The translations under genes were made by a program, and so were the position numbers. A stretch of DNA of 64,000 nt from an uncultured bacterium (GTDB lineage Bacteria > Oederibacteriota > PGYV01 > CAWJRG01). Below the pieces are notes generated by a model. The model made no database searches. It had not been told where the DNA came from and saw only the letters and a list, made by a program, of their open reading frames with translations. Numbering within the stretch: position 1 is the first letter of the stretch; each line of letters starts with the position of its first letter. This document shows positions 1 to 64,000 of this stretch, piece by piece. The stretch covers positions 844,140 through 908,139 of the forward strand of contig CAWJRG010000010.1 in NCBI GenBank assembly GCA_963845185.1, written 5' to 3'.

Positions 1-2
1 AA

Positions 3-494
3 CTCGGCGTAATGTTCGGGAACCCAGAAACAACGCCGGGCGGCAGGGCGCTGAAATTTTACGCGTCAATCAGGATTGATATAAGAAGAATAGAGACCAT
101 AAAAAAAGGCGACGTGCACATGGGGAACAGGGTTAAGGCAAAAGTAGTGAAAAACAAAGTTGCCCCGCCTTTCAGGGAGGCTATCTTCGACATTATATTC
201 GGCAAGGGAATATTGAGGGAGCCGGCAACGCTTGAGGCCGCGGAGAACATGGGGGTCCTTGAAAAAAGCGGCTCATGGTATTTATATGGAGACAAAAAAA
301 TCGGCCAGGGCAGGGACTCGGCAATAACATACCTTACTGAAAACCCGAATGTGCTTGAAGAAATAGAATTAAAAACCAGGGAAAAATTCTTTGCGCAGAT
401 GAAGGTTGAAAACAGCGGCAAACAGGAGCCGCTCCCGGAAGAAAAACCCGCGAAAGAAAAAGAAACAAAAGCCAAGGCAAAAAAAGAGGACTGA
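3..494 (+). CDS. recA: Recombinase A, C-terminal part (5' end lies outside the window)
   Basis: [26 protein letters not shown] and [11 protein letters not shown] are RecA signatures; the frame is open from the window edge. Confidence 0.98.
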
Positions 495-526
495 ATCTGC
501 GCCCATAAAGCGGAGGTAAAAACCGC

Positions 527-2812
527 ATGAATAAAACACTCAAAATCCTTTTAATCGTAGTCATCTCAATCCTGGTACTGATGGCAATCGCAATAGCGTC
601 AATACCCTTATTTTTCCCGCCTGAAAAAATGAAAGCCATGCTTATCACCGAGATGTCCAATTTGACCGGCAGGCAGGTGGCGGTAAAAAAACTGCAGTTC
701 AATATTTTCAAGGGCATAGAGCTGGACGGCGTGACGATAAAGGAACGCGACGGGGAGAATAATTTTATCAAGGATGACACAATACTCCTTAAATACAACC
801 TTTTCGCGCTGCTCGTGAGGCAGCTCGTCATATACAAATTTGAGCTGGTTTCGCCTTACGTGGAAATAATAAAGGACAGGAAAGGGATTTTTAATTTTCA
901 GGATATCATAGACAAAAACCAGAAACCCGCTGCCGGAGCAAAAAATGTTCCGGTATCAAAGTCAAAATCCAGGAAAAAACATCAGCAGCAGCCAACGCCT
1001 GTGCCGCAGCCGACGGCGCAGCCTGCAGGCAATGAAGCAGGAAATAAACCGGATTTTATAAAAAATATAATAATAACCAGCGCAGGGGTAAAAAACGGGA
1101 ATTTTTCCTACCAGGATTTTTCAGCAGCAGCCCCTTTGTCCTTAAAAGTGGACAGTTTTAATTTTGACATGGACAATATAATATTGACCGCGGTAAAGCC
1201 GGCTACGGTTGATTTAAACTGCAATGTCATTTACAATAAACTGGCGATACCCGTGCTTGTCAAGTCAAGCCTTGTATTCGACATGAAGGAAAAAGGGGTA
1301 AAATTAAACATATCAACGGCTAAAATAGCAGGCATAAACACGCAGGGCGAGCTGGTAATAACGGACTTTAAAAATGCCGGCGGCGAACTGGTCACCACGC
1401 TTAATACGGCAGAGGTAATACAATACCTGCCGGCAGAAATGAAGGCGCAGTTAAAGGGCGCGACTGCAAACATAGAAATATCAAACAACGCGTGGTTCAG
1501 GTACCTGGCAGACGGCAAAAAGTTGTCCTTTAAGAACACGGTTTCAATAGACAGGGGCGAAGTTACATACAACGAAAAAAAGATTCTTGAAAACCTTAAG
1601 GGCAAGATATCAGTAACCGACAAATATGATTTAAAAAGCAATTTTACGTTTTTACTTGCCGGCTCAAGCGTAAAACTCGACACTGAAGGTTACGGGCTGA
1701 ATAAAATCAAATCAAGCAGGATATACGTGAATATTTATTCTCCGAAGTTTGCGACTGAATACCTGCTTGCCCTGTTCCCGCAAAAAGAAAAGGCAAAATC
1801 AGGGGCAAATACAGGCGGCAATGAAGCAAGCATAACAAAGGCAGGCTCACTGGCAGCATCTGCGAAAAAATCAAGGCAAAAAAGTGCTGGCACAAAGCAG
1901 CTTGGAGCAATGCCTGAAGTCCATATCAGCCTTAAAGCCGACGCCATAACCTATAAAACAGTCGAGGCGGGAAAGACAACGTCAAACATAAAATTTATAA
2001 ACGGCAAACTTTCGTCTGACACATCAATATCCGCCTACAACGGAACTATATACAACAGCCTGACAGCTGACATAAACAAGGAAAAATACTCGACAAATGT
2101 CGAGATGAAAAACGTGCTCATAAACAAACTGATTGACGACGCCATTTCCGTGCTGCCGAAAAAGGACCCGAACAAGAAAACCCTGCTTGACGACCTGAAG
2201 AGCAAGGTTTACGGAAATTTCAGCACAAAGGTGAATTTTTCCGGGGACACCTTTATTGACGTGCCGCATACGATAAAAGGAGACGGGAATTTTGCCGTCA
2301 AAGACGGCAAGCTGGCTGCCCTTGACTCGGGTAAGGACCTTTATGCCAAGACAAAAATAGAGGCATTCAGGAATGACATGCCGTTTGATTTCCTCGGGGC
2401 GGACTTTAACATGAGCAAGGGAGTAATTAACATAAAAAATTTCAGGATGTACAGCGGCGCAAACGGGGAAAAGGGCGATATGAGGGCAAAGGGAGATGGG
2501 TATGTTACCGTGGATACAAAGCTTGATTTTACAATGCTTGTCGACCTGAACCCGCGCGTGGCAAAACAGGTGGAAGACGTGTTTGCGCAGAACCTGGGCA
2601 TAAGGGATATAAGCTACGCGTATTCTTCCGACGGCTGGATGCCTTTTGATTTCAGGGTTTACGGCACGGTGGAAAATAAAAGGTATGATTTCAACCAGAA
2701 AAGAATGTTTGATAATATAAAGAAAAGCATGGGCAAGAAACTTCAAAATCAAGGCACACAATATTTCCAGGACAAGTCAAAAGACCTGCTTAAGAACCTT
2801 TTCGGCAAATGA
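527..2812 (+). CDS. AsmA-family protein
   Basis: N-terminal TM anchor, TGRQV..L.FNIF..IELDGV AsmA-like start, C-terminal beta-rich repeats; SD GGAGG upstream. Confidence 0.75.
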   Translation: MNKTLKILLIVVISILVLMAIAIASIPLFFPPEKMKAMLITEMSNLTGRQVAVKKLQFNIFKGIELDGVTIKERDGENNFIKDDTILLKYNLFALLVRQLVIYKFELVSPYVEIIKDRKGIFNFQDIIDKNQKPAAGAKNVPVSKSKSRKKHQQQPTPVPQPTAQPAGNEAGNKPDFIKNIIITSAGVKNGNFSYQDFSAAAPLSLKVDSFNFDMDNIILTAVKPATVDLNCNVIYNKLAIPVLVKSSLVFDMKEKGVKLNISTAKIAGINTQGELVITDFKNAGGELVTTLNTAEVIQYLPAEMKAQLKGATANIEISNNAWFRYLADGKKLSFKNTVSIDRGEVTYNEKKILENLKGKISVTDKYDLKSNFTFLLAGSSVKLDTEGYGLNKIKSSRIYVNIYSPKFATEYLLALFPQKEKAKSGANTGGNEASITKAGSLAASAKKSRQKSAGTKQLGAMPEVHISLKADAITYKTVEAGKTTSNIKFINGKLSSDTSISAYNGTIYNSLTADINKEKYSTNVEMKNVLINKLIDDAISVLPKKDPNKKTLLDDLKSKVYGNFSTKVNFSGDTFIDVPHTIKGDGNFAVKDGKLAALDSGKDLYAKTKIEAFRNDMPFDFLGADFNMSKGVINIKNFRMYSGANGEKGDMRAKGDGYVTVDTKLDFTMLVDLNPRVAKQVEDVFAQNLGIRDISYAYSSDGWMPFDFRVYGTVENKRYDFNQKRMFDNIKKSMGKKLQNQGTQYFQDKSKDLLKNLFGK

Positions 2813-2818
2813 GATAAA

Positions 2819-3868
2819 ATGAAGAAATATACCGCAGTCTTTCTATTTATTATTTTATTGTTTAGCACAGGATGCGTGCCGGCGGGCCAGCACAAGGTGA
2901 AAAAAACTCCAAAACCAAAGGAAGCTGTTGCCGCATTTACCGGGGATATAATGATGGGCAGGAGGATGGAGCCCTTTCTTGAGAAATACGGAGTTGATTA
3001 TCCTTTTAAATTTGTCGATTGCGAGCTCAGCGGGTGCGATATTGTTTTCGGCAACTGCGAGGGGCCCATTGTTTACAAGGAAAAAACCAAGGACCTGCAG
3101 AAGACCCCCGGCAAAGAGCTGTATTTATTTATGGAAGAAAGCTGCGCCGGTGCAATAAAGAATGCCGGGTACAACGTATTATCGCTTGCAAACAACCATA
3201 CGCTTGATTACAAGGAAGATGCGTTATTGCAGACAATGGAAATACTTGATAAAAACGAAATAAAATACACCGGAATATACAAAGGCAATTTAAGCAGGGC
3301 AAACGAGCCCCTGATAATGAAAGTAAACGGCATGAAAATCGGTTTTTTATGCTATTCGCAGGTGTCGCCGAAAAGTTTTTTCGCCCGCGGAAAAAGTTTC
3401 GGGATAATGCCGGCTGACATAAGCATAATAAGAAAAGACATAAAGGCAGCCAAACCAAAGGTTGATTTGCTGGTAATTTACCTTCACTGGGGAAAGGAAG
3501 GCCAGGGCGTGTTAAAATACCAGTATGCGCAGGCAAGGCAGATAATTGATGAAGGGGCAGACCTTATCATAGGCTCGCATACGCACCTTTTCCAGGATAT
3601 AGAGCTTTATAACGGGAAATATATTTTTTACGGCCTCGGCAATTTCGTGTTCGACCAGGACAGCGAAAAAACAAAATACAGCGGCATAGTGAAGGTGAAA
3701 ATCGAAAAGGGCAAAATTTCCGGGGTAAAGGTGGTGCCGGTTTACCTTAACAACTACAGGCCGGAAATAATAACGGACAGGGAAAAATTAAATACATTCT
3801 GGGATAAAGTAAACCTTATCAATATCGAAGCCAAAGACATAACTGAAGATTATTCAGGGAAGCTGTAA
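2819..3868 (+). CDS. CapA (PGA_cap) family metallophosphoesterase, probable lipoprotein
   Basis: GDIMMGR, GNCE, LANNHTLDY, HWG, GSHTH and YGLGNFVFDQ motifs; lipobox-like FSTGC. Confidence 0.9.
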   Translation: MKKYTAVFLFIILLFSTGCVPAGQHKVKKTPKPKEAVAAFTGDIMMGRRMEPFLEKYGVDYPFKFVDCELSGCDIVFGNCEGPIVYKEKTKDLQKTPGKELYLFMEESCAGAIKNAGYNVLSLANNHTLDYKEDALLQTMEILDKNEIKYTGIYKGNLSRANEPLIMKVNGMKIGFLCYSQVSPKSFFARGKSFGIMPADISIIRKDIKAAKPKVDLLVIYLHWGKEGQGVLKYQYAQARQIIDEGADLIIGSHTHLFQDIELYNGKYIFYGLGNFVFDQDSEKTKYSGIVKVKIEKGKISGVKVVPVYLNNYRPEIITDREKLNTFWDKVNLINIEAKDITEDYSGKL

Positions 3869-3886
3869 GAGGAGGCAGGATACTAA

Positions 3887-4529
3887 ATGAACGGGAATAT
3901 TTTAAAATCAATACACTGGATTCACCACGCCAGTTTCAGGATAGAAGCCGGCGGCAAGGTGATTTATATAGACCCGTTTAAATTAAAGGAAACAATGCCG
4001 GCAGATTATATATTCGTGACGCATGCGCATTTCGACCATTTTTCCTTAAACGACATCGACAGCATATTAAAGGAAGGGACCGTCATAATATGTCCGGATG
4101 CGGTTGCGAAGGAGTTAAAAGGGTATAATTTTAAGAAACTTAAACCCGGGGATAAGCTTGAGCTTGAAGGGATAAAATGCGAAGCGACACCCGCTTATAA
4201 TATAGAAAAGAATTTTCACCAGAAAAACAACGATAACATGGGTTTTATTATCGAGATAGAAGGGGCCAGGATATACAACTCTGGCGATACGGATTATATA
4301 CCTGAAATGAACGATTTGCAGGATATAACAGTTGCGCTTGTGCCTGTGGCAGGGACTTATACAATGAACCCGAAAGAAGCTGCAGCGGCAGTAAATGCTT
4401 TTAAGCCGCAAATAGCAGTACCAATGCATTTCGGCCAGCTTGTTGTAGGCGACATGCAGAACGCGGGAAGAGTTCAAAAAGCTTGTTAAAGAGCCAATAA
4501 AAGTAGAGATAATGAAAGAGGAAGGGTAA
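3887..4529 (+). CDS. MBL-fold metallo-hydrolase with an apparent +1 frameshift near the C-terminus (predicted ORF stops at 4489)
   Basis: THAHFDH, SGDT and PMHF motifs; the family-like tail EEFKKLVKEPIKVEIM continues in another frame after GGG at 4465-4467. Confidence 0.8.
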
Positions 4530-4632
4530 ATAAGTACGGGAACCGGGAATCGGGTTAGGTGCGGCGCGCTCGCTTCAAGTCCTTGGTTGCCGATAAAGTG
4601 GGTATTTTGGATTATATAGTAAGATAGAAAAT

Positions 4633-4709
4633 TGGTGGGCCCTGTAGGACTTGAACCTACGGCCAATAGATTATGAGTCTACTGCTCTGACCAACTGAGC
4701 TAAGGGCCC
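4633..4709 (-). tRNA. tRNA-Ile2 (anticodon CAT, lysidine type), CCA encoded
   Basis: The minus strand GGGCCCTTAGCTCAGTTGGTCAGAGCAGTAGACTCATAATCTATTGGCCGTAGGTTCAAGTCCTACAGGGCCCACCA folds as a cloverleaf; it resembles ileX more than fMet or elongator Met tRNAs. Confidence 0.9.
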
Positions 4710-4719
4710 GCGGATAACA

Positions 4720-4747
4720 ATTATATTTTTAATGGCGGATTTGTCAA
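4720..4747 (-). promoter_or_regulatory. Sigma70-type promoter of the tRNA gene
   Basis: TTGACA-16 nt-TATAAT on the minus strand about 10 nt upstream of the tRNA. Confidence 0.7.
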
Positions 4748-4773
4748 GGAAATTCTAGGAAACAGGAGGGAGC

Positions 4774-5328
4774 ATGCTTACAGACGATCAAAAAAAAATT
4801 TTTTTAAGGATTGCAAGGCAAACAATTGAGAACTACATAAAAAACGAGAGAATTTCTACAGTGCAGACAGATGACCCTGCTTTTACCCAGAACGGCGGTG
4901 CTTTTGTCACCATACACAGCCACGGCCAGCTGCGCGGCTGCATAGGCATGATAGAAGCATTAAAGCCGCTGTATGAGACTGTGATAGAGATGGCAATCGA
5001 ATCTGCCACAGGAGACCCAAGGTTTATGCCTCTGAATGAAAACGAATTAAAGGAAATAGATTTGGAAATATCAGCCCTTTCGCCAAAGAGAAGAATAAAA
5101 AGCATAGATGAAATCGAGCTCGGCAAGCACGGTGTGATTGTAAAAAACGGATATCACAGCGGGGTCTTCCTGCCGCAGGTCGCGACTGAAACAGGCTGGT
5201 CAAAGGAAGAATTCATGAGAAACCTGTGCGCAGGGAAAGCAGGATTACCACCTGACGCTTATAAAGATAAAAGCACTGAAATATATATTTTTGATGCTGA
5301 AGTTTTCGGGGAAAAAGAATTCAAATAG
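4774..5328 (+). CDS. amrA: AmmeMemoRadiSam system protein A (AMMECR1 domain)
   Basis: GAFVT..LRGCIG, DPRF and GVFLPQVA motifs. Confidence 0.92.
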   Translation: MLTDDQKKIFLRIARQTIENYIKNERISTVQTDDPAFTQNGGAFVTIHSHGQLRGCIGMIEALKPLYETVIEMAIESATGDPRFMPLNENELKEIDLEISALSPKRRIKSIDEIELGKHGVIVKNGYHSGVFLPQVATETGWSKEEFMRNLCAGKAGLPPDAYKDKSTEIYIFDAEVFGEKEFK

Positions 5329-5342
5329 ATTGTTCTGCTAGG

Positions 5343-5371
5343 GCAGAGACGACCCGTCGGGTCGTCTCTAC
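5343..5371. repeat. GTAG-type REP-like palindrome, copy 1
   Basis: GCAGAGACGACCCGTCGGGTCGTCTCTAC hairpin; related copies at 18562, 27775, 36263 and 56121. Confidence 0.8.
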
Positions 5372-5415
5372 TTTAATATCATTTATATGATTAAATAACA
5401 AACGGGGTTTGTAAA

Positions 5416-7104
5416 ATGCTGCGACCGCAAAGCAATACTTTCAGGCACACCATAGAGATAAAAGGCCCATGGACTATTAGGTTCGGCAAAAAAGAACGGC
5501 CAAGGTCCATACCTGTTCCTGCAAGCTGGAACGAAATATTTCCGGACAAGCGCGACTATCTTGGGCCTGCAACATATATCACGCGTTTCCAGGTGCCTGC
5601 GGAATACAAAAATAAAAAAATTCTCCTCAGGTTTAATTCGGTCAATTACTTTGCAAGTGTATATTTAAACAATAAAAAACTCGGCTCGCACGAGGGTGGC
5701 AATCTACCTTTTGAGTTTGAGCTGCCAAAAAAAATTCTGAAAAAAAATAACCTTCTTTCTGTCGTTGTTGATGGCCAGCTTGCACCGGACCGTGTGCCGC
5801 CCGGTAACATACCGTACAACCCGAAAGATGCATTCGCGAATACCGCTTACCCTGCCGCGGCATTTGATTTTTTCCCTTTTTGCGGCATACACCGCAAAGT
5901 ATATTTGTGCGCAGTACCGCAGCAGGCCATAAAAGATATTACAATTACGACAGATATCAAAAACAAAAGCGGCATTGTCCATGTCAGGATAGAGCGTGAT
6001 TTTGATGCAGACGCTTCGGCTAGTGTCAGCATCGGCACCATATCAAGGCAGGCAAAGTTTAAAGGCAGGTATGCCGACTTCCATATTATAATACCGCGCG
6101 CAAAATTCTGGTCGTCCGGCTCGCCTTTTCTTTACAGGCTAAATTCGAAAATCATCAAAAATAAAAAAATAATAGACAGTTTCAGCACGTTTTTTGGCAT
6201 AAGGACTGTCTCAGTAAAAGGCAGCAGGATATTTTTAAACAACAAGCCGATATTTTTAAAAGGCGTTGCTAGGCATGAGGATTTTCCCAGTACCGGCCGC
6301 GGGTATAACCCGTACTGGGTGGCAAAGGATTTCAGGCTTTTAAAATGGCTTGGCGCGAATTCTTTCCGCACCAGCCACTACCCCTACGCTGAGGAGCAGC
6401 TCGATTTGGCCGATAAACTGGGGTTCATGGTCATTGACGAGACTCCGGCAGTGGGCCTGTTTTTTAAAAATCCCGGCATGGAAAAGCGGGAAAAACTCTG
6501 TAAACAATATATAAGGGAAATGATTGACAGGGACAAGAATCATGCTTCGGTAGTAGTGTGGAGCCTTGCCAATGAGCCGCAAACACACAGGCCCGCGGCA
6601 AAGCCGTTTTTTAAAAGGCTGGCTACTCTTGCAAGGTCGCTCGACAAGACAAGGCCTGTTACGCTCGTGAGTTTCATGGGAGCGTATGAAAAGTCTTTTG
6701 AGTTCCTTGATGTTGTTTGCGTGAACAGATACATGGGATGGTATTCTGAGCAGGGGCAGTTGTCTGTTGCCCTGCCAAAATTATCAAAGGATTTGGATTT
6801 GATTTATAAAACATTCCATAAGCCAGTAATACTTACGGAATTTGGAGCCGACGCCTTGCCTGGCAGGCGGTCGCCAATAAATCCCGACATGTTCAGCGAG
6901 GATTACCAGAAAGCAATAATAGAAGGCTATTTGAAAATCGCGGCATCAAAGCCGTATATGGCAGGCACGCATGTATGGAACATGTGCGACTTCAAGACAG
7001 GCCAGGCAATACACAGGCCGGGAGGGATGAACTGGAAAGGCGTTTTCACGCGCGACAGGAAACCCAAGCTCGCCGCGTATTTACTGAGAAAATACTGGAA
7101 GTAA
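5416..7104 (+). CDS. uidA: GH2 beta-glucuronidase
   Basis: RTSHYPY, NEP acid/base, TEFGAD nucleophile and the N-x-K motif (NWKGVFTRDRKPK). Confidence 0.88.
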   Translation: MLRPQSNTFRHTIEIKGPWTIRFGKKERPRSIPVPASWNEIFPDKRDYLGPATYITRFQVPAEYKNKKILLRFNSVNYFASVYLNNKKLGSHEGGNLPFEFELPKKILKKNNLLSVVVDGQLAPDRVPPGNIPYNPKDAFANTAYPAAAFDFFPFCGIHRKVYLCAVPQQAIKDITITTDIKNKSGIVHVRIERDFDADASASVSIGTISRQAKFKGRYADFHIIIPRAKFWSSGSPFLYRLNSKIIKNKKIIDSFSTFFGIRTVSVKGSRIFLNNKPIFLKGVARHEDFPSTGRGYNPYWVAKDFRLLKWLGANSFRTSHYPYAEEQLDLADKLGFMVIDETPAVGLFFKNPGMEKREKLCKQYIREMIDRDKNHASVVVWSLANEPQTHRPAAKPFFKRLATLARSLDKTRPVTLVSFMGAYEKSFEFLDVVCVNRYMGWYSEQGQLSVALPKLSKDLDLIYKTFHKPVILTEFGADALPGRRSPINPDMFSEDYQKAIIEGYLKIAASKPYMAGTHVWNMCDFKTGQAIHRPGGMNWKGVFTRDRKPKLAAYLLRKYWK

Positions 7105-7110
7105 TGCTTT

Positions 7111-7692
7111 ATGAAGGAGGTTAAGGTGAAAGGTAAACAAAACGACATAAAGTATTCATATGATAATTTGACTTATGACGATATGAAGAAGAATGAAAAC
7201 ATTAAAAATAAGACCATATTGCAAATTATTAATAAAAGGATGGATTTTTTTTATTATAAATATTGTTTTTATAGTATGCGAGCATATCGAATTTTTACGA
7301 CTGTTTCAGCAATCGTAATAGCTTTAAATGTAGTATTTATTGCTCGTTTTTTTTATGCAATGAATGGCAAACATTGGGGTTTAGTGTTTTTGTTTTTGAC
7401 AGCTATATATTCTTTTTTAGGTTTTATTATTTTAGGTATAATATACAGGTTAGTTTATGGGAAAAAAGAATTTTTTTGTGCTTACTGTGGAACGGTTAAT
7501 AAAGGAACTTGTTATTGTACTAAATGTAACAGGCGAATTGATATAAATGGGTTTGAGTTTAAAAGAATAATATTAAGATGCCCAAAATGTTTTGAAGTAA
7601 TTGTAAGAGATGAAGAAATAAATGCTTGTCCTGGCTGCGAATATAAATTTTATAAGCCGAAAAAGCAATTAACGGGTGAAAAAATTGGCTAA
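7111..7692 (+). CDS. Hypothetical two-TM membrane protein with C-terminal zinc ribbons
   Basis: Two hydrophobic helices followed by four CxxC pairs; visibly more AT-rich than its neighbours. Confidence 0.6.
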   Translation: MKEVKVKGKQNDIKYSYDNLTYDDMKKNENIKNKTILQIINKRMDFFYYKYCFYSMRAYRIFTTVSAIVIALNVVFIARFFYAMNGKHWGLVFLFLTAIYSFLGFIILGIIYRLVYGKKEFFCAYCGTVNKGTCYCTKCNRRIDINGFEFKRIILRCPKCFEVIVRDEEINACPGCEYKFYKPKKQLTGEKIG

Positions 7693-8689
7693 ATGCGTAC
7701 CAAAAGCAGCAATACTGTGCGATTCGATTGAAAATATTCAAAATGTTTTCGGACAGGGCAGGCTTGAAAAATTAAAAAGCCTTGTAAATATTTTTCCGAA
7801 AATTATTTCAGGAAAAGATTTTGATAAATATAAAAACAGCATAAAAGAAATCGAATATATATTTTCCACATGGGGTATGCCGCAACTGAAAGAAAGCCAG
7901 ATTGACGAGCTAAGCAGGCTTAAGGCAATATTTTATGCCGCAGGATCAGTAAAATATTTTGCGGAACCATACCTTAAAAGAGGCATCAAGGTAATCAGCG
8001 CATGGGCTGAAAACGCAAAACCAACTGCCGCATTTGCGCTTGGACAGGTGCTTCTGTCGTGCAAAGGCTATTTCAGGCATGTCAGGGAATACAGAATAAA
8101 AAAATCCGGCATATGGAGCATCACCAAAGCCGGATTTTATGGATGCAAAGTAGGGATAATAGGTGCAGGAAAAGTTGGCCGCAGGCTCATTGAGTTGCTG
8201 AAACCCTTCGGTGTGGAAATCCTTGTTGCTGACCCGTATCTTTCTGTACAGCAGGCCAAACTGCTTGGAGCGCGTAAGGCTTCGCTTGAAAAAATATTTA
8301 AGGAGTGCCGTGTAGTCTCAAATCACTTGCCCGATATCAAGAAAACAAAAGGAGCCTTAAACGCTAGGCTGTTTTCTTCCATGATGAAAAACGCGACATT
8401 TATCAATACAGGCCGCGGGGCACAGGTAAATGAGCATGACCTTGTACGTGTATTAAAGAAACGCAAAGACCTGGCTGCTTTGCTGGATGTGACAGACCAT
8501 GAACCTCCAAAAAACAATTCTGCGCTGTTTAAACTGCCGAATGTTATTTTAAGCCCTCACATAGCAGGCGCCTATGGCAAAGAACAGGTGCTGCTTGTTG
8601 ATTGCGTTATTGAGGAATTTAAGTCATTCTTGCGTGGAAAAAGGCTCAAATACGAAGTTACTTTGGGAATGCTGGGAAAAATGGGATGA
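7676..8689 (+). CDS. D-isomer-specific 2-hydroxyacid dehydrogenase
   Basis: GIIGAGKVG, FINTGRG, LDVTDHEP and SPHIAG motifs. Confidence 0.92.
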   Translation: MKKLAKCVPKAAILCDSIENIQNVFGQGRLEKLKSLVNIFPKIISGKDFDKYKNSIKEIEYIFSTWGMPQLKESQIDELSRLKAIFYAAGSVKYFAEPYLKRGIKVISAWAENAKPTAAFALGQVLLSCKGYFRHVREYRIKKSGIWSITKAGFYGCKVGIIGAGKVGRRLIELLKPFGVEILVADPYLSVQQAKLLGARKASLEKIFKECRVVSNHLPDIKKTKGALNARLFSSMMKNATFINTGRGAQVNEHDLVRVLKKRKDLAALLDVTDHEPPKNNSALFKLPNVILSPHIAGAYGKEQVLLVDCVIEEFKSFLRGKRLKYEVTLGMLGKMG

Positions 8690-9438
8690 TATATTTCTTT
8701 GCCGACAATCATTATAATACAAGAGCAGGTTTTTACCTTTATGATAAAATCAATCCCACTCCGCGAAAATCCCCAGCTGATAGAGCTGGGATTAATAGCG
8801 CTCCGGGGAGGGAGCAAATTAGAAAATTTTTTAAAGGTGGCTCCACAAATGATTTTCCAATAAAATTTTTTGAAGACGATATTTCAGTACTTGCGGGAAA
8901 AGAATTCCTGCGGAACTGCAGTCTTCTGATTGTCAATCTGATTTGCGGTACAGGAAGCCTGGGAATGCCGGGTGAGGAAATAGAGGTTCCTTTGAAAGAA
9001 TACTGCATGAGAGGAAGGCCTTTATTTCTTGTACATGCAGGCAGCGCAGCGTTCTGGCATTGGGAATGGTGGAGAAAACTTACAGGTTTGCGCTGGGTAA
9101 GGGAAAATAACCCGGAAGGAAAAGAGCCTTCAGTGCATCCTGTAAAGGATTTTTTAGTAGTCCCAGCCAAGAGCAGTCACACGATTGTAAAAGAATTAAA
9201 AAGTTTTGAATTGAAAAATGATGAAATATACACAAAACTTGAAAAGACACAGCCAGTTGATGTGCTTATGGAAACAACCATAGATGAAGGTACTTTTCCT
9301 ATGGCCTTTGTTTCAAAGAATGAGTGGGGTGGCAAGGTGTTGGGATTTTTACCAGGGCACAAGCCGGAGTCTTTTGAGAATAAAGAACTGATACACGACG
9401 TAAAGACAATAATAAAATACGCTTTGGAAGAAAAATAA
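8686..9438 (+). CDS. ThuA-like protein carrying an in-frame repeat insertion
   Basis: LVHAG..AF, HP, DEIY and FLPGH ThuA-type motifs; residues ~23-54 are encoded by family-2 repeat copy A. Confidence 0.7.
   Translation: MIYFFADNHYNTRAGFYLYDKINPTPRKSPADRAGINSAPGREQIRKFFKGGSTNDFPIKFFEDDISVLAGKEFLRNCSLLIVNLICGTGSLGMPGEEIEVPLKEYCMRGRPLFLVHAGSAAFWHWEWWRKLTGLRWVRENNPEGKEPSVHPVKDFLVVPAKSSHTIVKELKSFELKNDEIYTKLEKTQPVDVLMETTIDEGTFPMAFVSKNEWGGKVLGFLPGHKPESFENKELIHDVKTIIKYALEEK
8752..8846 (+). repeat. Family-2 palindromic element, copy A (in frame inside a CDS)
   Basis: AATCCCACTCCGCGAAAA-hairpin-ATAGCGCTCCGGGGAGGGAGCA...GGTGGCTCCAC; matches copies at 33467 and 57155. Confidence 0.9.
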
Positions 9439-9439
9439 G

Positions 9440-9602
9440 GTACCGCTTGTCTGGGTAGTTTATTTATTAAATGATTAATGGAAACTGCCAGTCAAATAGT
9501 CCACAGGACTATTTGACTGGCTTGAGCCTCGGACTTGAACGGGTACAATATCTCGTAATGTTTTGTCTGCGCTATGAAGCTTGACAAAACAAACGATCTA
9601 TT
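9440..9602 (+). repeat. Family-1 two-hairpin structured element, copy 1 (long form)
   Basis: GTACCGCTTGTC...GGACTTGAACGGGTAC plus GTAATGTTTTGTCTGCGCT..AGCTTGACAAAACAAAC; abuts GGAGG at 9603. Confidence 0.88.
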
Positions 9603-9613
9603 GGAGGCAGAAA

Positions 9614-9940
9614 ATGAAACAAGGCATGATTGTAACGACAGCATTTGAGATTCCGGGAAAAGAGATAGTTGAAAGCAAAGGGCTTGTGAGGGGAATAATA
9701 GTCAGGTCGCCCACAATAGTACAGGGGATATTCGGAGGTTTGAAAACCATAATAGGCGGCAAAATAGGCGCATACACTGAAATGTGCGAGCAGGCCAGGG
9801 AGCAGGCATACGAGGCAATGGAAGAACACGCCGCGGCAATAGGCGCCAATGCAGTTATAGGCTGCCGTTATGACGCTTCTGAAGTTGCAGTTGGAGCAAC
9901 CGAAGTGCTTTGCTACGGCACGGCAGTGGTTGTAAGATAA
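9614..9940 (+). CDS. YbjQ/UPF0145 family (putative heavy-metal-binding) protein
   Basis: MIVTT..IPG, GLK.IIGG, AR..A..GANAVIG.RYD and YGTAV; ATG at 9614 follows the SD. Confidence 0.9.
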   Translation: MKQGMIVTTAFEIPGKEIVESKGLVRGIIVRSPTIVQGIFGGLKTIIGGKIGAYTEMCEQAREQAYEAMEEHAAAIGANAVIGCRYDASEVAVGATEVLCYGTAVVVR

Positions 9941-9968
9941 ACAGACACCATACGAACTGATTTTGTGT

Positions 9969-9997
9969 TTGACAAAGCAATTTTGAAAGCATATTAT
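9969..9997 (+). promoter_or_regulatory. Sigma70-type promoter
   Basis: TTGACA-17-TATTAT upstream of the tandem family-1 copies. Confidence 0.6.
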
Positions 9998-10054
9998 TTT
10001 ATGTACCTACGAAGAATAGTAGATTCGAAGCAATAAAAAAACAAATTATGCCCA

Positions 10055-10146
10055 GCACCTCTTGACCTCGGCCTTATGGCCTCGGACTGGAGCGGGTACA
10101 AGATAGTGTAATATTTTGTCAGCGCCTGTTGACGGCTTGGCCAAGT
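10055..10146 (+). repeat. Family-1 element, copy 2a (second hairpin truncated)
   Basis: GCACCTCTTGACC..GGACTGGAGCGGGTAC plus GTAATATTTTGTCAGCGCC..GGCTTGGCCAAGT. Confidence 0.8.
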
Positions 10147-10148
10147 GG

Positions 10149-10249
10149 ACACCGCTTGTCTTCGGCCTGATGGCCTCAGACTTGAACGGGTGTATGTCGA
10201 TGTAATTTTCGACTGCACCCAGCGGGTTTGTCTCAAAAACATCGACATA
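10149..10249 (+). repeat. Family-1 element, copy 2b
   Basis: ACACCGCTTGTCT..AGACTTGAACGGGTGT plus a TATGTCGATG/CATCGACATA stem; abuts GGAGG at 10250. Confidence 0.88.
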
Positions 10250-10259
10250 GGAGGAATTC

Positions 10260-10955
10260 ATGAAGAAAATATTATTAGTGTCAGTTTTATGCATGTTTGC
10301 GGTGTCAGTGGCTCTTGCACAGCCAAAGAAAACTACAAACGGGGATATGTTTTCCTATATCCCGTACAAGAGCGCTACATGGAAGCAAAAAACCACGGTT
10401 GAGAACGACGCAGGCGTCAATACAATAGAACAGTCTGTGTGGTTCAAAGACAAAAAGATGCGGACAGAAGGTACGTATCTGGACAAGGGAACAGGCAAGG
10501 AAGGGGACCAGATAATAATTGTCACGGATAAATACATGTACGTAATAATTCCCGAAAAAAAACAGGGCCTTCAATATTCCATGGACAGCGCGAATAATCC
10601 GGAAAAAGAACAGCAAAGCGTGGATAAATTCAGAAAAAACGCGAAGAAGACAGGGTCTGAAAAAATAAACGGTGTGGAATATGACATTTATAAATATTCA
10701 TTTAATACCAAAAACGGCGCAAATAAAATTTATGCGGAGATTACAGAATGGCGGAACCAGACAGACGGATTTCCGATGAAAACCGAAAGCTGGATGAAAA
10801 TCACCGGAGAACAAACAGGGACAATGAAGACAATAACCGAAATAAGCGATTTAAAGATAAATGCCGCGGTTCCAGACTCCAAATTCGTGCCTGACAGCGA
10901 TATTCAAATAGGGGATATGGACGAGATGCTGAAGAAGACTGGGCAGAATAAATAG
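10260..10955 (+). CDS. Secreted protein, DUF4412/LolA-like fold
   Basis: Signal peptide; W.KDKKMR.E, TGSEKING..YDIY and VPDSKF motifs. Confidence 0.6.
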   Translation: MKKILLVSVLCMFAVSVALAQPKKTTNGDMFSYIPYKSATWKQKTTVENDAGVNTIEQSVWFKDKKMRTEGTYLDKGTGKEGDQIIIVTDKYMYVIIPEKKQGLQYSMDSANNPEKEQQSVDKFRKNAKKTGSEKINGVEYDIYKYSFNTKNGANKIYAEITEWRNQTDGFPMKTESWMKITGEQTGTMKTITEISDLKINAAVPDSKFVPDSDIQIGDMDEMLKKTGQNK

Positions 10956-11009
10956 ATATAAAGCAACAGAGTTATTTTTTAAATATAAACAATTCGGAAG
11001 AGGTAACAA

Positions 11010-12038
11010 ATGGGAAGCGTAAAAGAAGTGAAAGTTTTAAAATCTGCGGAAAAAGACAAGGAAGGCGAAGGAGAATTCATATTTTCAGACAGGTATTCGG
11101 TTTTTGACTGGGGAGAAATGCCTGACCATATTGACAAAAAAGGAGCTGCCTTATGCGTGCTTTCGGCTTTTTTCTTTGATATTCTTGATAAAAAAGGCGT
11201 AAGAACGCATTTTTTAGGGCTTGTTGAAGATGGAAAAGCAAAAAAGTTCGCAGAATTAAAATCATATTCAAACAAAATGCGCGTCAAGCTGGTGAGGGTG
11301 CTAAAACCGGCTTACGACAGTCAAAAGAATTCCTATGATTACTCGGTTTACAACGGCGAAAAAGACAATTACCTTATTCCTCTCGAAGTGATTTACAGGA
11401 ATAAGCTGGGAGATGGTTCAAGCGTTTTTAAAAGACTCAAATCCGGGGCAATCACATATAAGGATATGGGGCTTGACCATGAGCCAAAGCCGGGAGAAGT
11501 TCTTGTTGAACCCATAATAGATGTTTCAACCAAGCTTGAGCATATCGACAGGTACCTTGGGTGGGAGGAAGCAGCGGCAATTTCAGGCCTTTCGCCGGAA
11601 GGCATAAAGAAAGTAAAAGACCTTACCCTGCTGATAAACGGCGTCATAAGCGAGTATACTAAAAAATACGGAATAGAAAACGAGGATGGAAAATTCGAGT
11701 TTGCCATAGACAGGGAAGAAAACACCATGCTTATAGACGTGCTCGGGACGCCGGATGAATGCAGGTTCTCATATAAAGGTTTCCACATAAGCAAGGAATT
11801 CGCAAGGCGCTGGTACAGGAAAACAGAATGGTTTAACGAGGTTGAAAAGGCAAAAAAGGAAAGGGGCCGCGACTGGAAAAAGTTTGTAAAAATAAAGCCG
11901 GAGCCGTTGCCGGATGAGATGAAAATCCTCCTGTCGCACATGTACCTCGCAGTTACAAATGAAATAACAGGCAGGAGATTTTTTGATGTGCCCGAGCTTC
12001 CAAAAATCATAGAGGAGTTGAAAAAATATGACACCTGA
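11010..12038 (+). CDS. purC: SAICAR synthetase, long type
   Basis: GSVK, FSDRYSVFDWG, IPLEVIYRN, STKLE, DGKFEF and DVLGTPDECRF motifs. Confidence 0.93.
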   Translation: MGSVKEVKVLKSAEKDKEGEGEFIFSDRYSVFDWGEMPDHIDKKGAALCVLSAFFFDILDKKGVRTHFLGLVEDGKAKKFAELKSYSNKMRVKLVRVLKPAYDSQKNSYDYSVYNGEKDNYLIPLEVIYRNKLGDGSSVFKRLKSGAITYKDMGLDHEPKPGEVLVEPIIDVSTKLEHIDRYLGWEEAAAISGLSPEGIKKVKDLTLLINGVISEYTKKYGIENEDGKFEFAIDREENTMLIDVLGTPDECRFSYKGFHISKEFARRWYRKTEWFNEVEKAKKERGRDWKKFVKIKPEPLPDEMKILLSHMYLAVTNEITGRRFFDVPELPKIIEELKKYDT

Positions 12039-12633
12039 AAATGTCCTGGCATACCGCCTGAGGGTGTTGAACAAAACAAAACAATATTATTACGGGGATA
12101 CTTTGCTTGATGTGGGCTGCGGTGACGGCCTGGATGATGAGCTTATGCTGAAATATTTCAAAAGAATAGAGGGAATAGACATAAATGAAAATCCGGCGTG
12201 GAACGAGCACAGGAGGGAAAACCTTATATTGAAGAAAGCAGATGCGGAAAACCTGGATTACCCGGACAATAGCTTTGATACTGTCATAGAAAAAGACGTA
12301 CTGCACCACGTGTCTGACCCGGAAAAAGCCTTAAAAGAAATGACAAGAATAGCAAAGAAAAGAATAATACTAATAGAGGCAAACCGGTATAACCCGCTTT
12401 TTTACATTTTTTTGACTTTAATGTGGAAACACAACCATTTCAGACAGAAAAGATTCAAAGAACTTGTAAAGTCAAGCGGCCTGCAGTCGGAAATTATGCA
12501 TTTTTCCGCAAGAGTATGCCCAATAAACAACAGCGGATTTATAAAGTTTTTTGACAAACTGGAAGATCTTATTGAGAAATTCCCGCCTTATACGCCCATA
12601 ATAGAATACAACCTGGCAATAATAACAAAATAA
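12028..12633 (+). CDS. Class I SAM-dependent methyltransferase
   Basis: LLDVGCGDG, DAENL.YPDNSFD and VLHH motifs. Confidence 0.88.
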   Translation: MTPENVLAYRLRVLNKTKQYYYGDTLLDVGCGDGLDDELMLKYFKRIEGIDINENPAWNEHRRENLILKKADAENLDYPDNSFDTVIEKDVLHHVSDPEKALKEMTRIAKKRIILIEANRYNPLFYIFLTLMWKHNHFRQKRFKELVKSSGLQSEIMHFSARVCPINNSGFIKFFDKLEDLIEKFPPYTPIIEYNLAIITK

Positions 12634-13688
12634 TGCTTACCAGGATTGATAATGTTTTAAAAACAATAACAAAAAACCAAGCATTTTATATTTCCAACGC
12701 CTCAGATATTTTTTACCTTACAGGTTTTTCGGGGACTTTTGCCAGGATAATTGTAAAAGAAAAAAAAGCACATTTTATAACCGATTACAGATATGAAAAA
12801 GTCGTTGAAAAAACAGGCATTGAAAAAAAATTCAACGTAATAATAACAAAAGACCATGTAAAAGATACTAGGCTGCTTTTATCAGAGAGCAAAAAAGTTT
12901 ATATGAGCAAAAAGACGCAGCTTGAGGAATATTTTTCAGTCAAGGACGGCATGGGTAAAGAAATAGAGTTCAGCAGCCTTATAAGCGATTTGAGGATGAT
13001 AAAGGATAACGAGGAAGTAGAGCTCATAAAAAATGCGGTAAAAATAATCGAAGCAGGAATTAAATATATAACTTCCATTATAAGGGAAGGCATGAGCGAA
13101 AAAGACCTTGCAACAGAACTTGAATATTTTATAAAGAAAAACGGAGCTGAATCAATGTCTTTCCCGCCAATCATAGCCTTCGGGCAAAACTCAAATAGCC
13201 CGCATCATATAACTTCCATGAAAAAGCTGAAAAAAGGCGATGTAATCCTGATGGATACTGGCGTAAAATACAATGGTTATTGTTCTGACTTGACAAGGGT
13301 GGCAGGCTTCGGTATAATCAAATCTCGCCTAAAAGAGGTGGAAAAAAACTATAATCTTGTGCAGGAAGCCAAAAAAATAAGCCTTGATTCCTACAGGATA
13401 GGCATTTTCATAAATAAAGCCGAGCAAAAAGCAAGGGAATTCCTTAAGAAATGCGGGCTTGAGCGGTTTTTTACCCATTCGCTCGGACATTCCCTTGGAA
13501 TAGATATACATGAATTACCGGCATGCAATTTAAAGGAAAATACCAGATTCAAAAAAGGACTGGTTTTGACCTGCGAGCCCGGAATATATTTAAAAAATTA
13601 CGGTATAAGAATAGAAGATGATTACCTGATAACCAGTGCAGGGCCGGAAAAGCTCGGCAGGATGAAAGATGATCTTATTGTGATTTAA
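12633..13688 (+). CDS. Xaa-Pro aminopeptidase (M24 family)
   Basis: YLTGFSG, D.G...GYCSDLTR, HSLGHSLG..IHE, EPGIY and GIRIED; lies directly upstream of efp. Confidence 0.93.
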   Translation: MLTRIDNVLKTITKNQAFYISNASDIFYLTGFSGTFARIIVKEKKAHFITDYRYEKVVEKTGIEKKFNVIITKDHVKDTRLLLSESKKVYMSKKTQLEEYFSVKDGMGKEIEFSSLISDLRMIKDNEEVELIKNAVKIIEAGIKYITSIIREGMSEKDLATELEYFIKKNGAESMSFPPIIAFGQNSNSPHHITSMKKLKKGDVILMDTGVKYNGYCSDLTRVAGFGIIKSRLKEVEKNYNLVQEAKKISLDSYRIGIFINKAEQKAREFLKKCGLERFFTHSLGHSLGIDIHELPACNLKENTRFKKGLVLTCEPGIYLKNYGIRIEDDYLITSAGPEKLGRMKDDLIVI

Positions 13689-13751
13689 CGATTTGACAAT
13701 AAAATAGTTTAACAAACAAATGCAAAAATAATATCAAGGAGGCAAAGTTTT

Positions 13752-14315
13752 ATGTCTTTAGCAACAGATTTAAGGCCAGGTGCCATTATAAAACACGAGG
13801 GCATAATTTACGAGATAATATATTACCACCATGTCCAGAGGCCCAGGCTGGCGCCGCTGGTGCGTTTAAAAATGAAAAACATTAAACTTGGCACAGTTAC
13901 AGAAAGGACTTTCAGCCCTGATGATAAAATGGAAGACGTGGCAGTTGAAGAAAGAAAACTCCAGTTTCAGTACAGGCAGGGAGATTCGCTTCATTTTATG
14001 GATACGGATTCTTATGAACAATACGAGTTTAACGAAAAGCAGATAGGCGAGCAGAGCCATTACCTGAAAGAGGAAATGACAATATCCATGATGATATATG
14101 AAGGAGAAATCCTCGGCGTTGTTGTTCCGAACAAGGTGGATTTAAAAGTAGCGCAGGCGCCACCTGCGGTAAAAGGCGATACGGTGAGCAACGCAACAAA
14201 AACAGCGGTGCTGGAAACAGGAACACAGGTACAGGTGCCGCTTTTTATAAAAGAAGGTGATACCGTCAGAGTCGACACAAGGACAGGAGAGTATGTGGAA
14301 AGGGTAAGCAATTGA
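13752..14315 (+). CDS. efp: Elongation factor P with a non-canonical loop
   Basis: KGDT, LETG..VQVPLFIKEGD..RVDTRTGEYVER C-terminal signature. Confidence 0.97.
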   Translation: MSLATDLRPGAIIKHEGIIYEIIYYHHVQRPRLAPLVRLKMKNIKLGTVTERTFSPDDKMEDVAVEERKLQFQYRQGDSLHFMDTDSYEQYEFNEKQIGEQSHYLKEEMTISMMIYEGEILGVVVPNKVDLKVAQAPPAVKGDTVSNATKTAVLETGTQVQVPLFIKEGDTVRVDTRTGEYVERVSN

Positions 14316-14395
14316 CAAATCCGGGTGAAAATCCCGTAAAATATAACCGGCTTGATGAAAAAATAAAGCAATAAATTAAAAAGGCGGTGTAAAAA

Positions 14396-14911
14396 ATGCC
14401 AAAACAAGAAAAAGAACCCAAAGTGGATATAGATCTTATAAATCAGGTGCTGAAAATAATGGAAAAAGGAGACCTGGTTGAGCTCCTTGTCGAACAGGAT
14501 AATTTTAAAATACAGCTGAAGAAAAGCGGGGCAAATATCATGCATTCAACGCCAACAATTTTTACAACATCGGCACCTGCAAATTTTCAGGCATCCGCAG
14601 GGCCTGTACAGTCAGCGGCAAGCACAGGGCCAGCTGCAGAAGCGGCAAAGCCTGTTGAAGAAGACCCGAATGTTCATACGGTGAAATCGCCAATGGTAGG
14701 GACTTTTTACAGGGCTCCGTCTCCTGACGCGGCGCCGTTTGTCAATATCGGCGACAATGTTTCGCCAGGCCAGACTCTGTGCATAATCGAAGCAATGAAA
14801 ATAATGAACGAAATTAAATCAGAAATAAAAGGCAAGGTAAAGGAAGTCAGGGTTGAAAACGGACAGGCTGTTGAATTTAACCAGCCAATTATATTAATAG
14901 AAAAGACATAA
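14396..14911 (+). CDS. accB: Acetyl-CoA carboxylase biotin carboxyl carrier protein
   Basis: SPMVGTFYRAPSP and the EAMK biotinylation site. Confidence 0.97.
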   Translation: MPKQEKEPKVDIDLINQVLKIMEKGDLVELLVEQDNFKIQLKKSGANIMHSTPTIFTTSAPANFQASAGPVQSAASTGPAAEAAKPVEEDPNVHTVKSPMVGTFYRAPSPDAAPFVNIGDNVSPGQTLCIIEAMKIMNEIKSEIKGKVKEVRVENGQAVEFNQPIILIEKT

Positions 14912-14929
14912 ACTGCAAAGGATGGCACA

Positions 14930-16276
14930 ATGTTTAAAAGGATTTTAATAGCAAACAGAGGCGAAATAGCGCTGCGAGTTATCCGCGCATGCAAGGAAAT
15001 GGGCATTGAAACGGTTGCCGTATTTTCGGAAGCCGACGAAAATTCCCTTCACGTGCGTTACGCTGACCACGCAATATGCATAGGCCCGGCCCAGGCAAAG
15101 GAAAGTTACCTTAATATGCCGGCCATCATTTCCGCGGCCGAAGTTACGGATTCAGAGGCAATACACCCGGGTTACGGTTTTTTGGCTGAAAACGCCCATT
15201 TTGCTGAAATATGCGCGGAGTGCAATATAAAATTTATCGGGCCATATCCCGACGCCATTAAGGCAATGGGAGACAAGGCGCGCGCAATACAGACAGCCAT
15301 CGCAAACAAAGTCCCTACTGTGCCGGGCAGCGGAAGAGTTTTAAAAGACGAGAACGACGCCGTGGAAATAGCAAAAAAGATAGGGTTCCCTGTCATGATA
15401 AAAGCATCTGCAGGAGGCGGCGGCAGGGGCATGAGGATTGCCCATACCGAGCTTTCGCTGCGCAACCTGTTTAACGTCGCCAGGCAGGAGGCGCAGACTG
15501 CTTTTAACGACCCGGCGGTTTACCTCGAAAAATATGTCGAGGAACCAAGGCATATTGAGATACAGATAATGGCCGATGAATACGGCAATTGCATCGCCCT
15601 GGGCGAAAGGGACTGCACTATCCAGCGGAGGCACCAGAAGCTCCTTGAAGAAACACCCTCGCCCATGCTCAACGAAAAATTAAGGCATGAGATGGGACTG
15701 CTTGCGGTGAAAATAGCAAAGGCAGTGAAATACGTAGGAGCCGGCACCATAGAATTTATCATGGACAAAAACAGGGAATATTATTTCATGGAAATGAACA
15801 CAAGGATTCAGGTCGAGCACCCGGTTACCGAGGAAGTCACAGGTTTTGACCTTATTAAAGAGCAGATAAAGGTCGCGTCCGGCAGGAGGCTTTCGTTTCC
15901 GCCAAAGGAACTCAAGCTGAGGGGACACGCCATAGAATGCAGGATAAACGCAGAAGACCCTGATAATAATTTCATACCATCGCCGGGCACAATTACGGAA
16001 TATAACGTACCTGGCGGTGCAGGCATAAGGATAGACACGCATGTTTACAGGGGATATAAGATACCGCCGTATTATGATTCAATGATGGCAAAAATAATAG
16101 CAAAAGGAAAAGACAGGGAAGAAGCAATAGAAAGAATGCAAAGGGCGCTTGATGAATTTGTAATAGAGGGAGTGAAAACAACCATACCGCTGCACAAAAG
16201 AATACTGGACAACGAGAATTTCCTCAGGAACAATTATTCCACATTATTTATAGAAAAACTGGAAAAGGAAAAATGA
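14930..16276 (+). CDS. accC: Acetyl-CoA carboxylase biotin carboxylase subunit
   Basis: ANRGEIA, HPGYGFLAEN, GGGGRGMR and EMNTRIQVEH motifs. Confidence 0.98.
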   Translation: MFKRILIANRGEIALRVIRACKEMGIETVAVFSEADENSLHVRYADHAICIGPAQAKESYLNMPAIISAAEVTDSEAIHPGYGFLAENAHFAEICAECNIKFIGPYPDAIKAMGDKARAIQTAIANKVPTVPGSGRVLKDENDAVEIAKKIGFPVMIKASAGGGGRGMRIAHTELSLRNLFNVARQEAQTAFNDPAVYLEKYVEEPRHIEIQIMADEYGNCIALGERDCTIQRRHQKLLEETPSPMLNEKLRHEMGLLAVKIAKAVKYVGAGTIEFIMDKNREYYFMEMNTRIQVEHPVTEEVTGFDLIKEQIKVASGRRLSFPPKELKLRGHAIECRINAEDPDNNFIPSPGTITEYNVPGGAGIRIDTHVYRGYKIPPYYDSMMAKIIAKGKDREEAIERMQRALDEFVIEGVKTTIPLHKRILDNENFLRNNYSTLFIEKLEKEK

Positions 16277-16289
16277 TTTGAGGTGATTT

Positions 16290-16652
16290 ATGACGGCAAA
16301 CATAAATGAAGCGGGCGACATAAAAATTTCAGACGACGCGGTAGCGATGATAGCGGCAATTGCCGCAAAAAAAGTGGAAGGCGTTATAGGCCTGGATTCA
16401 GGCCCGGTGGGCGGCATAGCCGAGGCGCTGGGAATGCAGAACATGACAAAGGGCATAAAAGTAAGCATGGGAAAAGACAGCGTATCGCTTGATGTTAACC
16501 TAGTTGTTTTATTCGGCAAGGAAATATCGGACGTGGGCGCCGAGGTCCAGGAAAAAGTAAAAGAGGCTATTGAAAATATGACGGGCCTAATAGTCGATAA
16601 AATCAACGTTAACATAAACAGCGTCAGATTTGCCAAAGAAAAAAGCCTGTAA
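16290..16652 (+). CDS. Asp23/Gls24 family protein (YqhY-like)
   Basis: G.IKISDDAVA.IA..AA..VEGV and VQEKVKEAIENMTGL..INVNI. Confidence 0.9.
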   Translation: MTANINEAGDIKISDDAVAMIAAIAAKKVEGVIGLDSGPVGGIAEALGMQNMTKGIKVSMGKDSVSLDVNLVVLFGKEISDVGAEVQEKVKEAIENMTGLIVDKINVNINSVRFAKEKSL

Positions 16653-16671
16653 TAACTAAAGGAGGACTTAC

Positions 16672-17229
16672 ATGAGAATATTCAACAGGATAATAATCAT
16701 TATAAACACCGCGTTGTTCTTTATTGTCGGCGCGTTCGGCGTTTCCATAAGCGTAAACCAGACAGCCAGTAAATGGTCGCTTGGCTTAATAGAAACGTTT
16801 GCCCAGTATTTAAACTCCTCGATAGCGGCCAGGATAATTATTCTTCTTTTCAGCCTGTTCCTGCTTTTTGTGGCGTTATTCACGACAATCGGCAATATAG
16901 AAACCAGAAGGCAGGAAAGGACAGTTGTGCTCGAGTCGCCGCTAGGGGATATTATGGTGTCTTTGTCGGCAATAGAGGATTTCTCAAAAGTCATTAAAAA
17001 CCAGATTGACGGCGTAAAGGACATAAAAGGAAAGGTTTTTGCAAAAAGAAAAAGGATGGATGTGAGGGCAAAAGTTGTTTTATATTCGGACAGGCCGGTT
17101 GCCGAAGTGACACAGGAAGTGCAGGAAGCGATAATAAATTACATCAAGAATACGCTTGGAATTGAAGCGGAAATCAAACCCACGATATTAGTCAGTAAGG
17201 TTGCGTATAAATCCAAGGAAGAAAAATAA
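16672..17229 (+). CDS. amaP: Alkaline shock response membrane anchor, AmaP-like
   Basis: Two TM helices then LGDI.VSLSAIED; located after asp23. Confidence 0.75.
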   Translation: MRIFNRIIIIINTALFFIVGAFGVSISVNQTASKWSLGLIETFAQYLNSSIAARIIILLFSLFLLFVALFTTIGNIETRRQERTVVLESPLGDIMVSLSAIEDFSKVIKNQIDGVKDIKGKVFAKRKRMDVRAKVVLYSDRPVAEVTQEVQEAIINYIKNTLGIEAEIKPTILVSKVAYKSKEEK

Positions 17230-17231
17230 TA

Positions 17232-17462
17232 ATGAAGGAAATCCTGAGGATTGTTATCCAGAATATAGGAAAGATAATTGGCGCGGTAGTTGCCTTTTTT
17301 ATTGCGCTGATGATAGCGATATTCGGGTTTTTAAAAACTATATTCATAGTCCTCTGCGTGCTTTTAGGGTATTACCTCGGCACGCTTTTTGACGACGGAT
17401 TATCCTTCAAGAAAACAATAAAAGACATCATGAACCTTTTCAGGCTGGATCAATGGCATTAA
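17232..17462 (+). CDS. DUF2273 small membrane protein
   Basis: GKIIGA...FGFLKTIFI..C..LGYYLG; usual partner of amaP. Confidence 0.75.
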   Translation: MKEILRIVIQNIGKIIGAVVAFFIALMIAIFGFLKTIFIVLCVLLGYYLGTLFDDGLSFKKTIKDIMNLFRLDQWH

Positions 17463-17890
17463 AAAAAAACAAGAAAACAATATATACGGTAATTGACGCA
17501 AATATAAACAGGGCAAAAGAGGGGCTGCGCGTAATTGAGGACATTACAAGGTTTATATTTGCGAAAAAAAACCTTTCAAAAGACCTGAAAAACCTTAGGC
17601 ACGCTGTTGACCTGGCCGTAAAAAAAATATCCCTTGATTATAAAGACATGATTTTAAGCAGGGACAGCGAAGGCGATGTCGGCAGGAGGACATTTGTCAA
17701 AAGCGAATTTATGCGGCAGGACCCGCAGGAAATATTAATATCAAATTTTAAGCGCGTAGAGGAATCCATGCGGGTTCTGGAAGAAATAGTAAAACTCATA
17801 GACAAAAAAGCCGCGGCAAGGTTCAAGGATTTGAGGTACAGGGCTTATGTGCTTGAAAAAAAAGCCGTGCTGGGCTGCAGGCTTAAATAG
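17453..17890 (+). CDS. Stand-alone ThiD2-type domain (thiamine biosynthesis)
   Basis: IDANINRAKEGLRVIED..RF, RDS.GDVG, NFKRVEESMRVLEE and RYRAY.LE motifs. Confidence 0.85.
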   Translation: MALKKNKKTIYTVIDANINRAKEGLRVIEDITRFIFAKKNLSKDLKNLRHAVDLAVKKISLDYKDMILSRDSEGDVGRRTFVKSEFMRQDPQEILISNFKRVEESMRVLEEIVKLIDKKAAARFKDLRYRAYVLEKKAVLGCRLK

Positions 17891-17909
17891 GGATAAGGCC
17901 GGTGCGGCA

Positions 17910-18539
17910 ATGAAAAAAATTGATTATTCCCTTTATGCCATTATTGACCTGGATTATTTGAAAGCCGCCGGTAAAAATTATAAAAAATCAGTTGTTTCGG
18001 TTTTTCGGGGCGGGGCCACGGTAGTCCAGATAAGATCCAAAAACACGGAAGACAATGAATTCTATGGAGCGGCTTTATACGCGAAAAAAATGTCGCGGAA
18101 ATACAAAATACCTCTTATAATCAACGACAGGGTTGATATAGCTTATTGCGTGGATGCGGATGGAGTGCATATAGGCTTCAATGACATGCCGCTTTCTGAA
18201 ACAAGAAAAATAATGAAAAAAGGAAAAATAATAGGGCTGTCGGCAAAAAATGAAAAAGAGGCGATTGTTGCAGACAAAAAAATGATTGATTATATCGGGC
18301 TCGGGCCAGTGTTCAGGACGGCAATAAAAAACACGAAACCATTGGGACTGAAAAAATTAAAAAGGATTTTAAAGAATCTGAAGAAAGACATAGTGGCAAT
18401 AGGCGGAATAAAAGAAAGCAATATAGAAAGTTTAAAAAAAGTAGGCGTAAAAAACTTCGCTATTATTTCAGATATTTTATCAGCAAAAAATATTTATAAT
18501 AAAACAAAAAGGATCAAGGATATAATTAGGAGAAGCTAA
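17910..18539 (+). CDS. thiE: Thiamine-phosphate synthase
   Basis: VQIRSK, INDRVDIA..DADGVHIG..D and AIGGI motifs. Confidence 0.93.
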   Translation: MKKIDYSLYAIIDLDYLKAAGKNYKKSVVSVFRGGATVVQIRSKNTEDNEFYGAALYAKKMSRKYKIPLIINDRVDIAYCVDADGVHIGFNDMPLSETRKIMKKGKIIGLSAKNEKEAIVADKKMIDYIGLGPVFRTAIKNTKPLGLKKLKRILKNLKKDIVAIGGIKESNIESLKKVGVKNFAIISDILSAKNIYNKTKRIKDIIRRS

Positions 18540-18561
18540 TAATATAAAAATACAAAATAAG

Positions 18562-18590
18562 ATAGAGACGACCCGGCGGGTCGTTTCTAC
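18562..18590. repeat. GTAG-type REP-like palindrome, copy 2
   Basis: ATAGAGACGACCCGGCGGGTCGTTTCTAC, nearly identical to the 5343 copy. Confidence 0.8.
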
Positions 18591-18617
18591 AGATAATTGC
18601 AATAACGGAGTTTAAAT

Positions 18618-19907
18618 ATGACGCAGTTGGAAGCGGCAAAAAAGGGAATTATAACAGGTGAAATGAAAAAAGTCGCAGCTGATGAAAGAATAAGCATTAA
18701 GGAACTGGCTGCTTTAATAGCCAGGGGTGAAGTCATAATACCTGTAAATATAAAACATAAAAAAGTAAAGCCTATAGGCATAGGCAAAAACATGAAAATT
18801 AAAATTAATGCCAATATAGGGAGTTCGCAGGATGTTTGTGATACCAAGCTTGAGCTGAAAAAACTTAAAACAGCTGTTGACAGCGGCGCGGACACGGTGA
18901 TGGACCTGTCAACCGGAGGGAATTTAAAAAAAATACGAAAGGCGATTTTAAACGCGTCATCCGTGCCTATCGGCACCGTGCCTATTTATGAAATAATTAC
19001 AAATGCTGCAAAAGCGAAAAAGGCGTTTGAAAAAATAACGGCCGATGATATTTTTAAAACAATACAGGAACAGGCTGAGCAGGGCGTTGATTTTATCACG
19101 GTGCATTGTGGTGTTACGCGCGAAACAGTAAAAGCCCTGATTGCCGGTAAAAGGATACTAGGTATGGTGAGCAGGGGGGGCACTTTCCTTGCCAGCTGGA
19201 TAATGAAAAACAAGACAGAAAACCCGCTTTATGAATACTTTGACCGGCTTCTTGATATTGCCTATAAATACGACATGACTTTGTCTTTGGGCGACGGCAT
19301 GAGGCCGGGATGCCTTGCAGACGCCACAGACAAACCGCAAATTAAGGAACTTAAGACACTCGGAGAAATGGCGAAGCGTGCGTACAAAAGGAATGTGCAG
19401 GTAATGATAGAAGGCCCGGGGCATGTCCCGATAAATCAGATAATAAAAAACATGAAACTGCAGAAAAAATACTGCAATAACGCCCCGTTTTATGTCCTGG
19501 GGCCTTTGGTGACAGACATAGCGCCTGGTTATGACCATATAACCTCGGCAATAGGAGGCGCAATAGCCGCGGCCAACGGCGCTGATTTTTTATGCTACGT
19601 CACCCCGGCAGAACATTTGAAGCTGCCTGACATAGAGGATGTGAGGGAAGGGGTCATAGCGTCAAAGATTGCTGCGCATGCGGCTGATATAGCCAGGGGC
19701 ATACCCGGCGCCCGCGACCGTGACGATGAAATGGCAAGGGCAAGGAGGAACTTAAACTGGGAAAAGCAGGCGATGCTTTCAATAAACCCGCTTAAAGCAA
19801 AAAAAATGAGGGAATCGTCAAGGCCGAAAATGGAGGATGTCTGCACAATGTGCGGGGAGTTCTGCGCAATTAAGGAAATGAAATGCCTGCGGGATAAAAT
19901 TATTTGA
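18618..19907 (+). CDS. thiC: Phosphomethylpyrimidine synthase
   Basis: KINANIG, MDLSTG, VSRGG, EGPGH, YVTPAEHL and CTMCGEFC motifs. Confidence 0.97.
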   Translation: MTQLEAAKKGIITGEMKKVAADERISIKELAALIARGEVIIPVNIKHKKVKPIGIGKNMKIKINANIGSSQDVCDTKLELKKLKTAVDSGADTVMDLSTGGNLKKIRKAILNASSVPIGTVPIYEIITNAAKAKKAFEKITADDIFKTIQEQAEQGVDFITVHCGVTRETVKALIAGKRILGMVSRGGTFLASWIMKNKTENPLYEYFDRLLDIAYKYDMTLSLGDGMRPGCLADATDKPQIKELKTLGEMAKRAYKRNVQVMIEGPGHVPINQIIKNMKLQKKYCNNAPFYVLGPLVTDIAPGYDHITSAIGGAIAAANGADFLCYVTPAEHLKLPDIEDVREGVIASKIAAHAADIARGIPGARDRDDEMARARRNLNWEKQAMLSINPLKAKKMRESSRPKMEDVCTMCGEFCAIKEMKCLRDKII

Positions 19908-19939
19908 CATAGCAAATTAAGTTTGATAAACTATCAAAC

Positions 19940-20500
19940 ATGGTGAGGAAGATGCTCGAGGTAAACGATAATATGGAAGTAAAGGGAAGGACTTTTACAA
20001 TTACCGTTGAGTTTATCAAACAAAAATTCGGCATAGAAAAATTAAGCTCTTTTTATGCAGATTTTCCAAAATACAAACAAATCGAAAATTTCTCGGAAAT
20101 CGACTGGTATCCGGCAGCATTATTTTTGGAATTATCTGAGGACGCGGACAGGTATTTTGGTTTTGGCGATTTTTCCTTTCTTGAAGAGCTCGGATTGTTT
20201 TCGGCAGACAATGCGCTCAAAACCAGCCACGAACTTTTTAAGAACATTTCGCCAGAACTTTTCCTTTCAAACGGACAGGTAATATTTTCGTCCTATTATT
20301 CTCCTGGCACAGTCAAAACCAATTATTTGGGCGAGCGCAAGGCGGAGATTAACATAGAAAATTTTGGGGATTCCATTTGCCTGTCAAAAAGGATTTTGGG
20401 ATGGATGAAACGGATTTTAAGCGCGAGCGGAAGCAGAAAAATAAAATTAACGGAAATCCCCGCAAAAAACAAAATGGCGTTTTTACTGGAATGGGAATGA
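19940..20500 (+). CDS. Hypothetical protein, DUF2378/H-NOX-like ligand-binding fold
   Basis: VKG..F...FI..KFG, WYP and GW pattern; TTGACA-17-TAAACT at 19904-19932. Confidence 0.5.
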   Translation: MVRKMLEVNDNMEVKGRTFTITVEFIKQKFGIEKLSSFYADFPKYKQIENFSEIDWYPAALFLELSEDADRYFGFGDFSFLEELGLFSADNALKTSHELFKNISPELFLSNGQVIFSSYYSPGTVKTNYLGERKAEINIENFGDSICLSKRILGWMKRILSASGSRKIKLTEIPAKNKMAFLLEWE

Positions 20501-20565
20501 TGAAAAGCCCGTGCAATGAGCGGAATAAGAAATTTTTAAATATATTAAAGACAGGAAGTAGTATT

Positions 20566-21249
20566 ATGAAAAAAAAGATTTCAATAGCATTAATCCTGAC
20601 ATTATGCGGCATAGCATTTTTTCCTTCGTTTGCCAATTGCTACTGGATAAGCAATACCTCGGGGAAAATTGACCTGGACCTCGGGGGTTTCGGATACCCT
20701 ACGCCGTATAATGATATTACCCAGAATTACCAAATACAAATAGGGTACCACACAAACGAATTCGCCATAATGGGGCTGAAAATATCGTATTTGAATTACA
20801 ATGAAGAAAATGAAAATATAACAATTCCTTCAGGAACGGATTCTTTTGCTATAACCGACGCAATTTACAATTTTGACCTGGTTATGCTCTTTAATTTTGC
20901 CAAAATAGGGGACAGGATGGTTTTATCATCCAGCCTACTGCCAGGCGTTGCCATGGTAACACGAACCGTTTTTAAGGATGGAACTTCAATTAAACAGGAA
21001 AGTTATACTGCTTTTTCAGGCGGATTTGAAATTGGATTCAGGATTTACCTTACGGAGGGCATTTCATTGAACGCGGGATGGATACTAAGGTATATGAAAC
21101 TGAAAAATTACCCTATTGCATATTATGTGACTTTGCCAAAGCCGCCGTATACTTTGAATGACTACAAAAACGGGCTCATTTACACTTCACTCACCGCAAA
21201 TGATGTACTTTTGGATTATAATTTATTCAGCATAATATGGAGCTTTTAA
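20566..21249 (+). CDS. Probable outer-membrane beta-barrel protein
   Basis: Signal peptide, alternating aromatic beta-strands, terminal Phe. Confidence 0.55.
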   Translation: MKKKISIALILTLCGIAFFPSFANCYWISNTSGKIDLDLGGFGYPTPYNDITQNYQIQIGYHTNEFAIMGLKISYLNYNEENENITIPSGTDSFAITDAIYNFDLVMLFNFAKIGDRMVLSSSLLPGVAMVTRTVFKDGTSIKQESYTAFSGGFEIGFRIYLTEGISLNAGWILRYMKLKNYPIAYYVTLPKPPYTLNDYKNGLIYTSLTANDVLLDYNLFSIIWSF

Positions 21250-21250
21250 A

Positions 21251-22912
21251 ATGACGGGGAAAAATATTTTCAAATTAAAAGGCAGTATAATTATTATATT
21301 GATATTGATTTTTTGCATGGCTTTCAGCGGGCAGGCTTTTGCAAAATCAAAAAAGAAAAAAAAGGCCACCCCTACCCCGACGGCAACAGCAGAGATTCAG
21401 GCTGAAGCAGTGTCAAACACCCAGACTCCGCAAATACAGCCTACGGCACAGCCGGGCGTGGATCAGGGCAAAACAGCCGCGTATTATTATGACGAAGGCC
21501 TGAAATACGAAAAAAACATGGATTACAAGAAGGCATATATTAATTTTTACACGGCCGTTACCATGGATAAAACCTATTATAACGCCTACAGGAAACTCGG
21601 GAATATATATTTTACGGCGAAAAATTACAAATATGCCGTTTATTTTTATGAAAAATACCTCGTATACAAGCCAAACGACACGGAATTAAGGAAATTTGTG
21701 GACAGCTTAAAAGCGAGAATGGCAATCCCAAAGCCCAAAGCAACCGTGACAACAGGGCTTTTGCTTATACCTGAGCCACAGGGCCCTGTGCCTTACGAAT
21801 TCAAGTCGCCTTCAACCGCGTTTATGATGTCCGACTTTGATTTAATATCATTCCCGCTGTTAAGCGGATGGGGCAGTTTTTACGCCAGGGCGCGCGGCCA
21901 GGATTTTTTCCCACCACCGGCATACATTTCCATGGTAAGCGATTTTATAATGATTTTTGGCGGGGGCACTTATTATTTGTTGAAGTCATCAGGAAGCACA
22001 AAAGACCTGAGCCCGTTTTACCCTGCCGGAAACCTGTGCGCTGTAATGACTTCATCGGCATTGCTTTTTGATTTTGCCTCAGCCCCTTTTATGGCTACGG
22101 AAAATTCGGAAAAATTCATCAATTATATCAAGACGCATAACATTAAAGTGCCAAAGGTTCCGGTTGACTATAAGGACCCGCTTCTATCCGCTACGCTTTC
22201 TTTGACGGCAGGAAACATAGTGCCGGGCATAGGGCATTTTTACTGCGGAGATACTGACGCAGGACTGAAACTGCTTTTTATAACTTACGGGATAAACTCT
22301 GTTTTAACCGGCGCGGGATTTTTTGTCATAGGGCAGCAGCATTTAGCCGGAGAAATAATTTTCGGGATAGATGCGCTAGTGTACTCCATATTACGGTTTG
22401 CCGATTTACAGGGTTCGGCGGCCGAAACAGACGGAGTAAACGAACAATATTACGAGCAAAAGTTATGCCCAAGCAGCCCTTTGAAAAAAATTGAAATTAA
22501 AGATGAAAAAAGCCCAATGCTTGCTTTCGGTATAGCCCTGGTACCAGGCGCGCTGGTGCATGGCGCGGGTAATTTTTACGCGGAAAATTACATAACGGCA
22601 TTCACCCTGGCAGGGTGGGAACTGGCAGGCGGAATAATGTATCTTGCCGCAAACGGCCCGGATTCAAATAAGCTGTGGGATGTAGGGTATGGAATCAATA
22701 TTCCTGCAAACAGCCAGGGCTGGGTAAAATACACAGGGCTCGGACTTTTCGGGCTTTCATATCTTTATGATATTATATCTTCTCCTGGCTATACCGCAAT
22801 TTACAACGCAGTATATACGAATAAACCGGGTCAGACTATGCCCGGGAAAGCCGCTTTAATGCCGTATTTTGATAAAAACGAGGCTGGATTAAGGCTAGCG
22901 TATAATTTTTAA
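21251..22912 (+). CDS. TPR-containing protein with three TM2-like membrane repeats
   Basis: Signal peptide, PT-rich linker, TPR helices, three K(S/D)P..A...G.G.FY repeats. Confidence 0.6.
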   Translation: MTGKNIFKLKGSIIIILILIFCMAFSGQAFAKSKKKKKATPTPTATAEIQAEAVSNTQTPQIQPTAQPGVDQGKTAAYYYDEGLKYEKNMDYKKAYINFYTAVTMDKTYYNAYRKLGNIYFTAKNYKYAVYFYEKYLVYKPNDTELRKFVDSLKARMAIPKPKATVTTGLLLIPEPQGPVPYEFKSPSTAFMMSDFDLISFPLLSGWGSFYARARGQDFFPPPAYISMVSDFIMIFGGGTYYLLKSSGSTKDLSPFYPAGNLCAVMTSSALLFDFASAPFMATENSEKFINYIKTHNIKVPKVPVDYKDPLLSATLSLTAGNIVPGIGHFYCGDTDAGLKLLFITYGINSVLTGAGFFVIGQQHLAGEIIFGIDALVYSILRFADLQGSAAETDGVNEQYYEQKLCPSSPLKKIEIKDEKSPMLAFGIALVPGALVHGAGNFYAENYITAFTLAGWELAGGIMYLAANGPDSNKLWDVGYGINIPANSQGWVKYTGLGLFGLSYLYDIISSPGYTAIYNAVYTNKPGQTMPGKAALMPYFDKNEAGLRLAYNF

Positions 22913-22957
22913 GAAACTCTTCCCTTTGTGATTCCATATGATTTACAATTAAAAAAT

Positions 22958-23368
22958 TTATTTGTATATCATTGATATGCTTAAACCCGCCGCAACATAG
23001 CTTGTAAGGCCCTGCAGCAGCCAGGATATTAACAGGCTTTTTGTGAAGGAGCCGGCAAGGAAAGCCGTTACAAGCGGAGGCGTAACCATCAGAGCCCATA
23101 ACATAAATCCGAAAAATATGCCTTTTAAAAGGGTGGAACCGGGAAGTCCGTTTTGAATTATCGAGTAGAAAAAGGCAAACACGAGGCCGAAAACAATGTT
23201 AATTATTAAAAGCTTGTAAAACCATGCCATTGAGATTTTTTCGCGCCAGAAATACTTAATAGAAGGGTCTGAAATTTCGTGATTGAAATTATAAGCTATG
23301 CTCGCGACTACAAACAGAATAAAACCGGCTACAATGCCGGAAATAATAAATTTCAATAATTTTTCCAT
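22958..23368 (-). CDS. Four-TM hypothetical membrane protein
   Basis: Hydrophobic helices with KGIFFGFMLW; SD GGAG before the ATG at 23368. Confidence 0.7.
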   Translation of the reverse strand: MEKLLKFIISGIVAGFILFVVASIAYNFNHEISDPSIKYFWREKISMAWFYKLLIINIVFGLVFAFFYSIIQNGLPGSTLLKGIFFGFMLWALMVTPPLVTAFLAGSFTKSLLISWLLQGLTSYVAAGLSISMIYK

Positions 23369-23508
23369 GGGTTGTTCTCCTTTTTTGTATTTTCTTAATA
23401 ATAACACATAATAAACGCATAATCAATTATTTTTTAATGCCGGTAAATATGGATGTTACCCGATTGCTTTTTCCCTAGCATCGGTATAAACGCAGCGAAA
23501 AATATTAT

Positions 23509-23537
23509 TTGACAAAGCCCTGATTTATTAGTAAAAT
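23509..23537 (+). promoter_or_regulatory. Sigma70-type promoter
   Basis: TTGACA-17-TAAAAT. Confidence 0.6.
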
Positions 23538-23578
23538 TTTACATGAAGGATAAATGATTCTTTTATCAGGAGAATGCA

Positions 23579-24016
23579 ATGAATGACGATATGTCCAAAT
23601 TAAGGGAAGCGCTGCAAAAAGTTGATTTTTTCTATTCATTAAGTTACGTCGAACTTGATGAATTGATAAAATCCCTGAAAAAAAGGACGGTTCCTGCAGG
23701 GAATACGATTATAAGGCAGGGCGAAAAAGGTGACGCATTTTATTTGATAAGCACGGGTTCTGTTTCGGTAAGCGTAAGAAAAGGCATGATGGGCGGCCAG
23801 AAACAAATAGCAGAACTTGGCCCTGGGGCTTTCTTCGGCGAGATGGCGCTTGTGGTTGAAGAGCCAAGGACAGCCACCATAAAAGCAAGAGAGCGTTGCG
23901 AACTTTTTGTACTTTATAAAAAGGATTTTAAACAGATACTTCTTGCAAACCCTAAAATATCCACAATAATAAATAATGTGCTGACTGAGAGGAAAGAACA
24001 AAACAAGATTAAGTAA
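23579..24016 (+). CDS. Stand-alone cyclic-nucleotide-binding domain protein
   Basis: IIRQGEKGDAFYLI..G and FFGEMAL....PRTATI phosphate-binding cassette. Confidence 0.92.
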   Translation: MNDDMSKLREALQKVDFFYSLSYVELDELIKSLKKRTVPAGNTIIRQGEKGDAFYLISTGSVSVSVRKGMMGGQKQIAELGPGAFFGEMALVVEEPRTATIKARERCELFVLYKKDFKQILLANPKISTIINNVLTERKEQNKIK

Positions 24017-24175
24017 TTTTTTTTGTTTTAAAGCGGGAAAATAGTTTCAACATGCAAAATATAACTTAAAAATTGGATTTAAATGTTTTACTGGTTTAAA
24101 TATCCCTCCTTTTGTTAATTATGTAAAGATTAAAAAGGGAGCAAACACTATATGAAATAAAAGGAGCGAAATAAA

Positions 24176-25963
24176 ATGGCTGAAGCGCAAATTACAGTAA
24201 AACCCGGAGAGGCTATAAACAATGTGCTGGAAGGCATTAGCGAAGACGTCAAAAAAACCGTCATAGACGCCGTCGAATTTTATAACAAGGAAAAATCAGA
24301 AGCAGGCCATAAAATAGAGGACATGGTCAAAGTCAACAAACTAAGGAACGCGTATAATACCCTGGTATCGGCGCTGCTGGACAGGATGAACGCATTAAAC
24401 AAATTTCAAAGGCTATTTTTGACAACAGGCGTGCTTGCGGACGTTGTAGAGTCAAACGGTACGACCATAACCCTGGTCGAGCCCGCAATTTACGCGGCGC
24501 TTTTTGATTCATTTGAAAACAGGGAAGTCGGGCCGTTAAACGAGGTTATTTTTACCACGCTTGATAAAATGAAGGCGCTTGCCGAGGGCAGGATACAGCT
24601 GATTGACACCTCGGGAAAGAGAAAAAGGAGCATTGACACCAGCGTCGACCCGAAAAAAGTAAAAGCCGCACTTGAATGGAAAAAAGCGGATTCGCTGCGA
24701 TCGGGCGCCAACCTTGTAAGGGAAATTTCAAATGATTTTGACAAACTTACCCAGCTGACTTCAGACAAAATAAAGAACGCAAAATTAAATTACGACGTCA
24801 TAAAAAAATATTTTGATTTGCTTTTAAAGGGCCACAGGATAGAACCGGAAGAGAAAAAACTGAAAAACGCCTTAAAAACAAGGATAGACATCCTCTCAAA
24901 AACCCTGATAGAGTTTTCAAAGACTTACTCCGAGATATTCAACAGGACAAATGAACAACTCGAAAACCTGAAAGAGAAGATAGAGGACGTCCAGCAAAAA
25001 GAAGAGGAAATTGAGCAGGCCGACAGCATGATATCAACCGAAGAAGACAGGAAGGTGGACGAGTTCGGCAGCGAGCACCTCGATATAATAAAGAGGGACA
25101 TAATAATAATAAACAATTTTATAGTAAACGCGGCGGAAAAAAACCCGAACAGGGTGCCGTTTTCAGGATCGAGGATAGTGGTAAATTCGCAGATACCAGA
25201 CCTGGAAAAGGCAAATGAAGCTTATTTCTGCACGCCGCAAAACGTAATAAACGCCCTAAAGAAGATACTCAGCATACACATAAACGCTTTCCCGAAAGAC
25301 GAGGACGGAAAATACATGATACCTCCCATAATCATTGAGCCCATAAGGAACTACGTGGACTTTCTGGAAGACAGGTTTGTGATGGGGTTTATCAGCGGCG
25401 AGCCCGGCAGAAAAGGCGCCAACGTTTCTTTTTCACCCGTGGATTTCCAGGTGTTAAAAGCAATAGGCATGTACCTTGCGAAGGATTCCATATACAACTA
25501 CCGCGGCGAGATAAATGAAGGCACTTTTATGGGTGATTATACCGGCAAGATAGAGAAAAAGGCGCAGGTCAAGTGGACAGGCGAGGATAAAAAGTTCAAC
25601 ATGGTCATCTCTTCCCAGCTTGTGGACGCGGCGTCCAGGGACCAGGCTGTACAGGACTATATGGATTTCCTGTTTAACGTCATGAACGGCCTCGGGCCCG
25701 GGCCGAAGATGAGCAAGCGCAGGATAAACGTGCTTTTAAAATACGCCGTGATAAAAAACGTGGAAAACAACATAAAGCTGCTTTTAAATTACGTGGCCCA
25801 GTCAGAGCCGACAGAGGCAAGGGACACAATACTTTTTTATTACGAGCACAATTACGAGGTAGCCAAGGAAGTCGTCAGGAAAATCGTAAAGGAAGACCAG
25901 CAGGTGCAGAGGGTTTTCGGAACATCAAACTCGGATTACGTAATCAACAGGATATTTGTATAA
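24176..25963 (+). CDS. Hypothetical cytoplasmic protein with a central coiled coil
   Basis: 595-aa ORF with SD; heptad-like E/K-rich region at about residues 240-300; no catalytic motif recognised. Confidence 0.8.
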   Translation: MAEAQITVKPGEAINNVLEGISEDVKKTVIDAVEFYNKEKSEAGHKIEDMVKVNKLRNAYNTLVSALLDRMNALNKFQRLFLTTGVLADVVESNGTTITLVEPAIYAALFDSFENREVGPLNEVIFTTLDKMKALAEGRIQLIDTSGKRKRSIDTSVDPKKVKAALEWKKADSLRSGANLVREISNDFDKLTQLTSDKIKNAKLNYDVIKKYFDLLLKGHRIEPEEKKLKNALKTRIDILSKTLIEFSKTYSEIFNRTNEQLENLKEKIEDVQQKEEEIEQADSMISTEEDRKVDEFGSEHLDIIKRDIIIINNFIVNAAEKNPNRVPFSGSRIVVNSQIPDLEKANEAYFCTPQNVINALKKILSIHINAFPKDEDGKYMIPPIIIEPIRNYVDFLEDRFVMGFISGEPGRKGANVSFSPVDFQVLKAIGMYLAKDSIYNYRGEINEGTFMGDYTGKIEKKAQVKWTGEDKKFNMVISSQLVDAASRDQAVQDYMDFLFNVMNGLGPGPKMSKRRINVLLKYAVIKNVENNIKLLLNYVAQSEPTEARDTILFYYEHNYEVAKEVVRKIVKEDQQVQRVFGTSNSDYVINRIFV

Positions 25964-25989
25964 TTGCAGGGACACTCCGCCAAAAAAGC

Positions 25990-27816
25990 CTACCAGGTCA
26001 CTTCCTGAAATAAAACAAGGTTATTTTCATAATTTTTTTCCACTATTCCAGGGTTTATGCGCTGGACAATCTCAAATTCATTTACAGCTTCCTGCTGCCT
26101 GTTAAGTGCCACAAGAACATTGCCAAGGGCAAGATGCGCTGCGGCAAAATCAGGGAAAAGCACGATGCTTTTTTTGAGGTAATTTTCAGCCATACCGGAA
26201 ACGCCTTTTCCAATGTATATTATGGCCGCGTCATAAAGCAGGTCGGCGGCATACGGGTTCAAGGCAAGGGCTTTTTCGTACTCGGCTGAGGCTTCGTTAA
26301 ACTGTTTAAACGATGCGTATGAATCCGCCAGGCAGGCCCTGGCAAAATAACTGCAGGAATTATATTCCACGGCTTTTTTTAAAGACCATGTGATTGAAGA
26401 CCCGGATTTTTTAACTGCAGCTCCGGGCTTCAGGTAAAAATTGGAAATAAAATCAAAAGGCTTTGTGAAAAAAACAATAATTACAGTCAGGATAACAGCG
26501 GCAGAAATCAGCCTGCAAACCCCGGAACTGATTTTTACGGATTTTTCATTTTTCCCTGCAGTTAGCGAGTAAAGAAAACCGCAATAAAGCCAGAAAAGGA
26601 CGCAAGAAGGCAGTATAAAAAGGGGGAAGTTAAAAAAACTTTCCACAAGCGTACCTGTTAAAGAGGCCAGCAGCGCAAAAGAAAAAACATAATCGCCAGG
26701 CGCAAGCAGATACGAGGCTTTTTCGTAATAAAACACCAGGGAAAAGACAAAAGCCAGGAATAAAACCAGGCCTGTAATCCCAAATTCTGCGAGAATCTGC
26801 GCGTAATCATTGTGGGCATAAGAAGTGCTTATAAAACTGTAATTTTTATCCTGATTCAGGCTTTCTGCCTGGTATTTCTGGTAAAAGTACTTATAAGATC
26901 CGGCACCCAGGCCGAATACCGGGTTGTTGTGCGCCATTAAAATTGCGGTTTTCAGCATCAGCATGCGGTTTTTTACGGACCCACTGTTTGCGGAGAAAAT
27001 CCCGGCGCTGCGGGAGATATTATTTTTCATCATACCGGAAAAACGGGGAGTTAAAAATAGCGCCAGCGCCAGCAGAACAAAACAGGCGGAATATATAATG
27101 ACAGCCTTTGTCATTTTCAGTACAAACATACCACTTGTCGCCAGAAGAAAAACCAAAAAAACCAGGCATATAACCAGGGAAATGAATACGCCCCTTGATG
27201 CGGCAAGCATGATTGACAGGAGGCTAAAGCCCGTGTTTATAAGAAAAACAGGCCTGTTTTTTTTAAAGCAAAAAAACGAAACAACCAGAAATGGAAAGTT
27301 TATCATCATGAACTCACCGAAAAAAATCGGGTTGCCGAAAAAAGAATAAGGCCTCGGTACCACGTAAAAAAACTGCCAGAGGCCGTACAGGGAGCTTAAA
27401 AACACGAGCATGTTGATAAAAACCAGGAATTTTTTCCAGTTGATTTCCGCAAGCACGGGGATTATGAAAGACAGAGGCGATAAAAGCGCCAAAGTATAAT
27501 AAAACTGCGGATGGAACCCGGATGCAAAGATTTGCACTGTAACGTAAAGGAAAAAAACTGTGAACACGAAGAATACAAAGTTGACCTTTGGTTTTTGCCG
27601 GTAAAAAAGCATGGCAGCAAATACCATTAAGGCAAAAAATATAAAACACACGGCCTTAGCCAGCTGAAACTCGTCATACATTGACTTTGAAAACAGTATG
27701 CAGGAAAGGACAAGGCAAAAAACAAAAATATCAGCGTATTTGTGTAGAAACCCCCGGGTATGACTCTGCAATGCTTGAGACAGGGTTCCGTCCCTGTCTC
27801 TACGAATATTATTCAT
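25990..27816 (-). CDS. O-antigen ligase / O-oligosaccharyltransferase-like (Wzy_C) protein with C-terminal TPRs
   Basis: FGNP, SRG, GLGAGSY, AHNDYAQILAEFGITG and FNFP motifs; TPR tail; start codon uncertain. Confidence 0.85.
   Translation of the reverse strand: MNNIRRDRDGTLSQALQSHTRGFLHKYADIFVFCLVLSCILFSKSMYDEFQLAKAVCFIFFALMVFAAMLFYRQKPKVNFVFFVFTVFFLYVTVQIFASGFHPQFYYTLALLSPLSFIIPVLAEINWKKFLVFINMLVFLSSLYGLWQFFYVVPRPYSFFGNPIFFGEFMMINFPFLVVSFFCFKKNRPVFLINTGFSLLSIMLAASRGVFISLVICLVFLVFLLATSGMFVLKMTKAVIIYSACFVLLALALFLTPRFSGMMKNNISRSAGIFSANSGSVKNRMLMLKTAILMAHNNPVFGLGAGSYKYFYQKYQAESLNQDKNYSFISTSYAHNDYAQILAEFGITGLVLFLAFVFSLVFYYEKASYLLAPGDYVFSFALLASLTGTLVESFFNFPLFILPSCVLFWLYCGFLYSLTAGKNEKSVKISSGVCRLISAAVILTVIIVFFTKPFDFISNFYLKPGAAVKKSGSSITWSLKKAVEYNSCSYFARACLADSYASFKQFNEASAEYEKALALNPYAADLLYDAAIIYIGKGVSGMAENYLKKSIVLFPDFAAAHLALGNVLVALNRQQEAVNEFEIVQRINPGIVEKNYENNLVLFQEVTW
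27744..27803. repeat. GTAG-type REP-like doublet (one clear copy, one degenerate)
   Basis: GAGACAGGG-TTCCGT-CCCTGTCTCTAC at 27777-27803 and GTAGAAAC..GACTCTGC at 27744-27769. Confidence 0.6.
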
Positions 27817-27840
27817 GAGAAGTGGTTAATAAATATGCTG

Positions 27841-29571
27841 TTAATAAGGGCCGGGCGTAGGCACGAGAAAAGTCATTTCGCCGAAAGAAACAAGCATTAC
27901 ATTGTTGCCCACGCTTGAAAACATATTCATGTCGCTGTTAAAATACACCCACAGCGCGGGAGTGTCGAGGGTGGTATCCTCGGTGAGTTCGCCGTATTGG
28001 TCAATAAAGATTGTGCCGTATATGCAGATATCCGAAGTTGCAGGAGCCCCATTATTGGCTTGTATTCTCGGCCCGCCTATTCTCAGCTCGCCGTTTACAT
28101 ACAAGAAGCCTTCGTGTTTTAGATTGCAAATCGTATAGTATGTGCGGCTGTTCTGTCCCCATCTCCATCCCCATGTATTATTGCAGTTCAAATGCGAGCC
28201 GTAATTACCGTTGGTGCAATTCTGCGGGTAGTAATAATTGCTCGGTATTGACACCCTTGTACAGGAACTTGGGCAGCCGTTGCAGTTGTTCCACCACCCG
28301 TTGCAGTTGCCGCTGCCGTTAAGCCAGTCAGGGTCGTCGCCTATAAAAATAAGAGGGCCCATGACAAAAAGTGAGCCTTTTGTGTAATACTGGTTGCCGT
28401 CATCGGCATATAAGGATATTGCCTGGGGCGACGCGCAGGGAGTTGCCTGGGTTTTTGGCACAACAGTCGTGTAGCAGTATGTATTTGCGCCGTTTGCCAT
28501 CTCAGGCAGGGCGTCGGTTGTATCTATAAATACAACCGCTTCCGTGTCTGCGCTGGCCATGGGTGCGACAATCTGGCTGTATACGTTGCTATTGGCCGCA
28601 TTTTGGGCAGGCGAAAATATCGACAGGTCATTGCCCTGGTTATAGTAAGGATTTGGGGTGCCTGATACTCCGCCGCCGATGTATTGGGGTCCGAAATAAT
28701 TATTCTGCTTGCTTGCCAGGGACTTATAATAATCAAGGTCAACCTGGCACTGGCCCGCCTGGTATGCCACAGGTGAATAGGGATGGCAATGAGCAGTGGG
28801 TGTCATGTCGTCAGCCACATAGCCAAAGGTATAGGGACCAGGGCTGGGCTGTTCAGGATTAAGTGCGGTATATATGTTGCCGGCCGCATACACATGCGGC
28901 ATCCATGCAGGCGGGTTGTCGGTACCGCGGGCAACCTGTATGAAAGGGATTTTACAAGCGCCGTCATTGGTATTGGCAGAATAAACATCGCCCCAGTAAA
29001 AATCAAGCGAATCGTGTGCAGTGGAGTAATTGCTAATGCAGGGCAGGTTTATCAGGCCCTTTGATATCAGGGGCCCGCCGAATCCCTGTTTTAACACGGC
29101 GTAATACTGGTGCGTGACTCCGGACTGCTTTGATTTTATCTTGATTCCTATTGTCCTGTAATTTATCTGGCCCTGCCTCTGGTCGGTTGTGACAGTGGTA
29201 CGGTGCCATCCCCATCCTGTAGTGACAGTCTGCGAATTGATAAAAAGATTGCCTGCCAGTATATTCAGCTTGTATGTGCCTTTGTTGGTGGTATATTCCT
29301 GGTCATATTGAAACCCGGTAAGCGGAAGGCTGTTCCAGTTTGTGCCCTGCTGCAGTTCAACCATGGCATGCTGCAAAGCTATGTTTGCTATTTCCTGGCG
29401 GTCCATGGAGTCCATATATTTCACCTGGAATTTAGCCTGGTTTGAGAAAAGAAAGAGCAGGGTTACGGCGAATAAAGAAAGAATCGAGCATAAAATAAGG
29501 ACTACGGGAAGAGTCTGGCCCTTACGGTTTTCCAGGCAGTACCGGCTTTTTATTTTTGTGCGGGCGGTCAT
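27841..29571 (-). CDS. PilX-like minor pilin with a large Cys/Asn-rich C-terminal domain
   Basis: RKG-QTLPVVLIL prepilin-like N-terminus lacking Glu5, followed by A.NIA..A..EL. Confidence 0.7.
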   Translation of the reverse strand: MTARTKIKSRYCLENRKGQTLPVVLILCSILSLFAVTLLFLFSNQAKFQVKYMDSMDRQEIANIALQHAMVELQQGTNWNSLPLTGFQYDQEYTTNKGTYKLNILAGNLFINSQTVTTGWGWHRTTVTTDQRQGQINYRTIGIKIKSKQSGVTHQYYAVLKQGFGGPLISKGLINLPCISNYSTAHDSLDFYWGDVYSANTNDGACKIPFIQVARGTDNPPAWMPHVYAAGNIYTALNPEQPSPGPYTFGYVADDMTPTAHCHPYSPVAYQAGQCQVDLDYYKSLASKQNNYFGPQYIGGGVSGTPNPYYNQGNDLSIFSPAQNAANSNVYSQIVAPMASADTEAVVFIDTTDALPEMANGANTYCYTTVVPKTQATPCASPQAISLYADDGNQYYTKGSLFVMGPLIFIGDDPDWLNGSGNCNGWWNNCNGCPSSCTRVSIPSNYYYPQNCTNGNYGSHLNCNNTWGWRWGQNSRTYYTICNLKHEGFLYVNGELRIGGPRIQANNGAPATSDICIYGTIFIDQYGELTEDTTLDTPALWVYFNSDMNMFSSVGNNVMLVSFGEMTFLVPTPGPY

Positions 29572-29589
29572 TATAAATCACCTCTTTGG

Positions 29590-30219
29590 TTAATAAATTT
29601 TCTGGTAAAAACCAGCGCCGGACATATGCGTAATGACAACGGTTTTTTGCATAAATACCTGGATCGGCGGCTGGTTGGCAAACGGGGTTTCCGAGAACCT
29701 TGAGCCCACTATGACAGTATTTCCAATCTGTGAGTTGTCAAAAGTAAACATTAGGGAATCAATGTGAGTGGAAATGGTGATAGTATTCCCGGCGGAATCA
29801 ATAACAATAAGCTTATTCAACTGCTGGTAAATCTGCATTGGATTGCCTGCAGAACCTGCCATTGTATAAGAATTCTGCCGGAATCCGCCGCGGCCGCAGC
29901 CGTTGTTTCCGCCGCTGCCTGCCTCTATATATAACGGCTCTGCAAGCGTAGCGGTAATATAGCTGTTTACAGGCTGGGTATTGTCAAACCTGGAGATTTG
30001 TATGGTCGAGCCTTCGCAGCCCTGTATCACCTTTGTCAGGGTACCCATTGTATAATTTGCTTCTGAGATAAGCGAGAGCTTGGCCAGGCTGTAATTCCAT
30101 ATTTTAATCCCGTTCTGGAACATTTGTAAAATGCCTATTGTGACAATGCCCATTATTGCAATTGCCAGCATGGCCTCAATCAAAGTCCAGCCTTTTTTGC
30201 TTTTTAGTATTGTTTTCAT
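29590..30219 (-). CDS. Type IV minor pilin (PilW-like)
   Basis: KKG-WTLIEAMLAIAIMGIV class III signal peptide. Confidence 0.85.
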   Translation of the reverse strand: MKTILKSKKGWTLIEAMLAIAIMGIVTIGILQMFQNGIKIWNYSLAKLSLISEANYTMGTLTKVIQGCEGSTIQISRFDNTQPVNSYITATLAEPLYIEAGSGGNNGCGRGGFRQNSYTMAGSAGNPMQIYQQLNKLIVIDSAGNTITISTHIDSLMFTFDNSQIGNTVIVGSRFSETPFANQPPIQVFMQKTVVITHMSGAGFYQKIY

Positions 30220-30232
30220 AATACCGCCTTTG

Positions 30233-32410
30233 TTAATAAGTCTGCCATGGCCCGGTGAAGTTCTGGGTAGAGTTGGGCGAGACATTTGAAATTTTCTGGT
30301 AGTACCTGTTGACGGCAGGCGTAGGCGCGTTTTTCACCGCAAACAGCGCCGGCGAGGGCGTCACAAAACTGTAATATGCGTACAAATCATAATTAGTGCC
30401 GGCAGGTACATTAAAATAATAATAACTGTTGCTCTGTAAAACCGTGCCGTAACTCTTGTATTGCAGCCTTACCATGCTGTCCTGCGACTGAAGCCAGGAA
30501 GCTGAACCCATGGACCAATAAAACTGGTCGGGTGTAACGGTCATGCCGGTAGGGACGGCCAGAAGCATTACGCCGCCTGCTACAGGCGTGCTGTTGAAAG
30601 TTACTTTGCCCTGTATGGGCTGGCTTGTAATCTTGAGAGTGAAACCTATATTTGAGGTTATAACGCCCTGCTGTACCATGACAGCACCATAATAACCAAC
30701 AGCAGGGTTGATACAGCTATAATTCGTGCTTGCAAGCACCGGCGCTACCTTGTATCCGGTACTGACGGCCGGGATGCTGACAGCAATATAAGTGCCCGTA
30801 GAATCGGTTTGCGTTGTAGCAACTACGCTGCCTGAACCGCCGTTTGATGTAACCTGCACGTTTATATTTGGTATGGGCTGGCCCGTATTGTAGTCAAGAA
30901 TTATGCCGCTTATTTTACCCACGGGCATTAAATAAATGGGGTTGGGGTCATTATATATAAACGAGCCAAGGGTAAACGCCGGCGGCAACGGCGAATATAA
31001 AATGTAATTAGGCGCGCCGCCGGTTACATTATAAGTGCCGACCGGCATAAAAGCGGAACATAAGCCGGAGTTTGCCGTGGAAGTGACATTCGAGCCCCCA
31101 TTAGTAGCTGAATTCGACGGCGTAAAATAAACAAGCACAGGGTCTGTTATTAGCGTGGTATCGTCCACTGCGCTCTTGACATAAATATTTACCGTACCTG
31201 AAGTACCGGCAGGAACATAGGTCAGAACAGGGTTCCACGTTAGCTGCTGATTTGGGAGTATAGACATGATTGTCTGCGCGTAATAATTGTAACTGGCGCT
31301 GCTGTATATGGCAGTTATTGTTATATATTTTCCAGTCGCGGGCGGATTAATATCGGCTAAAGCATAAAAACCGTTTGTCGTTACAGGGGTAAGCATGCAG
31401 TTGACCGCGTTTCCTGAAATGGACGGGTCTGATAATCCGTCGTTTGCCGTTACGGACACGCCGTTGTAATTTGGTATTGGTGTGGGAGTTTTGCCGGAAA
31501 CCGGGGTTTTTTGAACATTGGGCGTCAGGTAAATAGACACAGAGCCGCTTAGGCATGTGGTGTTTGCGCTGACCGACATATTTACTCCCGTATAATCCTG
31601 GCATACGACATCTACGTCAAAAGGGTTGCCGGGAAACGTGGTGGTGTACAGGCCGGGGCCGCCCACAAATAAATAGTACGAATTGCCCGGAGGGATATTC
31701 CAGATTTTATAGTTGCCGTTAGCGTCCGTATTGGCCTGCAGTCCGGAATATCCCTGAAGATACACTGTGGCATAGCGGGTGCCGCGCCAACCCCACCAGT
31801 TTCCTATGGCCCTGCACCAGCTGCCCCACCAGTTTGTTCTGTAAAGGCATACCTGTCCCGATATTGTCGAGGTGCAGGAACCCAACACTGACTGGTTGGC
31901 AATATATGTTGTTACCTGGCTGTTTTTTGTCATGTTGCCGTTTCGATAGGTTACTATTACAGAAGCCATTTTTATGGTAGGTGTATAAGTCAGCCCGTTT
32001 GAATACATAGGGCTTAAATTGCCGTTTGTGTCCATCTGCGCGTAAGTTACGAACTGATAAACATAAAAAGGAACGCCGCTTGTAGCGATGATAGTGACAG
32101 GATACGGGTTGGTAGGGGTCGGGTAAGAGGCAAGAGTCGTTAAATTAGGGTTGGTCAGGTTCGTCAGGCATGAATCATCGGTAACATTTAAAGAACTAAA
32201 ACCATCCTTTTTTAAATTTTCAAGATAACCTGCTGCCATATTATATGAATTTGATTTTAAATTGGAAGCTAAAATTCCGGAGTATACATTGCTAAGAAGC
32301 TTTACAAGGCTTACCATTGTAACAGCCACAATAACTGCGGTAAATGCCACCTCGATAAAGGTAAGGCCTGTTTTTCTTTCTAAAATACCATTAATTTTCA
32401 TAATTTTCAC
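30233..32410 (-). CDS. PilV-like pilin fused to carboxypeptidase-regulatory-like beta-sandwich repeats
   Basis: KTG-LTFIEV prepilin motif; repeated ISG.(V/I)...TD..G.Y modules. Confidence 0.8.
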   Translation of the reverse strand: MKIMKINGILERKTGLTFIEVAFTAVIVAVTMVSLVKLLSNVYSGILASNLKSNSYNMAAGYLENLKKDGFSSLNVTDDSCLTNLTNPNLTTLASYPTPTNPYPVTIIATSGVPFYVYQFVTYAQMDTNGNLSPMYSNGLTYTPTIKMASVIVTYRNGNMTKNSQVTTYIANQSVLGSCTSTISGQVCLYRTNWWGSWCRAIGNWWGWRGTRYATVYLQGYSGLQANTDANGNYKIWNIPPGNSYYLFVGGPGLYTTTFPGNPFDVDVVCQDYTGVNMSVSANTTCLSGSVSIYLTPNVQKTPVSGKTPTPIPNYNGVSVTANDGLSDPSISGNAVNCMLTPVTTNGFYALADINPPATGKYITITAIYSSASYNYYAQTIMSILPNQQLTWNPVLTYVPAGTSGTVNIYVKSAVDDTTLITDPVLVYFTPSNSATNGGSNVTSTANSGLCSAFMPVGTYNVTGGAPNYILYSPLPPAFTLGSFIYNDPNPIYLMPVGKISGIILDYNTGQPIPNINVQVTSNGGSGSVVATTQTDSTGTYIAVSIPAVSTGYKVAPVLASTNYSCINPAVGYYGAVMVQQGVITSNIGFTLKITSQPIQGKVTFNSTPVAGGVMLLAVPTGMTVTPDQFYWSMGSASWLQSQDSMVRLQYKSYGTVLQSNSYYYFNVPAGTNYDLYAYYSFVTPSPALFAVKNAPTPAVNRYYQKISNVSPNSTQNFTGPWQTY

Positions 32411-32465
32411 CTTTCCTTTAATCTGCTTTCTATATGCGCATTACAGAGCGTCATTTTCCATATTA

Positions 32466-32494
32466 ATTATATATGTTATTTTAGGTTTTGTCAA
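32466..32494 (-). promoter_or_regulatory. Sigma70 promoter of the pilin cluster
   Basis: Perfect TTGACA-17-TATAAT on the minus strand. Confidence 0.75.
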
Positions 32495-32547
32495 GTATTT
32501 TGTAGGATTTTAGGGTTATTTGTTACCCATAACAGAATAAGGACTTT

Positions 32548-33330
32548 TTACTTTATGCGCATCTGGCCAGGCTTGTGTGTTTCCTTGATAAAACGAAAGA
32601 AAAAAAAGACGCTTGCTGCGAAACATATTATACACCATACCTGAGCATTTGAAAGAACGGAAACTGTTTCATGATACCTGAAAAGCTCGATAAAGAACCT
32701 GGCCGCCGAATATATAATCAGCATGATTAATATCAATTCCCCGTGAAAAAGTTTTTTGTTTTTCAGGAAATTTAAGGTTAAGAAAATCCCAAGCCACGCT
32801 GCTGCTTCATATAACTGCACAGGGTATAGGGCCTTTCCCGGGAAGACACTGCCTGCAGGCGAATTATCCGCGAAAAAAGCAGCGGGAATATCAGCAGGGC
32901 ACGGCCTGCCGAAGCAACAGCCGTTTAAAAGGCATGCCAGCCTGACAAATACCGCGCCTATTGATATTGGCAGAGCAAGGAGGTCGGCGGATTCCCATAT
33001 GTCAAGTTTTAGCATTTTAACCGCTGGAAGTGAAGCGGCTATTGAGAAGGCCATGCCCCACCATAAAGAAAATCCACTGTTAAGGTAAAAATCAGAAACG
33101 TGGACAGGCAAGCGCATTATTATGGAATCAAGTACAAAACCTATTTTTGACCCGAGTATAAAAGGGATGAAAATAAATGCCGCAAGTGTTATGGTGTTAC
33201 GGCGCTTCACAGCGCTAGAATGTTTCAGATTCAGGAAAAGCGTCAGAAAACCGGCTATAATGCCCAAAGCGTTGAAAACATAATAGCTCTTTATTTCGAA
33301 CCCGCCTATGTAAGCAAGAACAGGGTACAT
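32548..33330 (-). CDS. lgt: Prolipoprotein diacylglyceryl transferase family protein
   Basis: MYPVL, RLACLLNGCCFG, PVQLYE and RFFIELFR motifs. Confidence 0.82.
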   Translation of the reverse strand: MYPVLAYIGGFEIKSYYVFNALGIIAGFLTLFLNLKHSSAVKRRNTITLAAFIFIPFILGSKIGFVLDSIIMRLPVHVSDFYLNSGFSLWWGMAFSIAASLPAVKMLKLDIWESADLLALPISIGAVFVRLACLLNGCCFGRPCPADIPAAFFADNSPAGSVFPGKALYPVQLYEAAAWLGIFLTLNFLKNKKLFHGELILIMLIIYSAARFFIELFRYHETVSVLSNAQVWCIICFAASVFFFFRFIKETHKPGQMRIK

Positions 33331-33466
33331 GACGCCTCCGGGAAAAATTTATTCAGCAACAAAAGCAGCAACATTATACACAATAATTTTTTAAAAAACA
33401 GTAATAATTATTTACGCAAAAAAATGGTATAATATATAACAGCAAACATTGAGCAAGAAAAATTTT

Positions 33467-33629
33467 AATCCCACTCCGCGAAAATCCCCGCCGGTAGAGG
33501 CGGGGATGGATAGCGCTCCGGGGAGGGAGCATATTATAGATGGCAATTCGAATGAAAGCAAACTCGGCGAGGTAAAACCGAGCCGAGATTTTTTTAAAGG
33601 TGCCACGCCTGTGAAGGCGGGGACTCCAC
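33467..33629 (+). repeat. Family-2 palindromic element, copy B (long form, intergenic)
   Basis: Same core as 8752 plus extra hairpins CTCGGC..GCCGAG and CGCC-TGTGAA-GGCG; ends in CTCCAC. Confidence 0.9.
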
Positions 33630-33647
33630 AAAGGGGAAGCCCAAAAC

Positions 33648-35237
33648 ATGCACAACAAAGGGTTTATTATCCTGCAAATAGACGGCCTGTCTTTTATTGA
33701 CCTGCAAAAAGCTTTTAAATACCGCTACATGCCTTTTTTAAGCCGCATTTACAGGAATAAAAAAATTGCCATAAAAGAAATGAAAACCGGGCTGCCAAGC
33801 AACACGCCTTATACGCAGGCAAACATGTTTTACGATAAGCCGGAAAGTATACCGGGCTTCAGGTGGTTTATCAAAAGCCAGAAAAAAAACATGACCTTTA
33901 AATTGCCTGATACCGCAGTATATGTCGACAAGCAGTACGATTTTTCAAAAGCAATATTAAAAGGCGGGACATGCTATGTGTCTTTATTGTCAGGCGGGGC
34001 AGACGAGGGCTTATTTACTCTGTCAAGGGCGTTTGAAAAGGAGAGGGGCGACAGGCTTTTCGGGCTGAGAGTCCTGGGCCTTACTCTTATTAACATCGTG
34101 ACAATACTGAATATGCTGTGGCTTTCATTGAAAGAATTTTACAGGGAAATCAGGGATTTTTTACTTTATACTTTCAAAAAACAGATCCAAAGGGGCGAGG
34201 GGTTTTTTCCGCTCGTCAGGATAGTCAACAACGTCATATTCAGGGAAATATCCGTTTGGGCAATAATAAGGGATATAAAAAGGAGCATGCCATATATTTA
34301 CATGGATTTTACAATTTATGATGAAAACGCACACCAGCGCGGGCCTGACAGGAAAAACGTGCTTCATGTCCTGCGCGATATAGACACGAATATCAGGCAA
34401 ATATACAGGGCAGCTCGCAGGAACAGGGAGATAAAATACGATATTTTTGTCTTGTCAGACCACGGCCAGACATTTTCAATACCGTATTCATATGTAAACG
34501 ACGGCACTTTCGAGGATTTTGTGAAGAATACAATCAAGGAGCAGGCAGTGGCAGGCGACAAATACGCGGAAGACTGGAACAGCAATGTGCTTAAATTTGC
34601 GCGTGATATACAGCAGAAAATATTCCCCACAAAGACAGTGAACTACATGGCGGGCAAGCTGGGCTCGAGCATAGAAAAATCCGCTACAAAACGTATCAGG
34701 GCCGAAAGCCAGGCAATGCCTGAAAAAAAGCAGGAAGTTATTGTGAAATATTCCGGGCCAATGGCGCATATATATTTTCCTGAGCTTTTGGGCAAAGCAG
34801 ATACTGAACACATAGAAATAGACCAACCCGGCCTGATACAGGCGATAATGCGGCACAAGGATATTGAAATAATTGCATGCAGAAATAAAAATGAAAAGAT
34901 TATACTGGGCAAAAACGGCATCCTGGTAAAGGAAAGCGAAAAAGACTTGTATACGGTAAAAGGCACAAACCCGCTTAACTGCTACGAAGACACCCATTTC
35001 GCGTATGAAGAAATAATGTCCCTGCTTGACCGGCAGGACAGCGGCGATTTGATCGTGTTTTCAAGGTACAGCAATAATTTCACGATCAATTTTGAGGAAC
35101 AGCTATCGGCGCACGGAGGTATGGGCGGAAACCAGAACAACGCGTTTTTTGCATGCCCTGCCGACAGGGCAGGAGATATTAAAATAGAAACAATAAGGGA
35201 TTTATACGGCATATTTATCAAATACCATGAAAAGTAA
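33648..35237 (+). CDS. Alkaline phosphatase / nucleotide pyrophosphatase family protein
   Basis: LQIDGLS, PSNTP, YDENAH.RGP, LSDHGQ and HGGMGG motifs. Confidence 0.85.
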   Translation: MHNKGFIILQIDGLSFIDLQKAFKYRYMPFLSRIYRNKKIAIKEMKTGLPSNTPYTQANMFYDKPESIPGFRWFIKSQKKNMTFKLPDTAVYVDKQYDFSKAILKGGTCYVSLLSGGADEGLFTLSRAFEKERGDRLFGLRVLGLTLINIVTILNMLWLSLKEFYREIRDFLLYTFKKQIQRGEGFFPLVRIVNNVIFREISVWAIIRDIKRSMPYIYMDFTIYDENAHQRGPDRKNVLHVLRDIDTNIRQIYRAARRNREIKYDIFVLSDHGQTFSIPYSYVNDGTFEDFVKNTIKEQAVAGDKYAEDWNSNVLKFARDIQQKIFPTKTVNYMAGKLGSSIEKSATKRIRAESQAMPEKKQEVIVKYSGPMAHIYFPELLGKADTEHIEIDQPGLIQAIMRHKDIEIIACRNKNEKIILGKNGILVKESEKDLYTVKGTNPLNCYEDTHFAYEEIMSLLDRQDSGDLIVFSRYSNNFTINFEEQLSAHGGMGGNQNNAFFACPADRAGDIKIETIRDLYGIFIKYHEK

Positions 35238-35243
35238 TAAAAA

Positions 35244-36260
35244 ATGAAAGAAAAAACATGCCTTGCGCTTTATTCAGGAGGATTGGACAGCATGCTGTCT
35301 GTCAAAGCTATGCAGGAACAGGAAATAAAAACAATCCCCTTAAACTTTAATACCGGATTTTTTTTCCGTGCTTATACAAAAGAAGGCGGCAAATTAAAAT
35401 ACAAACAAAGGACGCCGCCGGGCATTGACGTGGAGGTTGTGGATATATCAAAAGAATTTTATGAGATGATAAGAAAACCTTCCTACGGGTTCGGCAGGAA
35501 CATGAACCCGTGCATTGACTGCAAGATACTGATGCTTCAAAAGGCAAAGGAACTCATGCCTTTTTATGACGCAGGTTTTGTAATAACAGGCGAGGTTCTA
35601 GGCCAGAGGCCCATGACGCAAAACAAAAATTCAATGAAAATAATAGAAAAGAAAAGCGGCCTGGAGGGTTTTCTTTTAAGGCCGCTTTGCGCGAAGAATA
35701 TGGAGGAGACAGAGCCTGAAAAGCTCGGCTGGGTGGACAGGAGCAAACTGCTTGACATAAGGGGCCGTTCGAGAAAGATGCAAATGCAGCTGGCTTCTTT
35801 ATATTATATAGAGGAATACGCGCAGCAGCCTGCAGGGGGCTGCATATTGACGGAAAAGAGCTATTCAAGGCGCCTGGCTGATTTTATCAGCCATAATGCG
35901 GCAGGGGAGTTCACGCAGGAGGATATGCTTTTACTTGCCACTGGCAGGCATTTCAGGAAAGGCAATGTAAAATTTATTATAGGCAGGAACAGGCAGGATA
36001 ACGAAATACTTCTTTCCTATGCAAAGCAGCTAGACGCGAAAATTTTTGACTGCGCGGGAGCGCCTGGGCCAATAGGGATAACTTTTGACGGAATAGATGA
36101 TGAGATAAAAAAATTTATTGCTGCGGCAGTGGCGGCATATTCAGATACTGACAAGACAAGGGAAGTACAAGTGGACATAATTGCCAAAGACAATAAAGAA
36201 ACAATAAAAATCATGCCGATTGACAGGAATATTTTAACAGACTTGCGCATTGACAAATAA
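35244..36260 (+). CDS. ThiI-like PP-loop tRNA thiolation enzyme
   Basis: SGGLDS, NPCIDCK, TGEVLGQRPMTQ, LRPL and PAGGC motifs. Confidence 0.85.
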   Translation: MKEKTCLALYSGGLDSMLSVKAMQEQEIKTIPLNFNTGFFFRAYTKEGGKLKYKQRTPPGIDVEVVDISKEFYEMIRKPSYGFGRNMNPCIDCKILMLQKAKELMPFYDAGFVITGEVLGQRPMTQNKNSMKIIEKKSGLEGFLLRPLCAKNMEETEPEKLGWVDRSKLLDIRGRSRKMQMQLASLYYIEEYAQQPAGGCILTEKSYSRRLADFISHNAAGEFTQEDMLLLATGRHFRKGNVKFIIGRNRQDNEILLSYAKQLDAKIFDCAGAPGPIGITFDGIDDEIKKFIAAAVAAYSDTDKTREVQVDIIAKDNKETIKIMPIDRNILTDLRIDK

Positions 36261-36262
36261 GA

Positions 36263-36290
36263 GTAGAGACGTTTTGCAAAATGTCTCTAC
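36263..36290. repeat. GTAG-type REP-like palindrome
   Basis: GTAGAGACGTTTTGCAAAATGTCTCTAC. Confidence 0.8.
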
Positions 36291-36310
36291 AATAAATAAT
36301 AGAGGTAAAA

Positions 36311-36688
36311 ATGAAATTGATAATTGACGGTTATAACCTGATTTACAGGCTGGTATTAAAAGCAGAAAGCCTTGAAAAAAAGCGCGATAAACTGCTTGAA
36401 CTGCTGAATGAGTTTCTCGAGATAAATGGCGGGACTATTACCGTAGTATTTGACGCTGGCAAAAACCCGTCGCAGCACAGGGGCAGGGAAACACGCGGTA
36501 AAGTAAAAGTTGTATATTCAGCAAACGACGAAATTGCGGACGACGTAATAATAGAGCTGATAAAAGGCAGAAAAGGCAGGGCGCGCGAATACGCAATAGT
36601 GTCGTCGGACAACAAGCTGCTTGATTGCGCAAGGGAAAATTTTATGAATGCGATGACAAGCGACGATTTCGCGGAATATTTAAGTTGA
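36311..36688 (+). CDS. NYN-domain (YacP/Rae1-like) ribonuclease
   Basis: IIDGYNL, VVFDA, ADD.I and VSSD motifs. Confidence 0.88.
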   Translation: MKLIIDGYNLIYRLVLKAESLEKKRDKLLELLNEFLEINGGTITVVFDAGKNPSQHRGRETRGKVKVVYSANDEIADDVIIELIKGRKGRAREYAIVSSDNKLLDCARENFMNAMTSDDFAEYLS

Positions 36689-36689
36689 T

Positions 36690-36853
36690 CCCACTTGGGG
36701 GTAGTTTTTATATTAAATAACTTGTGGTAACAACCCGTTAAATAGTCTACCAGACTATTTAACCTCTTGGCCGTAGGCCTTAGACTTGAACGGGTACAAG
36801 ATATTGTAATGTTTTGTCTGCGCCTTCGGCTTGACAAAACAAACGTTATCTTG
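36690..36853 (+). repeat. Family-1 element, copy 3 (long form)
   Basis: Shares the GGGTAGTTT.. and AAATAGTC/GACTATTT insert with copy 1, then AGACTTGAACGGGTAC and GTAATGTTTTGTCTGCGCCTTCGGCTTGACAAAACAAAC. Confidence 0.88.
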
Positions 36854-36936
36854 CAATAAAAGCCATTCTGGTACGTCTATAATAATGAGATATCCAATAA
36901 AGCAGAAAAACATCAAAAAATTAATACAAAATTAAC

Positions 36937-36966
36937 TTGACAAACAACTATCTCATTTGATATACT
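36937..36966 (+). promoter_or_regulatory. Sigma70-type promoter of the marR-efflux operon
   Basis: TTGACA-18-TATACT. Confidence 0.55.
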
Positions 36967-37018
36967 TCGGGAACCTAAATATTAGTTTTATGAAATATTT
37001 TTACTACTCAGGAGATTT

Positions 37019-37504
37019 ATGGAAAAAAACGCACAGAAGATATTGAGCTGTATGAACGATATGCATAAAGAGATAGGAAAAATAATCAAGACCATAAAGC
37101 CCAAAAAATGCATTGATATAGGAATGAAAGACCTTACAATATCACAGCTTGAGACCATGGCCTACTTATACCAGCATAAAGCAGTAAAAATGAGCGAACT
37201 CGCTAACAACGCTGGCGTACAAATGTCAACAATGACAGATATGATAGACAGGCTTCATAAGATAGGGCTTGTCGAAAGAAAACACGACGAAAAAGACAGG
37301 AGAAGCATTGTAATTTCAATTTCAAAAGACGCTCAAAGCAAGGTATACGGACATATACAAAGCCGCAACGAGCAACTAAGCAAAATAATGGACTGCCTTA
37401 CAAAAAAAGAAAAGCAGGTAGTGGTAAAGATACTTACAAAAATGCTGGATTCATTGCATAAAAAAGCCGCGGGCCCAAATAAAACAGGGCTTCAGCGGGG
37501 ATAA
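37019..37504 (+). CDS. MarR-family transcriptional regulator
   Basis: LT.SQ, MSELA...T.MIDRL..GLVER...DRR winged helix. Confidence 0.92.
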   Translation: MEKNAQKILSCMNDMHKEIGKIIKTIKPKKCIDIGMKDLTISQLETMAYLYQHKAVKMSELANNAGVQMSTMTDMIDRLHKIGLVERKHDEKDRRSIVISISKDAQSKVYGHIQSRNEQLSKIMDCLTKKEKQVVVKILTKMLDSLHKKAAGPNKTGLQRG

Positions 37505-37516
37505 GAGAGGAAGAAA

Positions 37517-38113
37517 ATGAAAAACAAAACTTTATTTTTAGCAATTCTTTTAACTGCGGCAATAAGCTCCAGCCTGCTTGCAGACAACAGGCTTATTTTC
37601 ACGGAATTTGGCATTAGTTACGCTTCCATGATAGCGCCGCCTGTTCTTGAGAACAACACAACAGGAGTTTTTGATACTGCTTCTTTGGACGTAAAAGCAG
37701 GAGTGGATATCTTAAAATGGGCGGATGTATACGCCGGAGGCGGTTTAATGTTTTTTGCCTTAAGACCAAATTCCGCAGAGAACTATACTTTTTACCCGAT
37801 TTATGGCGGTATACGCGCAAATATTTTTCCGGACTGGATTGTTTATCCTGGAGTGCTTTTTGAATTAGGAAAAGCAATATCCAGCCAGCACTTGAATAAT
37901 GAATTAATGTCACAATTAGGTCCCCTTTATTCACCCCTTGATTATTCCTGGGCCGGGACATATTATAATTTTGGTTTTGACCTGAACATGAACGTAAATG
38001 ATATAGCAATACTTTCACTTAAAATAGACAGGCCTGCTATCAGCAGCGGCGACACAAAATTAGGCGAAATTCAAATTTTCAGGGTTGGTCTTGCCTGGAA
38101 AATGCTGTATTGA
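37517..38113 (+). CDS. Small outer-membrane beta-barrel-like protein
   Basis: Signal peptide, amphipathic strands, aromatic C-terminus. Confidence 0.55.
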   Translation: MKNKTLFLAILLTAAISSSLLADNRLIFTEFGISYASMIAPPVLENNTTGVFDTASLDVKAGVDILKWADVYAGGGLMFFALRPNSAENYTFYPIYGGIRANIFPDWIVYPGVLFELGKAISSQHLNNELMSQLGPLYSPLDYSWAGTYYNFGFDLNMNVNDIAILSLKIDRPAISSGDTKLGEIQIFRVGLAWKMLY

Positions 38114-38123
38114 GGTGAAAACA

Positions 38124-39560
38124 ATGAAAATAAAACAATTAATCATAATTTTACCGGCTATACTATTTTTCTCAATAAACCTATACTCTGCAGAACCAAA
38201 ATCTGCAATAGCAGCAAGTGAAGGCACGGCTGCAGCAGCTACGGCACAGCCTACTGCAAATGCAACAGTTACTCCATCAAATGCGTTAATCCTGACATAT
38301 GACGACTGCTACAAGATGGCTTCTGAAAAAAACCGTGATTTCCGCATGGCTAAAATGGACAAGATAATAGCTGAATCTGAAATGCAGAAGGGCATAGCTG
38401 CTTTCGGACCGAGTATCTCACTTTCAGGCGGATACGAGCCGATAAATGTACCTGCCCCAACTGCTCCAGGCAATACACTTTATGATTTTGTCGGAGCCTA
38501 TTTACCTGCAAATTTTCATTCACCATTTTATTTGAGCCTAGCCCCTCAATTTTATTACATGGCCCAAATAACATTGTCACAGCCTATTTTTACTTTTGGA
38601 AAAACATTTTTTGGATTTAAGATTGCAGATGAAGCATACAAGATAGCAAAAATAAAATTCAATAAAGCGGAACAAAAGCTTACGCTTGACGTAATAAACG
38701 CTTTTTACGGAGCCCTGATTGCTCAGGAACTTAACGATGTGCAGCAGGAGGCACTTAAAGCAAATGAGGAATATTTAAGGATAACGAAAACAAAATACGC
38801 AAATGGACAGGCGTCAAACTTCGACGTTTTACAGGCACAGGTGCAGTATGCAAACTCTTTACCTGACGCAAAAAAAGCAGAGGATGGAGTAATAATTGCA
38901 AAACAAATGCTGAAAAACACACTTGGCCTGCCGCTTGACCAGGAAATAACCCTGTCGGGCACAACTGAATATAAAAAATTTGAAATGACCTATGATGAAA
39001 TAGAAAAGAAATTTAAAGAGAAGAACAACGACAGGGAAATGATTGAAGCAGCGGCAAATATTGCAAAATATACAAAAGATTTAGAGGCTGCAATGCTTTT
39101 GCCAAATATAGGACTAAATGCAAATTATGATTATGTTTCTTCGGACCCTGCATTTCACCACGAAGCCTGGGACTGGCAGTCATCCTGGACAGTCATGGTA
39201 GGATTACAGTGGACATTTTTTGACAGTTTTAAAAATGTAGCATCGCTAAGGGAAGCAGCTGCCGCAGAGGAAAAAGCCAACCTTAGCAAGGAAAATACGG
39301 ACAATCTTTTGAAAATACAGCTCGACCTGTTTTACACATCGCTGGAAGAATCAAAGCAGATTATAGAGGCGGCTGATGACCTGATAAAGCAGGCGCAGGA
39401 AGGCTACAGGATAGCGAAGGAAAGCTATAAAAACGGGCTTATCCAGAGCGTGGATCTCTTAAATTCCGAAACTGGGCTGCTGCGCGCAAAGATAAATTAC
39501 CTTAACGCAATGATGAACTACATAACAACGGCTCAGACATTAAGGAATTTTGTGGAATAA
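38124..39560 (+). CDS. TolC-family outer membrane efflux protein
   Basis: Two OEP repeats (YANGQASNFDVLQAQ and YKNGL...DLL). Confidence 0.92.
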   Translation: MKIKQLIIILPAILFFSINLYSAEPKSAIAASEGTAAAATAQPTANATVTPSNALILTYDDCYKMASEKNRDFRMAKMDKIIAESEMQKGIAAFGPSISLSGGYEPINVPAPTAPGNTLYDFVGAYLPANFHSPFYLSLAPQFYYMAQITLSQPIFTFGKTFFGFKIADEAYKIAKIKFNKAEQKLTLDVINAFYGALIAQELNDVQQEALKANEEYLRITKTKYANGQASNFDVLQAQVQYANSLPDAKKAEDGVIIAKQMLKNTLGLPLDQEITLSGTTEYKKFEMTYDEIEKKFKEKNNDREMIEAAANIAKYTKDLEAAMLLPNIGLNANYDYVSSDPAFHHEAWDWQSSWTVMVGLQWTFFDSFKNVASLREAAAAEEKANLSKENTDNLLKIQLDLFYTSLEESKQIIEAADDLIKQAQEGYRIAKESYKNGLIQSVDLLNSETGLLRAKINYLNAMMNYITTAQTLRNFVE

Positions 39561-39565
39561 ATTCC

Positions 39566-39667
39566 GCACCTCTTGTCCTGGGCCTGGCGGCCTCGGACTT
39601 GAACGGGTGCATGCAAGAGTAATATTTTGCTGCGCCCTTTAGGGGCTTACAAAATAAACTCTTGCAT
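39566..39667 (+). repeat. Family-1 element, copy 4 (inside the operon)
   Basis: GCACCTCTTGTCC..GGACTTGAACGGGTGC plus an ATGCAAGAG/CTCTTGCAT stem; abuts AGGAGG. Confidence 0.9.
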
Positions 39668-39676
39668 AGGAGGAAT

Positions 39677-40621
39677 ATGATGCAAAGAAAACAGATGAAA
39701 CAAATAGGAATATGGATATTGATAGTAATTCTGGCAATAATACTTATTCAGGTTGTTATTAGTATTGCAAAAAGCATAAAAAAACCTGAAGAGCTTGTTT
39801 TTAATGTGAACACAGTCAAGCTTCAAAAACAGAAGTTACAACATATCCTGACCGTCCAGGGGATACTTGAAGGTGACCCTCAGGTCAAAGTATACCCCCA
39901 GGTACCTGGAAAGTTCGCAAAGAATGTGGTTGCCGAGGGTGACAGCGTAAAAAAGGAAGATGTGCTGGCATATCTCGACAGGGACATGGTCGGGTATAAA
40001 TACGAACTCGCGCCAGTCAAGTCGCCGGCGTCAGGGATAGTTACAAAGTTATATTATACAGATAAAGGCGACGCAGTAAGCCCGGAAATGCCTGTTGCAG
40101 AAATTGGAAACGAGGATAATGTAAAAGTCGTTTTTAACCTTGGACAGGACGATTTGTTAAAGGTACATAAAGGGCAACCTGTCCAGATATTCTTTGTTGA
40201 TGACCCGGCTATTTCCATTGATGGCGAAGTTTTTTCAGTCCCGCCGGTGGTAGATACGGACATTATGGCCGGTACAGTTGTCGTAAAGGCGCCGAATAAG
40301 GCAAAGACAATGAAAATAGGCATGTCGGTAAATGTGGAGATTTTAACGGGAGAAACAGACAGCTATATGATCCCTGAAAGAGCAGTCCTGCTTGGCGAAG
40401 ATTTTTCATATGTTTACATTGATAAGTCGGGCAAAGCAACGCAGGCAAAAGTGACGACCGGTATGAGGCAAAATGACTTAATAGAAATAGCAGGACCTCT
40501 GGCTGATGGTGACGAAGTAGTTACTGACGGGAATTTCAAATTATTTGAAGGTGCAAAGTTAAGCGCAGCTTCATCCCAGGTTACGTCGGTGCCTGTAACA
40601 ACAACAACTGCGGTAAAATAA
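39677..40621 (+). CDS. RND periplasmic adaptor 1, lacking the alpha-hairpin
   Basis: N-terminal TM, lipoyl halves, GMSV, IPERAV and GDEVVTDG motifs. Confidence 0.9.
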   Translation: MMQRKQMKQIGIWILIVILAIILIQVVISIAKSIKKPEELVFNVNTVKLQKQKLQHILTVQGILEGDPQVKVYPQVPGKFAKNVVAEGDSVKKEDVLAYLDRDMVGYKYELAPVKSPASGIVTKLYYTDKGDAVSPEMPVAEIGNEDNVKVVFNLGQDDLLKVHKGQPVQIFFVDDPAISIDGEVFSVPPVVDTDIMAGTVVVKAPNKAKTMKIGMSVNVEILTGETDSYMIPERAVLLGEDFSYVYIDKSGKATQAKVTTGMRQNDLIEIAGPLADGDEVVTDGNFKLFEGAKLSAASSQVTSVPVTTTTAVK

Positions 40622-40649
40622 ATTATTAACTTTAAAAGGAGTTTTTAAT

Positions 40650-43600
40650 ATGAATATAGCAGGACTTGCCATAAAAAGGCCTGTCTTTATAGTTATGTTG
40701 GTTGCAAGTTTAATAACAATAGGCCTTGTTGGTTATTTCAGCCTTTCAGTAGACCTTTTACCTAACGTGGAATTCCCAAATATCGTTGTTACAATAACAT
40801 ACCCGGGAGCTTCGGCTGAAGAAATGGAAAACCTAATAACAAAACCTTTGGAAGACTCTTTTTCCACACTTGAAGGGCTAGACAAAGTGATATCATCGTC
40901 AACTGAAGGGGTCTCTGTTGTAACAGCGCAATTCAAGCTCGGCGTTGATGTGAAATTTTCGGAAATAAAGGTGAGGGACAAGGTTGCGCTCACAAAAACA
41001 ATATTACCCGACGGCATAAACGAGCCGATAATACAGAGGTTCACTTTTGCGGACATACCTATACTTTTCATGTCTGTAGCCGGCAAGAGGGATACTGTAA
41101 CATTGCGCGAGCTTATAGAAGACAAAATACAGCCCCGCATAGAGCAGCTGCCGGGTGTAGCCTCCATATATATATGGGGCGGCAGGAAACGGATAGTAAA
41201 GATAACAGTCGATAAAGCCCTGCTCCTGGCAAATAAACTGAATATGAACCAGATTACAGCCGCTATAAGCAGCAGGGACCTGAATTCTCCTGTTGGTATT
41301 GTAGAAGGGCCTGAAAAAAACATTACAGTAAGGGTAAAAGGAGAGTTTGAAGATGTAAATCAGATAGCCAATACCCCTATTACCTCTATGTCCGGGAAAA
41401 TAGTCAGGATAAAGGACATTGCAAAAGTCGAGTTTACTGCAGAGGATGAAACCACCCGTGTGAGGGTTGGCAGTCAACCGGCAGCGTCATTTGCTGTTTT
41501 TAAGCAGAGCGGCGAGAATTCTGTACAAGTGGCAAAAGAGGTAATAAACGCAGTAAAAGATATCCAGAAAGACCTGCCCTCCGATGTAATTCTTGCGGTT
41601 AACGGCGATACAACCCGCGGTATTGTAAGGAGTATTGAGGGCGTCCAGGAAAACATATTAATTGGAGCCTTACTTGCCATACTTATAGTATGGCTTTTCC
41701 TGGGTAATTTCAGGTCTGCAATAATAACTGCAGTTGCGCTTCCTGATTCCATAATCGGCGCATTTTTTCTCATATGGATAGCAGGATTTTCGATAAACAC
41801 AATAACCCTGCTTTCGCTTGCCCTGGCGGTCGGGCTGCTTATAGATGATTCAATTGTCGTGCGCGAAAATATATTCAGGCATATTGAAGAGGGCATGAAG
41901 CCTATGGAAGCCGCGGAAAAAGGCACAAATGAAGTCGCGCTTGCTGTAATATCAACCACACTTTCCATAATGGCAGTATTCATTCCGATATCGTTTTTAT
42001 CCGGCATGATTGGCCAGTTTTTCAGGCAGTTTGGACTGACAGTGGCTTTTGCCCTGGGAGTTTCTTTGCTTGATGCTTTTACCATGGCACCCATGCTTTC
42101 CGCCTACTGGTACAGGAAAAGCGACGAAAAGAAGAGGACAGGCTTTATAAAGTGGGTTTACCAGCAATCGGATAACTGGAATAAATTTTACGATGAGCTA
42201 AAAAAAGTATACAAGGATATTATTGCATGGGCGCTCGAAAACAAGAAAAAGGTACTGCTTGCTGCTCTCATGCTTTTTGTGGCAAGCTTTAGTTCCTGCT
42301 TTTTCGTAGGAAAGGGATTCATGCAGCAGGATTCCGGGTACGCGATAATGAATATCCAGACTTATACAGGCGCGCCGCTCGATAAAACAGATTCCTACAT
42401 CAAAAAGCTGGAGGAGTTTGTGGCAAAACAGCCTGACGCTGAATCATATTTCATTATAACAGGCGGAGGATTTTCCCAGGACGCGAGGTCCAATACAGGC
42501 CTGCTTTTCATAACCATGAAGCCTTTAAGCCAGAGGAAGGTGACAAAGACAACAGATGATATGCAGCAGGTAGTGAGGAAGTATATCAAGGACCAGAAGC
42601 TCGATAAATATATAACAGCGGCTTTTGCCGTAGGTGGAGGCATGGGCGGTGACAGCAACTCAAACACGCCTGTCCTGATAACAATTGCGGGAGATGACTT
42701 AAGGGTATTGTCCCAAATAGGGGAGAAAATCAAAAAAATAGTCCAGTCCACTCCCGGAACAGCCGATGTCGACATTTCAATAAAACCGGGACAGCCGGAA
42801 ATAGTCCTGAAAGTGGACCCGATAAAATCTGAAAAACTTGGCCTTACAACCTATGATATATCCACTGCGTTAAGGACGCTGGTGCAGGGTTTGAAAATAG
42901 CCATATATAAAAAAGCTGAAAAAAATTATGACATCATAATGCAGATGAACAAGTCGGACAGGAAAGTCACAGACGACATCAAAAGCATTTACCTCACAAG
43001 CAAAACAGGCAAAAAAATACCGCTTACTGCCGTGGCTGATTTTGAATACAGCTCGGGCCCGACAGAAATAGACAGGGAAAATAAAACCAGGATCGTGCGC
43101 ATCACGGCAAACCTGGCCCCGGGCTATAACACCGGCATGGTTAACGCAAAAATACAGCAGGCACTTGATAAGGAAGTAAAGCTTCCGACGAATTACAGGT
43201 ACGTAGCCGGCGGCCAGCAAAAGCAGTTTATGGATGTTTTAACCCAGATGTCGCTTGCCATGCTGCTTGCGTTTTTATTTATGTACATGATACTGGCTTC
43301 ATTATATAATTCTTTTGTCCAGCCTTTTATTATAATGCTTTCTGTTATCCTGGCATTTATTGGAGGCCCGATAGCGCTGCTTATGACCGGTTACCAGCTT
43401 GACCTTTTTGCTTTTATAGGGCTTTTGATGGTCATGGGTTTAGCTGCAAAAAACGGAATATTACTGCTTGATTTCACAAACAAAATGCGTCAGCGCGGCA
43501 TGCAGATAAGGCAGGCGTTGCTGCACGCGGCACCAATACGGTTAAGGCCTATTTTGATGACGACTTTTGCCATGATATTTGGCATGTTGCCTATAGCATT

Positions 43601-43796
43601 GTCAATGGGCGAGGGGGCCAAGGGAAGGGAATCCCTGGCAGTTGTAGTAATAGGAGGACTTTTGACATCCACATTCCTTACACTGGTAATTGTACCTGTG
43701 GTTTATGAGTGGGTAGAGGGCAAACTGGAAAAAGGAAAAGAAAAAAAGACTGTCAAAAAAATAACTGGACGGGCAGCAAAAAAAATTATAGGATAA
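40650..43796 (+). CDS. RND efflux permease 1 (AcrB/SwrC-like)
   Basis: AIKRPV, YPGAS, GLLIDDSIVVREN, KNGILL and RLRPILMTT motifs. Confidence 0.96.
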   Translation: MNIAGLAIKRPVFIVMLVASLITIGLVGYFSLSVDLLPNVEFPNIVVTITYPGASAEEMENLITKPLEDSFSTLEGLDKVISSSTEGVSVVTAQFKLGVDVKFSEIKVRDKVALTKTILPDGINEPIIQRFTFADIPILFMSVAGKRDTVTLRELIEDKIQPRIEQLPGVASIYIWGGRKRIVKITVDKALLLANKLNMNQITAAISSRDLNSPVGIVEGPEKNITVRVKGEFEDVNQIANTPITSMSGKIVRIKDIAKVEFTAEDETTRVRVGSQPAASFAVFKQSGENSVQVAKEVINAVKDIQKDLPSDVILAVNGDTTRGIVRSIEGVQENILIGALLAILIVWLFLGNFRSAIITAVALPDSIIGAFFLIWIAGFSINTITLLSLALAVGLLIDDSIVVRENIFRHIEEGMKPMEAAEKGTNEVALAVISTTLSIMAVFIPISFLSGMIGQFFRQFGLTVAFALGVSLLDAFTMAPMLSAYWYRKSDEKKRTGFIKWVYQQSDNWNKFYDELKKVYKDIIAWALENKKKVLLAALMLFVASFSSCFFVGKGFMQQDSGYAIMNIQTYTGAPLDKTDSYIKKLEEFVAKQPDAESYFIITGGGFSQDARSNTGLLFITMKPLSQRKVTKTTDDMQQVVRKYIKDQKLDKYITAAFAVGGGMGGDSNSNTPVLITIAGDDLRVLSQIGEKIKKIVQSTPGTADVDISIKPGQPEIVLKVDPIKSEKLGLTTYDISTALRTLVQGLKIAIYKKAEKNYDIIMQMNKSDRKVTDDIKSIYLTSKTGKKIPLTAVADFEYSSGPTEIDRENKTRIVRITANLAPGYNTGMVNAKIQQALDKEVKLPTNYRYVAGGQQKQFMDVLTQMSLAMLLAFLFMYMILASLYNSFVQPFIIMLSVILAFIGGPIALLMTGYQLDLFAFIGLLMVMGLAAKNGILLLDFTNKMRQRGMQIRQALLHAAPIRLRPILMTTFAMIFGMLPIALSMGEGAKGRESLAVVVIGGLLTSTFLTLVIVPVVYEWVEGKLEKGKEKKTVKKITGRAAKKIIG

Positions 43797-43823
43797 ATGC
43801 AGACTAAATATACATATGCAATT

Positions 43824-43862
43824 ACAGGCAGCCGAGGATTTAATCCCGCGGTTGCCTGTTTC
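43824..43862 (+). terminator. Intergenic hairpin between the RND modules (terminator- or REP-like)
   Basis: ACAGGCAGCCG...CGGTTGCCTGT followed by a short T run. Confidence 0.45.
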
Positions 43863-43891
43863 AGTTTATGGACAAGAACCCGGAGTCGAAA

Positions 43892-44788
43892 ATGAAAAAG
43901 ATACTTAAAAATTCAGCACTTGCGTTGTTGGCACTGATTGCCGCGCTTATGATATTCAGGATAGCGGCCAAAATAATACAGGGCGCTGAGAAAAATAAAG
44001 AGCTGTTATACACAGTAGCCGGGAAAACCCTGAAGCCGGAAAGTGTCGATGTGATAATCAGGCTGAACGGAAACGCAGAGGGAGACCCGCAGGTGATGTC
44101 TTTCCCCATGCTTTCCGGGAAATTCGATAAAAATATTGTAAGTGAAGGCCAGCAGGTACAAAAGGGCCAGATAATAGCATATATCGACAGGGATATTGCC
44201 GGAGGCGGCTTTGAGCTTGAGCCTGTAAAGGCAGCATCAGGCGGAATGGTCATAAAGCTTTATTACAGGGACAAAGGCGCAGAGGTATGGACAAACAGGC
44301 CCATAGCCGAGACAGGAGACAGCTCTGTAATAAAAGTATCAATTCCTGTGGGGCCGGAAGAAACCGAAAAGATAAAAAAGGGTATGGCTGCGAAAATTTA
44401 TCCTGCAAATGACCCGGAGCAGGGAATAGAGGCCTCAGTTGAAAGTGTCACTCCATTTGTTAACGGCGAAAACTCAGATGGAAGAGTGATTGTCAAAGGC
44501 AAAAATGCTGACGGAAAAATAAAAATAGGAATGAATGTGACAGTAGAAGTCAACACAGGAACAAAGCAGGCTTTTATGGTGCTTGAAAGGGCAGTGCTGC
44601 TCGGACAGGGCAGGGCATACGTTTTTATCAATGACCACGGCATAGCCCGCGAGCGATGGGTAAAGACGGGGTATATTAAAGGCGACTATATTGAGATAAG
44701 CGGCGACATAAAAGAGGGAGAGCAGATAGTGGTAAACGGGGCATTCATGCTGAATGACGGCGCGAAAATAGACTTCAAGGAACAATAA
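43892..44788 (+). CDS. RND periplasmic adaptor 2, lacking the alpha-hairpin
   Basis: Paralog of 39677 (EGDPQV, GKF.KN, DRD..G...L.PVK); start could also be 43868. Confidence 0.88.
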   Translation: MKKILKNSALALLALIAALMIFRIAAKIIQGAEKNKELLYTVAGKTLKPESVDVIIRLNGNAEGDPQVMSFPMLSGKFDKNIVSEGQQVQKGQIIAYIDRDIAGGGFELEPVKAASGGMVIKLYYRDKGAEVWTNRPIAETGDSSVIKVSIPVGPEETEKIKKGMAAKIYPANDPEQGIEASVESVTPFVNGENSDGRVIVKGKNADGKIKIGMNVTVEVNTGTKQAFMVLERAVLLGQGRAYVFINDHGIARERWVKTGYIKGDYIEISGDIKEGEQIVVNGAFMLNDGAKIDFKEQ

Positions 44789-44790
44789 AA

Positions 44791-47700
44791 ATGAATTTAC
44801 CTGAAATTGCAGTTAAAAGGCCGGTTTTTATAGTAATGATAGTTGTCGCAATTATTACACTCGGCTTAATAGGCTATTCAAGAATGGCAGTTGAGCTCGT
44901 GCCAAATGTCGAGTTTCCAACAATAACGATCATGACTGTTTACCCCGGCGCGTCTTCGGAGGAAATAGAAAACCTAGTCTCAAGGCCGATAGAAGACTCG
45001 CTTGCAGCGGTGGAAGGAATAGAAAAGATAAGCTCGACTTCTTCAGAAGGGCTGTCGGAAGTAAATGTGCAGTTTAACCTGGGGACAGACATAAAATTTT
45101 CCGAAATAAAAGTCAGGGAAAAGGTACAGCTTGTCAAGCCAACCCTGCCAAAAGATATAGACGACCCTATAGTGAGCAGGTTTTCTTTCCAGGATATAGA
45201 GGTCATAGACGCGTCAATAAAGGGCAACTTTGACCTTTTCAAGCTCAGGCAGCTTGCCGAAGACGTGGTAAAGACCAGGCTTGAAAAACTGCCCGGGGTG
45301 GGAGACGTGGAAATATGGGGCGGCAGGGAAAAGGAAGTAAAAATAGCAATATCAAAAGCGCTGCTTATCGCAAAGGGAGTAGGGCTTGATACAGTAATAA
45401 AAGCAGTCGCTTCGGAAAATGTAAACTATCCTGTCGGCGTCATGAAACGCGACGAGAAAAACGTGACGGTAAGGGTAAAGGGGAAGTTTGAGACAATACA
45501 GGACATAGAAAACCTGCCGATAAAAACATATATGGGCTCGACAGTCCGGCTCAAGGATATCGCAAAAGTTACGTTTGACCTGAAAGAAGAGATGTCAAAA
45601 GCGCGTACCATGGGGACAAACGGGGTCATGTTCAGTGTTTTCAAGCAAAGCGGGTCAAACTCGATACAGGTCGCGGACGAGGTAACAGAAGCGCTGAAAC
45701 ATATGAAAAAATACCTTCCCGAGGGAGTCGAAACAAATGTAATTTACGATACCACGGTTTATATAAGGCACAGCGTATCAGGAGTCCAGGAAAATATAAT
45801 AATCGGGGCGCTGCTTGCCATACTTGTGGTATGGCTGTTTTTGGGGAATTTCCGATCCACCATGATAACTGCCGTGGCTTTGCCGGACTCTTTGCTAGGA
45901 GCTTTTTTCCTGGTGTGGCTTGTCGGTTACTCGATAAACGTGATTTTGCTCATGGCTTTATCGCTTGCCATAGGCCTGCTTATAGACGACTCGATAGTTG
46001 TGCGCGAAAATATTTTCAGACACGTGGAAGAGGGCATGGGAAACAAGGAAGCCGCTGTAAAAGGCACAAACGAGGTTTTTATGGCAGTAATTGCGACCAC
46101 CCTGTCGATAATGGCTGTTTTTATACCTATATCCTTCATGACGGGCATAATAGGCAAAATGTTCAGCCAGTTTGGTTTTACGATAGCTTTTGCCCTGGTC
46201 ATCTCGCTTTTTGACGCTTTCACTACAGCACCCATGCTTTCGGCTTACTGGTATAAAAAAGAGGAGCCGCATAAGAAAGGATTTGCGAAATTCGCGGCAG
46301 ACCTTTCAAAAAAATGGAATGAATTTTATTATAACTTAAACGACATTTACAAGGAAATACTGCTGTGGGCACTGGGCAGAAAGTGGACAGTAATAGGCGT
46401 CTCGGCCATGCTTTTTGGCGCCAGTTTTTTTATTGTGCCGTATCTTGACAAAGGATTTTTTAACGCAGGCGACGAGGGTATGTTTACAGTAAATGTGGAA
46501 GCGTATCCGGGAGCTCCAATAGGCAGGCTTGACAGCGACTTGAAGGCAATAGAGGCATTTATAATGAAACAGCCTTCGGTTGAAAGTTATTTTTCACGCA
46601 TTGGCGGAGGAAGGTCGGCGGCGGACCAGAACCAGGGATTTATTTTCGGGACAATGAAGCCTGAGGGAAAAAGAATATTATCATCCAAGGAACAGTCCCA
46701 GGTAATAAAGGATTATATAAGGAAAAATTTCGGCAGGGAGCTTTTTGTTTACGAGGAAACGCACGGCGCAGAGGCGGTACTTTCCGGCTCAAACAGCACA
46801 AGCCCTATCACACTTGAAATAAAAGGCGACGACCTTACGGTTCTGGAAGACCTTGGCAGGCAGGCAAAGAAAATAGCGCAGGAGATACCGGGAGCAATAG
46901 ACGTAAACACCTCTTTCAAGCCCGCAAAACCGGAGCTGGTTGTAAAACTTGACAGGACAAAGGCGGCAAAGCTCGGGATATCGACAGCTGAAATAGGGCA
47001 GACCCTGAATACTTTAATAGAGGGATATAAGATTTCCGATTACAGGAGCGAAGGAAAGGACTACGATATTGTAGTGCGGATGGATAAAAAAGACATATCC
47101 ACGGTTGACGACCTGCATGGACTGATGATTACAACACAGACAGGCGCAAAGGTGCCCCTGGATGCTGTCGCGACAATTTACTATTCATCGGCGCCGGTTG
47201 AGATACTGCGTGAAGACAAGACAAGGATGGTAAAGATAAATGTGAACGTAGCAAAAGGCTACTCACTCGGTGAGATAGTGGTAAAAATTGATAAAAGGCT
47301 GAAAAAAGAAATAAATTGGCCGGAGGGGTATATGTACGAGTTTACCGGCGAGGACAAACAGATGAAAGACATGGCAACGCAGATGATACTTGTTATACTT
47401 CTTTCTGTGCTGTTTATGTACATGATACTCGCATCGCTTTATAACTCTTTTATCCAACCTCTTATCCTGATGCTGTCTGTACCTCTGGCAATCATAGGGG
47501 CTTTTACAGCACTTTTGATTACAAAAAAGCCGCTCGATATGATGGGATTTATAGGGATACTCATGGTGCTCGGGCTTGTGGCAAAAAACGCGATACTGCT
47601 TATAGATTTTACAAACAAGAAAAGGGAGCAAGGCATGTCTATAAGGGAAGCATTATTACACGCGGGCCCTGTACGCCTGAGGCCAATACTTATGACGACA

Positions 47701-47916
47701 TTTGCCATGATATTCGGCATGTTGCCCATTGCGCTTGGCATAGGCGAGGGCGGCCGCGGCATGGAATCAATGCCTGTGGCTGTGATAGGCGGGCTGTTGA
47801 CTTCCACTTTCCTTACTCTGATAGTGGTACCTGTTGTATATGAACAGGTTGAGACTTGGTTGGAAAAAAGAAAAGCTTATAAAGTAAAAGGCTTAAAAGC
47901 TAAAAAAATAAATTAA
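44791..47916 (+). CDS. RND efflux permease 2
   Basis: Close paralog of 40650 with the same motifs. Confidence 0.96.
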   Translation: MNLPEIAVKRPVFIVMIVVAIITLGLIGYSRMAVELVPNVEFPTITIMTVYPGASSEEIENLVSRPIEDSLAAVEGIEKISSTSSEGLSEVNVQFNLGTDIKFSEIKVREKVQLVKPTLPKDIDDPIVSRFSFQDIEVIDASIKGNFDLFKLRQLAEDVVKTRLEKLPGVGDVEIWGGREKEVKIAISKALLIAKGVGLDTVIKAVASENVNYPVGVMKRDEKNVTVRVKGKFETIQDIENLPIKTYMGSTVRLKDIAKVTFDLKEEMSKARTMGTNGVMFSVFKQSGSNSIQVADEVTEALKHMKKYLPEGVETNVIYDTTVYIRHSVSGVQENIIIGALLAILVVWLFLGNFRSTMITAVALPDSLLGAFFLVWLVGYSINVILLMALSLAIGLLIDDSIVVRENIFRHVEEGMGNKEAAVKGTNEVFMAVIATTLSIMAVFIPISFMTGIIGKMFSQFGFTIAFALVISLFDAFTTAPMLSAYWYKKEEPHKKGFAKFAADLSKKWNEFYYNLNDIYKEILLWALGRKWTVIGVSAMLFGASFFIVPYLDKGFFNAGDEGMFTVNVEAYPGAPIGRLDSDLKAIEAFIMKQPSVESYFSRIGGGRSAADQNQGFIFGTMKPEGKRILSSKEQSQVIKDYIRKNFGRELFVYEETHGAEAVLSGSNSTSPITLEIKGDDLTVLEDLGRQAKKIAQEIPGAIDVNTSFKPAKPELVVKLDRTKAAKLGISTAEIGQTLNTLIEGYKISDYRSEGKDYDIVVRMDKKDISTVDDLHGLMITTQTGAKVPLDAVATIYYSSAPVEILREDKTRMVKINVNVAKGYSLGEIVVKIDKRLKKEINWPEGYMYEFTGEDKQMKDMATQMILVILLSVLFMYMILASLYNSFIQPLILMLSVPLAIIGAFTALLITKKPLDMMGFIGILMVLGLVAKNAILLIDFTNKKREQGMSIREALLHAGPVRLRPILMTTFAMIFGMLPIALGIGEGGRGMESMPVAVIGGLLTSTFLTLIVVPVVYEQVETWLEKRKAYKVKGLKAKKIN

Positions 47917-47984
47917 AAAATATGGTACGAAAAGCAATCTAGTTCTTATTATTATGAGGGACAGTTACTATAAAAATTATAGAC

Positions 47985-48058
47985 AAAAACCCGGGGCATT
48001 ACCCTCCAAACCCCCTCTTATTAATTCCCCTTATTTTGCCCCGGGTCTTTTTTATTTT
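47985..48058. terminator. Bidirectional terminator-like hairpin with a 38-nt C-rich loop
   Basis: AAAA-ACCCGGGGCA/TGCCCCGGGT-CTTTTTT. Confidence 0.55.
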
Positions 48059-48095
48059 GATATTTTATATAAACCATAAAATATTAACAAAATAC

Positions 48096-48124
48096 TTGAC
48101 AAACAATAAAATATCAATTATAAT
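48096..48124 (+). promoter_or_regulatory. Sigma70 promoter
   Basis: Perfect TTGACA-17-TATAAT upstream of family-1 copy 5. Confidence 0.75.
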
Positions 48125-48171
48125 TAATGCACTAAGGATAAAAATAGAATTGTTAGTTTAAAAAACAAAGA

Positions 48172-48265
48172 GTACCACTTGTCCCTCGCAAGTTCGGGAC
48201 TGGAACGGGTATAAGCAAGAGTAATATTTTGCTGTACCCTGAAGGTTTGCAAAATAAACTCTTGC
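48172..48265 (+). repeat. Family-1 element, copy 5 (in a predicted 5' UTR)
   Basis: GTACCACTTGTCCC..GGGACTGGAACGGGTAT plus GCAAGAGTAATATTTTGC..GCAAAATAAACTCTTGC; followed by ATAGGAGG. Confidence 0.9.
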
Positions 48266-48279
48266 ATAGGAGGAAATAT

Positions 48280-49071
48280 ATGAAAAAATTATTATTATTT
48301 ATGCTTGTTTTTTTTATGATAATTTTAATTTCAGTTGATTGCAGCAAGAAATCCCAGTCGACTACTCCAAATACACCTGTTGCTACTGCCACACCTGTTG
48401 GCGGGACTATTTCCGGAAATATCATATTGCCTGCGGCTGAACTAGGCGTGACATGGCAGGTATTAGTAGACACAGACATGAATTTCAATAATGGAATAAC
48501 CAACATGGTTGTGGGGATATGCCCGCTTGGAGCAACAAGCATACCTTACAGTGTTACTGCGCCGGCTGGCACGTATTATGTCTATGCGCTGGTAAAAACA
48601 GCAGGCGCTTTGACAAGCCCACCCATAGCAGGAGATTTGCTTGGATGGGATGGCGCGCTTTATCCGGCCAGTCCAAGCTCGGCAGGAGTTATACTCAACT
48701 CGCAGCAACAGCTGGCTGGACAGAATATCACCATGGTTGCCGCAACAAGTAATGTTTCGGGCACGATAACCATGCCGGCGAACGCCAATGGCCTGCCCAT
48801 TATCTTAATTATAAGTCCAACCACAAACCCGGCAGTTGCGGAGTTTTATGTAAATGTCACTCCTGTTGCAGGCATGACAGGAACTACTTATAATTATAGC
48901 ACCCTATGTTATATGCCGGGCTCTTTTTATATTACGGCGCAGGTATCAGGCGACGGGTCAGGACTGCCAAGGCCACCAAAAACAGGGGATTATGTAGGGC
49001 AGTCCGTACAGGAGACTATGGACCCGACATTAAGCAACGGGCCTTATAATTTTTCATTGACGACATTTTAG
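48280..49071 (+). CDS. Putative lipoprotein with two beta-sandwich repeats
   Basis: Signal peptide ending SVDC; repeated (I/V)SG.I..PA...G.(Y/F)Y...GD modules. Confidence 0.7.
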   Translation: MKKLLLFMLVFFMIILISVDCSKKSQSTTPNTPVATATPVGGTISGNIILPAAELGVTWQVLVDTDMNFNNGITNMVVGICPLGATSIPYSVTAPAGTYYVYALVKTAGALTSPPIAGDLLGWDGALYPASPSSAGVILNSQQQLAGQNITMVAATSNVSGTITMPANANGLPIILIISPTTNPAVAEFYVNVTPVAGMTGTTYNYSTLCYMPGSFYITAQVSGDGSGLPRPPKTGDYVGQSVQETMDPTLSNGPYNFSLTTF

Positions 49072-49192
49072 ATTTGATGTTTGGGATTTTCTTTAAAATT
49101 TTTGAAAAGTAATTTAGGGGTTTGGCCGGCTCTATTAAATTTATAAACCGAGGCGGTTACTATAGAGCCGATAGGTTGTGTAAAGGATACAA

Positions 49193-52100
49193 ATGAAGAG
49201 TGAAAATTTATGGTTAAAGAGTAAACTTTTTAGAATTGATTTTAACGCTAAAAATTTTATTAAAAGAATTTTTTTTGTTTTTTTTACCCTTGTATTTTTA
49301 ATGTTCCCATTTTTCGCATATTCCCAACAAATGGACCACTTTAATGTGTCAGGACCCGTCAACTCAAGCGCGGACAGCGTTTTCTTCATTACGGTGACGG
49401 CAATAGCAAATGACGGCTCGGTTTTTACAACATATAACGGTACTGTAACTTTCAGCACTTCATCCGGGCTTTATAACCTTCCGGCAAACTACACTTTCCA
49501 GACTTCCGACGCAGGCGTGCATGTTTTTGCAGTGCAGATAATGGCAGGCGGAGATCAGAGCATATTTGTGAATGATTATAATTCGCCGGGTATATCCGGA
49601 AGCACTGTAGTCACCATAACCAGCGGCAGTGCAGCTTTCCTGACAATATCAGCCCCGGCTGCGTCGAGCGCGGGGCAGGCTTTTTACATTACTGTAACCG
49701 CAAAAGACCTTTATAATAATATAGCGATATCGTACAGCGGTACCGTGCATTTCACATCAACTGATCCTTCGGCAGTATTGCCCCCTGACGCGACATTCCA
49801 GCGCGACGACAACGGCCAGGAAATATTAAGCGTGACAATGAAAACCGAAGGTACGCAGACAATAACTGGACAGGACCTTGAGAACAATTCAATAAGCGGG
49901 GTAAGCAACGCGATAGCTGTCTCGAGCGGGATAGTTGTAAGTTTCAATGTAAGCGCGCCGACAATAGCAAACCCGGGCACAAATTTTAATTTCGCCGTAT
50001 CTGCCATGGACGCGTACGGAAACGTGGCGCAGAATTACACAAATACGGTGCATTTTACCTCGAGCGACGGCGCGGCTGTTCTACCTGCAAATTACACTTT
50101 CCAGGCGAGCGACTACGGCAGCAGGATTTTCCCTGTCACGCTGAATACCACGGGTTCCCAGACCATATCGGTCAATGATGTTTCAGCGGCTACAATAAAC
50201 GGAGTAAGCAACAACATAAACGTGCTGGCAAGCGGGTCAACTTTATACAGCCAGCCTTTGCTTCTGACAGCATACCTGCCTGCAGCAAACGCGTATCAGT
50301 ATGATTATATATATATTTCGCATACAGCACAGACCATTGCAATAGCAAATAACACTTATCTCCAGTACGATGTTTTCATGCCAACCTATAACCCGGATTT
50401 TTACACGGGCACTGAATTCGCAGAGACGGCCGGGGCCGCAGCGGGCCAGTGGGATATGAGGGATTTTGGACAGCCTCAGAATTATATAATAGACCAGAAC
50501 GGAATAAGGTGCCATCCATCCATGGACCTGTCAGCGTATGCGTATGGGCAGTGGTACCACAGGACATTTAACATAGGTTCTCTCGGAGGACATACATATA
50601 ATCAGGCAGAGCTTGCGCTGGATACGGGTAATGCAGGGCAAAACGGCGCACCCTCAAACAAGGCAGGCACTTTCAACGCTGTATATGACAACATAGTTTT
50701 TACGGACTCTGGCGGCAATATACTGAGGAACTTTTTTTCGGATAACAACTTAATTCCTTATAACGCAGCTGTGTCGGTAAACGGAAGCGCCGGAGCCGGA
50801 AATAACGGAAGCGGAGGAATAAGCGGGCCTCCGGCCAACAATGACCCGGTGCCTTTAAATGATTATGTATGGATAGTAAAAAGCCTGTCGGTCACCCAGA
50901 CCCCGATAGGTGATGTCCAGGTCGGCGGTCAGTATGTGACAATTGCGGCCCAGCTTTTATCCGTGGGAAATAACCGGGTGCCTTATGCACTTGCTAACTG
51001 TACTTCAAATCGGTTTCAAGACTCTATTACGCCGATATTAGCTACAACTTATACAGCCGATACATTGGCGATCACAAATGCTCAAGGTTACGCTTATAAT
51101 TTAATAAGCTCGACAGCTGCAGGCCCGGCTGTAGTGACTGTACGTTCCGTACACCTCACGAGTATGATAACTATTAATTTTCTGGCAGGTCCTGCGACGC
51201 AGGTGGATGTAATACCAAATACGCTTACAACGCAGACAAATGTAAGCGGCTCAATGGTTGTCGAGGCACAGGATATGTACGGTAATGTGACGGTCAGCAC
51301 GCAGACAATAAACTTATCAGCAAACGCTTCGTCAAACCTGCGTTTTTCTTCTGACAATGGAGCCACATGGCACCAGACACTGGCGGTTTCCGGGGCCGCT
51401 CCAAGTAATATACTTGTAATAGACTCCACTGCGGAAACTTCGACAGTATTTGCTGCAGCCGCCGGGCTCAGCACTGGCACAGCAACTGTTTATGTGAATA
51501 ATGCGCAAGCCACGGGCCTTGCGATAATTCCTGCAACAAGCACGACAATGGCAGGTGTGGGTCCGCTTTTTACAATACAGGCAAAAGACGCGAATAACAA
51601 CGACGCTTATTCTACGGCAAGCGTGCAATTGACATCAGCATCGGGAACCATGATGTTTTCGACAGATAATATAAATTATTCGAACTCATTAATCGTCACG
51701 CTGAACGACGGCAGTGCCAGCGCCTATTACAGGGATACGTCAATGAGCGCCATGCCTGTGACAGTAACAGCGTCTTCGGCTGGGTACACAAGCGGCAAAG
51801 CTTATGAGACAATAGTCCCCAACACAGCGGCACTGCTTAACGCGTGGGCAAATTATTACGCGGTTCCGGCAGGGCAATACGTCACAATAACCGCACAGAT
51901 TACAGACGCTTACGGAAACCCGACAGCTGGCCAGTGGGTTACAGCCACATCGGCCGATGGCGCAACCGTGACTGCCCAATCAAACACTACAAACGCCATA
52001 GGCGAGATAACTTTATATTTTCTTACGGGTGCAACGGTTGACGCGGAAAATTACTGCATAATCAACTCGCCGGGATTGCTCGGCAAGACCCTTACCATAT

Positions 52101-54283
52101 CCGGGTCAGGTACCGCAAACCACCTTTCAATACTGCCGAGCCCTTATTCTGTAGGCGCTGGGAAAACAGGAACATTGTATATTTACGCAAAAGACGCCGG
52201 TGGTTATAACGCCCAGGCGACCAGCGGGCACACAAACGAACTCATATATTTACCTGCAGGAGACGCGGGAAATGCGTTTAATTTTTCGATTGACGGCATA
52301 AATTGGGCGACTTCTACAGCAGTTCAGCTTAATACAAGCGGAGCAGGACAGGTGTATGTCAAATCATCAGTGGCAGGCTCATATCTGGCCGACGTCATAG
52401 ACGAGAACACGACAGGGCAGCTCGCGGCAACAAACGACACCATTACGGTAACCACGGGCTATTATGTGTATGTGTCACCGAGTACGGCGCTTACCGCTAC
52501 AGCAGGTGCGTATGTGACAATAACAGCGTGGATTGTGGACCAGAACGGCACTCCTCAGGCGCTGCAGAACGTGCAGGTTGCTTTCAGCGCAAGCAACGGC
52601 TCGGTATCTCCGGTCATAGCCTATACAAACGCGGCAGGCCAGGCGTCCACGGGACTAACACTTTCAATAGCACCTTATGCGCAGCAGGTGGTGACGGTTA
52701 ACACATCAAACCCGAGCGCCAGCACAATAACTGCGGCAATAACCTCAATACCCGTGATTACCTTTGACGTTTCATTGCCGGCTACTGCCACAAAAGGGAC
52801 AGCTGTTCAGGCAGTGGTAAGGGCAAGGGACGCTTACGGCGCAACAATAACAAATTATAACGGTACTGTGAATATGACTTCGTCAGCTGGCGTAAATGCT
52901 GTGATTAACCCTTTGAGCTATACTTTTACAACTCAGGATGCGGGCGTAAAAATTTTTAACGTGACTTTTAACGCAGCAGGCACTTGGACCGTCACAGCCA
53001 CTGATTCAGTAAAACCGTCCATAACTGGAACAAGCAATAATGTAATAGTATATCTCCAGGCAACACCCACGCCAACTTTTTCGCCGACAAAAACAATTAC
53101 GTCCACAAAAACACCGACATCAACGTACACAATGACACCCACAATAACTCAGACATTTACAAATTCACCCACTTACACAATTACACCGACAGCTACAAAG
53201 TCCAGCACAGCGACGAATTCTGCAACATTCACAATAACCGCAACAAATACGCCCACATATACAATAACTCAGACATCTACTATAACACTTACATCAACTA
53301 TCTCGGCAACTTATACGAACTCACCGACAATTACACAAACTTCGACAGCAACGCCTACATTTACAAGCTCGCCGACAAATACGCCTACATACACAATAAC
53401 ACTGACGTCTACAGGAACTCCTACTTTTACAGCTACGCCGACTTTCACAGCTACGGCAACAGAAACACTGACTGATACCGGAACTTCGACTCCTACATAT
53501 ACGGCGACTTTCACGGCAACACCTACAGATTCACCTACATACACGGTAACTTCTACACCTACCGATACTGTGACTTTTACAGCAACGCAAACTTACACGG
53601 CTTCGCCGACAGTAACCCAGACTTATACCATAACGCCTACAAACACAATTTCAGCAACATATACCATAAGTCCGACAGATACAGAAACAGGCACGATAAC
53701 GCTTACATCCACTGAGACACCGACATGCACAAATTCATCAACACTGACTGCAAGCCCGACGTTAACATATACAGATACGGTAACACAATCCAGCACTGCA
53801 ACTGAAACGCAAACATCCACAACAACCCCGACATTCACCGGAACTTTTACAAACACATATACTGTATCTGAAACACAAACATCTACAGCAACCCCGACAT
53901 TCACCGGTACACCTACAAACACGGAAACAATGACTATCACAATAACTTCAACGCAGAACATAATTCTTACAGTAACGGTTACACCAATGCCTTATTACAG
54001 GGAGGAGACTGAAGGTTCAAGCCATGTTTTCCCTCAGCCGGCATCGACAACCTTAAATATTGTTTTCGGGCTTAACGAGCAGGCCAATGTCTCAATATAT
54101 ATTTATAACGCGGCAGGCACGCCGGTTGCGCAGCTGCAAGCCGCGGGTATGGCATCGGATTATAACAGGGTTACCCTGGACATTTCAGGGTTTTCGCCCG
54201 GAGTTTACTTCTATATTATTAAGGCCCAAGCCCAGGGCAGGGAAATCAAATTTAACGTGAATAAGTTCATGGTAGCGAAGTGA
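49193..54283 (+). CDS. Large surface protein with Ig-like repeats, a Thr-rich linker and a C-terminal sorting-type domain
   Basis: Repeats of TA.D.YGN...Y.GTV.FTS.D...LP.NYTF; about 310 aa of T/P/S-rich sequence; C-terminal FPQPA...IYN..G...GVYFY.I. Confidence 0.85.
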
Positions 54284-54287
54284 AAAA

Positions 54288-55523
54288 ATGAAAAGATATT
54301 TTTTTGCTGCAGTAATAATAATGCTTTCAGTATTTTCTTTTGCCGCAGTGGATAACAGTGCTGGAATAATATTTTCTTCCATGAATATGGGCGTGGGCAC
54401 CAGGGCTGCCGGTATGGCCGGCGCTTTCACCGCAGTCGCGGATGACGTAAGTGCGGTTTACTGGAACCCTGCAGGGCTGGCGTTGATAACAAAAAACGAG
54501 ATAGACATGACATATGATAAATGGTTCATGGACACTTATTACAGCCACTTAATGACTTCAATAGGACTGCCGAGCGGAAACCTTGGCGTTGATATTTTTT
54601 ACATGAATTTTGGGACATTTAACAGGGTTAGTGATTCCGACATGGTGACAGGCTCGCTCGCGTCGCCTTACAGTATGGAGGGTTCAATTGCTTACGGCCT
54701 GGACCTTGCTCCCGGATTCTCAGCCGGAGTATCAGCGAAATTCATGCAGCAGTCCATGGATATTTCTTCAAACATGGGCATTGCCGCTGATGTTGGGGCA
54801 ATATATAAAACAGGAATTATATCTGCGGGCATAAGCGCGCAGAACATAGGCACAGCCGGCCCATATTCGCTGCCAATGAGCGTCATGCTGGGGTTTGCGG
54901 TGAAAGCTTTAAACACAACCTTAAATAACCTACTACTTGACGCGGACTGCCATTACATATTTAAGGATGTTCCGGTCGTCTGCGCCGGTGCTGAATATAC
55001 TTATTCAAAGTTTCTTTCCTTAAGGCTAGGTTACGGTTACAGGCTGGGGCCAAATAATGTCAATGGTTTTACCGGACCAGCAGCCGGAGCAGGGATTAGC
55101 CTGAACGATATAGGTTTTGATTACTCTTTTGTGCCGTACGGCGACCTGGGGTTTACGAATAGTGTCACCCTTAAATACATGTTTGGGGCGAGACAGCCAA
55201 ATCCGCAGCCTGTTGCAAAAGCAAAGGAGCAACCGACGCCTGTACCCGCAATAAAAAAGATTGTTGAAAAAACAGAAGAAGAGTTTAATACGATGTTTTT
55301 TAAAGGTGCCACGCTGGAAAATGCTGGGAAGCTCAGCGCTGCCGAAACGCAATACACAGCGATATTGGAAAACGACCCTAATTACGCGGAAGTGTGGAAG
55401 CGCCTTGGCGCGGTATACGTGAAAATGAAAAGAAAAGCCGATGCAATAAGCTGTTTTGAAACATACCTGAAATTAAAACCTGATGATGCCGCTGTCAAAC
55501 ACTGGCTGGATAAAAATAAATAA
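54288..55523 (+). CDS. PorV/PorQ (UPF0164)-family beta-barrel with C-terminal TPR
   Basis: GTRAAGMAGAFTAVADDVSAVYWNPAGL, LRLGY and DYSFVPYGDLG motifs. Confidence 0.85.
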   Translation: MKRYFFAAVIIMLSVFSFAAVDNSAGIIFSSMNMGVGTRAAGMAGAFTAVADDVSAVYWNPAGLALITKNEIDMTYDKWFMDTYYSHLMTSIGLPSGNLGVDIFYMNFGTFNRVSDSDMVTGSLASPYSMEGSIAYGLDLAPGFSAGVSAKFMQQSMDISSNMGIAADVGAIYKTGIISAGISAQNIGTAGPYSLPMSVMLGFAVKALNTTLNNLLLDADCHYIFKDVPVVCAGAEYTYSKFLSLRLGYGYRLGPNNVNGFTGPAAGAGISLNDIGFDYSFVPYGDLGFTNSVTLKYMFGARQPNPQPVAKAKEQPTPVPAIKKIVEKTEEEFNTMFFKGATLENAGKLSAAETQYTAILENDPNYAEVWKRLGAVYVKMKRKADAISCFETYLKLKPDDAAVKHWLDKNK

Positions 55524-55552
55524 AAATACCTTGGGCGCAAGCCCTTGGATTT

Positions 55553-56092
55553 TTATGCTTTAACGGAATAGATACACCCGCAGTAATTTTGACGGTATAA
55601 ATTATGCTTTTTTGACAATTCAATTGACTTTTTAAAGCCATCCTTTTTCTTAAAATCAGATTCGTAATAATTAACCCCGTATTTTAAGCCTGCTTCTTTG
55701 CCTAGTTTATTTATTAACGCTGCATTTTTATGGGGTGAAATGGTGAGGGTTGTAGCAAAGATTTCAATGCCGAGTTCTTTTGCCTTTTGCGATGTTTTTT
55801 CAAGACGCATTTTAAAGCAGATTTCGCAGCGCTTGCCGCCTTCGGGTTCATTTGCCATGGCGTCGCAAAGCTCATGCCACTTGTCAATATCATAAGGCAA
55901 ATCACCAATATTTTGTACATTTTCAGTTTTTGCCAGCTTTTTCATATCTTCTACACGTTTTAAATATTCTGATTCAGGGTGGATATTAGGGTTGTAAAAA
56001 AAAGTTGTAATTTCATAGCCCTGTTCACGTAGTGCGTTTATGCAGTGCGTAGCGTCAGGAGCGCAGCAGACATTCAGCAGTATTTTTGGCAT
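55553..56092 (-). CDS. queH: Epoxyqueuosine reductase
   Basis: CCAPD, FYNPNIHP..EY..R, EGGKRCEICF.MRL, SPHK and YRQNYCGC motifs. Confidence 0.93.
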   Translation of the reverse strand: MPKILLNVCCAPDATHCINALREQGYEITTFFYNPNIHPESEYLKRVEDMKKLAKTENVQNIGDLPYDIDKWHELCDAMANEPEGGKRCEICFKMRLEKTSQKAKELGIEIFATTLTISPHKNAALINKLGKEAGLKYGVNYYESDFKKKDGFKKSIELSKKHNLYRQNYCGCIYSVKA

Positions 56093-56120
56093 AATAAGCA
56101 CCTTTGTATGTTTTTTTAAT

Positions 56121-56148
56121 GTAGAGACACGCCATGTCGCGTCTCTAC
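56121..56148. repeat. GTAG-type REP-like palindrome
   Basis: GTAGAGACACGCCATGTCGCGTCTCTAC. Confidence 0.8.
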
Positions 56149-56164
56149 TCTACTTAATTCCTTT

Positions 56165-56193
56165 TTGACAATAATACTTATTTATTATAGAAT
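56165..56193 (+). promoter_or_regulatory. Sigma70-type promoter
   Basis: TTGACA-17-TAGAAT. Confidence 0.6.
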
Positions 56194-56227
56194 ATACCAA
56201 AATTTTGACAAGGAGAAACACCAAAAA

Positions 56228-57274
56228 ATGAAACAAACAATTCTTGTTACCGGCGGGGCTGGATTTATAGGCTCGCATTTATGCGAAACGCTTATTGCTC
56301 AGGGACACAAAGTAATATGTGTAGACAACCTGGGCAGCGGCAAAATGGAGAATTTAAAAGGAATAATAAAAAACAAAAATTTTAAATTTATAAAGCATGA
56401 CATTATTAAACCTATAAAAATAAAAGAAAAAGTTGATTGTGTTTTTCACATGGCTTCATACGCCTCGCCTCCTTATTACCAGAAATATTCAATTGATACG
56501 CTCATGACAAATTCCCTGGGCACTTACAATGTGCTTGAGTTTGCCAAGATAAAAAAAGCCAGATTCCTTTTAACATCGACTTCAGAAGCCTACGGAGACC
56601 CGAAGGAACATCCGCAGAAGGAAACTTACTGGGGGAATGTAAACCCGGTTGGCGTGAGGAGCTGCTATGACGAGGCAAAAAGATTTTCTGAAAGCCTCAC
56701 AATGGAATATTTAAGGAAACATAACCTTGACGCGAGGATAATAAGGATATTCAACACATATGGCCCGAGGCTGCAGAAAGACGACGGCAGGGTAATCTCA
56801 AATTTTATCTGCCAGGCATTGAACAACTTACCAATTACAATTTACGGTAGCGGAAAGCAGACAAGGAGCTTCTGCTACGTTTCAGACATGGTGGCAGGCC
56901 TGATATCCGCGATGTTTCACGACAATACAAAAGGGGAAGTTATTAACCTGGGAAACACAAATGAAAAGAAAATCAGCGAAATAGCACATGTAATAAAGAA
57001 TATGACTGGAGCAAAGGTTGAAATCATATACAAACCACTGCCAAAAGACGATCCAACGAGAAGGAAGCCGGATATAACAAAAGCAAAAAAAATCCTTGGC
57101 TGGCAGCCTGAAATTCCGCTTGAGGAAGGCCTGCAAAAAACAATAGAATGGTTCAATCCCGCTCCGCGAAAAACCCCGCCGGTAGAGGCGGGATTTGATA
57201 ACGCTCCGGGGAGGGAGCATATTATAGGCAAGGATGTTTTGCCCGTGAAGCGAGGTGGCTCCACTGCGAAATAA
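56228..57274 (+). CDS. UDP-glucuronate decarboxylase (UXS-like SDR) with a repeat-derived C-terminal tail
   Basis: TGGAGFIGS, STSE.YGDP, YWGNVNP.G.RSCYDE.KR and RIFNTYGPR; the last ~39 aa come from family-2 copy C. Confidence 0.92.
   Translation: MKQTILVTGGAGFIGSHLCETLIAQGHKVICVDNLGSGKMENLKGIIKNKNFKFIKHDIIKPIKIKEKVDCVFHMASYASPPYYQKYSIDTLMTNSLGTYNVLEFAKIKKARFLLTSTSEAYGDPKEHPQKETYWGNVNPVGVRSCYDEAKRFSESLTMEYLRKHNLDARIIRIFNTYGPRLQKDDGRVISNFICQALNNLPITIYGSGKQTRSFCYVSDMVAGLISAMFHDNTKGEVINLGNTNEKKISEIAHVIKNMTGAKVEIIYKPLPKDDPTRRKPDITKAKKILGWQPEIPLEEGLQKTIEWFNPAPRKTPPVEAGFDNAPGREHIIGKDVLPVKRGGSTAK
57155..57264 (+). repeat. Family-2 palindromic element, copy C (in frame at a CDS 3' end)
   Basis: AATCCCGCTCCGCGAAAAACCCCGCCGGTAGAGGCGGG..GCTCCGGGGAGGGAGCATATTATAG..GGTGGCTCCAC. 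Confidence 0.9.
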
Positions 57275-59573
57275 GAAAATAGAAAGAATAATCATAGCCC
57301 TTATTTTTATCCTTGTGCCGATTTATTTTTTCAGGGACGGCTTTTCGGCAGGCAGGATACTTTTCGGCCATGACACAATTACGCTTGATTTTCCTTTCAG
57401 GATTTTTGCGCAAAAAATGTTCCAGCAGTACCACGACATGCCTTTATGGATGCCTAATTTATTCGGGGGTATACCCCTGATAGACTCGACAAATCTAATA
57501 TACTTTTATCCGACAAACCTTCTTTATATGATGATGCCTGTACCGCTTTATTATTCTTACGTCATAGACATTATTGTTCACATGCTTGTAGCCGCGTTTG
57601 GGATGTACCTGCTCTTAAGGCAGCTTGAAATGTCAAAAGAAGCATCGCTTTTCGGCGGGTTTGTTTTCATGACTGGAGCTTTCCTGGTATCGCTTGTGTA
57701 TGCCGGGCATTCGGGGAATACAAAAGCAATTGCGCTCATGCCGTATATATTTTATTTTATCAGCAGGGGGATAAAAGAAAAAAAGTTTTTTTATTTTTTA
57801 AATGCCTCAATATTCTGCGCGCTTTGTATCCTGTGCGTCGGCATGCAGGTAATGGCATACGCGTATTTGGGGGCTTTCTTGTATATTTTATACGAGCTTT
57901 TATTCGCCACAAAAGAGCTTGACAAAGAAAAAATACAAAAGACAGCAATATTTTTCATACTGTCGACGGCAATGATTGTTTTATTCAGCGCGCTGCAGTT
58001 TTTCCAATCCGTGGGATATATCCCGTATTCATGGAGAGGCAGTTTTACTTATGACAATTTTGTATCGTGGTCGTTTAATCCAAAGGAAGTTATGACTTTT
58101 TTATTCCCGGATTTTTTTGGGCTGAAAGCAGAGACTTACTGGGGGCCGCTGGATTTCAACCTTACGACTTTTTATCTGGGGATAATACCGCTTATGCTGG
58201 TGCCTTTTGCTTTTGTTGCCGGGAAGTTCAGAAAACCTGCAATATTTTCAGCCGTAATTGTGGCGATATTTTTTATGCTCGGATGCGGAGGCTTTACTCC
58301 GCTGTACAGGATATTTTATTATATCCCGGTATTCAATACATTCAGGAACCCGTCGCGGTTTTTGTATGTTTTTGACATGTTTGTAATAATACTTTCGGCT
58401 TTTGGGATAAACAATTTACTGCTCGCGACACGGGAAAAAGAATATAAAGCCAGTTTCAAAGGGAACATGTTTCTTAAAATATGGATGTGGACAACAGCTG
58501 CGGCAGGAATAACCATATTTATAATGTGGATTTTTACATCAAATATAAATACGGTTTCCGATTTTATTAAAGACTCATTTTCTTATACAAGAAAAACACA
58601 GCCGTCGGATGCATTTATTATGAAAGGCGTGGAATTGTTGGGGCAGGATTTGGCGTATTTTTGCGTAATAGCACTTGCTTTTTTGTTTATAGTTTATTTA
58701 TGGCTGCGCCGGAAGATAAAACAGCCCTATGTTTTCCTGTGCTTAATCGCGGTTTTTGCCCTGATAGACATATACAGGATTGACAAAAGATTCATTATGT
58801 ACAACAACATGTCGGAATTTTTTGACGACAATAACCCGATAATGCAGCAGCTGAAGCAGGACAAGGAGCCGGCGAGAACTATGGATTTCGATTTCAACCT
58901 GTATCCGAATAAGAATATATATTACGGTGTAGAATTTATGTCGGGATATCACGGGCTGTTGCCTTTGAAATATTACACCATGGAAACCAAAGGGGCTTTT
59001 AATAATATAAATACAAGCAGAGTTTATAACATAAAATATTATCTGGTAAAAAACGACGTCAACATGAAGGATATCATTAAAATATTCGACGGCCCGATAA
59101 AAATAATAGAGGATACAAAAGTGATGCCGCGGGCTTTTTTTGTGGATAAAGTAAATAAACTTGACAACGACGACCAGGTGCTTTCTTTTATGTCGTCGGC
59201 GCAGTTTGACCCGGCGTCGGTTTTGACAACAGACAATATTTTTATAAATACAAGCACGGATAAACTGCAATATGATCTGCATATGCTTGAATACACGCCA
59301 AATGAAATAAAAATAGGCCTGGAGACAAACAAAGCAGGGGTACTTGTGCTTTCGAACGCGTATTACCCTTCGTGGCGGGCAAAAGTGGACGGCAGGCCGG
59401 AAAAAATTTATAACGTTGATTACGCGATAATGGGCATACAGGTTGATAAGGGAACACATGAAATAGAGTTTTATTACAGCAGGGTAAAAATTATTGTCAG
59501 CCTGCTGCTGACTTTGCTCGGATTTTTGATTTACGGAGCCGTTTACATGCTTGAAAAAAGGAAGACCAAATGA
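57255..59573 (+). CDS. YfhO-family (GT-C) membrane glycosyltransferase
   Basis: PLW.P..FGG.P, FYP, FRNPSRF and C-terminal YYPSWRA.VDG..G.HEIEF motifs. Confidence 0.85.
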   Translation: MAPLRNKKIERIIIALIFILVPIYFFRDGFSAGRILFGHDTITLDFPFRIFAQKMFQQYHDMPLWMPNLFGGIPLIDSTNLIYFYPTNLLYMMMPVPLYYSYVIDIIVHMLVAAFGMYLLLRQLEMSKEASLFGGFVFMTGAFLVSLVYAGHSGNTKAIALMPYIFYFISRGIKEKKFFYFLNASIFCALCILCVGMQVMAYAYLGAFLYILYELLFATKELDKEKIQKTAIFFILSTAMIVLFSALQFFQSVGYIPYSWRGSFTYDNFVSWSFNPKEVMTFLFPDFFGLKAETYWGPLDFNLTTFYLGIIPLMLVPFAFVAGKFRKPAIFSAVIVAIFFMLGCGGFTPLYRIFYYIPVFNTFRNPSRFLYVFDMFVIILSAFGINNLLLATREKEYKASFKGNMFLKIWMWTTAAAGITIFIMWIFTSNINTVSDFIKDSFSYTRKTQPSDAFIMKGVELLGQDLAYFCVIALAFLFIVYLWLRRKIKQPYVFLCLIAVFALIDIYRIDKRFIMYNNMSEFFDDNNPIMQQLKQDKEPARTMDFDFNLYPNKNIYYGVEFMSGYHGLLPLKYYTMETKGAFNNINTSRVYNIKYYLVKNDVNMKDIIKIFDGPIKIIEDTKVMPRAFFVDKVNKLDNDDQVLSFMSSAQFDPASVLTTDNIFINTSTDKLQYDLHMLEYTPNEIKIGLETNKAGVLVLSNAYYPSWRAKVDGRPEKIYNVDYAIMGIQVDKGTHEIEFYYSRVKIIVSLLLTLLGFLIYGAVYMLEKRKTK

Positions 59574-60274
59574 AAACACTTATTGTCATTCCGACTTATA
59601 ATGAAAAAGAAAACCTTGCAAAGCTGCTGCCGGCTATAAAAAAAGCAAATAATAAGGTGCATGTCCTTATAGTGGACGACGCCTCACCGGACGGAACTTC
59701 CGGATTTGTGAAAAGGCTCGCGAAAAGGGACAGGACAATAAAACTCCTGGAAAGAAAAGCAAAGCTGGGGCTTGGCACTGCCTATAAGGAAGGGTTCAAG
59801 TACGCGCTGGCAAAAAAATACGATTACATATTTGAAATGGACGCTGATTTTTCGCATGACCCGAAATATATAAACGACTTTCTCGACGGGATAAAGCAAA
59901 ACGACCTGGTAATAGGCTCGCGCTACAATAACGGAATAAGCGTTGTAAACTGGCCGCTGAGAAGGCTCATGCTGTCCATGTGGGCAAATTTTTACGTGCG
60001 CACGATTACAGGCATGCCGCTGACCGACTGCACAAGCGGGTTTAAGTGCTTCAGGAGAAAGGTGCTCGAAGCCATAGACATAGACAAGGTGAAATCAGAC
60101 GGATACGCTTTCCAGATAGAGATGCACTATAAGGCATGGAAAAAGAATTTTAAAATCAGGGAAATACCGATAATATTTATAGAGAGGAAATCCGGCGAGT
60201 CGAAAATGTCAAAGGATGTTATCAGGGAAGCCGCTGTGATACCATGGAAACTGAAATTAGGGTTGATAAAATAA
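59570..60274 (+). CDS. Polyprenol-phosphate mannose synthase-like GT2
   Basis: IPTYNEKEN, VDD.SPDGT, KLGLGTAY and MDADFSHDP motifs. Confidence 0.92.
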   Translation: MKTLIVIPTYNEKENLAKLLPAIKKANNKVHVLIVDDASPDGTSGFVKRLAKRDRTIKLLERKAKLGLGTAYKEGFKYALAKKYDYIFEMDADFSHDPKYINDFLDGIKQNDLVIGSRYNNGISVVNWPLRRLMLSMWANFYVRTITGMPLTDCTSGFKCFRRKVLEAIDIDKVKSDGYAFQIEMHYKAWKKNFKIREIPIIFIERKSGESKMSKDVIREAAVIPWKLKLGLIK

Positions 60275-60375
60275 CAATTATTTTGGAATTTTGATTTTTG
60301 ATTTTAGATTGAAATATGCTCTAAATTTTAAACTAAATCATTTATTTTAATTGAAAATATTCATTGGAGGCAGTT

Positions 60376-61338
60376 ATGGCTAAACGTGTACTGGTAACAG
60401 GTGGAGCAGGGTTTATAGGCTCAAACATGGCGGATGAACTTCTGAATGAAGGGTATAAAGTCACAATAATAGACAACGAATCAACAGGTTTGAAAAAAAA
60501 TGTGCCTGCAGCCGCCAAATACATAAAAGGGGATGTTAAGAACAAAAAGGATATTGAAAAGGTTTTTAAGGACAAAATAGACGCTGTTTTTCACATAGCC
60601 GGCTGCGCGTCGACAATCAAGGCCTTTGACAGCCCGGAAGACGACCTTTTTACCAATGTGCTCGGCACGCTGAATATCATAGGAGCGGCAATCAAGCATA
60701 ATGTAACGAGGTTGTTATACGCGAGTTCAATGACGTCATACGGCATCCCAGAAAAACTGCCTATAAAGGAAACCAGCCCTACGAGGCCCATTTCTTATTA
60801 CGGCATAACCAAATATTCTTCCGAGCGTTATGTGCTGGCAACAGGCATGCGCAATGACCTTAAAACGAAGCTTAATACAACTGCGTTCAGGATGTTTAAC
60901 GTGTACGGCAGGCGGCAGTCACTTACAAACCCATATCAGGGGGTTGTCTCGATATTTATCGGCAATGTAATGAGAAAAGAGCCTATAACAATATTCGGCG
61001 ACGGCAAGCAGTCAAGGGACTTTGTGCATATAAAGGACGTGTGCCGCGCATGGATAGGTGCGATTGAAAACAAGAAATCATTCGGGGAGGTTTTTAATAT
61101 CGGCTCCGGGATAAGGGTGTCGATAAATGAGCTGGTGGATGTCACGTTAAAAAGCATGGGACGCAGCAGAAAGGATTACAAGGTATTTTATAAAAAGGAA
61201 AGGCCAGGCGATCAGAGACATATGAAAGCCGATATTTCAAAGGCGAAAAATATGTTGAAATGGAAGCCCGGGATAAAATTTGACAGCGGCATGGCAGACG
61301 TAATCAACTGGGCGATTGAAGAATACGGAAAAAAATGA
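60376..61338 (+). CDS. NAD-dependent epimerase/dehydratase
   Basis: TGGAGFIGS, YGITK, FNVYG and GDGKQSRDFVH motifs. Confidence 0.92.
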   Translation: MAKRVLVTGGAGFIGSNMADELLNEGYKVTIIDNESTGLKKNVPAAAKYIKGDVKNKKDIEKVFKDKIDAVFHIAGCASTIKAFDSPEDDLFTNVLGTLNIIGAAIKHNVTRLLYASSMTSYGIPEKLPIKETSPTRPISYYGITKYSSERYVLATGMRNDLKTKLNTTAFRMFNVYGRRQSLTNPYQGVVSIFIGNVMRKEPITIFGDGKQSRDFVHIKDVCRAWIGAIENKKSFGEVFNIGSGIRVSINELVDVTLKSMGRSRKDYKVFYKKERPGDQRHMKADISKAKNMLKWKPGIKFDSGMADVINWAIEEYGKK

Positions 61339-61880
61339 GGCTTTTTATCGGAATACCCCTTGAAGAAAGGGTTAAATCCGATATTATAAACCTACAAAGC
61401 AAATTTAAAAATGCAGACAAAATTAAATGGGTCAGCAAGGAAAACATGCATGTGACAGTTAAATTTTTAGGGGAAACTTTCGAATCATCGCTGGAAAATA
61501 TTAAATCTGCCCTGGACAAAAGTATTGAAGGCAAAGAAAGTTTTTATATCTCAATCAATAAAGTGCTGGCTTTCCCATCATTAAGAAAAGCAAAAGTTAT
61601 CTGGACAAATGTCGACAAGAATTCCGGAATTATAAAAAAGATATTTGAAGATTTAGAAAATAGCCTCTCTGGAGCAGGATTCGCGAAAGAAGAAAGGGAG
61701 TATACACCACATATAACAATGGCCAGGGTTAAAGACGGCGTTGATATAAGCAGTATTTCGGAACAGTTGAAATTTGAGCATAAAACAAAGATAGAAAGCG
61801 TTATCCTTTTTAAAAGCGAGTTGCATCCGCAGGGCGCGGTTCATACAAAACTTTACGAAGCAAGTCTAAAAACTGTTTAA
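61335..61880 (+). CDS. thpR: RNA 2',3'-cyclic phosphodiesterase (2H family)
   Basis: MRLFIGI start and two HxT motifs (HVT, PHIT). Confidence 0.9.
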   Translation: MRLFIGIPLEERVKSDIINLQSKFKNADKIKWVSKENMHVTVKFLGETFESSLENIKSALDKSIEGKESFYISINKVLAFPSLRKAKVIWTNVDKNSGIIKKIFEDLENSLSGAGFAKEEREYTPHITMARVKDGVDISSISEQLKFEHKTKIESVILFKSELHPQGAVHTKLYEASLKTV

Positions 61881-61945
61881 TGTTAAAAGTTTAATGTTTT
61901 GAACCTTAGACTTTTCAACGTTCAACATTTAACAGCAGGTATCCA

Positions 61946-62623
61946 ATGGTTATCGAAAGAAATATAGTAGCAGATTACGAGAGCTGGTTTTTAACACCGG
62001 CAGGCATGTATGTCGACGAAAAAGAAAAAGAACTTTTAATTGATACCATACGGTTTAAAAAAGGCGAAATGACGCTTAATGCTGGTTCGGGCACAGGCAG
62101 GTATATCGAATACCTGACCGACATCGGGCTTGAAGTGACAGGGATGGAACCGATGTTTGAAATGATTAAAGTCGCAAAATTAAAGTCGAAAATAAAGGAA
62201 GAACAGATTGTGCAGGGGCACTATGAAAACATGCCATTTGCGGACAGCAGTTTTGATAATGTTGTATTTATACATACTTTTGGATTCTCATCGGACAAGG
62301 AAAAGGCGCTGTCCGAAGCGTACAGAGTGGCAAAAAACAAAATAGGAATAGGATTTTTAAACAATAATACATTGGCAAAATTTTTCAGCCCTAGGGAAAG
62401 GAAAGCAGTTTACAGGGATACAAGTTTTTTCAGCGGCACAGAATTAAAAAAGATCGTGCAAAATGCGCTTGGCGATAAAATAAAAAGCTGCAATATCCGG
62501 ATAAAATACACACTTTATATGCCTTTTAACATTGCGCATTTTGTACCTGCGGCTGACGAACTGTTAGAGAAATTGAATTTGCCTTTGGGTAATTTTGGTG
62601 TTATGCTTATACAAAAGAAGTAA
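61946..62623 (+). CDS. Class I SAM-dependent methyltransferase
   Basis: LNAGSGTG, MPFADSSFD and EAYRVA motifs. Confidence 0.8.
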   Translation: MVIERNIVADYESWFLTPAGMYVDEKEKELLIDTIRFKKGEMTLNAGSGTGRYIEYLTDIGLEVTGMEPMFEMIKVAKLKSKIKEEQIVQGHYENMPFADSSFDNVVFIHTFGFSSDKEKALSEAYRVAKNKIGIGFLNNNTLAKFFSPRERKAVYRDTSFFSGTELKKIVQNALGDKIKSCNIRIKYTLYMPFNIAHFVPAADELLEKLNLPLGNFGVMLIQKK

Positions 62624-62714
62624 GTTAAAGAATTGTCAATTAAGAATTTTCAGTTTTCAATGAAGGTTTTAATTGATAACTGAGAATTGATAATTGAAAA
62701 TTAGGTGCAAAAAA

Positions 62715-63653
62715 ATGTCAGTACTTGCTTACATTTACACAGGCATAGGCTCGCAGTATGTGGGCATCGGAAAAGAAGTTTACGACAAAACGTGGGGCAT
62801 GAGGCAGTATTTTGACAAAATGCAGAAAAAAAAGCCGGACTTCAAGGTAAATAAATTCGCTTTCCTGGGGCCAATTGAAGAATTGATGAAGGAAGAAAAC
62901 GGGCTGCCTATAATGTACACATACCAAACCGGGATTTATGAAGTATTGAAACAATACAGGGTAACGCCCGAACAAATGTCAGGCTACAAATCAGGCCAGC
63001 TTGCCGGGCTTGTGAGCTCAGGCGGAGCGTTTTATGAGGATATTTTGGAACTTATATTTAAAAAAGAAGAATTTTTAAAACAGGAAATTACCGTGGACAA
63101 CTTCACCCATTTGTTAGTGACAGGAATTTTAACGGGACAAGCAGGTCAAGTCGCGGCAGAGATAAATAAAACCATGAAAGCCGAAATTTGTGCGTATCTT
63201 ACACCTGACAGTTTGGTTATAATATGCGAAAAGGCAGCAAAGGACAAATTAACCGAAATTTTCAAAAAGCTGAAAGCCGATGCTGTAATTACGGAACTTC
63301 CAAACGAGGAAATTTCAAATTTTTCACTGCTTGAGGGAATTGCCCAAAAGCTCATACCTGAATTTAAAAATTTAAAGATGGACAAACCCATACACAGAAT
63401 TGTTTCCCAGACAACAGGCAATTATTACGACAGTGTGGCCGAGATAAGGGAGAGTTTCATGGATTATTTGACCAAACCAGCAAGGCTTGATATGGTATTT
63501 ACAACCATGCTAAAAAACGGGGTAAATACCTTTGTTGAGCTTGGCTGCGGAAGTATGCTGGGAAGGGCAGTTAAGAAGATTGATTCAGGAAAAAGAATAT
63601 TGTCAACCCATGATATAAAAACATTAAGCCTGGTCGTGAAGCTGGCAAATTAA
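62715..63653 (+). CDS. FabD (malonyl-CoA:ACP transacylase)-fold protein with a degenerate active site
   Basis: G.GSQYVG.G and FVELGCG..L are retained, but GHSxG reads GYKSG. Confidence 0.75.
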   Translation: MSVLAYIYTGIGSQYVGIGKEVYDKTWGMRQYFDKMQKKKPDFKVNKFAFLGPIEELMKEENGLPIMYTYQTGIYEVLKQYRVTPEQMSGYKSGQLAGLVSSGGAFYEDILELIFKKEEFLKQEITVDNFTHLLVTGILTGQAGQVAAEINKTMKAEICAYLTPDSLVIICEKAAKDKLTEIFKKLKADAVITELPNEEISNFSLLEGIAQKLIPEFKNLKMDKPIHRIVSQTTGNYYDSVAEIRESFMDYLTKPARLDMVFTTMLKNGVNTFVELGCGSMLGRAVKKIDSGKRILSTHDIKTLSLVVKLAN

Positions 63654-63778
63654 AACCGTTTGTCAGTTTAAATTCCGGGAAACCCTGCATAAAGATAAAA
63701 AATTTTGTATTTTCACTCAAGATTATTTAATTATTAGCGATAGTAATATTGAGATACTACAACAAACAGAAAGGATGA

Positions 63779-63985
63779 ATGCAAATGGCACAGGACAAGG
63801 AAATTCTGAAAAAGCTTATGCAAGGCGAGAATCTGGAAGATTTAAAAAAAGTGAGGGATTATCTAAGGGAGAATCCGCTTGCAAATATAATGGAAGTTAA
63901 TTCAGGTACGGGGGTGTCTGCCGAACAAATATTAAATTTTGTTCACTTAGGGATTTTTAACCTTAAAAAACCAAGAAAAAAATAG
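63779..63985 (+). CDS. Small YvyF-like helix-turn-helix protein
   Basis: KVRDYLRENP.A.I.EV..GTGVS...I..F...G. Confidence 0.6.
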   Translation: MQMAQDKEILKKLMQGENLEDLKKVRDYLRENPLANIMEVNSGTGVSAEQILNFVHLGIFNLKKPRKK

Positions 63986-64000
63986 ATACCCACGGCTAAC

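Follow-up and report, generated by a model that had tools for sequence, protein, structure and literature searches.

A short palindromic repeat lies at three sites in the window analyzed here (64,000 nt of the genome of an uncultured bacterium), twice inside a protein-coding gene, and raises the question of how such a sequence spreads and what it does to the proteins that carry it. The preliminary description had taken it for an undescribed, coding-compatible mobile repeat of the kind known as Rickettsia palindromic elements (RPEs). We favor, at a rough probability of 0.87, a palindrome-associated transposable element (PATE), a gene-less derivative of IS200/IS605 in which the left and right ends are fused. 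On this reading it was likely mobilized in single-stranded form by TnpA acting in trans, and where a copy lies in frame, the host protein is predicted to gain a loop that it tolerates. The three copies (A, B, and C) and their surroundings are as follows.

8686..9438, + strand: ThuA-domain gene, 250 residues, host of copy A (Pfam ThuA, E 1.5e-17; ORF intact)
8750..8753, + strand: TCAA, the target of copy A (tetranucleotide, consensus TTNA), not part of the element; boundary set via the empty site
8754..8846, + strand: copy A, 93 nt, in frame, its 31 added residues falling after helix 1 and before strand 2
8767..8790, + strand: left end of copy A, with putative guide AAAT (8767-8770; role by analogy with IS608) and subterminal hairpin
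33465..33468, + strand: target of copy B, TTAA (from sequence)
33469..33629, + strand: copy B, 161 nt, in an intergenic gap flanked by divergent genes; the other window copies are less complete
33482..33505, + strand: left end of copy B, with guide AAAT and 7-bp hairpin, then AT (40-nt match to the left end of a tnpB element, 87.5%)
33599..33629, + strand: right end of copy B, with guide GGTG, hairpin, and terminal CCAC (within the family, changes in guide and end go together)
56228..57274, + strand: UDP-glucuronate decarboxylase-like gene, 348 residues, host of copy C (NAD-dependent epimerase ORF)
57153..57156, + strand: target of copy C, TCAA (from sequence)
57157..57264, + strand: copy C, 108 nt, in frame; 36 residues are gained past the last helix, with two codons left before the stop

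All three copies carry the shared core that had been described, at the sites where it had been placed. Their ends stand as first given, and their true starts (8754, 33469, and 57157) lie 2 nt later, the AA belonging to the TTAA or TCAA target; copy A is therefore 93 nt long and copy C 108 nt. The peptides of copies A and C are in frame with the ThuA-domain and epimerase ORFs, as claimed. An alignment of the copy C host to UDP-glucuronate decarboxylase 2b69 (E 4.8e-106, residues 20-331) stops exactly at the insert, in agreement with the earlier statement that this peptide follows the usual end of the enzyme; Pfam assigned the peptide to no family. The same gene has no other close copy in the genome, the next-best ORFs being 30-36% identical. 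Copy B, also noted before as open in the frame of the A and C peptides, is stop-free there, is out of frame with the next gene, and ends 18 nt before its ATG. Copy A has lost its right-end hairpin, retaining GGTG and CCAC.

Scanning the genome with nhmmer revealed 39 left ends, the three window copies among them, a number far above chance; a covariance model, partly built from the same copies, likewise found 39. The 30 copies with both ends span 45-278 nt (about 45-280 overall), which leaves no capacity to encode a transposase. An empty/filled pair of radical SAM genes differs by 93 nt after ..TAA with zero duplication, and this exact empty site sets the termini as TCCC…CCAC (the right one within CTCCAC) and places insertion directly 3' of TTAA. 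The target TTNA occurs at 30/39 copies against a background of 2.8%, and all 39 fall within one mismatch of it. As had been observed for the window copies, there is no target-site duplication (flank overlap of at most 2 nt in 29/30 copies with both ends). Terminal inverted repeats are absent and palindromes lie near both ends; the missing inverted repeats and missing duplication do not fit a MITE. The closest pairs of copies are about 81% alike.

The covariation proposed for the inner hairpin held in part. A perfect left stem of at least 5 bp is found in 27/39 copies, compared to 14.7% of random sites, with 22 distinct arms, whereas a formal pair count on 19 automatically aligned copies scored no higher than shuffles (0.061 vs. 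0.072). The right-end hairpin is kept in long copies and missing from short ones such as copy A. Searches of Rfam gave no match for the repeat, and none of it was found in the viral contigs, phages, or E. coli searched. Eight exact 20-mer matches in GTDB covered no more than 21-32 model positions when extended, and we took them for chance.

The preliminary description had named a match to the end of a known IS as evidence against its reading, and the ends of the repeat do match IS200/IS605. Among plasmids, the left end finds its best match (35/40 nt, E 2e-4 to 9e-4) in the corresponding end of a tnpB element annotated on plasmid pAt1 of Allochromatium tepidum (NZ_AP024564.1), with an identical 17-nt spacing and a compensated guide/target pair, AAAG/TTAC there and AAAT/TTAA here. 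Guide and cleavage sequences are complementary at both ends (AAAT/TTAA on the left, GGTG/CCAC on the right). PMC3201880 and PMC5027513 describe this pairing rule, and a strand bias, for IS200/IS605. In the source genome, 11 of the 12 right ends that could be parsed join GGTG or GGCG to CCAC, while guide position 4 on the left is T in 22/39 copies and A in 10/39, the target showing no change in step. Plasmid searches with the right end of the source-genome repeat gave no informative matches. Autonomous tnpA elements of the same phylum, read by eye, have the same layout and follow the same guide rule, and their right hairpin is identical to that of the repeat's relatives. The top strand is expected on the lagging-strand template, and all 39 copies are on the leading strand, including 7/7 in divergent gaps; as 90% of genes are also leading-strand, the agreement is partly confounded, and the strand test comes down to those seven gaps and a crude gene caller.

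Further support comes from relatives elsewhere in the phylum. The right-end pattern is present in 13/99 phylum genomes (reversed control, 0), and gene-less relatives in 12 phylum genomes besides the source genome show guide and target varying together. Right guide/end pairs outside the source genome (n = 58) comprise 48 GGTA/CCAT, 3 GGTG/CCAC, and 7 discordant. The left end could be parsed in 28/58 relatives, 19 of which fit at all three positions; at the first two bases 45/56 fit, against a shuffle mean of 26.9 and 0/5000 shuffles as high, though the parser itself partly dictates target position 4 and kin are not independent. An earlier parser with fixed offsets gave a full left guide/target match in only 8/21. 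The left-end pattern was found in 0/40 relatives, and BLAST of the repeat against the 98 other genomes returned two weak matches. Relatives also have a long-range stem joining the 5' end to the middle. One might speculate, though we consider it a long shot, that the repeat belongs to a phylum-wide gene-less transposon family that reprograms its own targets by guide change (TTAA, TTAT, TCAT, CCAT), carries a covarying long-range stem for a dedicated trans-acting HUH enzyme, and produces in-frame copies that, excision being exact, would act as removable loop cassettes, by a route that may explain RPE-type repeats generally.

We looked for the mobilizing enzyme in the source genome, which is 99.4% complete, and found no Y1_Tnp or TnpB zinc-finger domain; tblastn of 31 TnpA-like ORFs gave a single match, at E 0.009. 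Y1 genes occur in 72/99 phylum genomes, none found with the repeat's ends, and end models searched against 30 of the phylum's Y1 loci gave no significant match. No tnpA or tnpB lies within 1.5 kb upstream of 27 related right ends, and the translated middles of long copies hold no convincing TnpA remnant. Since tnpA was not found in the genome and the nearest copies are only about 81% alike, the element is probably inactive in the source genome today.

The enzyme could in principle have been of another kind: the repeat might be REP/REPIN-like and mobilized by a domesticated RAYT transposase, and not derive from fused IS200/IS605 ends. Many of its hairpin loops contain GTAG, the phylum has many longer Y1 proteins (200-350 residues), also in a genome with relatives of the repeat, and intragenic REPs are described in PMC3733652. 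However, GTAG sits in the loop and not at the hairpin foot, a Y1 gene was not found in the genome, and the family hairpin was not found adjoining the two shortest Y1 genes of genome G059. The element is also asymmetric, with distinct left and right ends, an external target tetranucleotide, and two guides, and its left end matches the ends of tnpB elements. We thus regard a RAYT-driven origin as improbable.

Most copies (32/39) are non-genic; the other seven are spread over six intact genes, each in the sense direction, stop-free, and in one shared frame. Their lengths are multiples of three in 7/7 cases compared to 4/23 for non-genic copies (Fisher p = 1.6e-4), which bears out a strong frame bias among intragenic copies. 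The inserts are absent from homologues, as anticipated: 24 of 25 aligned ThuA homologues lack the 31 extra residues, paralogues of insert-bearing proteins show exact 33- and 47-residue gaps at the insert, and the radical SAM site exists empty. Outside the genome, in-frame copies were found in one metagenome gene and in one protein fragment from another source. For three copies in high-GC genomes of other orders, the frames are open, with no clear genic insertion among them. A peptide profile searched against 50%-cluster representatives gave four matches: a pair of short ORFs that overlie the element, and a pair of translations of unrelated repeats. For the inserts that two TMEM260-like paralogues carry at the same site, rejection of a single origin was borderline (p-AU 0.049).

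Could the carrier genes be dead or dying, so that the in-frame state of a real element has no consequence for protein? Several hosts come from a family represented in the genome by 16 or more paralogues, which would suit such a reading, yet the host ORFs are intact, and the decarboxylase is single-copy and full length. The ThuA insert is common to two lineages (sister branches, support 94/92) whose proteins are 80.4% identical outside it, compared to 80.9% for the radical SAM pair; the latter shows dN 0.11 and dS 0.99, though most of this divergence may predate insertion. Dead hosts are accordingly a very unlikely explanation. Least probable of all is a small intron or self-removing RNA whose peptide never reaches the protein: the strong folding, the long-range stem of the relatives, and the co-orientation of each copy with the gene containing or following it would suit one, but splicing would make the stop-free, single-frame, multiple-of-three state of 7/7 genic copies needless, one orthologue has an insert shortened to 21 residues and partly frame-shifted with its ORF nonetheless restored, and Rfam holds no match.

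The in-frame insert is predicted to form a short floppy loop in the host protein; AlphaFold gives the insert of the ThuA-domain protein a pLDDT of about 50 and the core 88-98. Selection on the peptide was not seen, at low power (six genic copies: 2 codon changes synonymous, 10 non-synonymous; the others: 10 and 59), and on sequence grounds the peptide looks like a tolerated passenger and not a selected module. On the model of IS608, TnpA would bind the two hairpins of the IS200/IS605-derived repeat, each 4-nt guide would pair with its tetranucleotide (TTAA or CCAC), and the top strand would circularize and then enter the lagging-strand template. One sense frame, with the cut after the second codon base, would most often be open. 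Nested inserts and internal deletion may have made the length vary; only multiple-of-three, stop-free copies at permissive sites would have survived purifying selection. The mobilizer would since have been lost from the genome, or be unassembled.

Repeats that write protein segments have been known since the Rickettsia elements, and reviews, as far as their accounts go, name neither a demonstrated enzyme nor a target rule for them. In the present case the sequence shows the ends, the target rule, and the frame filter, so the route is testable in vitro by a standard TnpA assay, and guide and target can be followed as they change in nature across the family. Annotators gain an explanation for odd loops of 15-47 residues in host proteins. 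Biologically the repeat is probably neutral, a selfish element that selection tolerates. In-frame repeats (RPEs) and PATEs have each been published; we found no paper joining the two, and the supplements of PMC3119063 might hold intragenic PATEs. As first proposed, the repeat is a mobile one that adds peptides in frame, and we found no description of it; its reading as an unexplained RPE-type element is not supported.

Among known systems, REP, ERIC, BOX, and RUP repeats are likewise described with intragenic copies fused in frame to ORFs, at loops or termini, but as either short palindromes or MITEs bounded by terminal inverted repeats, whereas the present repeat has neither such repeats nor target duplication. 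It shares with IS200/IS605 (IS608 and the pAt1 tnpB element) the left-end layout, 35/40 nt of sequence, the AT after the left hairpin, strand bias, crossed guide-cleavage pairing, and a free target position 3. It differs in lacking tnpA and tnpB, in its target TTAA and end CCAC (TTAC and TCAA there), and in having a long-range stem that links the 5' end with the middle. PATEs are described from Haloquadratum walsbyi (PMC3119063), with a PATE-like element in Halanaerobium (PMC7290912). According to these accounts they too lack terminal inverted repeats and target duplication, have near-terminal palindromes and a conserved terminal oligonucleotide, are too short for a transposase, include core-deleted forms of 45-48 nt and other repeats nested in hairpins, and persist without intact tnpA. 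The present repeat is another sequence family, in bacteria, and, as far as the same accounts extend, they neither report PATEs in frame in genes nor show family guide/target covariation. RPEs are described as structured, dispersed repeats of about 100-150 nt, some in frame in unrelated genes (PMC10969869, PMC3733652, PMC3184786), and so resemble our repeat in size, structure, dispersal, and a recognizable peptide in unrelated ORFs. They are set apart by description, as REP-like elements ending in CGTC (PMC3733652) with nearly half of their copies in ORFs, compared to the TCCC/CCAC ends, 7/39 genic copies, and defined IS200/IS605 end structure seen here. Judged by its sequence, the repeat is RPE-like in outcome and a PATE in origin, and not a new class.

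The hairpin repeat first described in three copies is present at all three places in the window. BLAST of these copies against the source genome yielded 47 loci after merging, some being halves of a single copy; a profile search located 39 left ends, with a right end definable for 30, and a covariance model built from 19 copies again found 39 copies. The repeat had no match in Rfam. Scanning metagenomes by exact pattern added 10 loci with 11 copies. The limits of the element are set by locus L026, where a 93-nt copy lies within a radical SAM gene whose orthologue in the source genome has the flanks joined directly: the element runs from TCCC to CTCCAC, 3' of TTAA, and nothing is duplicated, which bears out the preliminary description on the lack of a target-site duplication. 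The ends given there (8846, 33629 and 57264) also stand, and the starts (8752, 33467 and 57155) each move, giving the following limits.

Window copies of the element
Copy A, window 8754-8846, 93 nt, in a ThuA-domain gene
Copy B, window 33469-33629, 161 nt, intergenic
Copy C, window 57157-57264, 108 nt, in a UDP-glucuronate decarboxylase-like gene

The four bases preceding the element are TTNA in 30/39 copies, against a background of 2.8%, and 25 of the 30 definable right ends finish in CCAC, a motif that the end-finder sought. Copy B lies 35 nt downstream of a TATAAT box and 18 nt upstream of the next ATG (window 33428-33648), and thus is likely transcribed as part of a leader; the ends of at least 13 non-genic copies are within 100 nt of a called start downstream. 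The longest-ORF start of the gene after copy C, a GTG at 57255 (window 57255-59573), falls inside the copy, and its true start is probably further downstream.

The end structure links the element to the IS200/IS605 transposons. According to the portion of PMC3201880 consulted, the cleavage sites of IS608 are recognised by 4-nt guides 5' of each hairpin, whose first two bases pair crosswise while the third is free, and AT follows the left hairpin. Applied to our element, this rule calls for TTxA with the left guide AAAT and for CCxC with the right guide GGTG, and both are observed. Guide pairing in IS608 also involves the fourth base; among the copies in the genome, guide position 4 differs and the target shows no corresponding change. 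Six of the nine plasmid records matching the left end were examined. The best match (35/40 nt) is to the left end of a tnpB element annotated in Allochromatium, which has an identical 17-nt spacing and AAAG/TTAC in place of AAAT/TTAA; a second is at an annotated IS200/IS605 element, two more precede ORFs that we take to resemble TnpB starts, and the last two received no neighbouring tnpB or IS200/IS605 assignment. The Allochromatium plasmid (L127:314-3830) also carries a tnpA-tnpB element, additional hairpin ends and a second, back-to-back tnpB element. Multi-copy tnpA elements of the same phylum, read by eye, share the layout and obey the guide rule. Neither tnpA nor tnpB was found in the 99.4% complete source genome, and no parent element was found; these negatives and the unmatched variation at guide position 4 count against movement of the element by a TnpA.

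The covariance model also led to related mini-elements in a genome of another order. A right-end pattern matched 13/99 genomes (reversed control, 0); the relatives measure about 125-180 nt, and none of the 27 checked had tnpA or tnpB upstream. The 58 right ends outside the source genome pair GGTA with CCAT (48) or GGTG with CCAC (3), with 7 discordant. Left ends, parsed in 28 of the 58, pair AAnA with TTAT, GAnA with TCAT and GGnA with CCRT; the fit is complete in 19/28 (8/21 with an earlier fixed-offset parser), and the first two guide bases pair in 45/56 cases against a shuffle mean of 26.9. Because kin are not independent, these counts are patterns and not probabilities. In the parsed relatives, a stretch in mid-element is complementary to the element's first bases, and the two change together. 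Judged by eye, one 129-nt relative in genome G057 (L232:3-620) may be inserted antisense and in frame in a protein that has ankyrin-like repeats, close to its start.

All 39 copies lie on the leading (G-rich) strand, a bias shared with IS200/IS605 insertion sequences. They include 7/7 in divergent gaps, in which the direction of the genes favours neither strand; the independent part of the strand test is small, since 90% of called genes are also on the leading strand. Strand order in the source genome is very strong, with 92% of called coding bases leading, and a repetitive gene family that matches locus L020 is dispersed through it in many copies.

Seven of the 39 copies lie inside six genes, encoding the ThuA-domain protein, the decarboxylase, a family 9 glycosyltransferase, two TMEM260-like membrane proteins (one with two copies) and a SpoIIE/HAMP protein. 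As proposed initially, copy A would add an in-frame peptide within the ThuA-domain protein and copy C one near the end of the decarboxylase, and the frame bias put forward there for testing is complete: each of the seven genic copies has sense orientation, the one shared frame, no stop codon and a length divisible by three. Among the 23 non-genic copies with both ends defined (nine without a right end were left out), only 4 have such a length (Fisher p 1.6e-4), and just 1 of these is also open in the genic frame. By eye, no genome copy was seen whose removal restores a long broken ORF. Called genes hold about 80% of leading-strand TTNA sites, yet only 7/39 copies, a deficit consistent with the loss of most insertions that fell in genes, or with preferred insertion between genes.

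Of 182 ThuA homologues, 25 were aligned, and the insert is absent from 24, in line with the preliminary description. The 25th, sister of the window protein in the tree (94/92), has a 21-residue remnant at the site, the first half of which resembles a shifted frame of the element by eye. In the AlphaFold model, the extra ThuA residues fall between helix 1 and strand 2 and have a pLDDT near 50, compared with 88-98 in the rest of the protein, a low score being expected for alignment columns of 1-2 rows. Of 7,999 candidates scored with a peptide profile, 7 proteins were recognised, namely five encoded by the source genome, the radical SAM protein and a fragment of different origin. Synonymous changes were not in excess within the peptide. 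Membrane-protein paralogues have exact gaps at the insert; the source genome encodes at least 16 TMEM260-like paralogues. Two of these (G000 C1:71721 and C5:562084; loci L091 and L092) carry, at an identical codon, different versions of the element and are not grouped by the tree (p-AU 0.049); they may represent two insertions at one target, or conversion.

Some insertions are old, as two copies occupy orthologous places in the source genome and metagenome locus L023. Identity between nearest copies within the genome has a median of 81% and a maximum of 93%, and thus gives no sign of recent movement. Element hairpins hold other nested palindromic repeats at two fixed places, and one of these inserts, in a 141-nt copy, itself lies in frame within a gene.

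Nested repeats in the source genome
Left hairpin loop: G000 C5:561394, C9:624194, C9:824480, C10:688480
Middle: G000 C6:76326, C10:199003, C9:528107, C9:532452, C9:918685, C9:907524

In core-deleted forms of 45 and 48 nt (G000 C10:9099 and C3:6504), the left tip is fused to the right hairpin; the 45-nt form lies in frame near the start of the SpoIIE/HAMP protein. At G000 C5:432813-432695, a second left end directly follows the right end of a first copy, in tandem. At G000 C11:39981, a left end is cut off past its hairpin and followed by a gene whose start presumably resembles an IS1182-type transposase; the remainder was not found within 6 kb.

With its observed ends, target, absence of duplication, guide fit, strand bias and frame filter, the element has an unusually readable mechanism. 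TnpA acting in trans would excise and insert it as a single strand, and only frame-keeping copies at permissive sites would then survive; the inserts are predicted to be translated as part of the host proteins. The preliminary description had proposed an undescribed mobile coding repeat. The repeat is real and its family apparently undescribed, but its kind is known, as it falls within the definition of palindrome-associated transposable elements (PATEs), non-autonomous IS200/IS605 elements, in the consulted part of PMC3119063. Literature searches of listings and abstracts, with subscription papers and ISfinder outside their scope, turned up no paper describing PATEs inserted in frame into genes. 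The outcome, a peptide added in frame, is like that of the Rickettsia palindromic elements; these carry a CGTC tag, according to the portions of the sources consulted, which our element lacks, and the two are alike in outcome and not by demonstrated homology.

Follow-up and report, generated by a model that had tools for sequence, protein, structure and literature searches.

Structured intergenic repeats such as BOX in Streptococcus pneumoniae, ERIC in enterobacteria, and BIMEs have a modular, mosaic makeup and are cotranscribed with neighboring genes; they are not known to keep a fixed contact with ribosome-binding sites, and both orientations occur. IS200/IS605-derived PATEs and REP/REPIN sequences, which are moved by Y1 HUH transposases, end in hairpins and not in terminal inverted repeats, leave the target unduplicated, and enter in a single orientation beside a short motif. 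The element family that we describe here, first seen in a 64-kb stretch of DNA (the window) from an uncultured bacterium, shares features with both. As in BOX, ERIC, and BIME, its modules have been gained, lost, and rearranged, but 174 of its 190 units in the source genome run in the direction of the gene that follows, and some two-thirds touch the Shine-Dalgarno (SD) sequence of that gene (gene calls from crude open reading frame [ORF] picking). Like PATEs and REPINs, it follows a CCTCC-like sequence on the complementary strand; in contrast to them, its helices begin right at its termini, and the source genome has no detectable Y1 transposase or TnpB. According to the review PMC3184786, REP2 of Neisseria (the contact-regulatory element) and the IR-A/IR-B repeats of Borrelia plasmids are 100- to 180-bp repeats that, like the present element, lack terminal inverted repeats, contain two internal stem-loops, and lie directly upstream of unrelated ORFs. 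By that description, our element is set apart, since it stops before the SD sequence (as empty sites show, the SD-like motif is part of the target), its promoters are separate from it, and it reaches 170 to 190 copies. TAACTGA direct repeats of marine Beggiatoaceae occur at ∼170 sites per genome, mostly a few nucleotides from start codons (PMC4679880), and, as here, the functions downstream follow no pattern; however, those repeats are short unstructured heptamers, whereas ours spans 100 nt and folds into two hairpins whose helices covary. Like riboswitches and other cis-regulatory leaders in Rfam, it sits in 5′ leaders and has conserved internal loops flanked by covarying helices; it differs in matching no Rfam family and in showing neither a coherent regulon nor an expression platform. 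We favor, with moderate confidence, the view that this is a mobile structured leader targeting SD edges, an undescribed kind of site-specific cassette and not a riboswitch.

An earlier note on this DNA had listed six copies, and reading them at their coordinates followed by alignment showed that all six are real. The features of the window are the following.

9440 to 9602, plus strand: copy 1, filling the gap between the stop of a thuA-like gene (9438) and the GGAGG (9603 to 9607) of ybjQ (9614 to 9940); domain A 5′ arm at 9440 to 9452, module X at 9453 to 9517, rest of domain A at 9518 to 9546, domain B at 9547 to 9602
9453 to 9517, plus strand: module X, a 65-nt two-hairpin repeat, separate from the family and nested in domain A of copy 1
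9969 to 9997, plus strand: promoter-like site TTGACA-17-TATTAT (11/12 consensus), upstream of copies 2a and 2b
10055 to 10148, plus strand: copy 2a, degraded and displaced from the ribosome-binding site
10149 to 10249, plus strand: copy 2b, intact, of another subfamily, ending at the AGGAGG of a secreted-protein gene (10260 to 10955, 231 amino acids)
36690 to 36852, plus strand: copy 36690, directly after the stop of a YacP-like NYN gene (36311 to 36688); damaged 5′ arm at 36690 to 36698, module X at 36699 to 36764, rest of domain A plus domain B at 36765 to 36852
39566 to 39667, plus strand: copy 39566, intact, between an outer-membrane efflux gene (38085 to 39560) and the AGGAGG (39668 to 39673) of an RND adaptor gene (39680 to 40621)
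48096 to 48124, plus strand: promoter-like site TTGACA-17-TATAAT (12/12 consensus), 48 nt upstream of copy 48172
48172 to 48267, plus strand: copy 48172, intact, ending at the AGGAGG (48268 to 48273) of a probable lipoprotein gene (48280 to 49071, 263 amino acids)

The motifs of domains A and B and the compensatory stem changes were found as the note described them. Four copies (9440, 10149, 39566, and 48172) do abut ribosome-binding sites, ending 0 to 1 nt before GGAGG or AGGAGG, and the TTGACA promoters placed upstream of copies 2 and 48172 are real consensus matches. Copy 36690 is degraded, with no ribosome-binding site behind it, while copy 2a has mismatches in both domain A helices, has lost the final ∼12 nt of domain B, and is without the 3′ strand of the domain B basal helix. 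Among the neighboring products, that of ybjQ matched Pfam YbjQ_1 (E value of 2.5e-34) and the locus of copy 39566 gave OEP, HlyD, and ACR_tran, while Pfam assigned no family to the 231-residue secreted protein or the 263-residue probable lipoprotein.

To search for the element, we used a covariance model (R1) built solely from 10149 to 10249, 39566 to 39667, and 48172 to 48265. R1 matched the window at six places, each on the plus strand, and nowhere else; the seed copies scored 109.8 bits (39566 to 39667), 108.6 bits (10149 to 10248), and 89.4 bits (48172 to 48267). The three copies outside the seed were recovered with E values of 2e-9 to 4e-6, namely, 36755 to 36852 (47.1 bits, E value of 2e-9), 9506 to 9602 (46.8 bits, 2.4e-9), and, for copy 2a, just 10055 to 10117 (33.7 bits, 3.8e-6). 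The count of six thus holds for the window but is a large undercount for the 3.5-Mb genome, where nhmmer found 171 family matches and separate domain searches gave 166 domain A and 168 domain B matches, combining into 190 units. A second covariance model (R2) matched 149 of the 150 candidates scored in the source genome. The element, ∼100 nt long with two hairpins, is carried by ∼100 genes, and tandem arrays with a 100-nt period are present. The note had recognized no known riboswitch family, and the Rfam scan that it called for agrees: the sole match at the gathering threshold over the whole window was a tRNA, positions 9300 to 10400 gave just one chance match at an E value of ≤10, and, at an E value of ≤0.1, no match in 19 related loci came close to a gathering score.

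The two-hairpin fold is strongly supported. In the alignment, 92.3% of cells are paired, versus 72.9% after shuffling (reached by 0 of 500 shuffles) and 33 to 43% in slid controls, and both sides have changed at 31 of 35 base pairs. A minimum spanning tree of 101 copies contains 152 compensatory double changes, compared with 8 to 17 for slid pairs, bearing out the claim that the structure is under constraint. One loop position also covaries in a nonhelical manner: the N of GA-N-CG is a purine in 114 of the 117 copies that have CUUG and a pyrimidine in 10 of the 10 that have CUCG, which hints at a bound factor or a specific tertiary contact. Such signs of constraint go beyond what mobility asks for and count against the mobile-leader reading. 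They could instead reflect an RNA module that acts in cis and serves the host in a great many mRNAs, having spread by copying only secondarily. Such a module might bind the ribosome or a global posttranscriptional factor, block exonucleases, or be processed (as an RNase target or by self-cleavage) to give each mRNA a defined, insulated 5′ end. We consider this rather unlikely. It is favored by the covarying loop-loop position, by column entropy (internal loops, 0.54; stems, 0.79; apical loops, 1.36), by the fact that the SD-displaced copy 2a is the one with lost pairing, and by the precedent of the Beggiatoaceae repeats, an abundant motif directly before the start codons of unrelated genes (PMC4679880). 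However, on the same 101-copy tree, which is crude, internal loops have undergone no fewer substitution events per site (12.5) than stems (10.8), and pair-breaking single changes are common (268). The frequency of G-U pairs does not exceed that of A-C mismatches (39 versus 38 of 1,823 cells), although selection at the RNA level usually favors G-U.

With regard to placement, the earlier note held that random orientation and placement genome-wide, together with empty sites in close relatives, would speak against cis-regulation; tabulated genome-wide, the units are strongly oriented. By the same crude gene calls, 97 of 151 intergenic units end ≤30 nt from a co-oriented start codon. Of the 101 intact copies parsed, 61 combine an SD-like motif no more than 10 nt away with a start codon no more than 30 nt away; among intact copies without a nearby start codon, only 4 of 30 have an SD-like 3′ flank, against a background of 7%, so that the SD-edge rule has exceptions. 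In the minimum free energy fold of copy 39566, the two hairpins form (z of −6.25) and the SD sequence is unpaired. Predicted mean unpaired probabilities were 0.67 for the SD sequence of 60 element-preceded genes versus 0.50 for 250 controls, and 0.77 versus 0.45 for start codons, although control start codons may be partly wrong. This greater openness would suit a host function. It would also suit a mobile leader that folds on itself in the transcript, leaving the ribosome-binding site free; such a leader would be an insulator or stabilizer, either neutral or mildly beneficial, and not a ligand-sensing switch.

The note's first alternative, a riboswitch or other ligand-sensing leader for envelope genes, drew on the covarying stems and conserved internal loops in 5′ leaders and on the genes behind the copies that abut ribosome-binding sites in the window (YbjQ family, secreted protein, RND adaptor, and lipoprotein). 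Genome-wide, however, the proteins behind 25 further copies are functionally unrelated, including a ribosome hibernation factor, IlvD, MetRS, PhoU, a NuoF-like subunit, an ABC ATPase, RidA, a radical SAM enzyme, and a GH5 cellulase. Given also the large number of genes carrying the element, the lack of a terminator or SD-sequestering alternative fold, the predicted open SD sequence, the tandem, nested, and truncated copies, the turnover at an orthologous site, and the missing Rfam match, we regard this possibility as very remote. The second alternative, a structured nonautonomous mobile element, fits better, with precise insertion, empty sites, nesting, and turnover.

Empty sites were found. 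The two flanks of copy C6:76379 adjoin each other at nine other loci; these lie in another repeat, W, of which four copies are filled at the identical point by elements of two different subfamilies. Insertion took place between ...CTCCG and GGGAGG..., with no target duplication. Since GGGAGG is present in the empty W sites, the purine motif is part of the target and not of the element; that it has no start codon behind it also speaks against a host function in mRNAs. We propose a lineage-specific family that would spread as DNA, orientation specifically and without target duplication, into the 5′ edge of SD-like purine motifs. Insertion at such an edge means that each copy joins the 5′ untranslated or intercistronic RNA of the gene behind it. 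Newer copies may settle beside the ribosome-binding site, shifting older ones upstream, where they would decay or form tandem arrays. The hairpins and conserved internal loops could be the recognition features for a putative mobilizing enzyme, which probably acts on folded single-stranded DNA. Counting against the mobile-leader reading, the searches for such an enzyme were negative: neither a Y1 transposase (PF01797) nor TnpB (PF07282) was found in the source genome, rated 99.4% complete, while control genomes matched both; none of the 7 IS110-family and 6 reverse-transcriptase genes abuts a copy (3 of the 13 have one within 4 kb); and no cognate autonomous element was found.

Comparison with a syntenic relative (L057) bears on both readings. 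The L057 ortholog of the ybjQ copy (3725 to 3825) lacks module X but is otherwise identical to copy 1 at 75 of 81 positions (93%), whereas 4-fold degenerate sites in four flanking genes are identical at only 114 of 273 (42%). A neutral old insertion should decay, so selection, gene conversion, or reinsertion is needed; the contrast also favors a host function. The same can be said of copies at nonorthologous loci, which within subfamilies are 92 to 98% identical between the two genomes even though synonymous sites are saturated. At the secreted-protein gene, the copies have turned over: the AGGAGG in L057 is abutted by a single copy of another subfamily, which is identical to copy 2a at 71 of 87 positions but to copy 2b at just 52 of 97. 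The promoter-like sequence at 9969 to 9997 is conserved in L057.

Beyond the source genome, 12 of the 23 other genomes of the order had no match, and a search with R1 found none in 17 genomes drawn from outside the order but within the phylum. The remaining genomes contained 21 (G014), 8 (G023), 5 (G019), 4 (G001 and G003), 3 (G008), 2 (G020 and G021), or 1 (G009, G016, and G017) matches. With 12 of 24 genomes lacking the element and most others having 1 to 8 matches, it is dispensable, which argues against a host function in very many mRNAs. Sister families have 0 to 21 copies, mostly adjoining terminators. In family f10, the element lies not beside an SD sequence but next to an A-tract and unrelated intrinsic terminators; the SD-edge rule is thus not universal, a point against the mobile-leader reading and against the host-function reading alike. 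This setting raises an improbable third reading, in which the sister families contain independent small RNA genes and the SD-adjacent copies are secondary insertions. Most copies in G014, G019, G020, and G023 are followed within ∼10 nt by differing hairpin-plus-T-run terminators and directly preceded by a TATTAT- or TTATAT-like sequence, and the top upstream promoter score was 7.3/12 versus 4.8 in shuffles. However, none of 17 sister-family loci had a promoter match of at least 9/12, the −10-like box ends 0 to 3 nt ahead of the element, a spacing too short for the transcript to include the first helix, and a scan of L051 gave no plus-strand promoter and a terminator on the opposite strand.

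Nesting is a further trait of the family that accords with a mobile leader. The long forms of the “variable hairpin” ascribed to domain A, in copies 9440 and 36690, are the separate 65-nt module X. A search of the genome with nhmmer gave 66 module X matches, about two-thirds of them full length (C10:880838-880902 corresponds to window positions 36699 to 36763). Nearly all lie inside or beside elements of the leader family, and the module occupies several different points within them.

All six copies of the two-hairpin element described in the earlier note are present in the window (read directly and aligned in A1; copies are named here by their start positions). R1, a covariance model seeded by three of them, recovers all six on the plus strand and returns no further match in the 64-kb window. 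The seed copies score 109.8, 108.6 and 89.4 bits against R1, and the three others are matched as follows.

Non-seed copies matched by R1
36755-36852, plus strand, 47.1 bits, E 2e-9
9506-9602, plus strand, 46.8 bits, E 2.4e-9
10055-10117, plus strand, 33.7 bits, E 3.8e-6

Copy 10055, a degraded one, is missing its final ∼12 nt, and the 5' arm of copy 36690 is damaged. The long "variable hairpins" previously assigned to copies 9440 and 36690 turned out to be a separate nested repeat of 65 nt. Contact with a ribosome-binding site held for copies 9440, 10149, 39566 and 48172, which stop 0-1 nt before GGAGG or AGGAGG, and did not extend to copy 36690, which has no such motif behind it. The genes behind the window copies encode a YbjQ-family protein, a secreted protein of unknown function, an RND adaptor with its pump, and a lipoprotein of unknown function. 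A second RND adaptor and pump pair (43868-47916) directly follows the first (39680-43796) and has no element before it. The promoter-like sites are genuine consensus matches (11/12 at 9969-9997 and 12/12 at 48096-48124), located 48-58 nt upstream of copies and outside the repeat, and no terminator-like site was found after the window copies. A promoter inside domain B, in its TTGACA-like loop, was rejected on reading, there being no -10 box at the right spacing. The minimum free energy (MFE) folds of copies 39566 and 48172 are two adjacent hairpins (z -6.25 and -3.03, respectively), with the Shine-Dalgarno (SD) sequence single-stranded in both; the MFE fold of copy 10149 differs from this arrangement, and copy 10055 folds no better than its shuffles (z -0.81).

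The element, which had not been recognised as a known riboswitch family, matched no family in Rfam 15: at gathering thresholds the whole window returned only a tRNA, window 9300-10400 gave one chance miRNA match at E≤10, and 19 loci of relatives gave nothing above ∼37 bits at E≤0.1, all well under the gathering score. Hairpin-ribozyme and group II intron families were not among the Rfam matches. The claim of a conserved structure with covarying helices is borne out by A3, an alignment of 55 sequences that is fitted to the model and thus favours the structure: 31 of its 35 pairs change on both sides, and standard pairs fill 92.3% of cells, compared with 72.9% after shuffling (0/500 shuffles reach the observed value) and 33-43% when the partners are slid. 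Copies from relatives have completely different helix sequences and the same internal loops. RYACC-N-CTTG at the 5' end and AAAC plus a helix strand at the 3' end are not mutually complementary, each domain being a hairpin of its own.

On a minimum spanning tree of 101 parsed copies from this genome, we counted 152 compensatory double changes versus 8-17 for slid pairs. Pair-breaking single changes are also frequent on this tree (268), G-U pairs (39) are no more frequent than A-C mismatches (38), and the internal loops, with 12.5 events per site, do not fall under the stems (10.8); all three features weigh against an RNA-only reading. Column entropy is 0.54 in internal loops versus 0.79 in stems and 1.36 in apical loops. 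Outside the helices, loop positions vary together, GA-N-CG having a purine in 114 of 117 copies with CUUG and a pyrimidine in 10 of 10 with CUCG, counts that are not independent events because the copies are related. We considered a K-turn, a loop E and a tetraloop-receptor as what the internal loops might represent.

Six copies understate the family about thirty-fold, because the genome (3.50 Mb, 11 contigs) holds 171 copies by iterated nhmmer and 190 units by separate domain profiles (166 domain A and 168 domain B matches), namely, 150 with both domains, 24 with B only, 15 with A only and 1 with an inverted B. Among 150 scored candidates in this genome, R1 matches 131 and R2, a model built from 55 copies with relatives included, matches 149. 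The copies are distributed over 7 contigs among housekeeping genes. In other genomes of the order, R2 finds 21 copies in G014, 8 in G023, 5 in G019, 4 each in G001 and G003, 3 in G008, 2 each in G020 and G021, and 1 each in G009, G016 and G017; 12 of the 24 genomes of the order have no R2 match, and 17 genomes from other orders have no R1 match. When 185,579 species genomes were scanned for the exact pattern and the matches scored with R2, strong matches were confined to MAGs titled "candidate division FCPU426" and a few unclassified ones; pattern matches in Streptomyces and other actinomycetes reached just 18-31 bits with R2 and were taken as chance. Another 14 metagenome loci, whose encoded ThuA relatives share 32-56% identity (one being an 82% match over only 22 residues), lack the element.

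By a crude gene calling of our own (2780 ORFs), 174 of the 190 units face the same way as the next gene, and 97 of 151 intergenic units end at most 30 nt from a co-oriented start. Likewise, of the 139 nhmmer matches extending to the end of the model, 96 are followed within 30 nt by the start codon of an ORF of at least 50 amino acids, 88 of them with an SD-like motif. Similarity between copies ends at the last helix, where AGGAG follows in the 3' flank, and the 5' flank is just A/T-rich. Units are found both behind promoters and between cistrons, with a co-oriented upstream gene ending within 10 nt in 18 cases. In ∼7 copies (e.g., G000:C9:671475, C5:32833 and C1:208374, G000 being this genome and C its contigs), a shared T-rich direct-repeat module (TTTTCAATTTTCAAT-like) takes the place of the SD. 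A further palindromic repeat (of the type GTAGGGGCGATTCACGAATCGCCC ...) adjoins some elements both here (regions of G000:C10:562516 and C10:633184) and in a syntenic metagenome contig of a relative (L057, 110-160). About 13 of 189 elements versus ∼14% of crude gene calls lie on the minority replication strand, a comparison confounded by gene-strand bias and spurious ORFs. GC skew is very strong genome-wide, with ∼85-90% of called genes co-oriented with the inferred replication direction. Its switch points are near C9:720 kb and C10:770-800 kb, and the second of these precedes the window by ∼50-70 kb.

Behind 25 further copies lie genes with no functional relation to one another.

Products encoded behind the 25 further copies
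First group: ribosome hibernation factor, LemA, NuoF-like subunit, IlvD, PhoU, Kelch lipoprotein
Second group: GH5 cellulase with T9SS tail, ABC ATPase, nitroreductase, PEBP, cupin, MetRS
Third group: isochorismatase, two methyltransferase-type proteins, beta-CASP nuclease, RidA, radical SAM enzyme, others

Since these genes share no pathway, the regulation of envelope genes proposed in the earlier note falls away as a regulon, and a riboswitch for a specific ligand becomes very unlikely. The conserved aptamer-like fold with its covarying helices is what a ligand-sensing riboswitch would lead one to expect, but the downstream genes lack a common pathway and no expression platform, either a terminator or an SD-sequestering alternative fold, was found in the window copies and predicted ensembles, and we give this explanation almost no credence. 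In the predicted ensembles, the SD behind the element has a mean unpaired probability of 0.67 versus 0.50 in 250 control genes, and the start codon an openness of 0.77 versus 0.45, although control start codons may be partly miscalled. For annotation, covariation in a 5' leader is insufficient by itself to call a riboswitch.

The element inserts and turns over, and a second small repeat nests inside its copies. The flanks of the copy at C6:76379 match nine other loci in which they are directly adjacent; these loci are empty sites and copies of a repeat, W. Four W copies are filled at the identical point, between ...CTCCG and GGGAGG..., and the fillings belong to two different subfamilies. Filled and empty W sites reveal no target duplication, with a 1-nt G ambiguity remaining. 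GGGAGG is present in the empty W sites with no start codon behind it; therefore, the purine motif belongs to the target, and the site is not chosen via selection on translation. W itself is a multi-hairpin repeat of ∼130 nt that contains GGGAGG and has 42 matches in the genome. One, at window 8752-8844, is in frame within the 5' portion of a thuA-like ORF, whose L057 ortholog lacks 29 nt of W, and another lies just before a tRNA-like sequence.

Comparison with the closest relative covers the 6.7 kb of L057, which is syntenic from thuA to a SAICAR-synthase-like gene and encodes a ThuA protein 74% identical to that of the window. A single copy stands there at the AGGAGG of the secreted-protein gene; it belongs to another subfamily than copy 10149 (52/97 identical), and its identity to the degraded copy 10055 is 71/87. 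These alignments are most simply read as the arrival of a new copy at the SD with displacement of the old one, which 10149 and 10055, respectively, would now represent. The nested 65-nt repeat, X, which forms two hairpins (window 9453-9517 and 36699-36764), lies inside copy 9440 and is absent from its L057 ortholog. It has 66 matches in the genome, of which about two-thirds are complete in length; nearly all lie in or next to elements and few elsewhere, and its insertion points are the domain A hairpin, the upper internal loop of domain B, and the stretch between element and SD.

Truncated copies and module swaps occur among the units, and some copies have the 5' half of domain A joined directly to the 3' half of domain B. 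At least eight units have a domain A that stops after GAGCGG and is followed by a domain B-like module in reverse complement and a short extra hairpin, an arrangement pointing to inversion or an exchange of modules in the DNA. Seven to eight copies also form a tandem array with an exact period of 100 nt upstream of a 1099-amino-acid ORF.

Rearranged and tandem units
G000:C5:749248-749412, unit with reversed domain B-like module (example)
G000:C10:695603-695836, unit with reversed domain B-like module (example)
G000:C9:137908-138151, unit with reversed domain B-like module (example)
L086 4930-5700 (= G000:C9:916430-917176), minus strand, tandem array with 100-nt period
G014:C31:7617-7909, tandem array of three copies with 98-nt period in a relative

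The nine empty and four filled W sites, the different copy at the same L057 site, and the nesting thus support the structured non-autonomous mobile element that was one of the two possibilities first raised.

The orthologous copies before ybjQ in the window and L057 are 75/81 identical, compared with nucleotide identities of 78% for thuA and 85% for ybjQ and with 42% (114/273) at the four-fold sites of four genes. The L057 ybjQ copy has its best full-length similarity to its window ortholog, and identities of 92-98% occur between nonorthologous copies of the two genomes as well. Judged from these alignments, the conservation of the ybjQ copy would not fit a purely selfish, decaying repeat; it could reflect SD-adjacent selection, gene conversion, or re-insertion from conserved sources, which one orthologous pair cannot separate. 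Such signs of constraint are real and would leave room for an RNA-level role. That the RNA has a host function in many mRNAs, whether by binding a factor, blocking exonucleases or offering a processing site, we regard as rather unlikely.

Copies in sister families are placed differently. In G014, G019, G020 and G023, the element lies off ribosome-binding sites, with a TATTAT- or TTATAT-like sequence before it and, behind it, an A-tract and then differing, unrelated hairpin and T-run terminators. Together, these sequences would suit independent small-RNA genes, but 0 of 17 loci have a promoter match of at least 9/12, just 0-3 nt separate the end of the -10-like box from the element, and a scan of one locus put the terminator on the opposite strand, making small-RNA genes in these families a doubtful proposition that we consider improbable. 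G001 copies are of the SD type, and five genomes have one copy where a convergent gene ends in a conserved sequence. The motif beside the element is SD-like in this genome versus an A-tract plus GG in family f10, and the feature common to 3' flanks across families is a purine run ending in GG.

Taken together, we lean, with modest confidence, towards a structured, non-autonomous element whose insertions face one way, leave no duplication and fall at the 5' edge of SD-like motifs and which would have a self-contained fold in mRNA. Its hairpins and loops would be recognition features for a mobilising enzyme, presumably acting through a single-strand intermediate, and in mRNA the element would fold on itself and leave the translation signals free. 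The genome, rated 99.4% complete, has no match to the Y1 transposase (PF01797) or to TnpB (PF07282), both of which were matched in control genomes. In a different proposal, an RNA with its own activity, such as a self-cleaving or factor-recruiting two-domain fold, would insulate mRNA leaders while its DNA copies home to SD 5' edges by a new mechanism. There, the folded element itself would recognise the purine motif with no transposase of a known family, and it would be a natural counterpart of synthetic 5'-UTR insulators; we judge this proposal clearly unlikely.

Read as a mobile element, it resembles classical MITEs in being small, noncoding, multi-copy (171-190) and polymorphic for filled and empty sites, and differs from them in having neither terminal inverted repeats nor a target-site duplication. 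BOX, ERIC and BIME repeats have a mosaic build, which the element shares, but are not known to have its SD contact. Integron attC sites stand in co-oriented cassette arrays beside an integrase, an arrangement that copies scattered over 7 contigs do not have. The form would suit elements of the IS200/IS605 type (PATE/REPIN), which have hairpins at both ends, neither inverted repeats nor duplication, and a single orientation beside a short motif, although here that motif differs between this genome and family f10; the Y1 transposase that defines them, like TnpB, is missing here. The closest known systems in behaviour are Neisseria REP2 and Borrelia IR, which are 120-180 bp long, without terminal inverted repeats and with two internal stem-loops, and lie just upstream of unrelated ORFs (PMC3184786). 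The element shares with REP2 this position and the two internal stem-loops. REP2 and IR elements are reported to carry a promoter, ribosome-binding site and ATG themselves, unlike the present element, which has none of its own and whose empty sites keep GGGAGG. The Beggiatoaceae TAACTGA repeats (PMC4679880) are alike in number and position but not in structure. Our search of the open-access literature found no description of this element or of SD-edge targeting. The kind, small structured interspersed repeats, is known, and the landing site is unusual and apparently undescribed. If confirmed, this would be a small mobile element landing at the upstream edge of ribosome-binding sites and placing a 100-nt folded RNA before ∼100 unrelated genes, housekeeping genes included, with no visible harm. 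Its natural variants, all of one strongly covarying fold, number in the hundreds; the family also illustrates the exchange of leaders between genes and may prove useful in practice as a natural 5'-UTR insulator.

As further candidate mobilisers, the genome contains seven IS110-family genes and six identical reverse-transcriptase genes, the latter possibly a group II intron. Both were rejected, as 0 of these 13 genes abut an element and 3 have one within 4 kb. The IS110-family copies insert at unrelated sites of their own, with an element within 4 kb of just one of them. Four IS110-family copies are identical (G000:C1:323041, C5:335702, C9:330368 and C10:445859), and a CTCCC-containing sequence adjoins them in three of the four left flanks.
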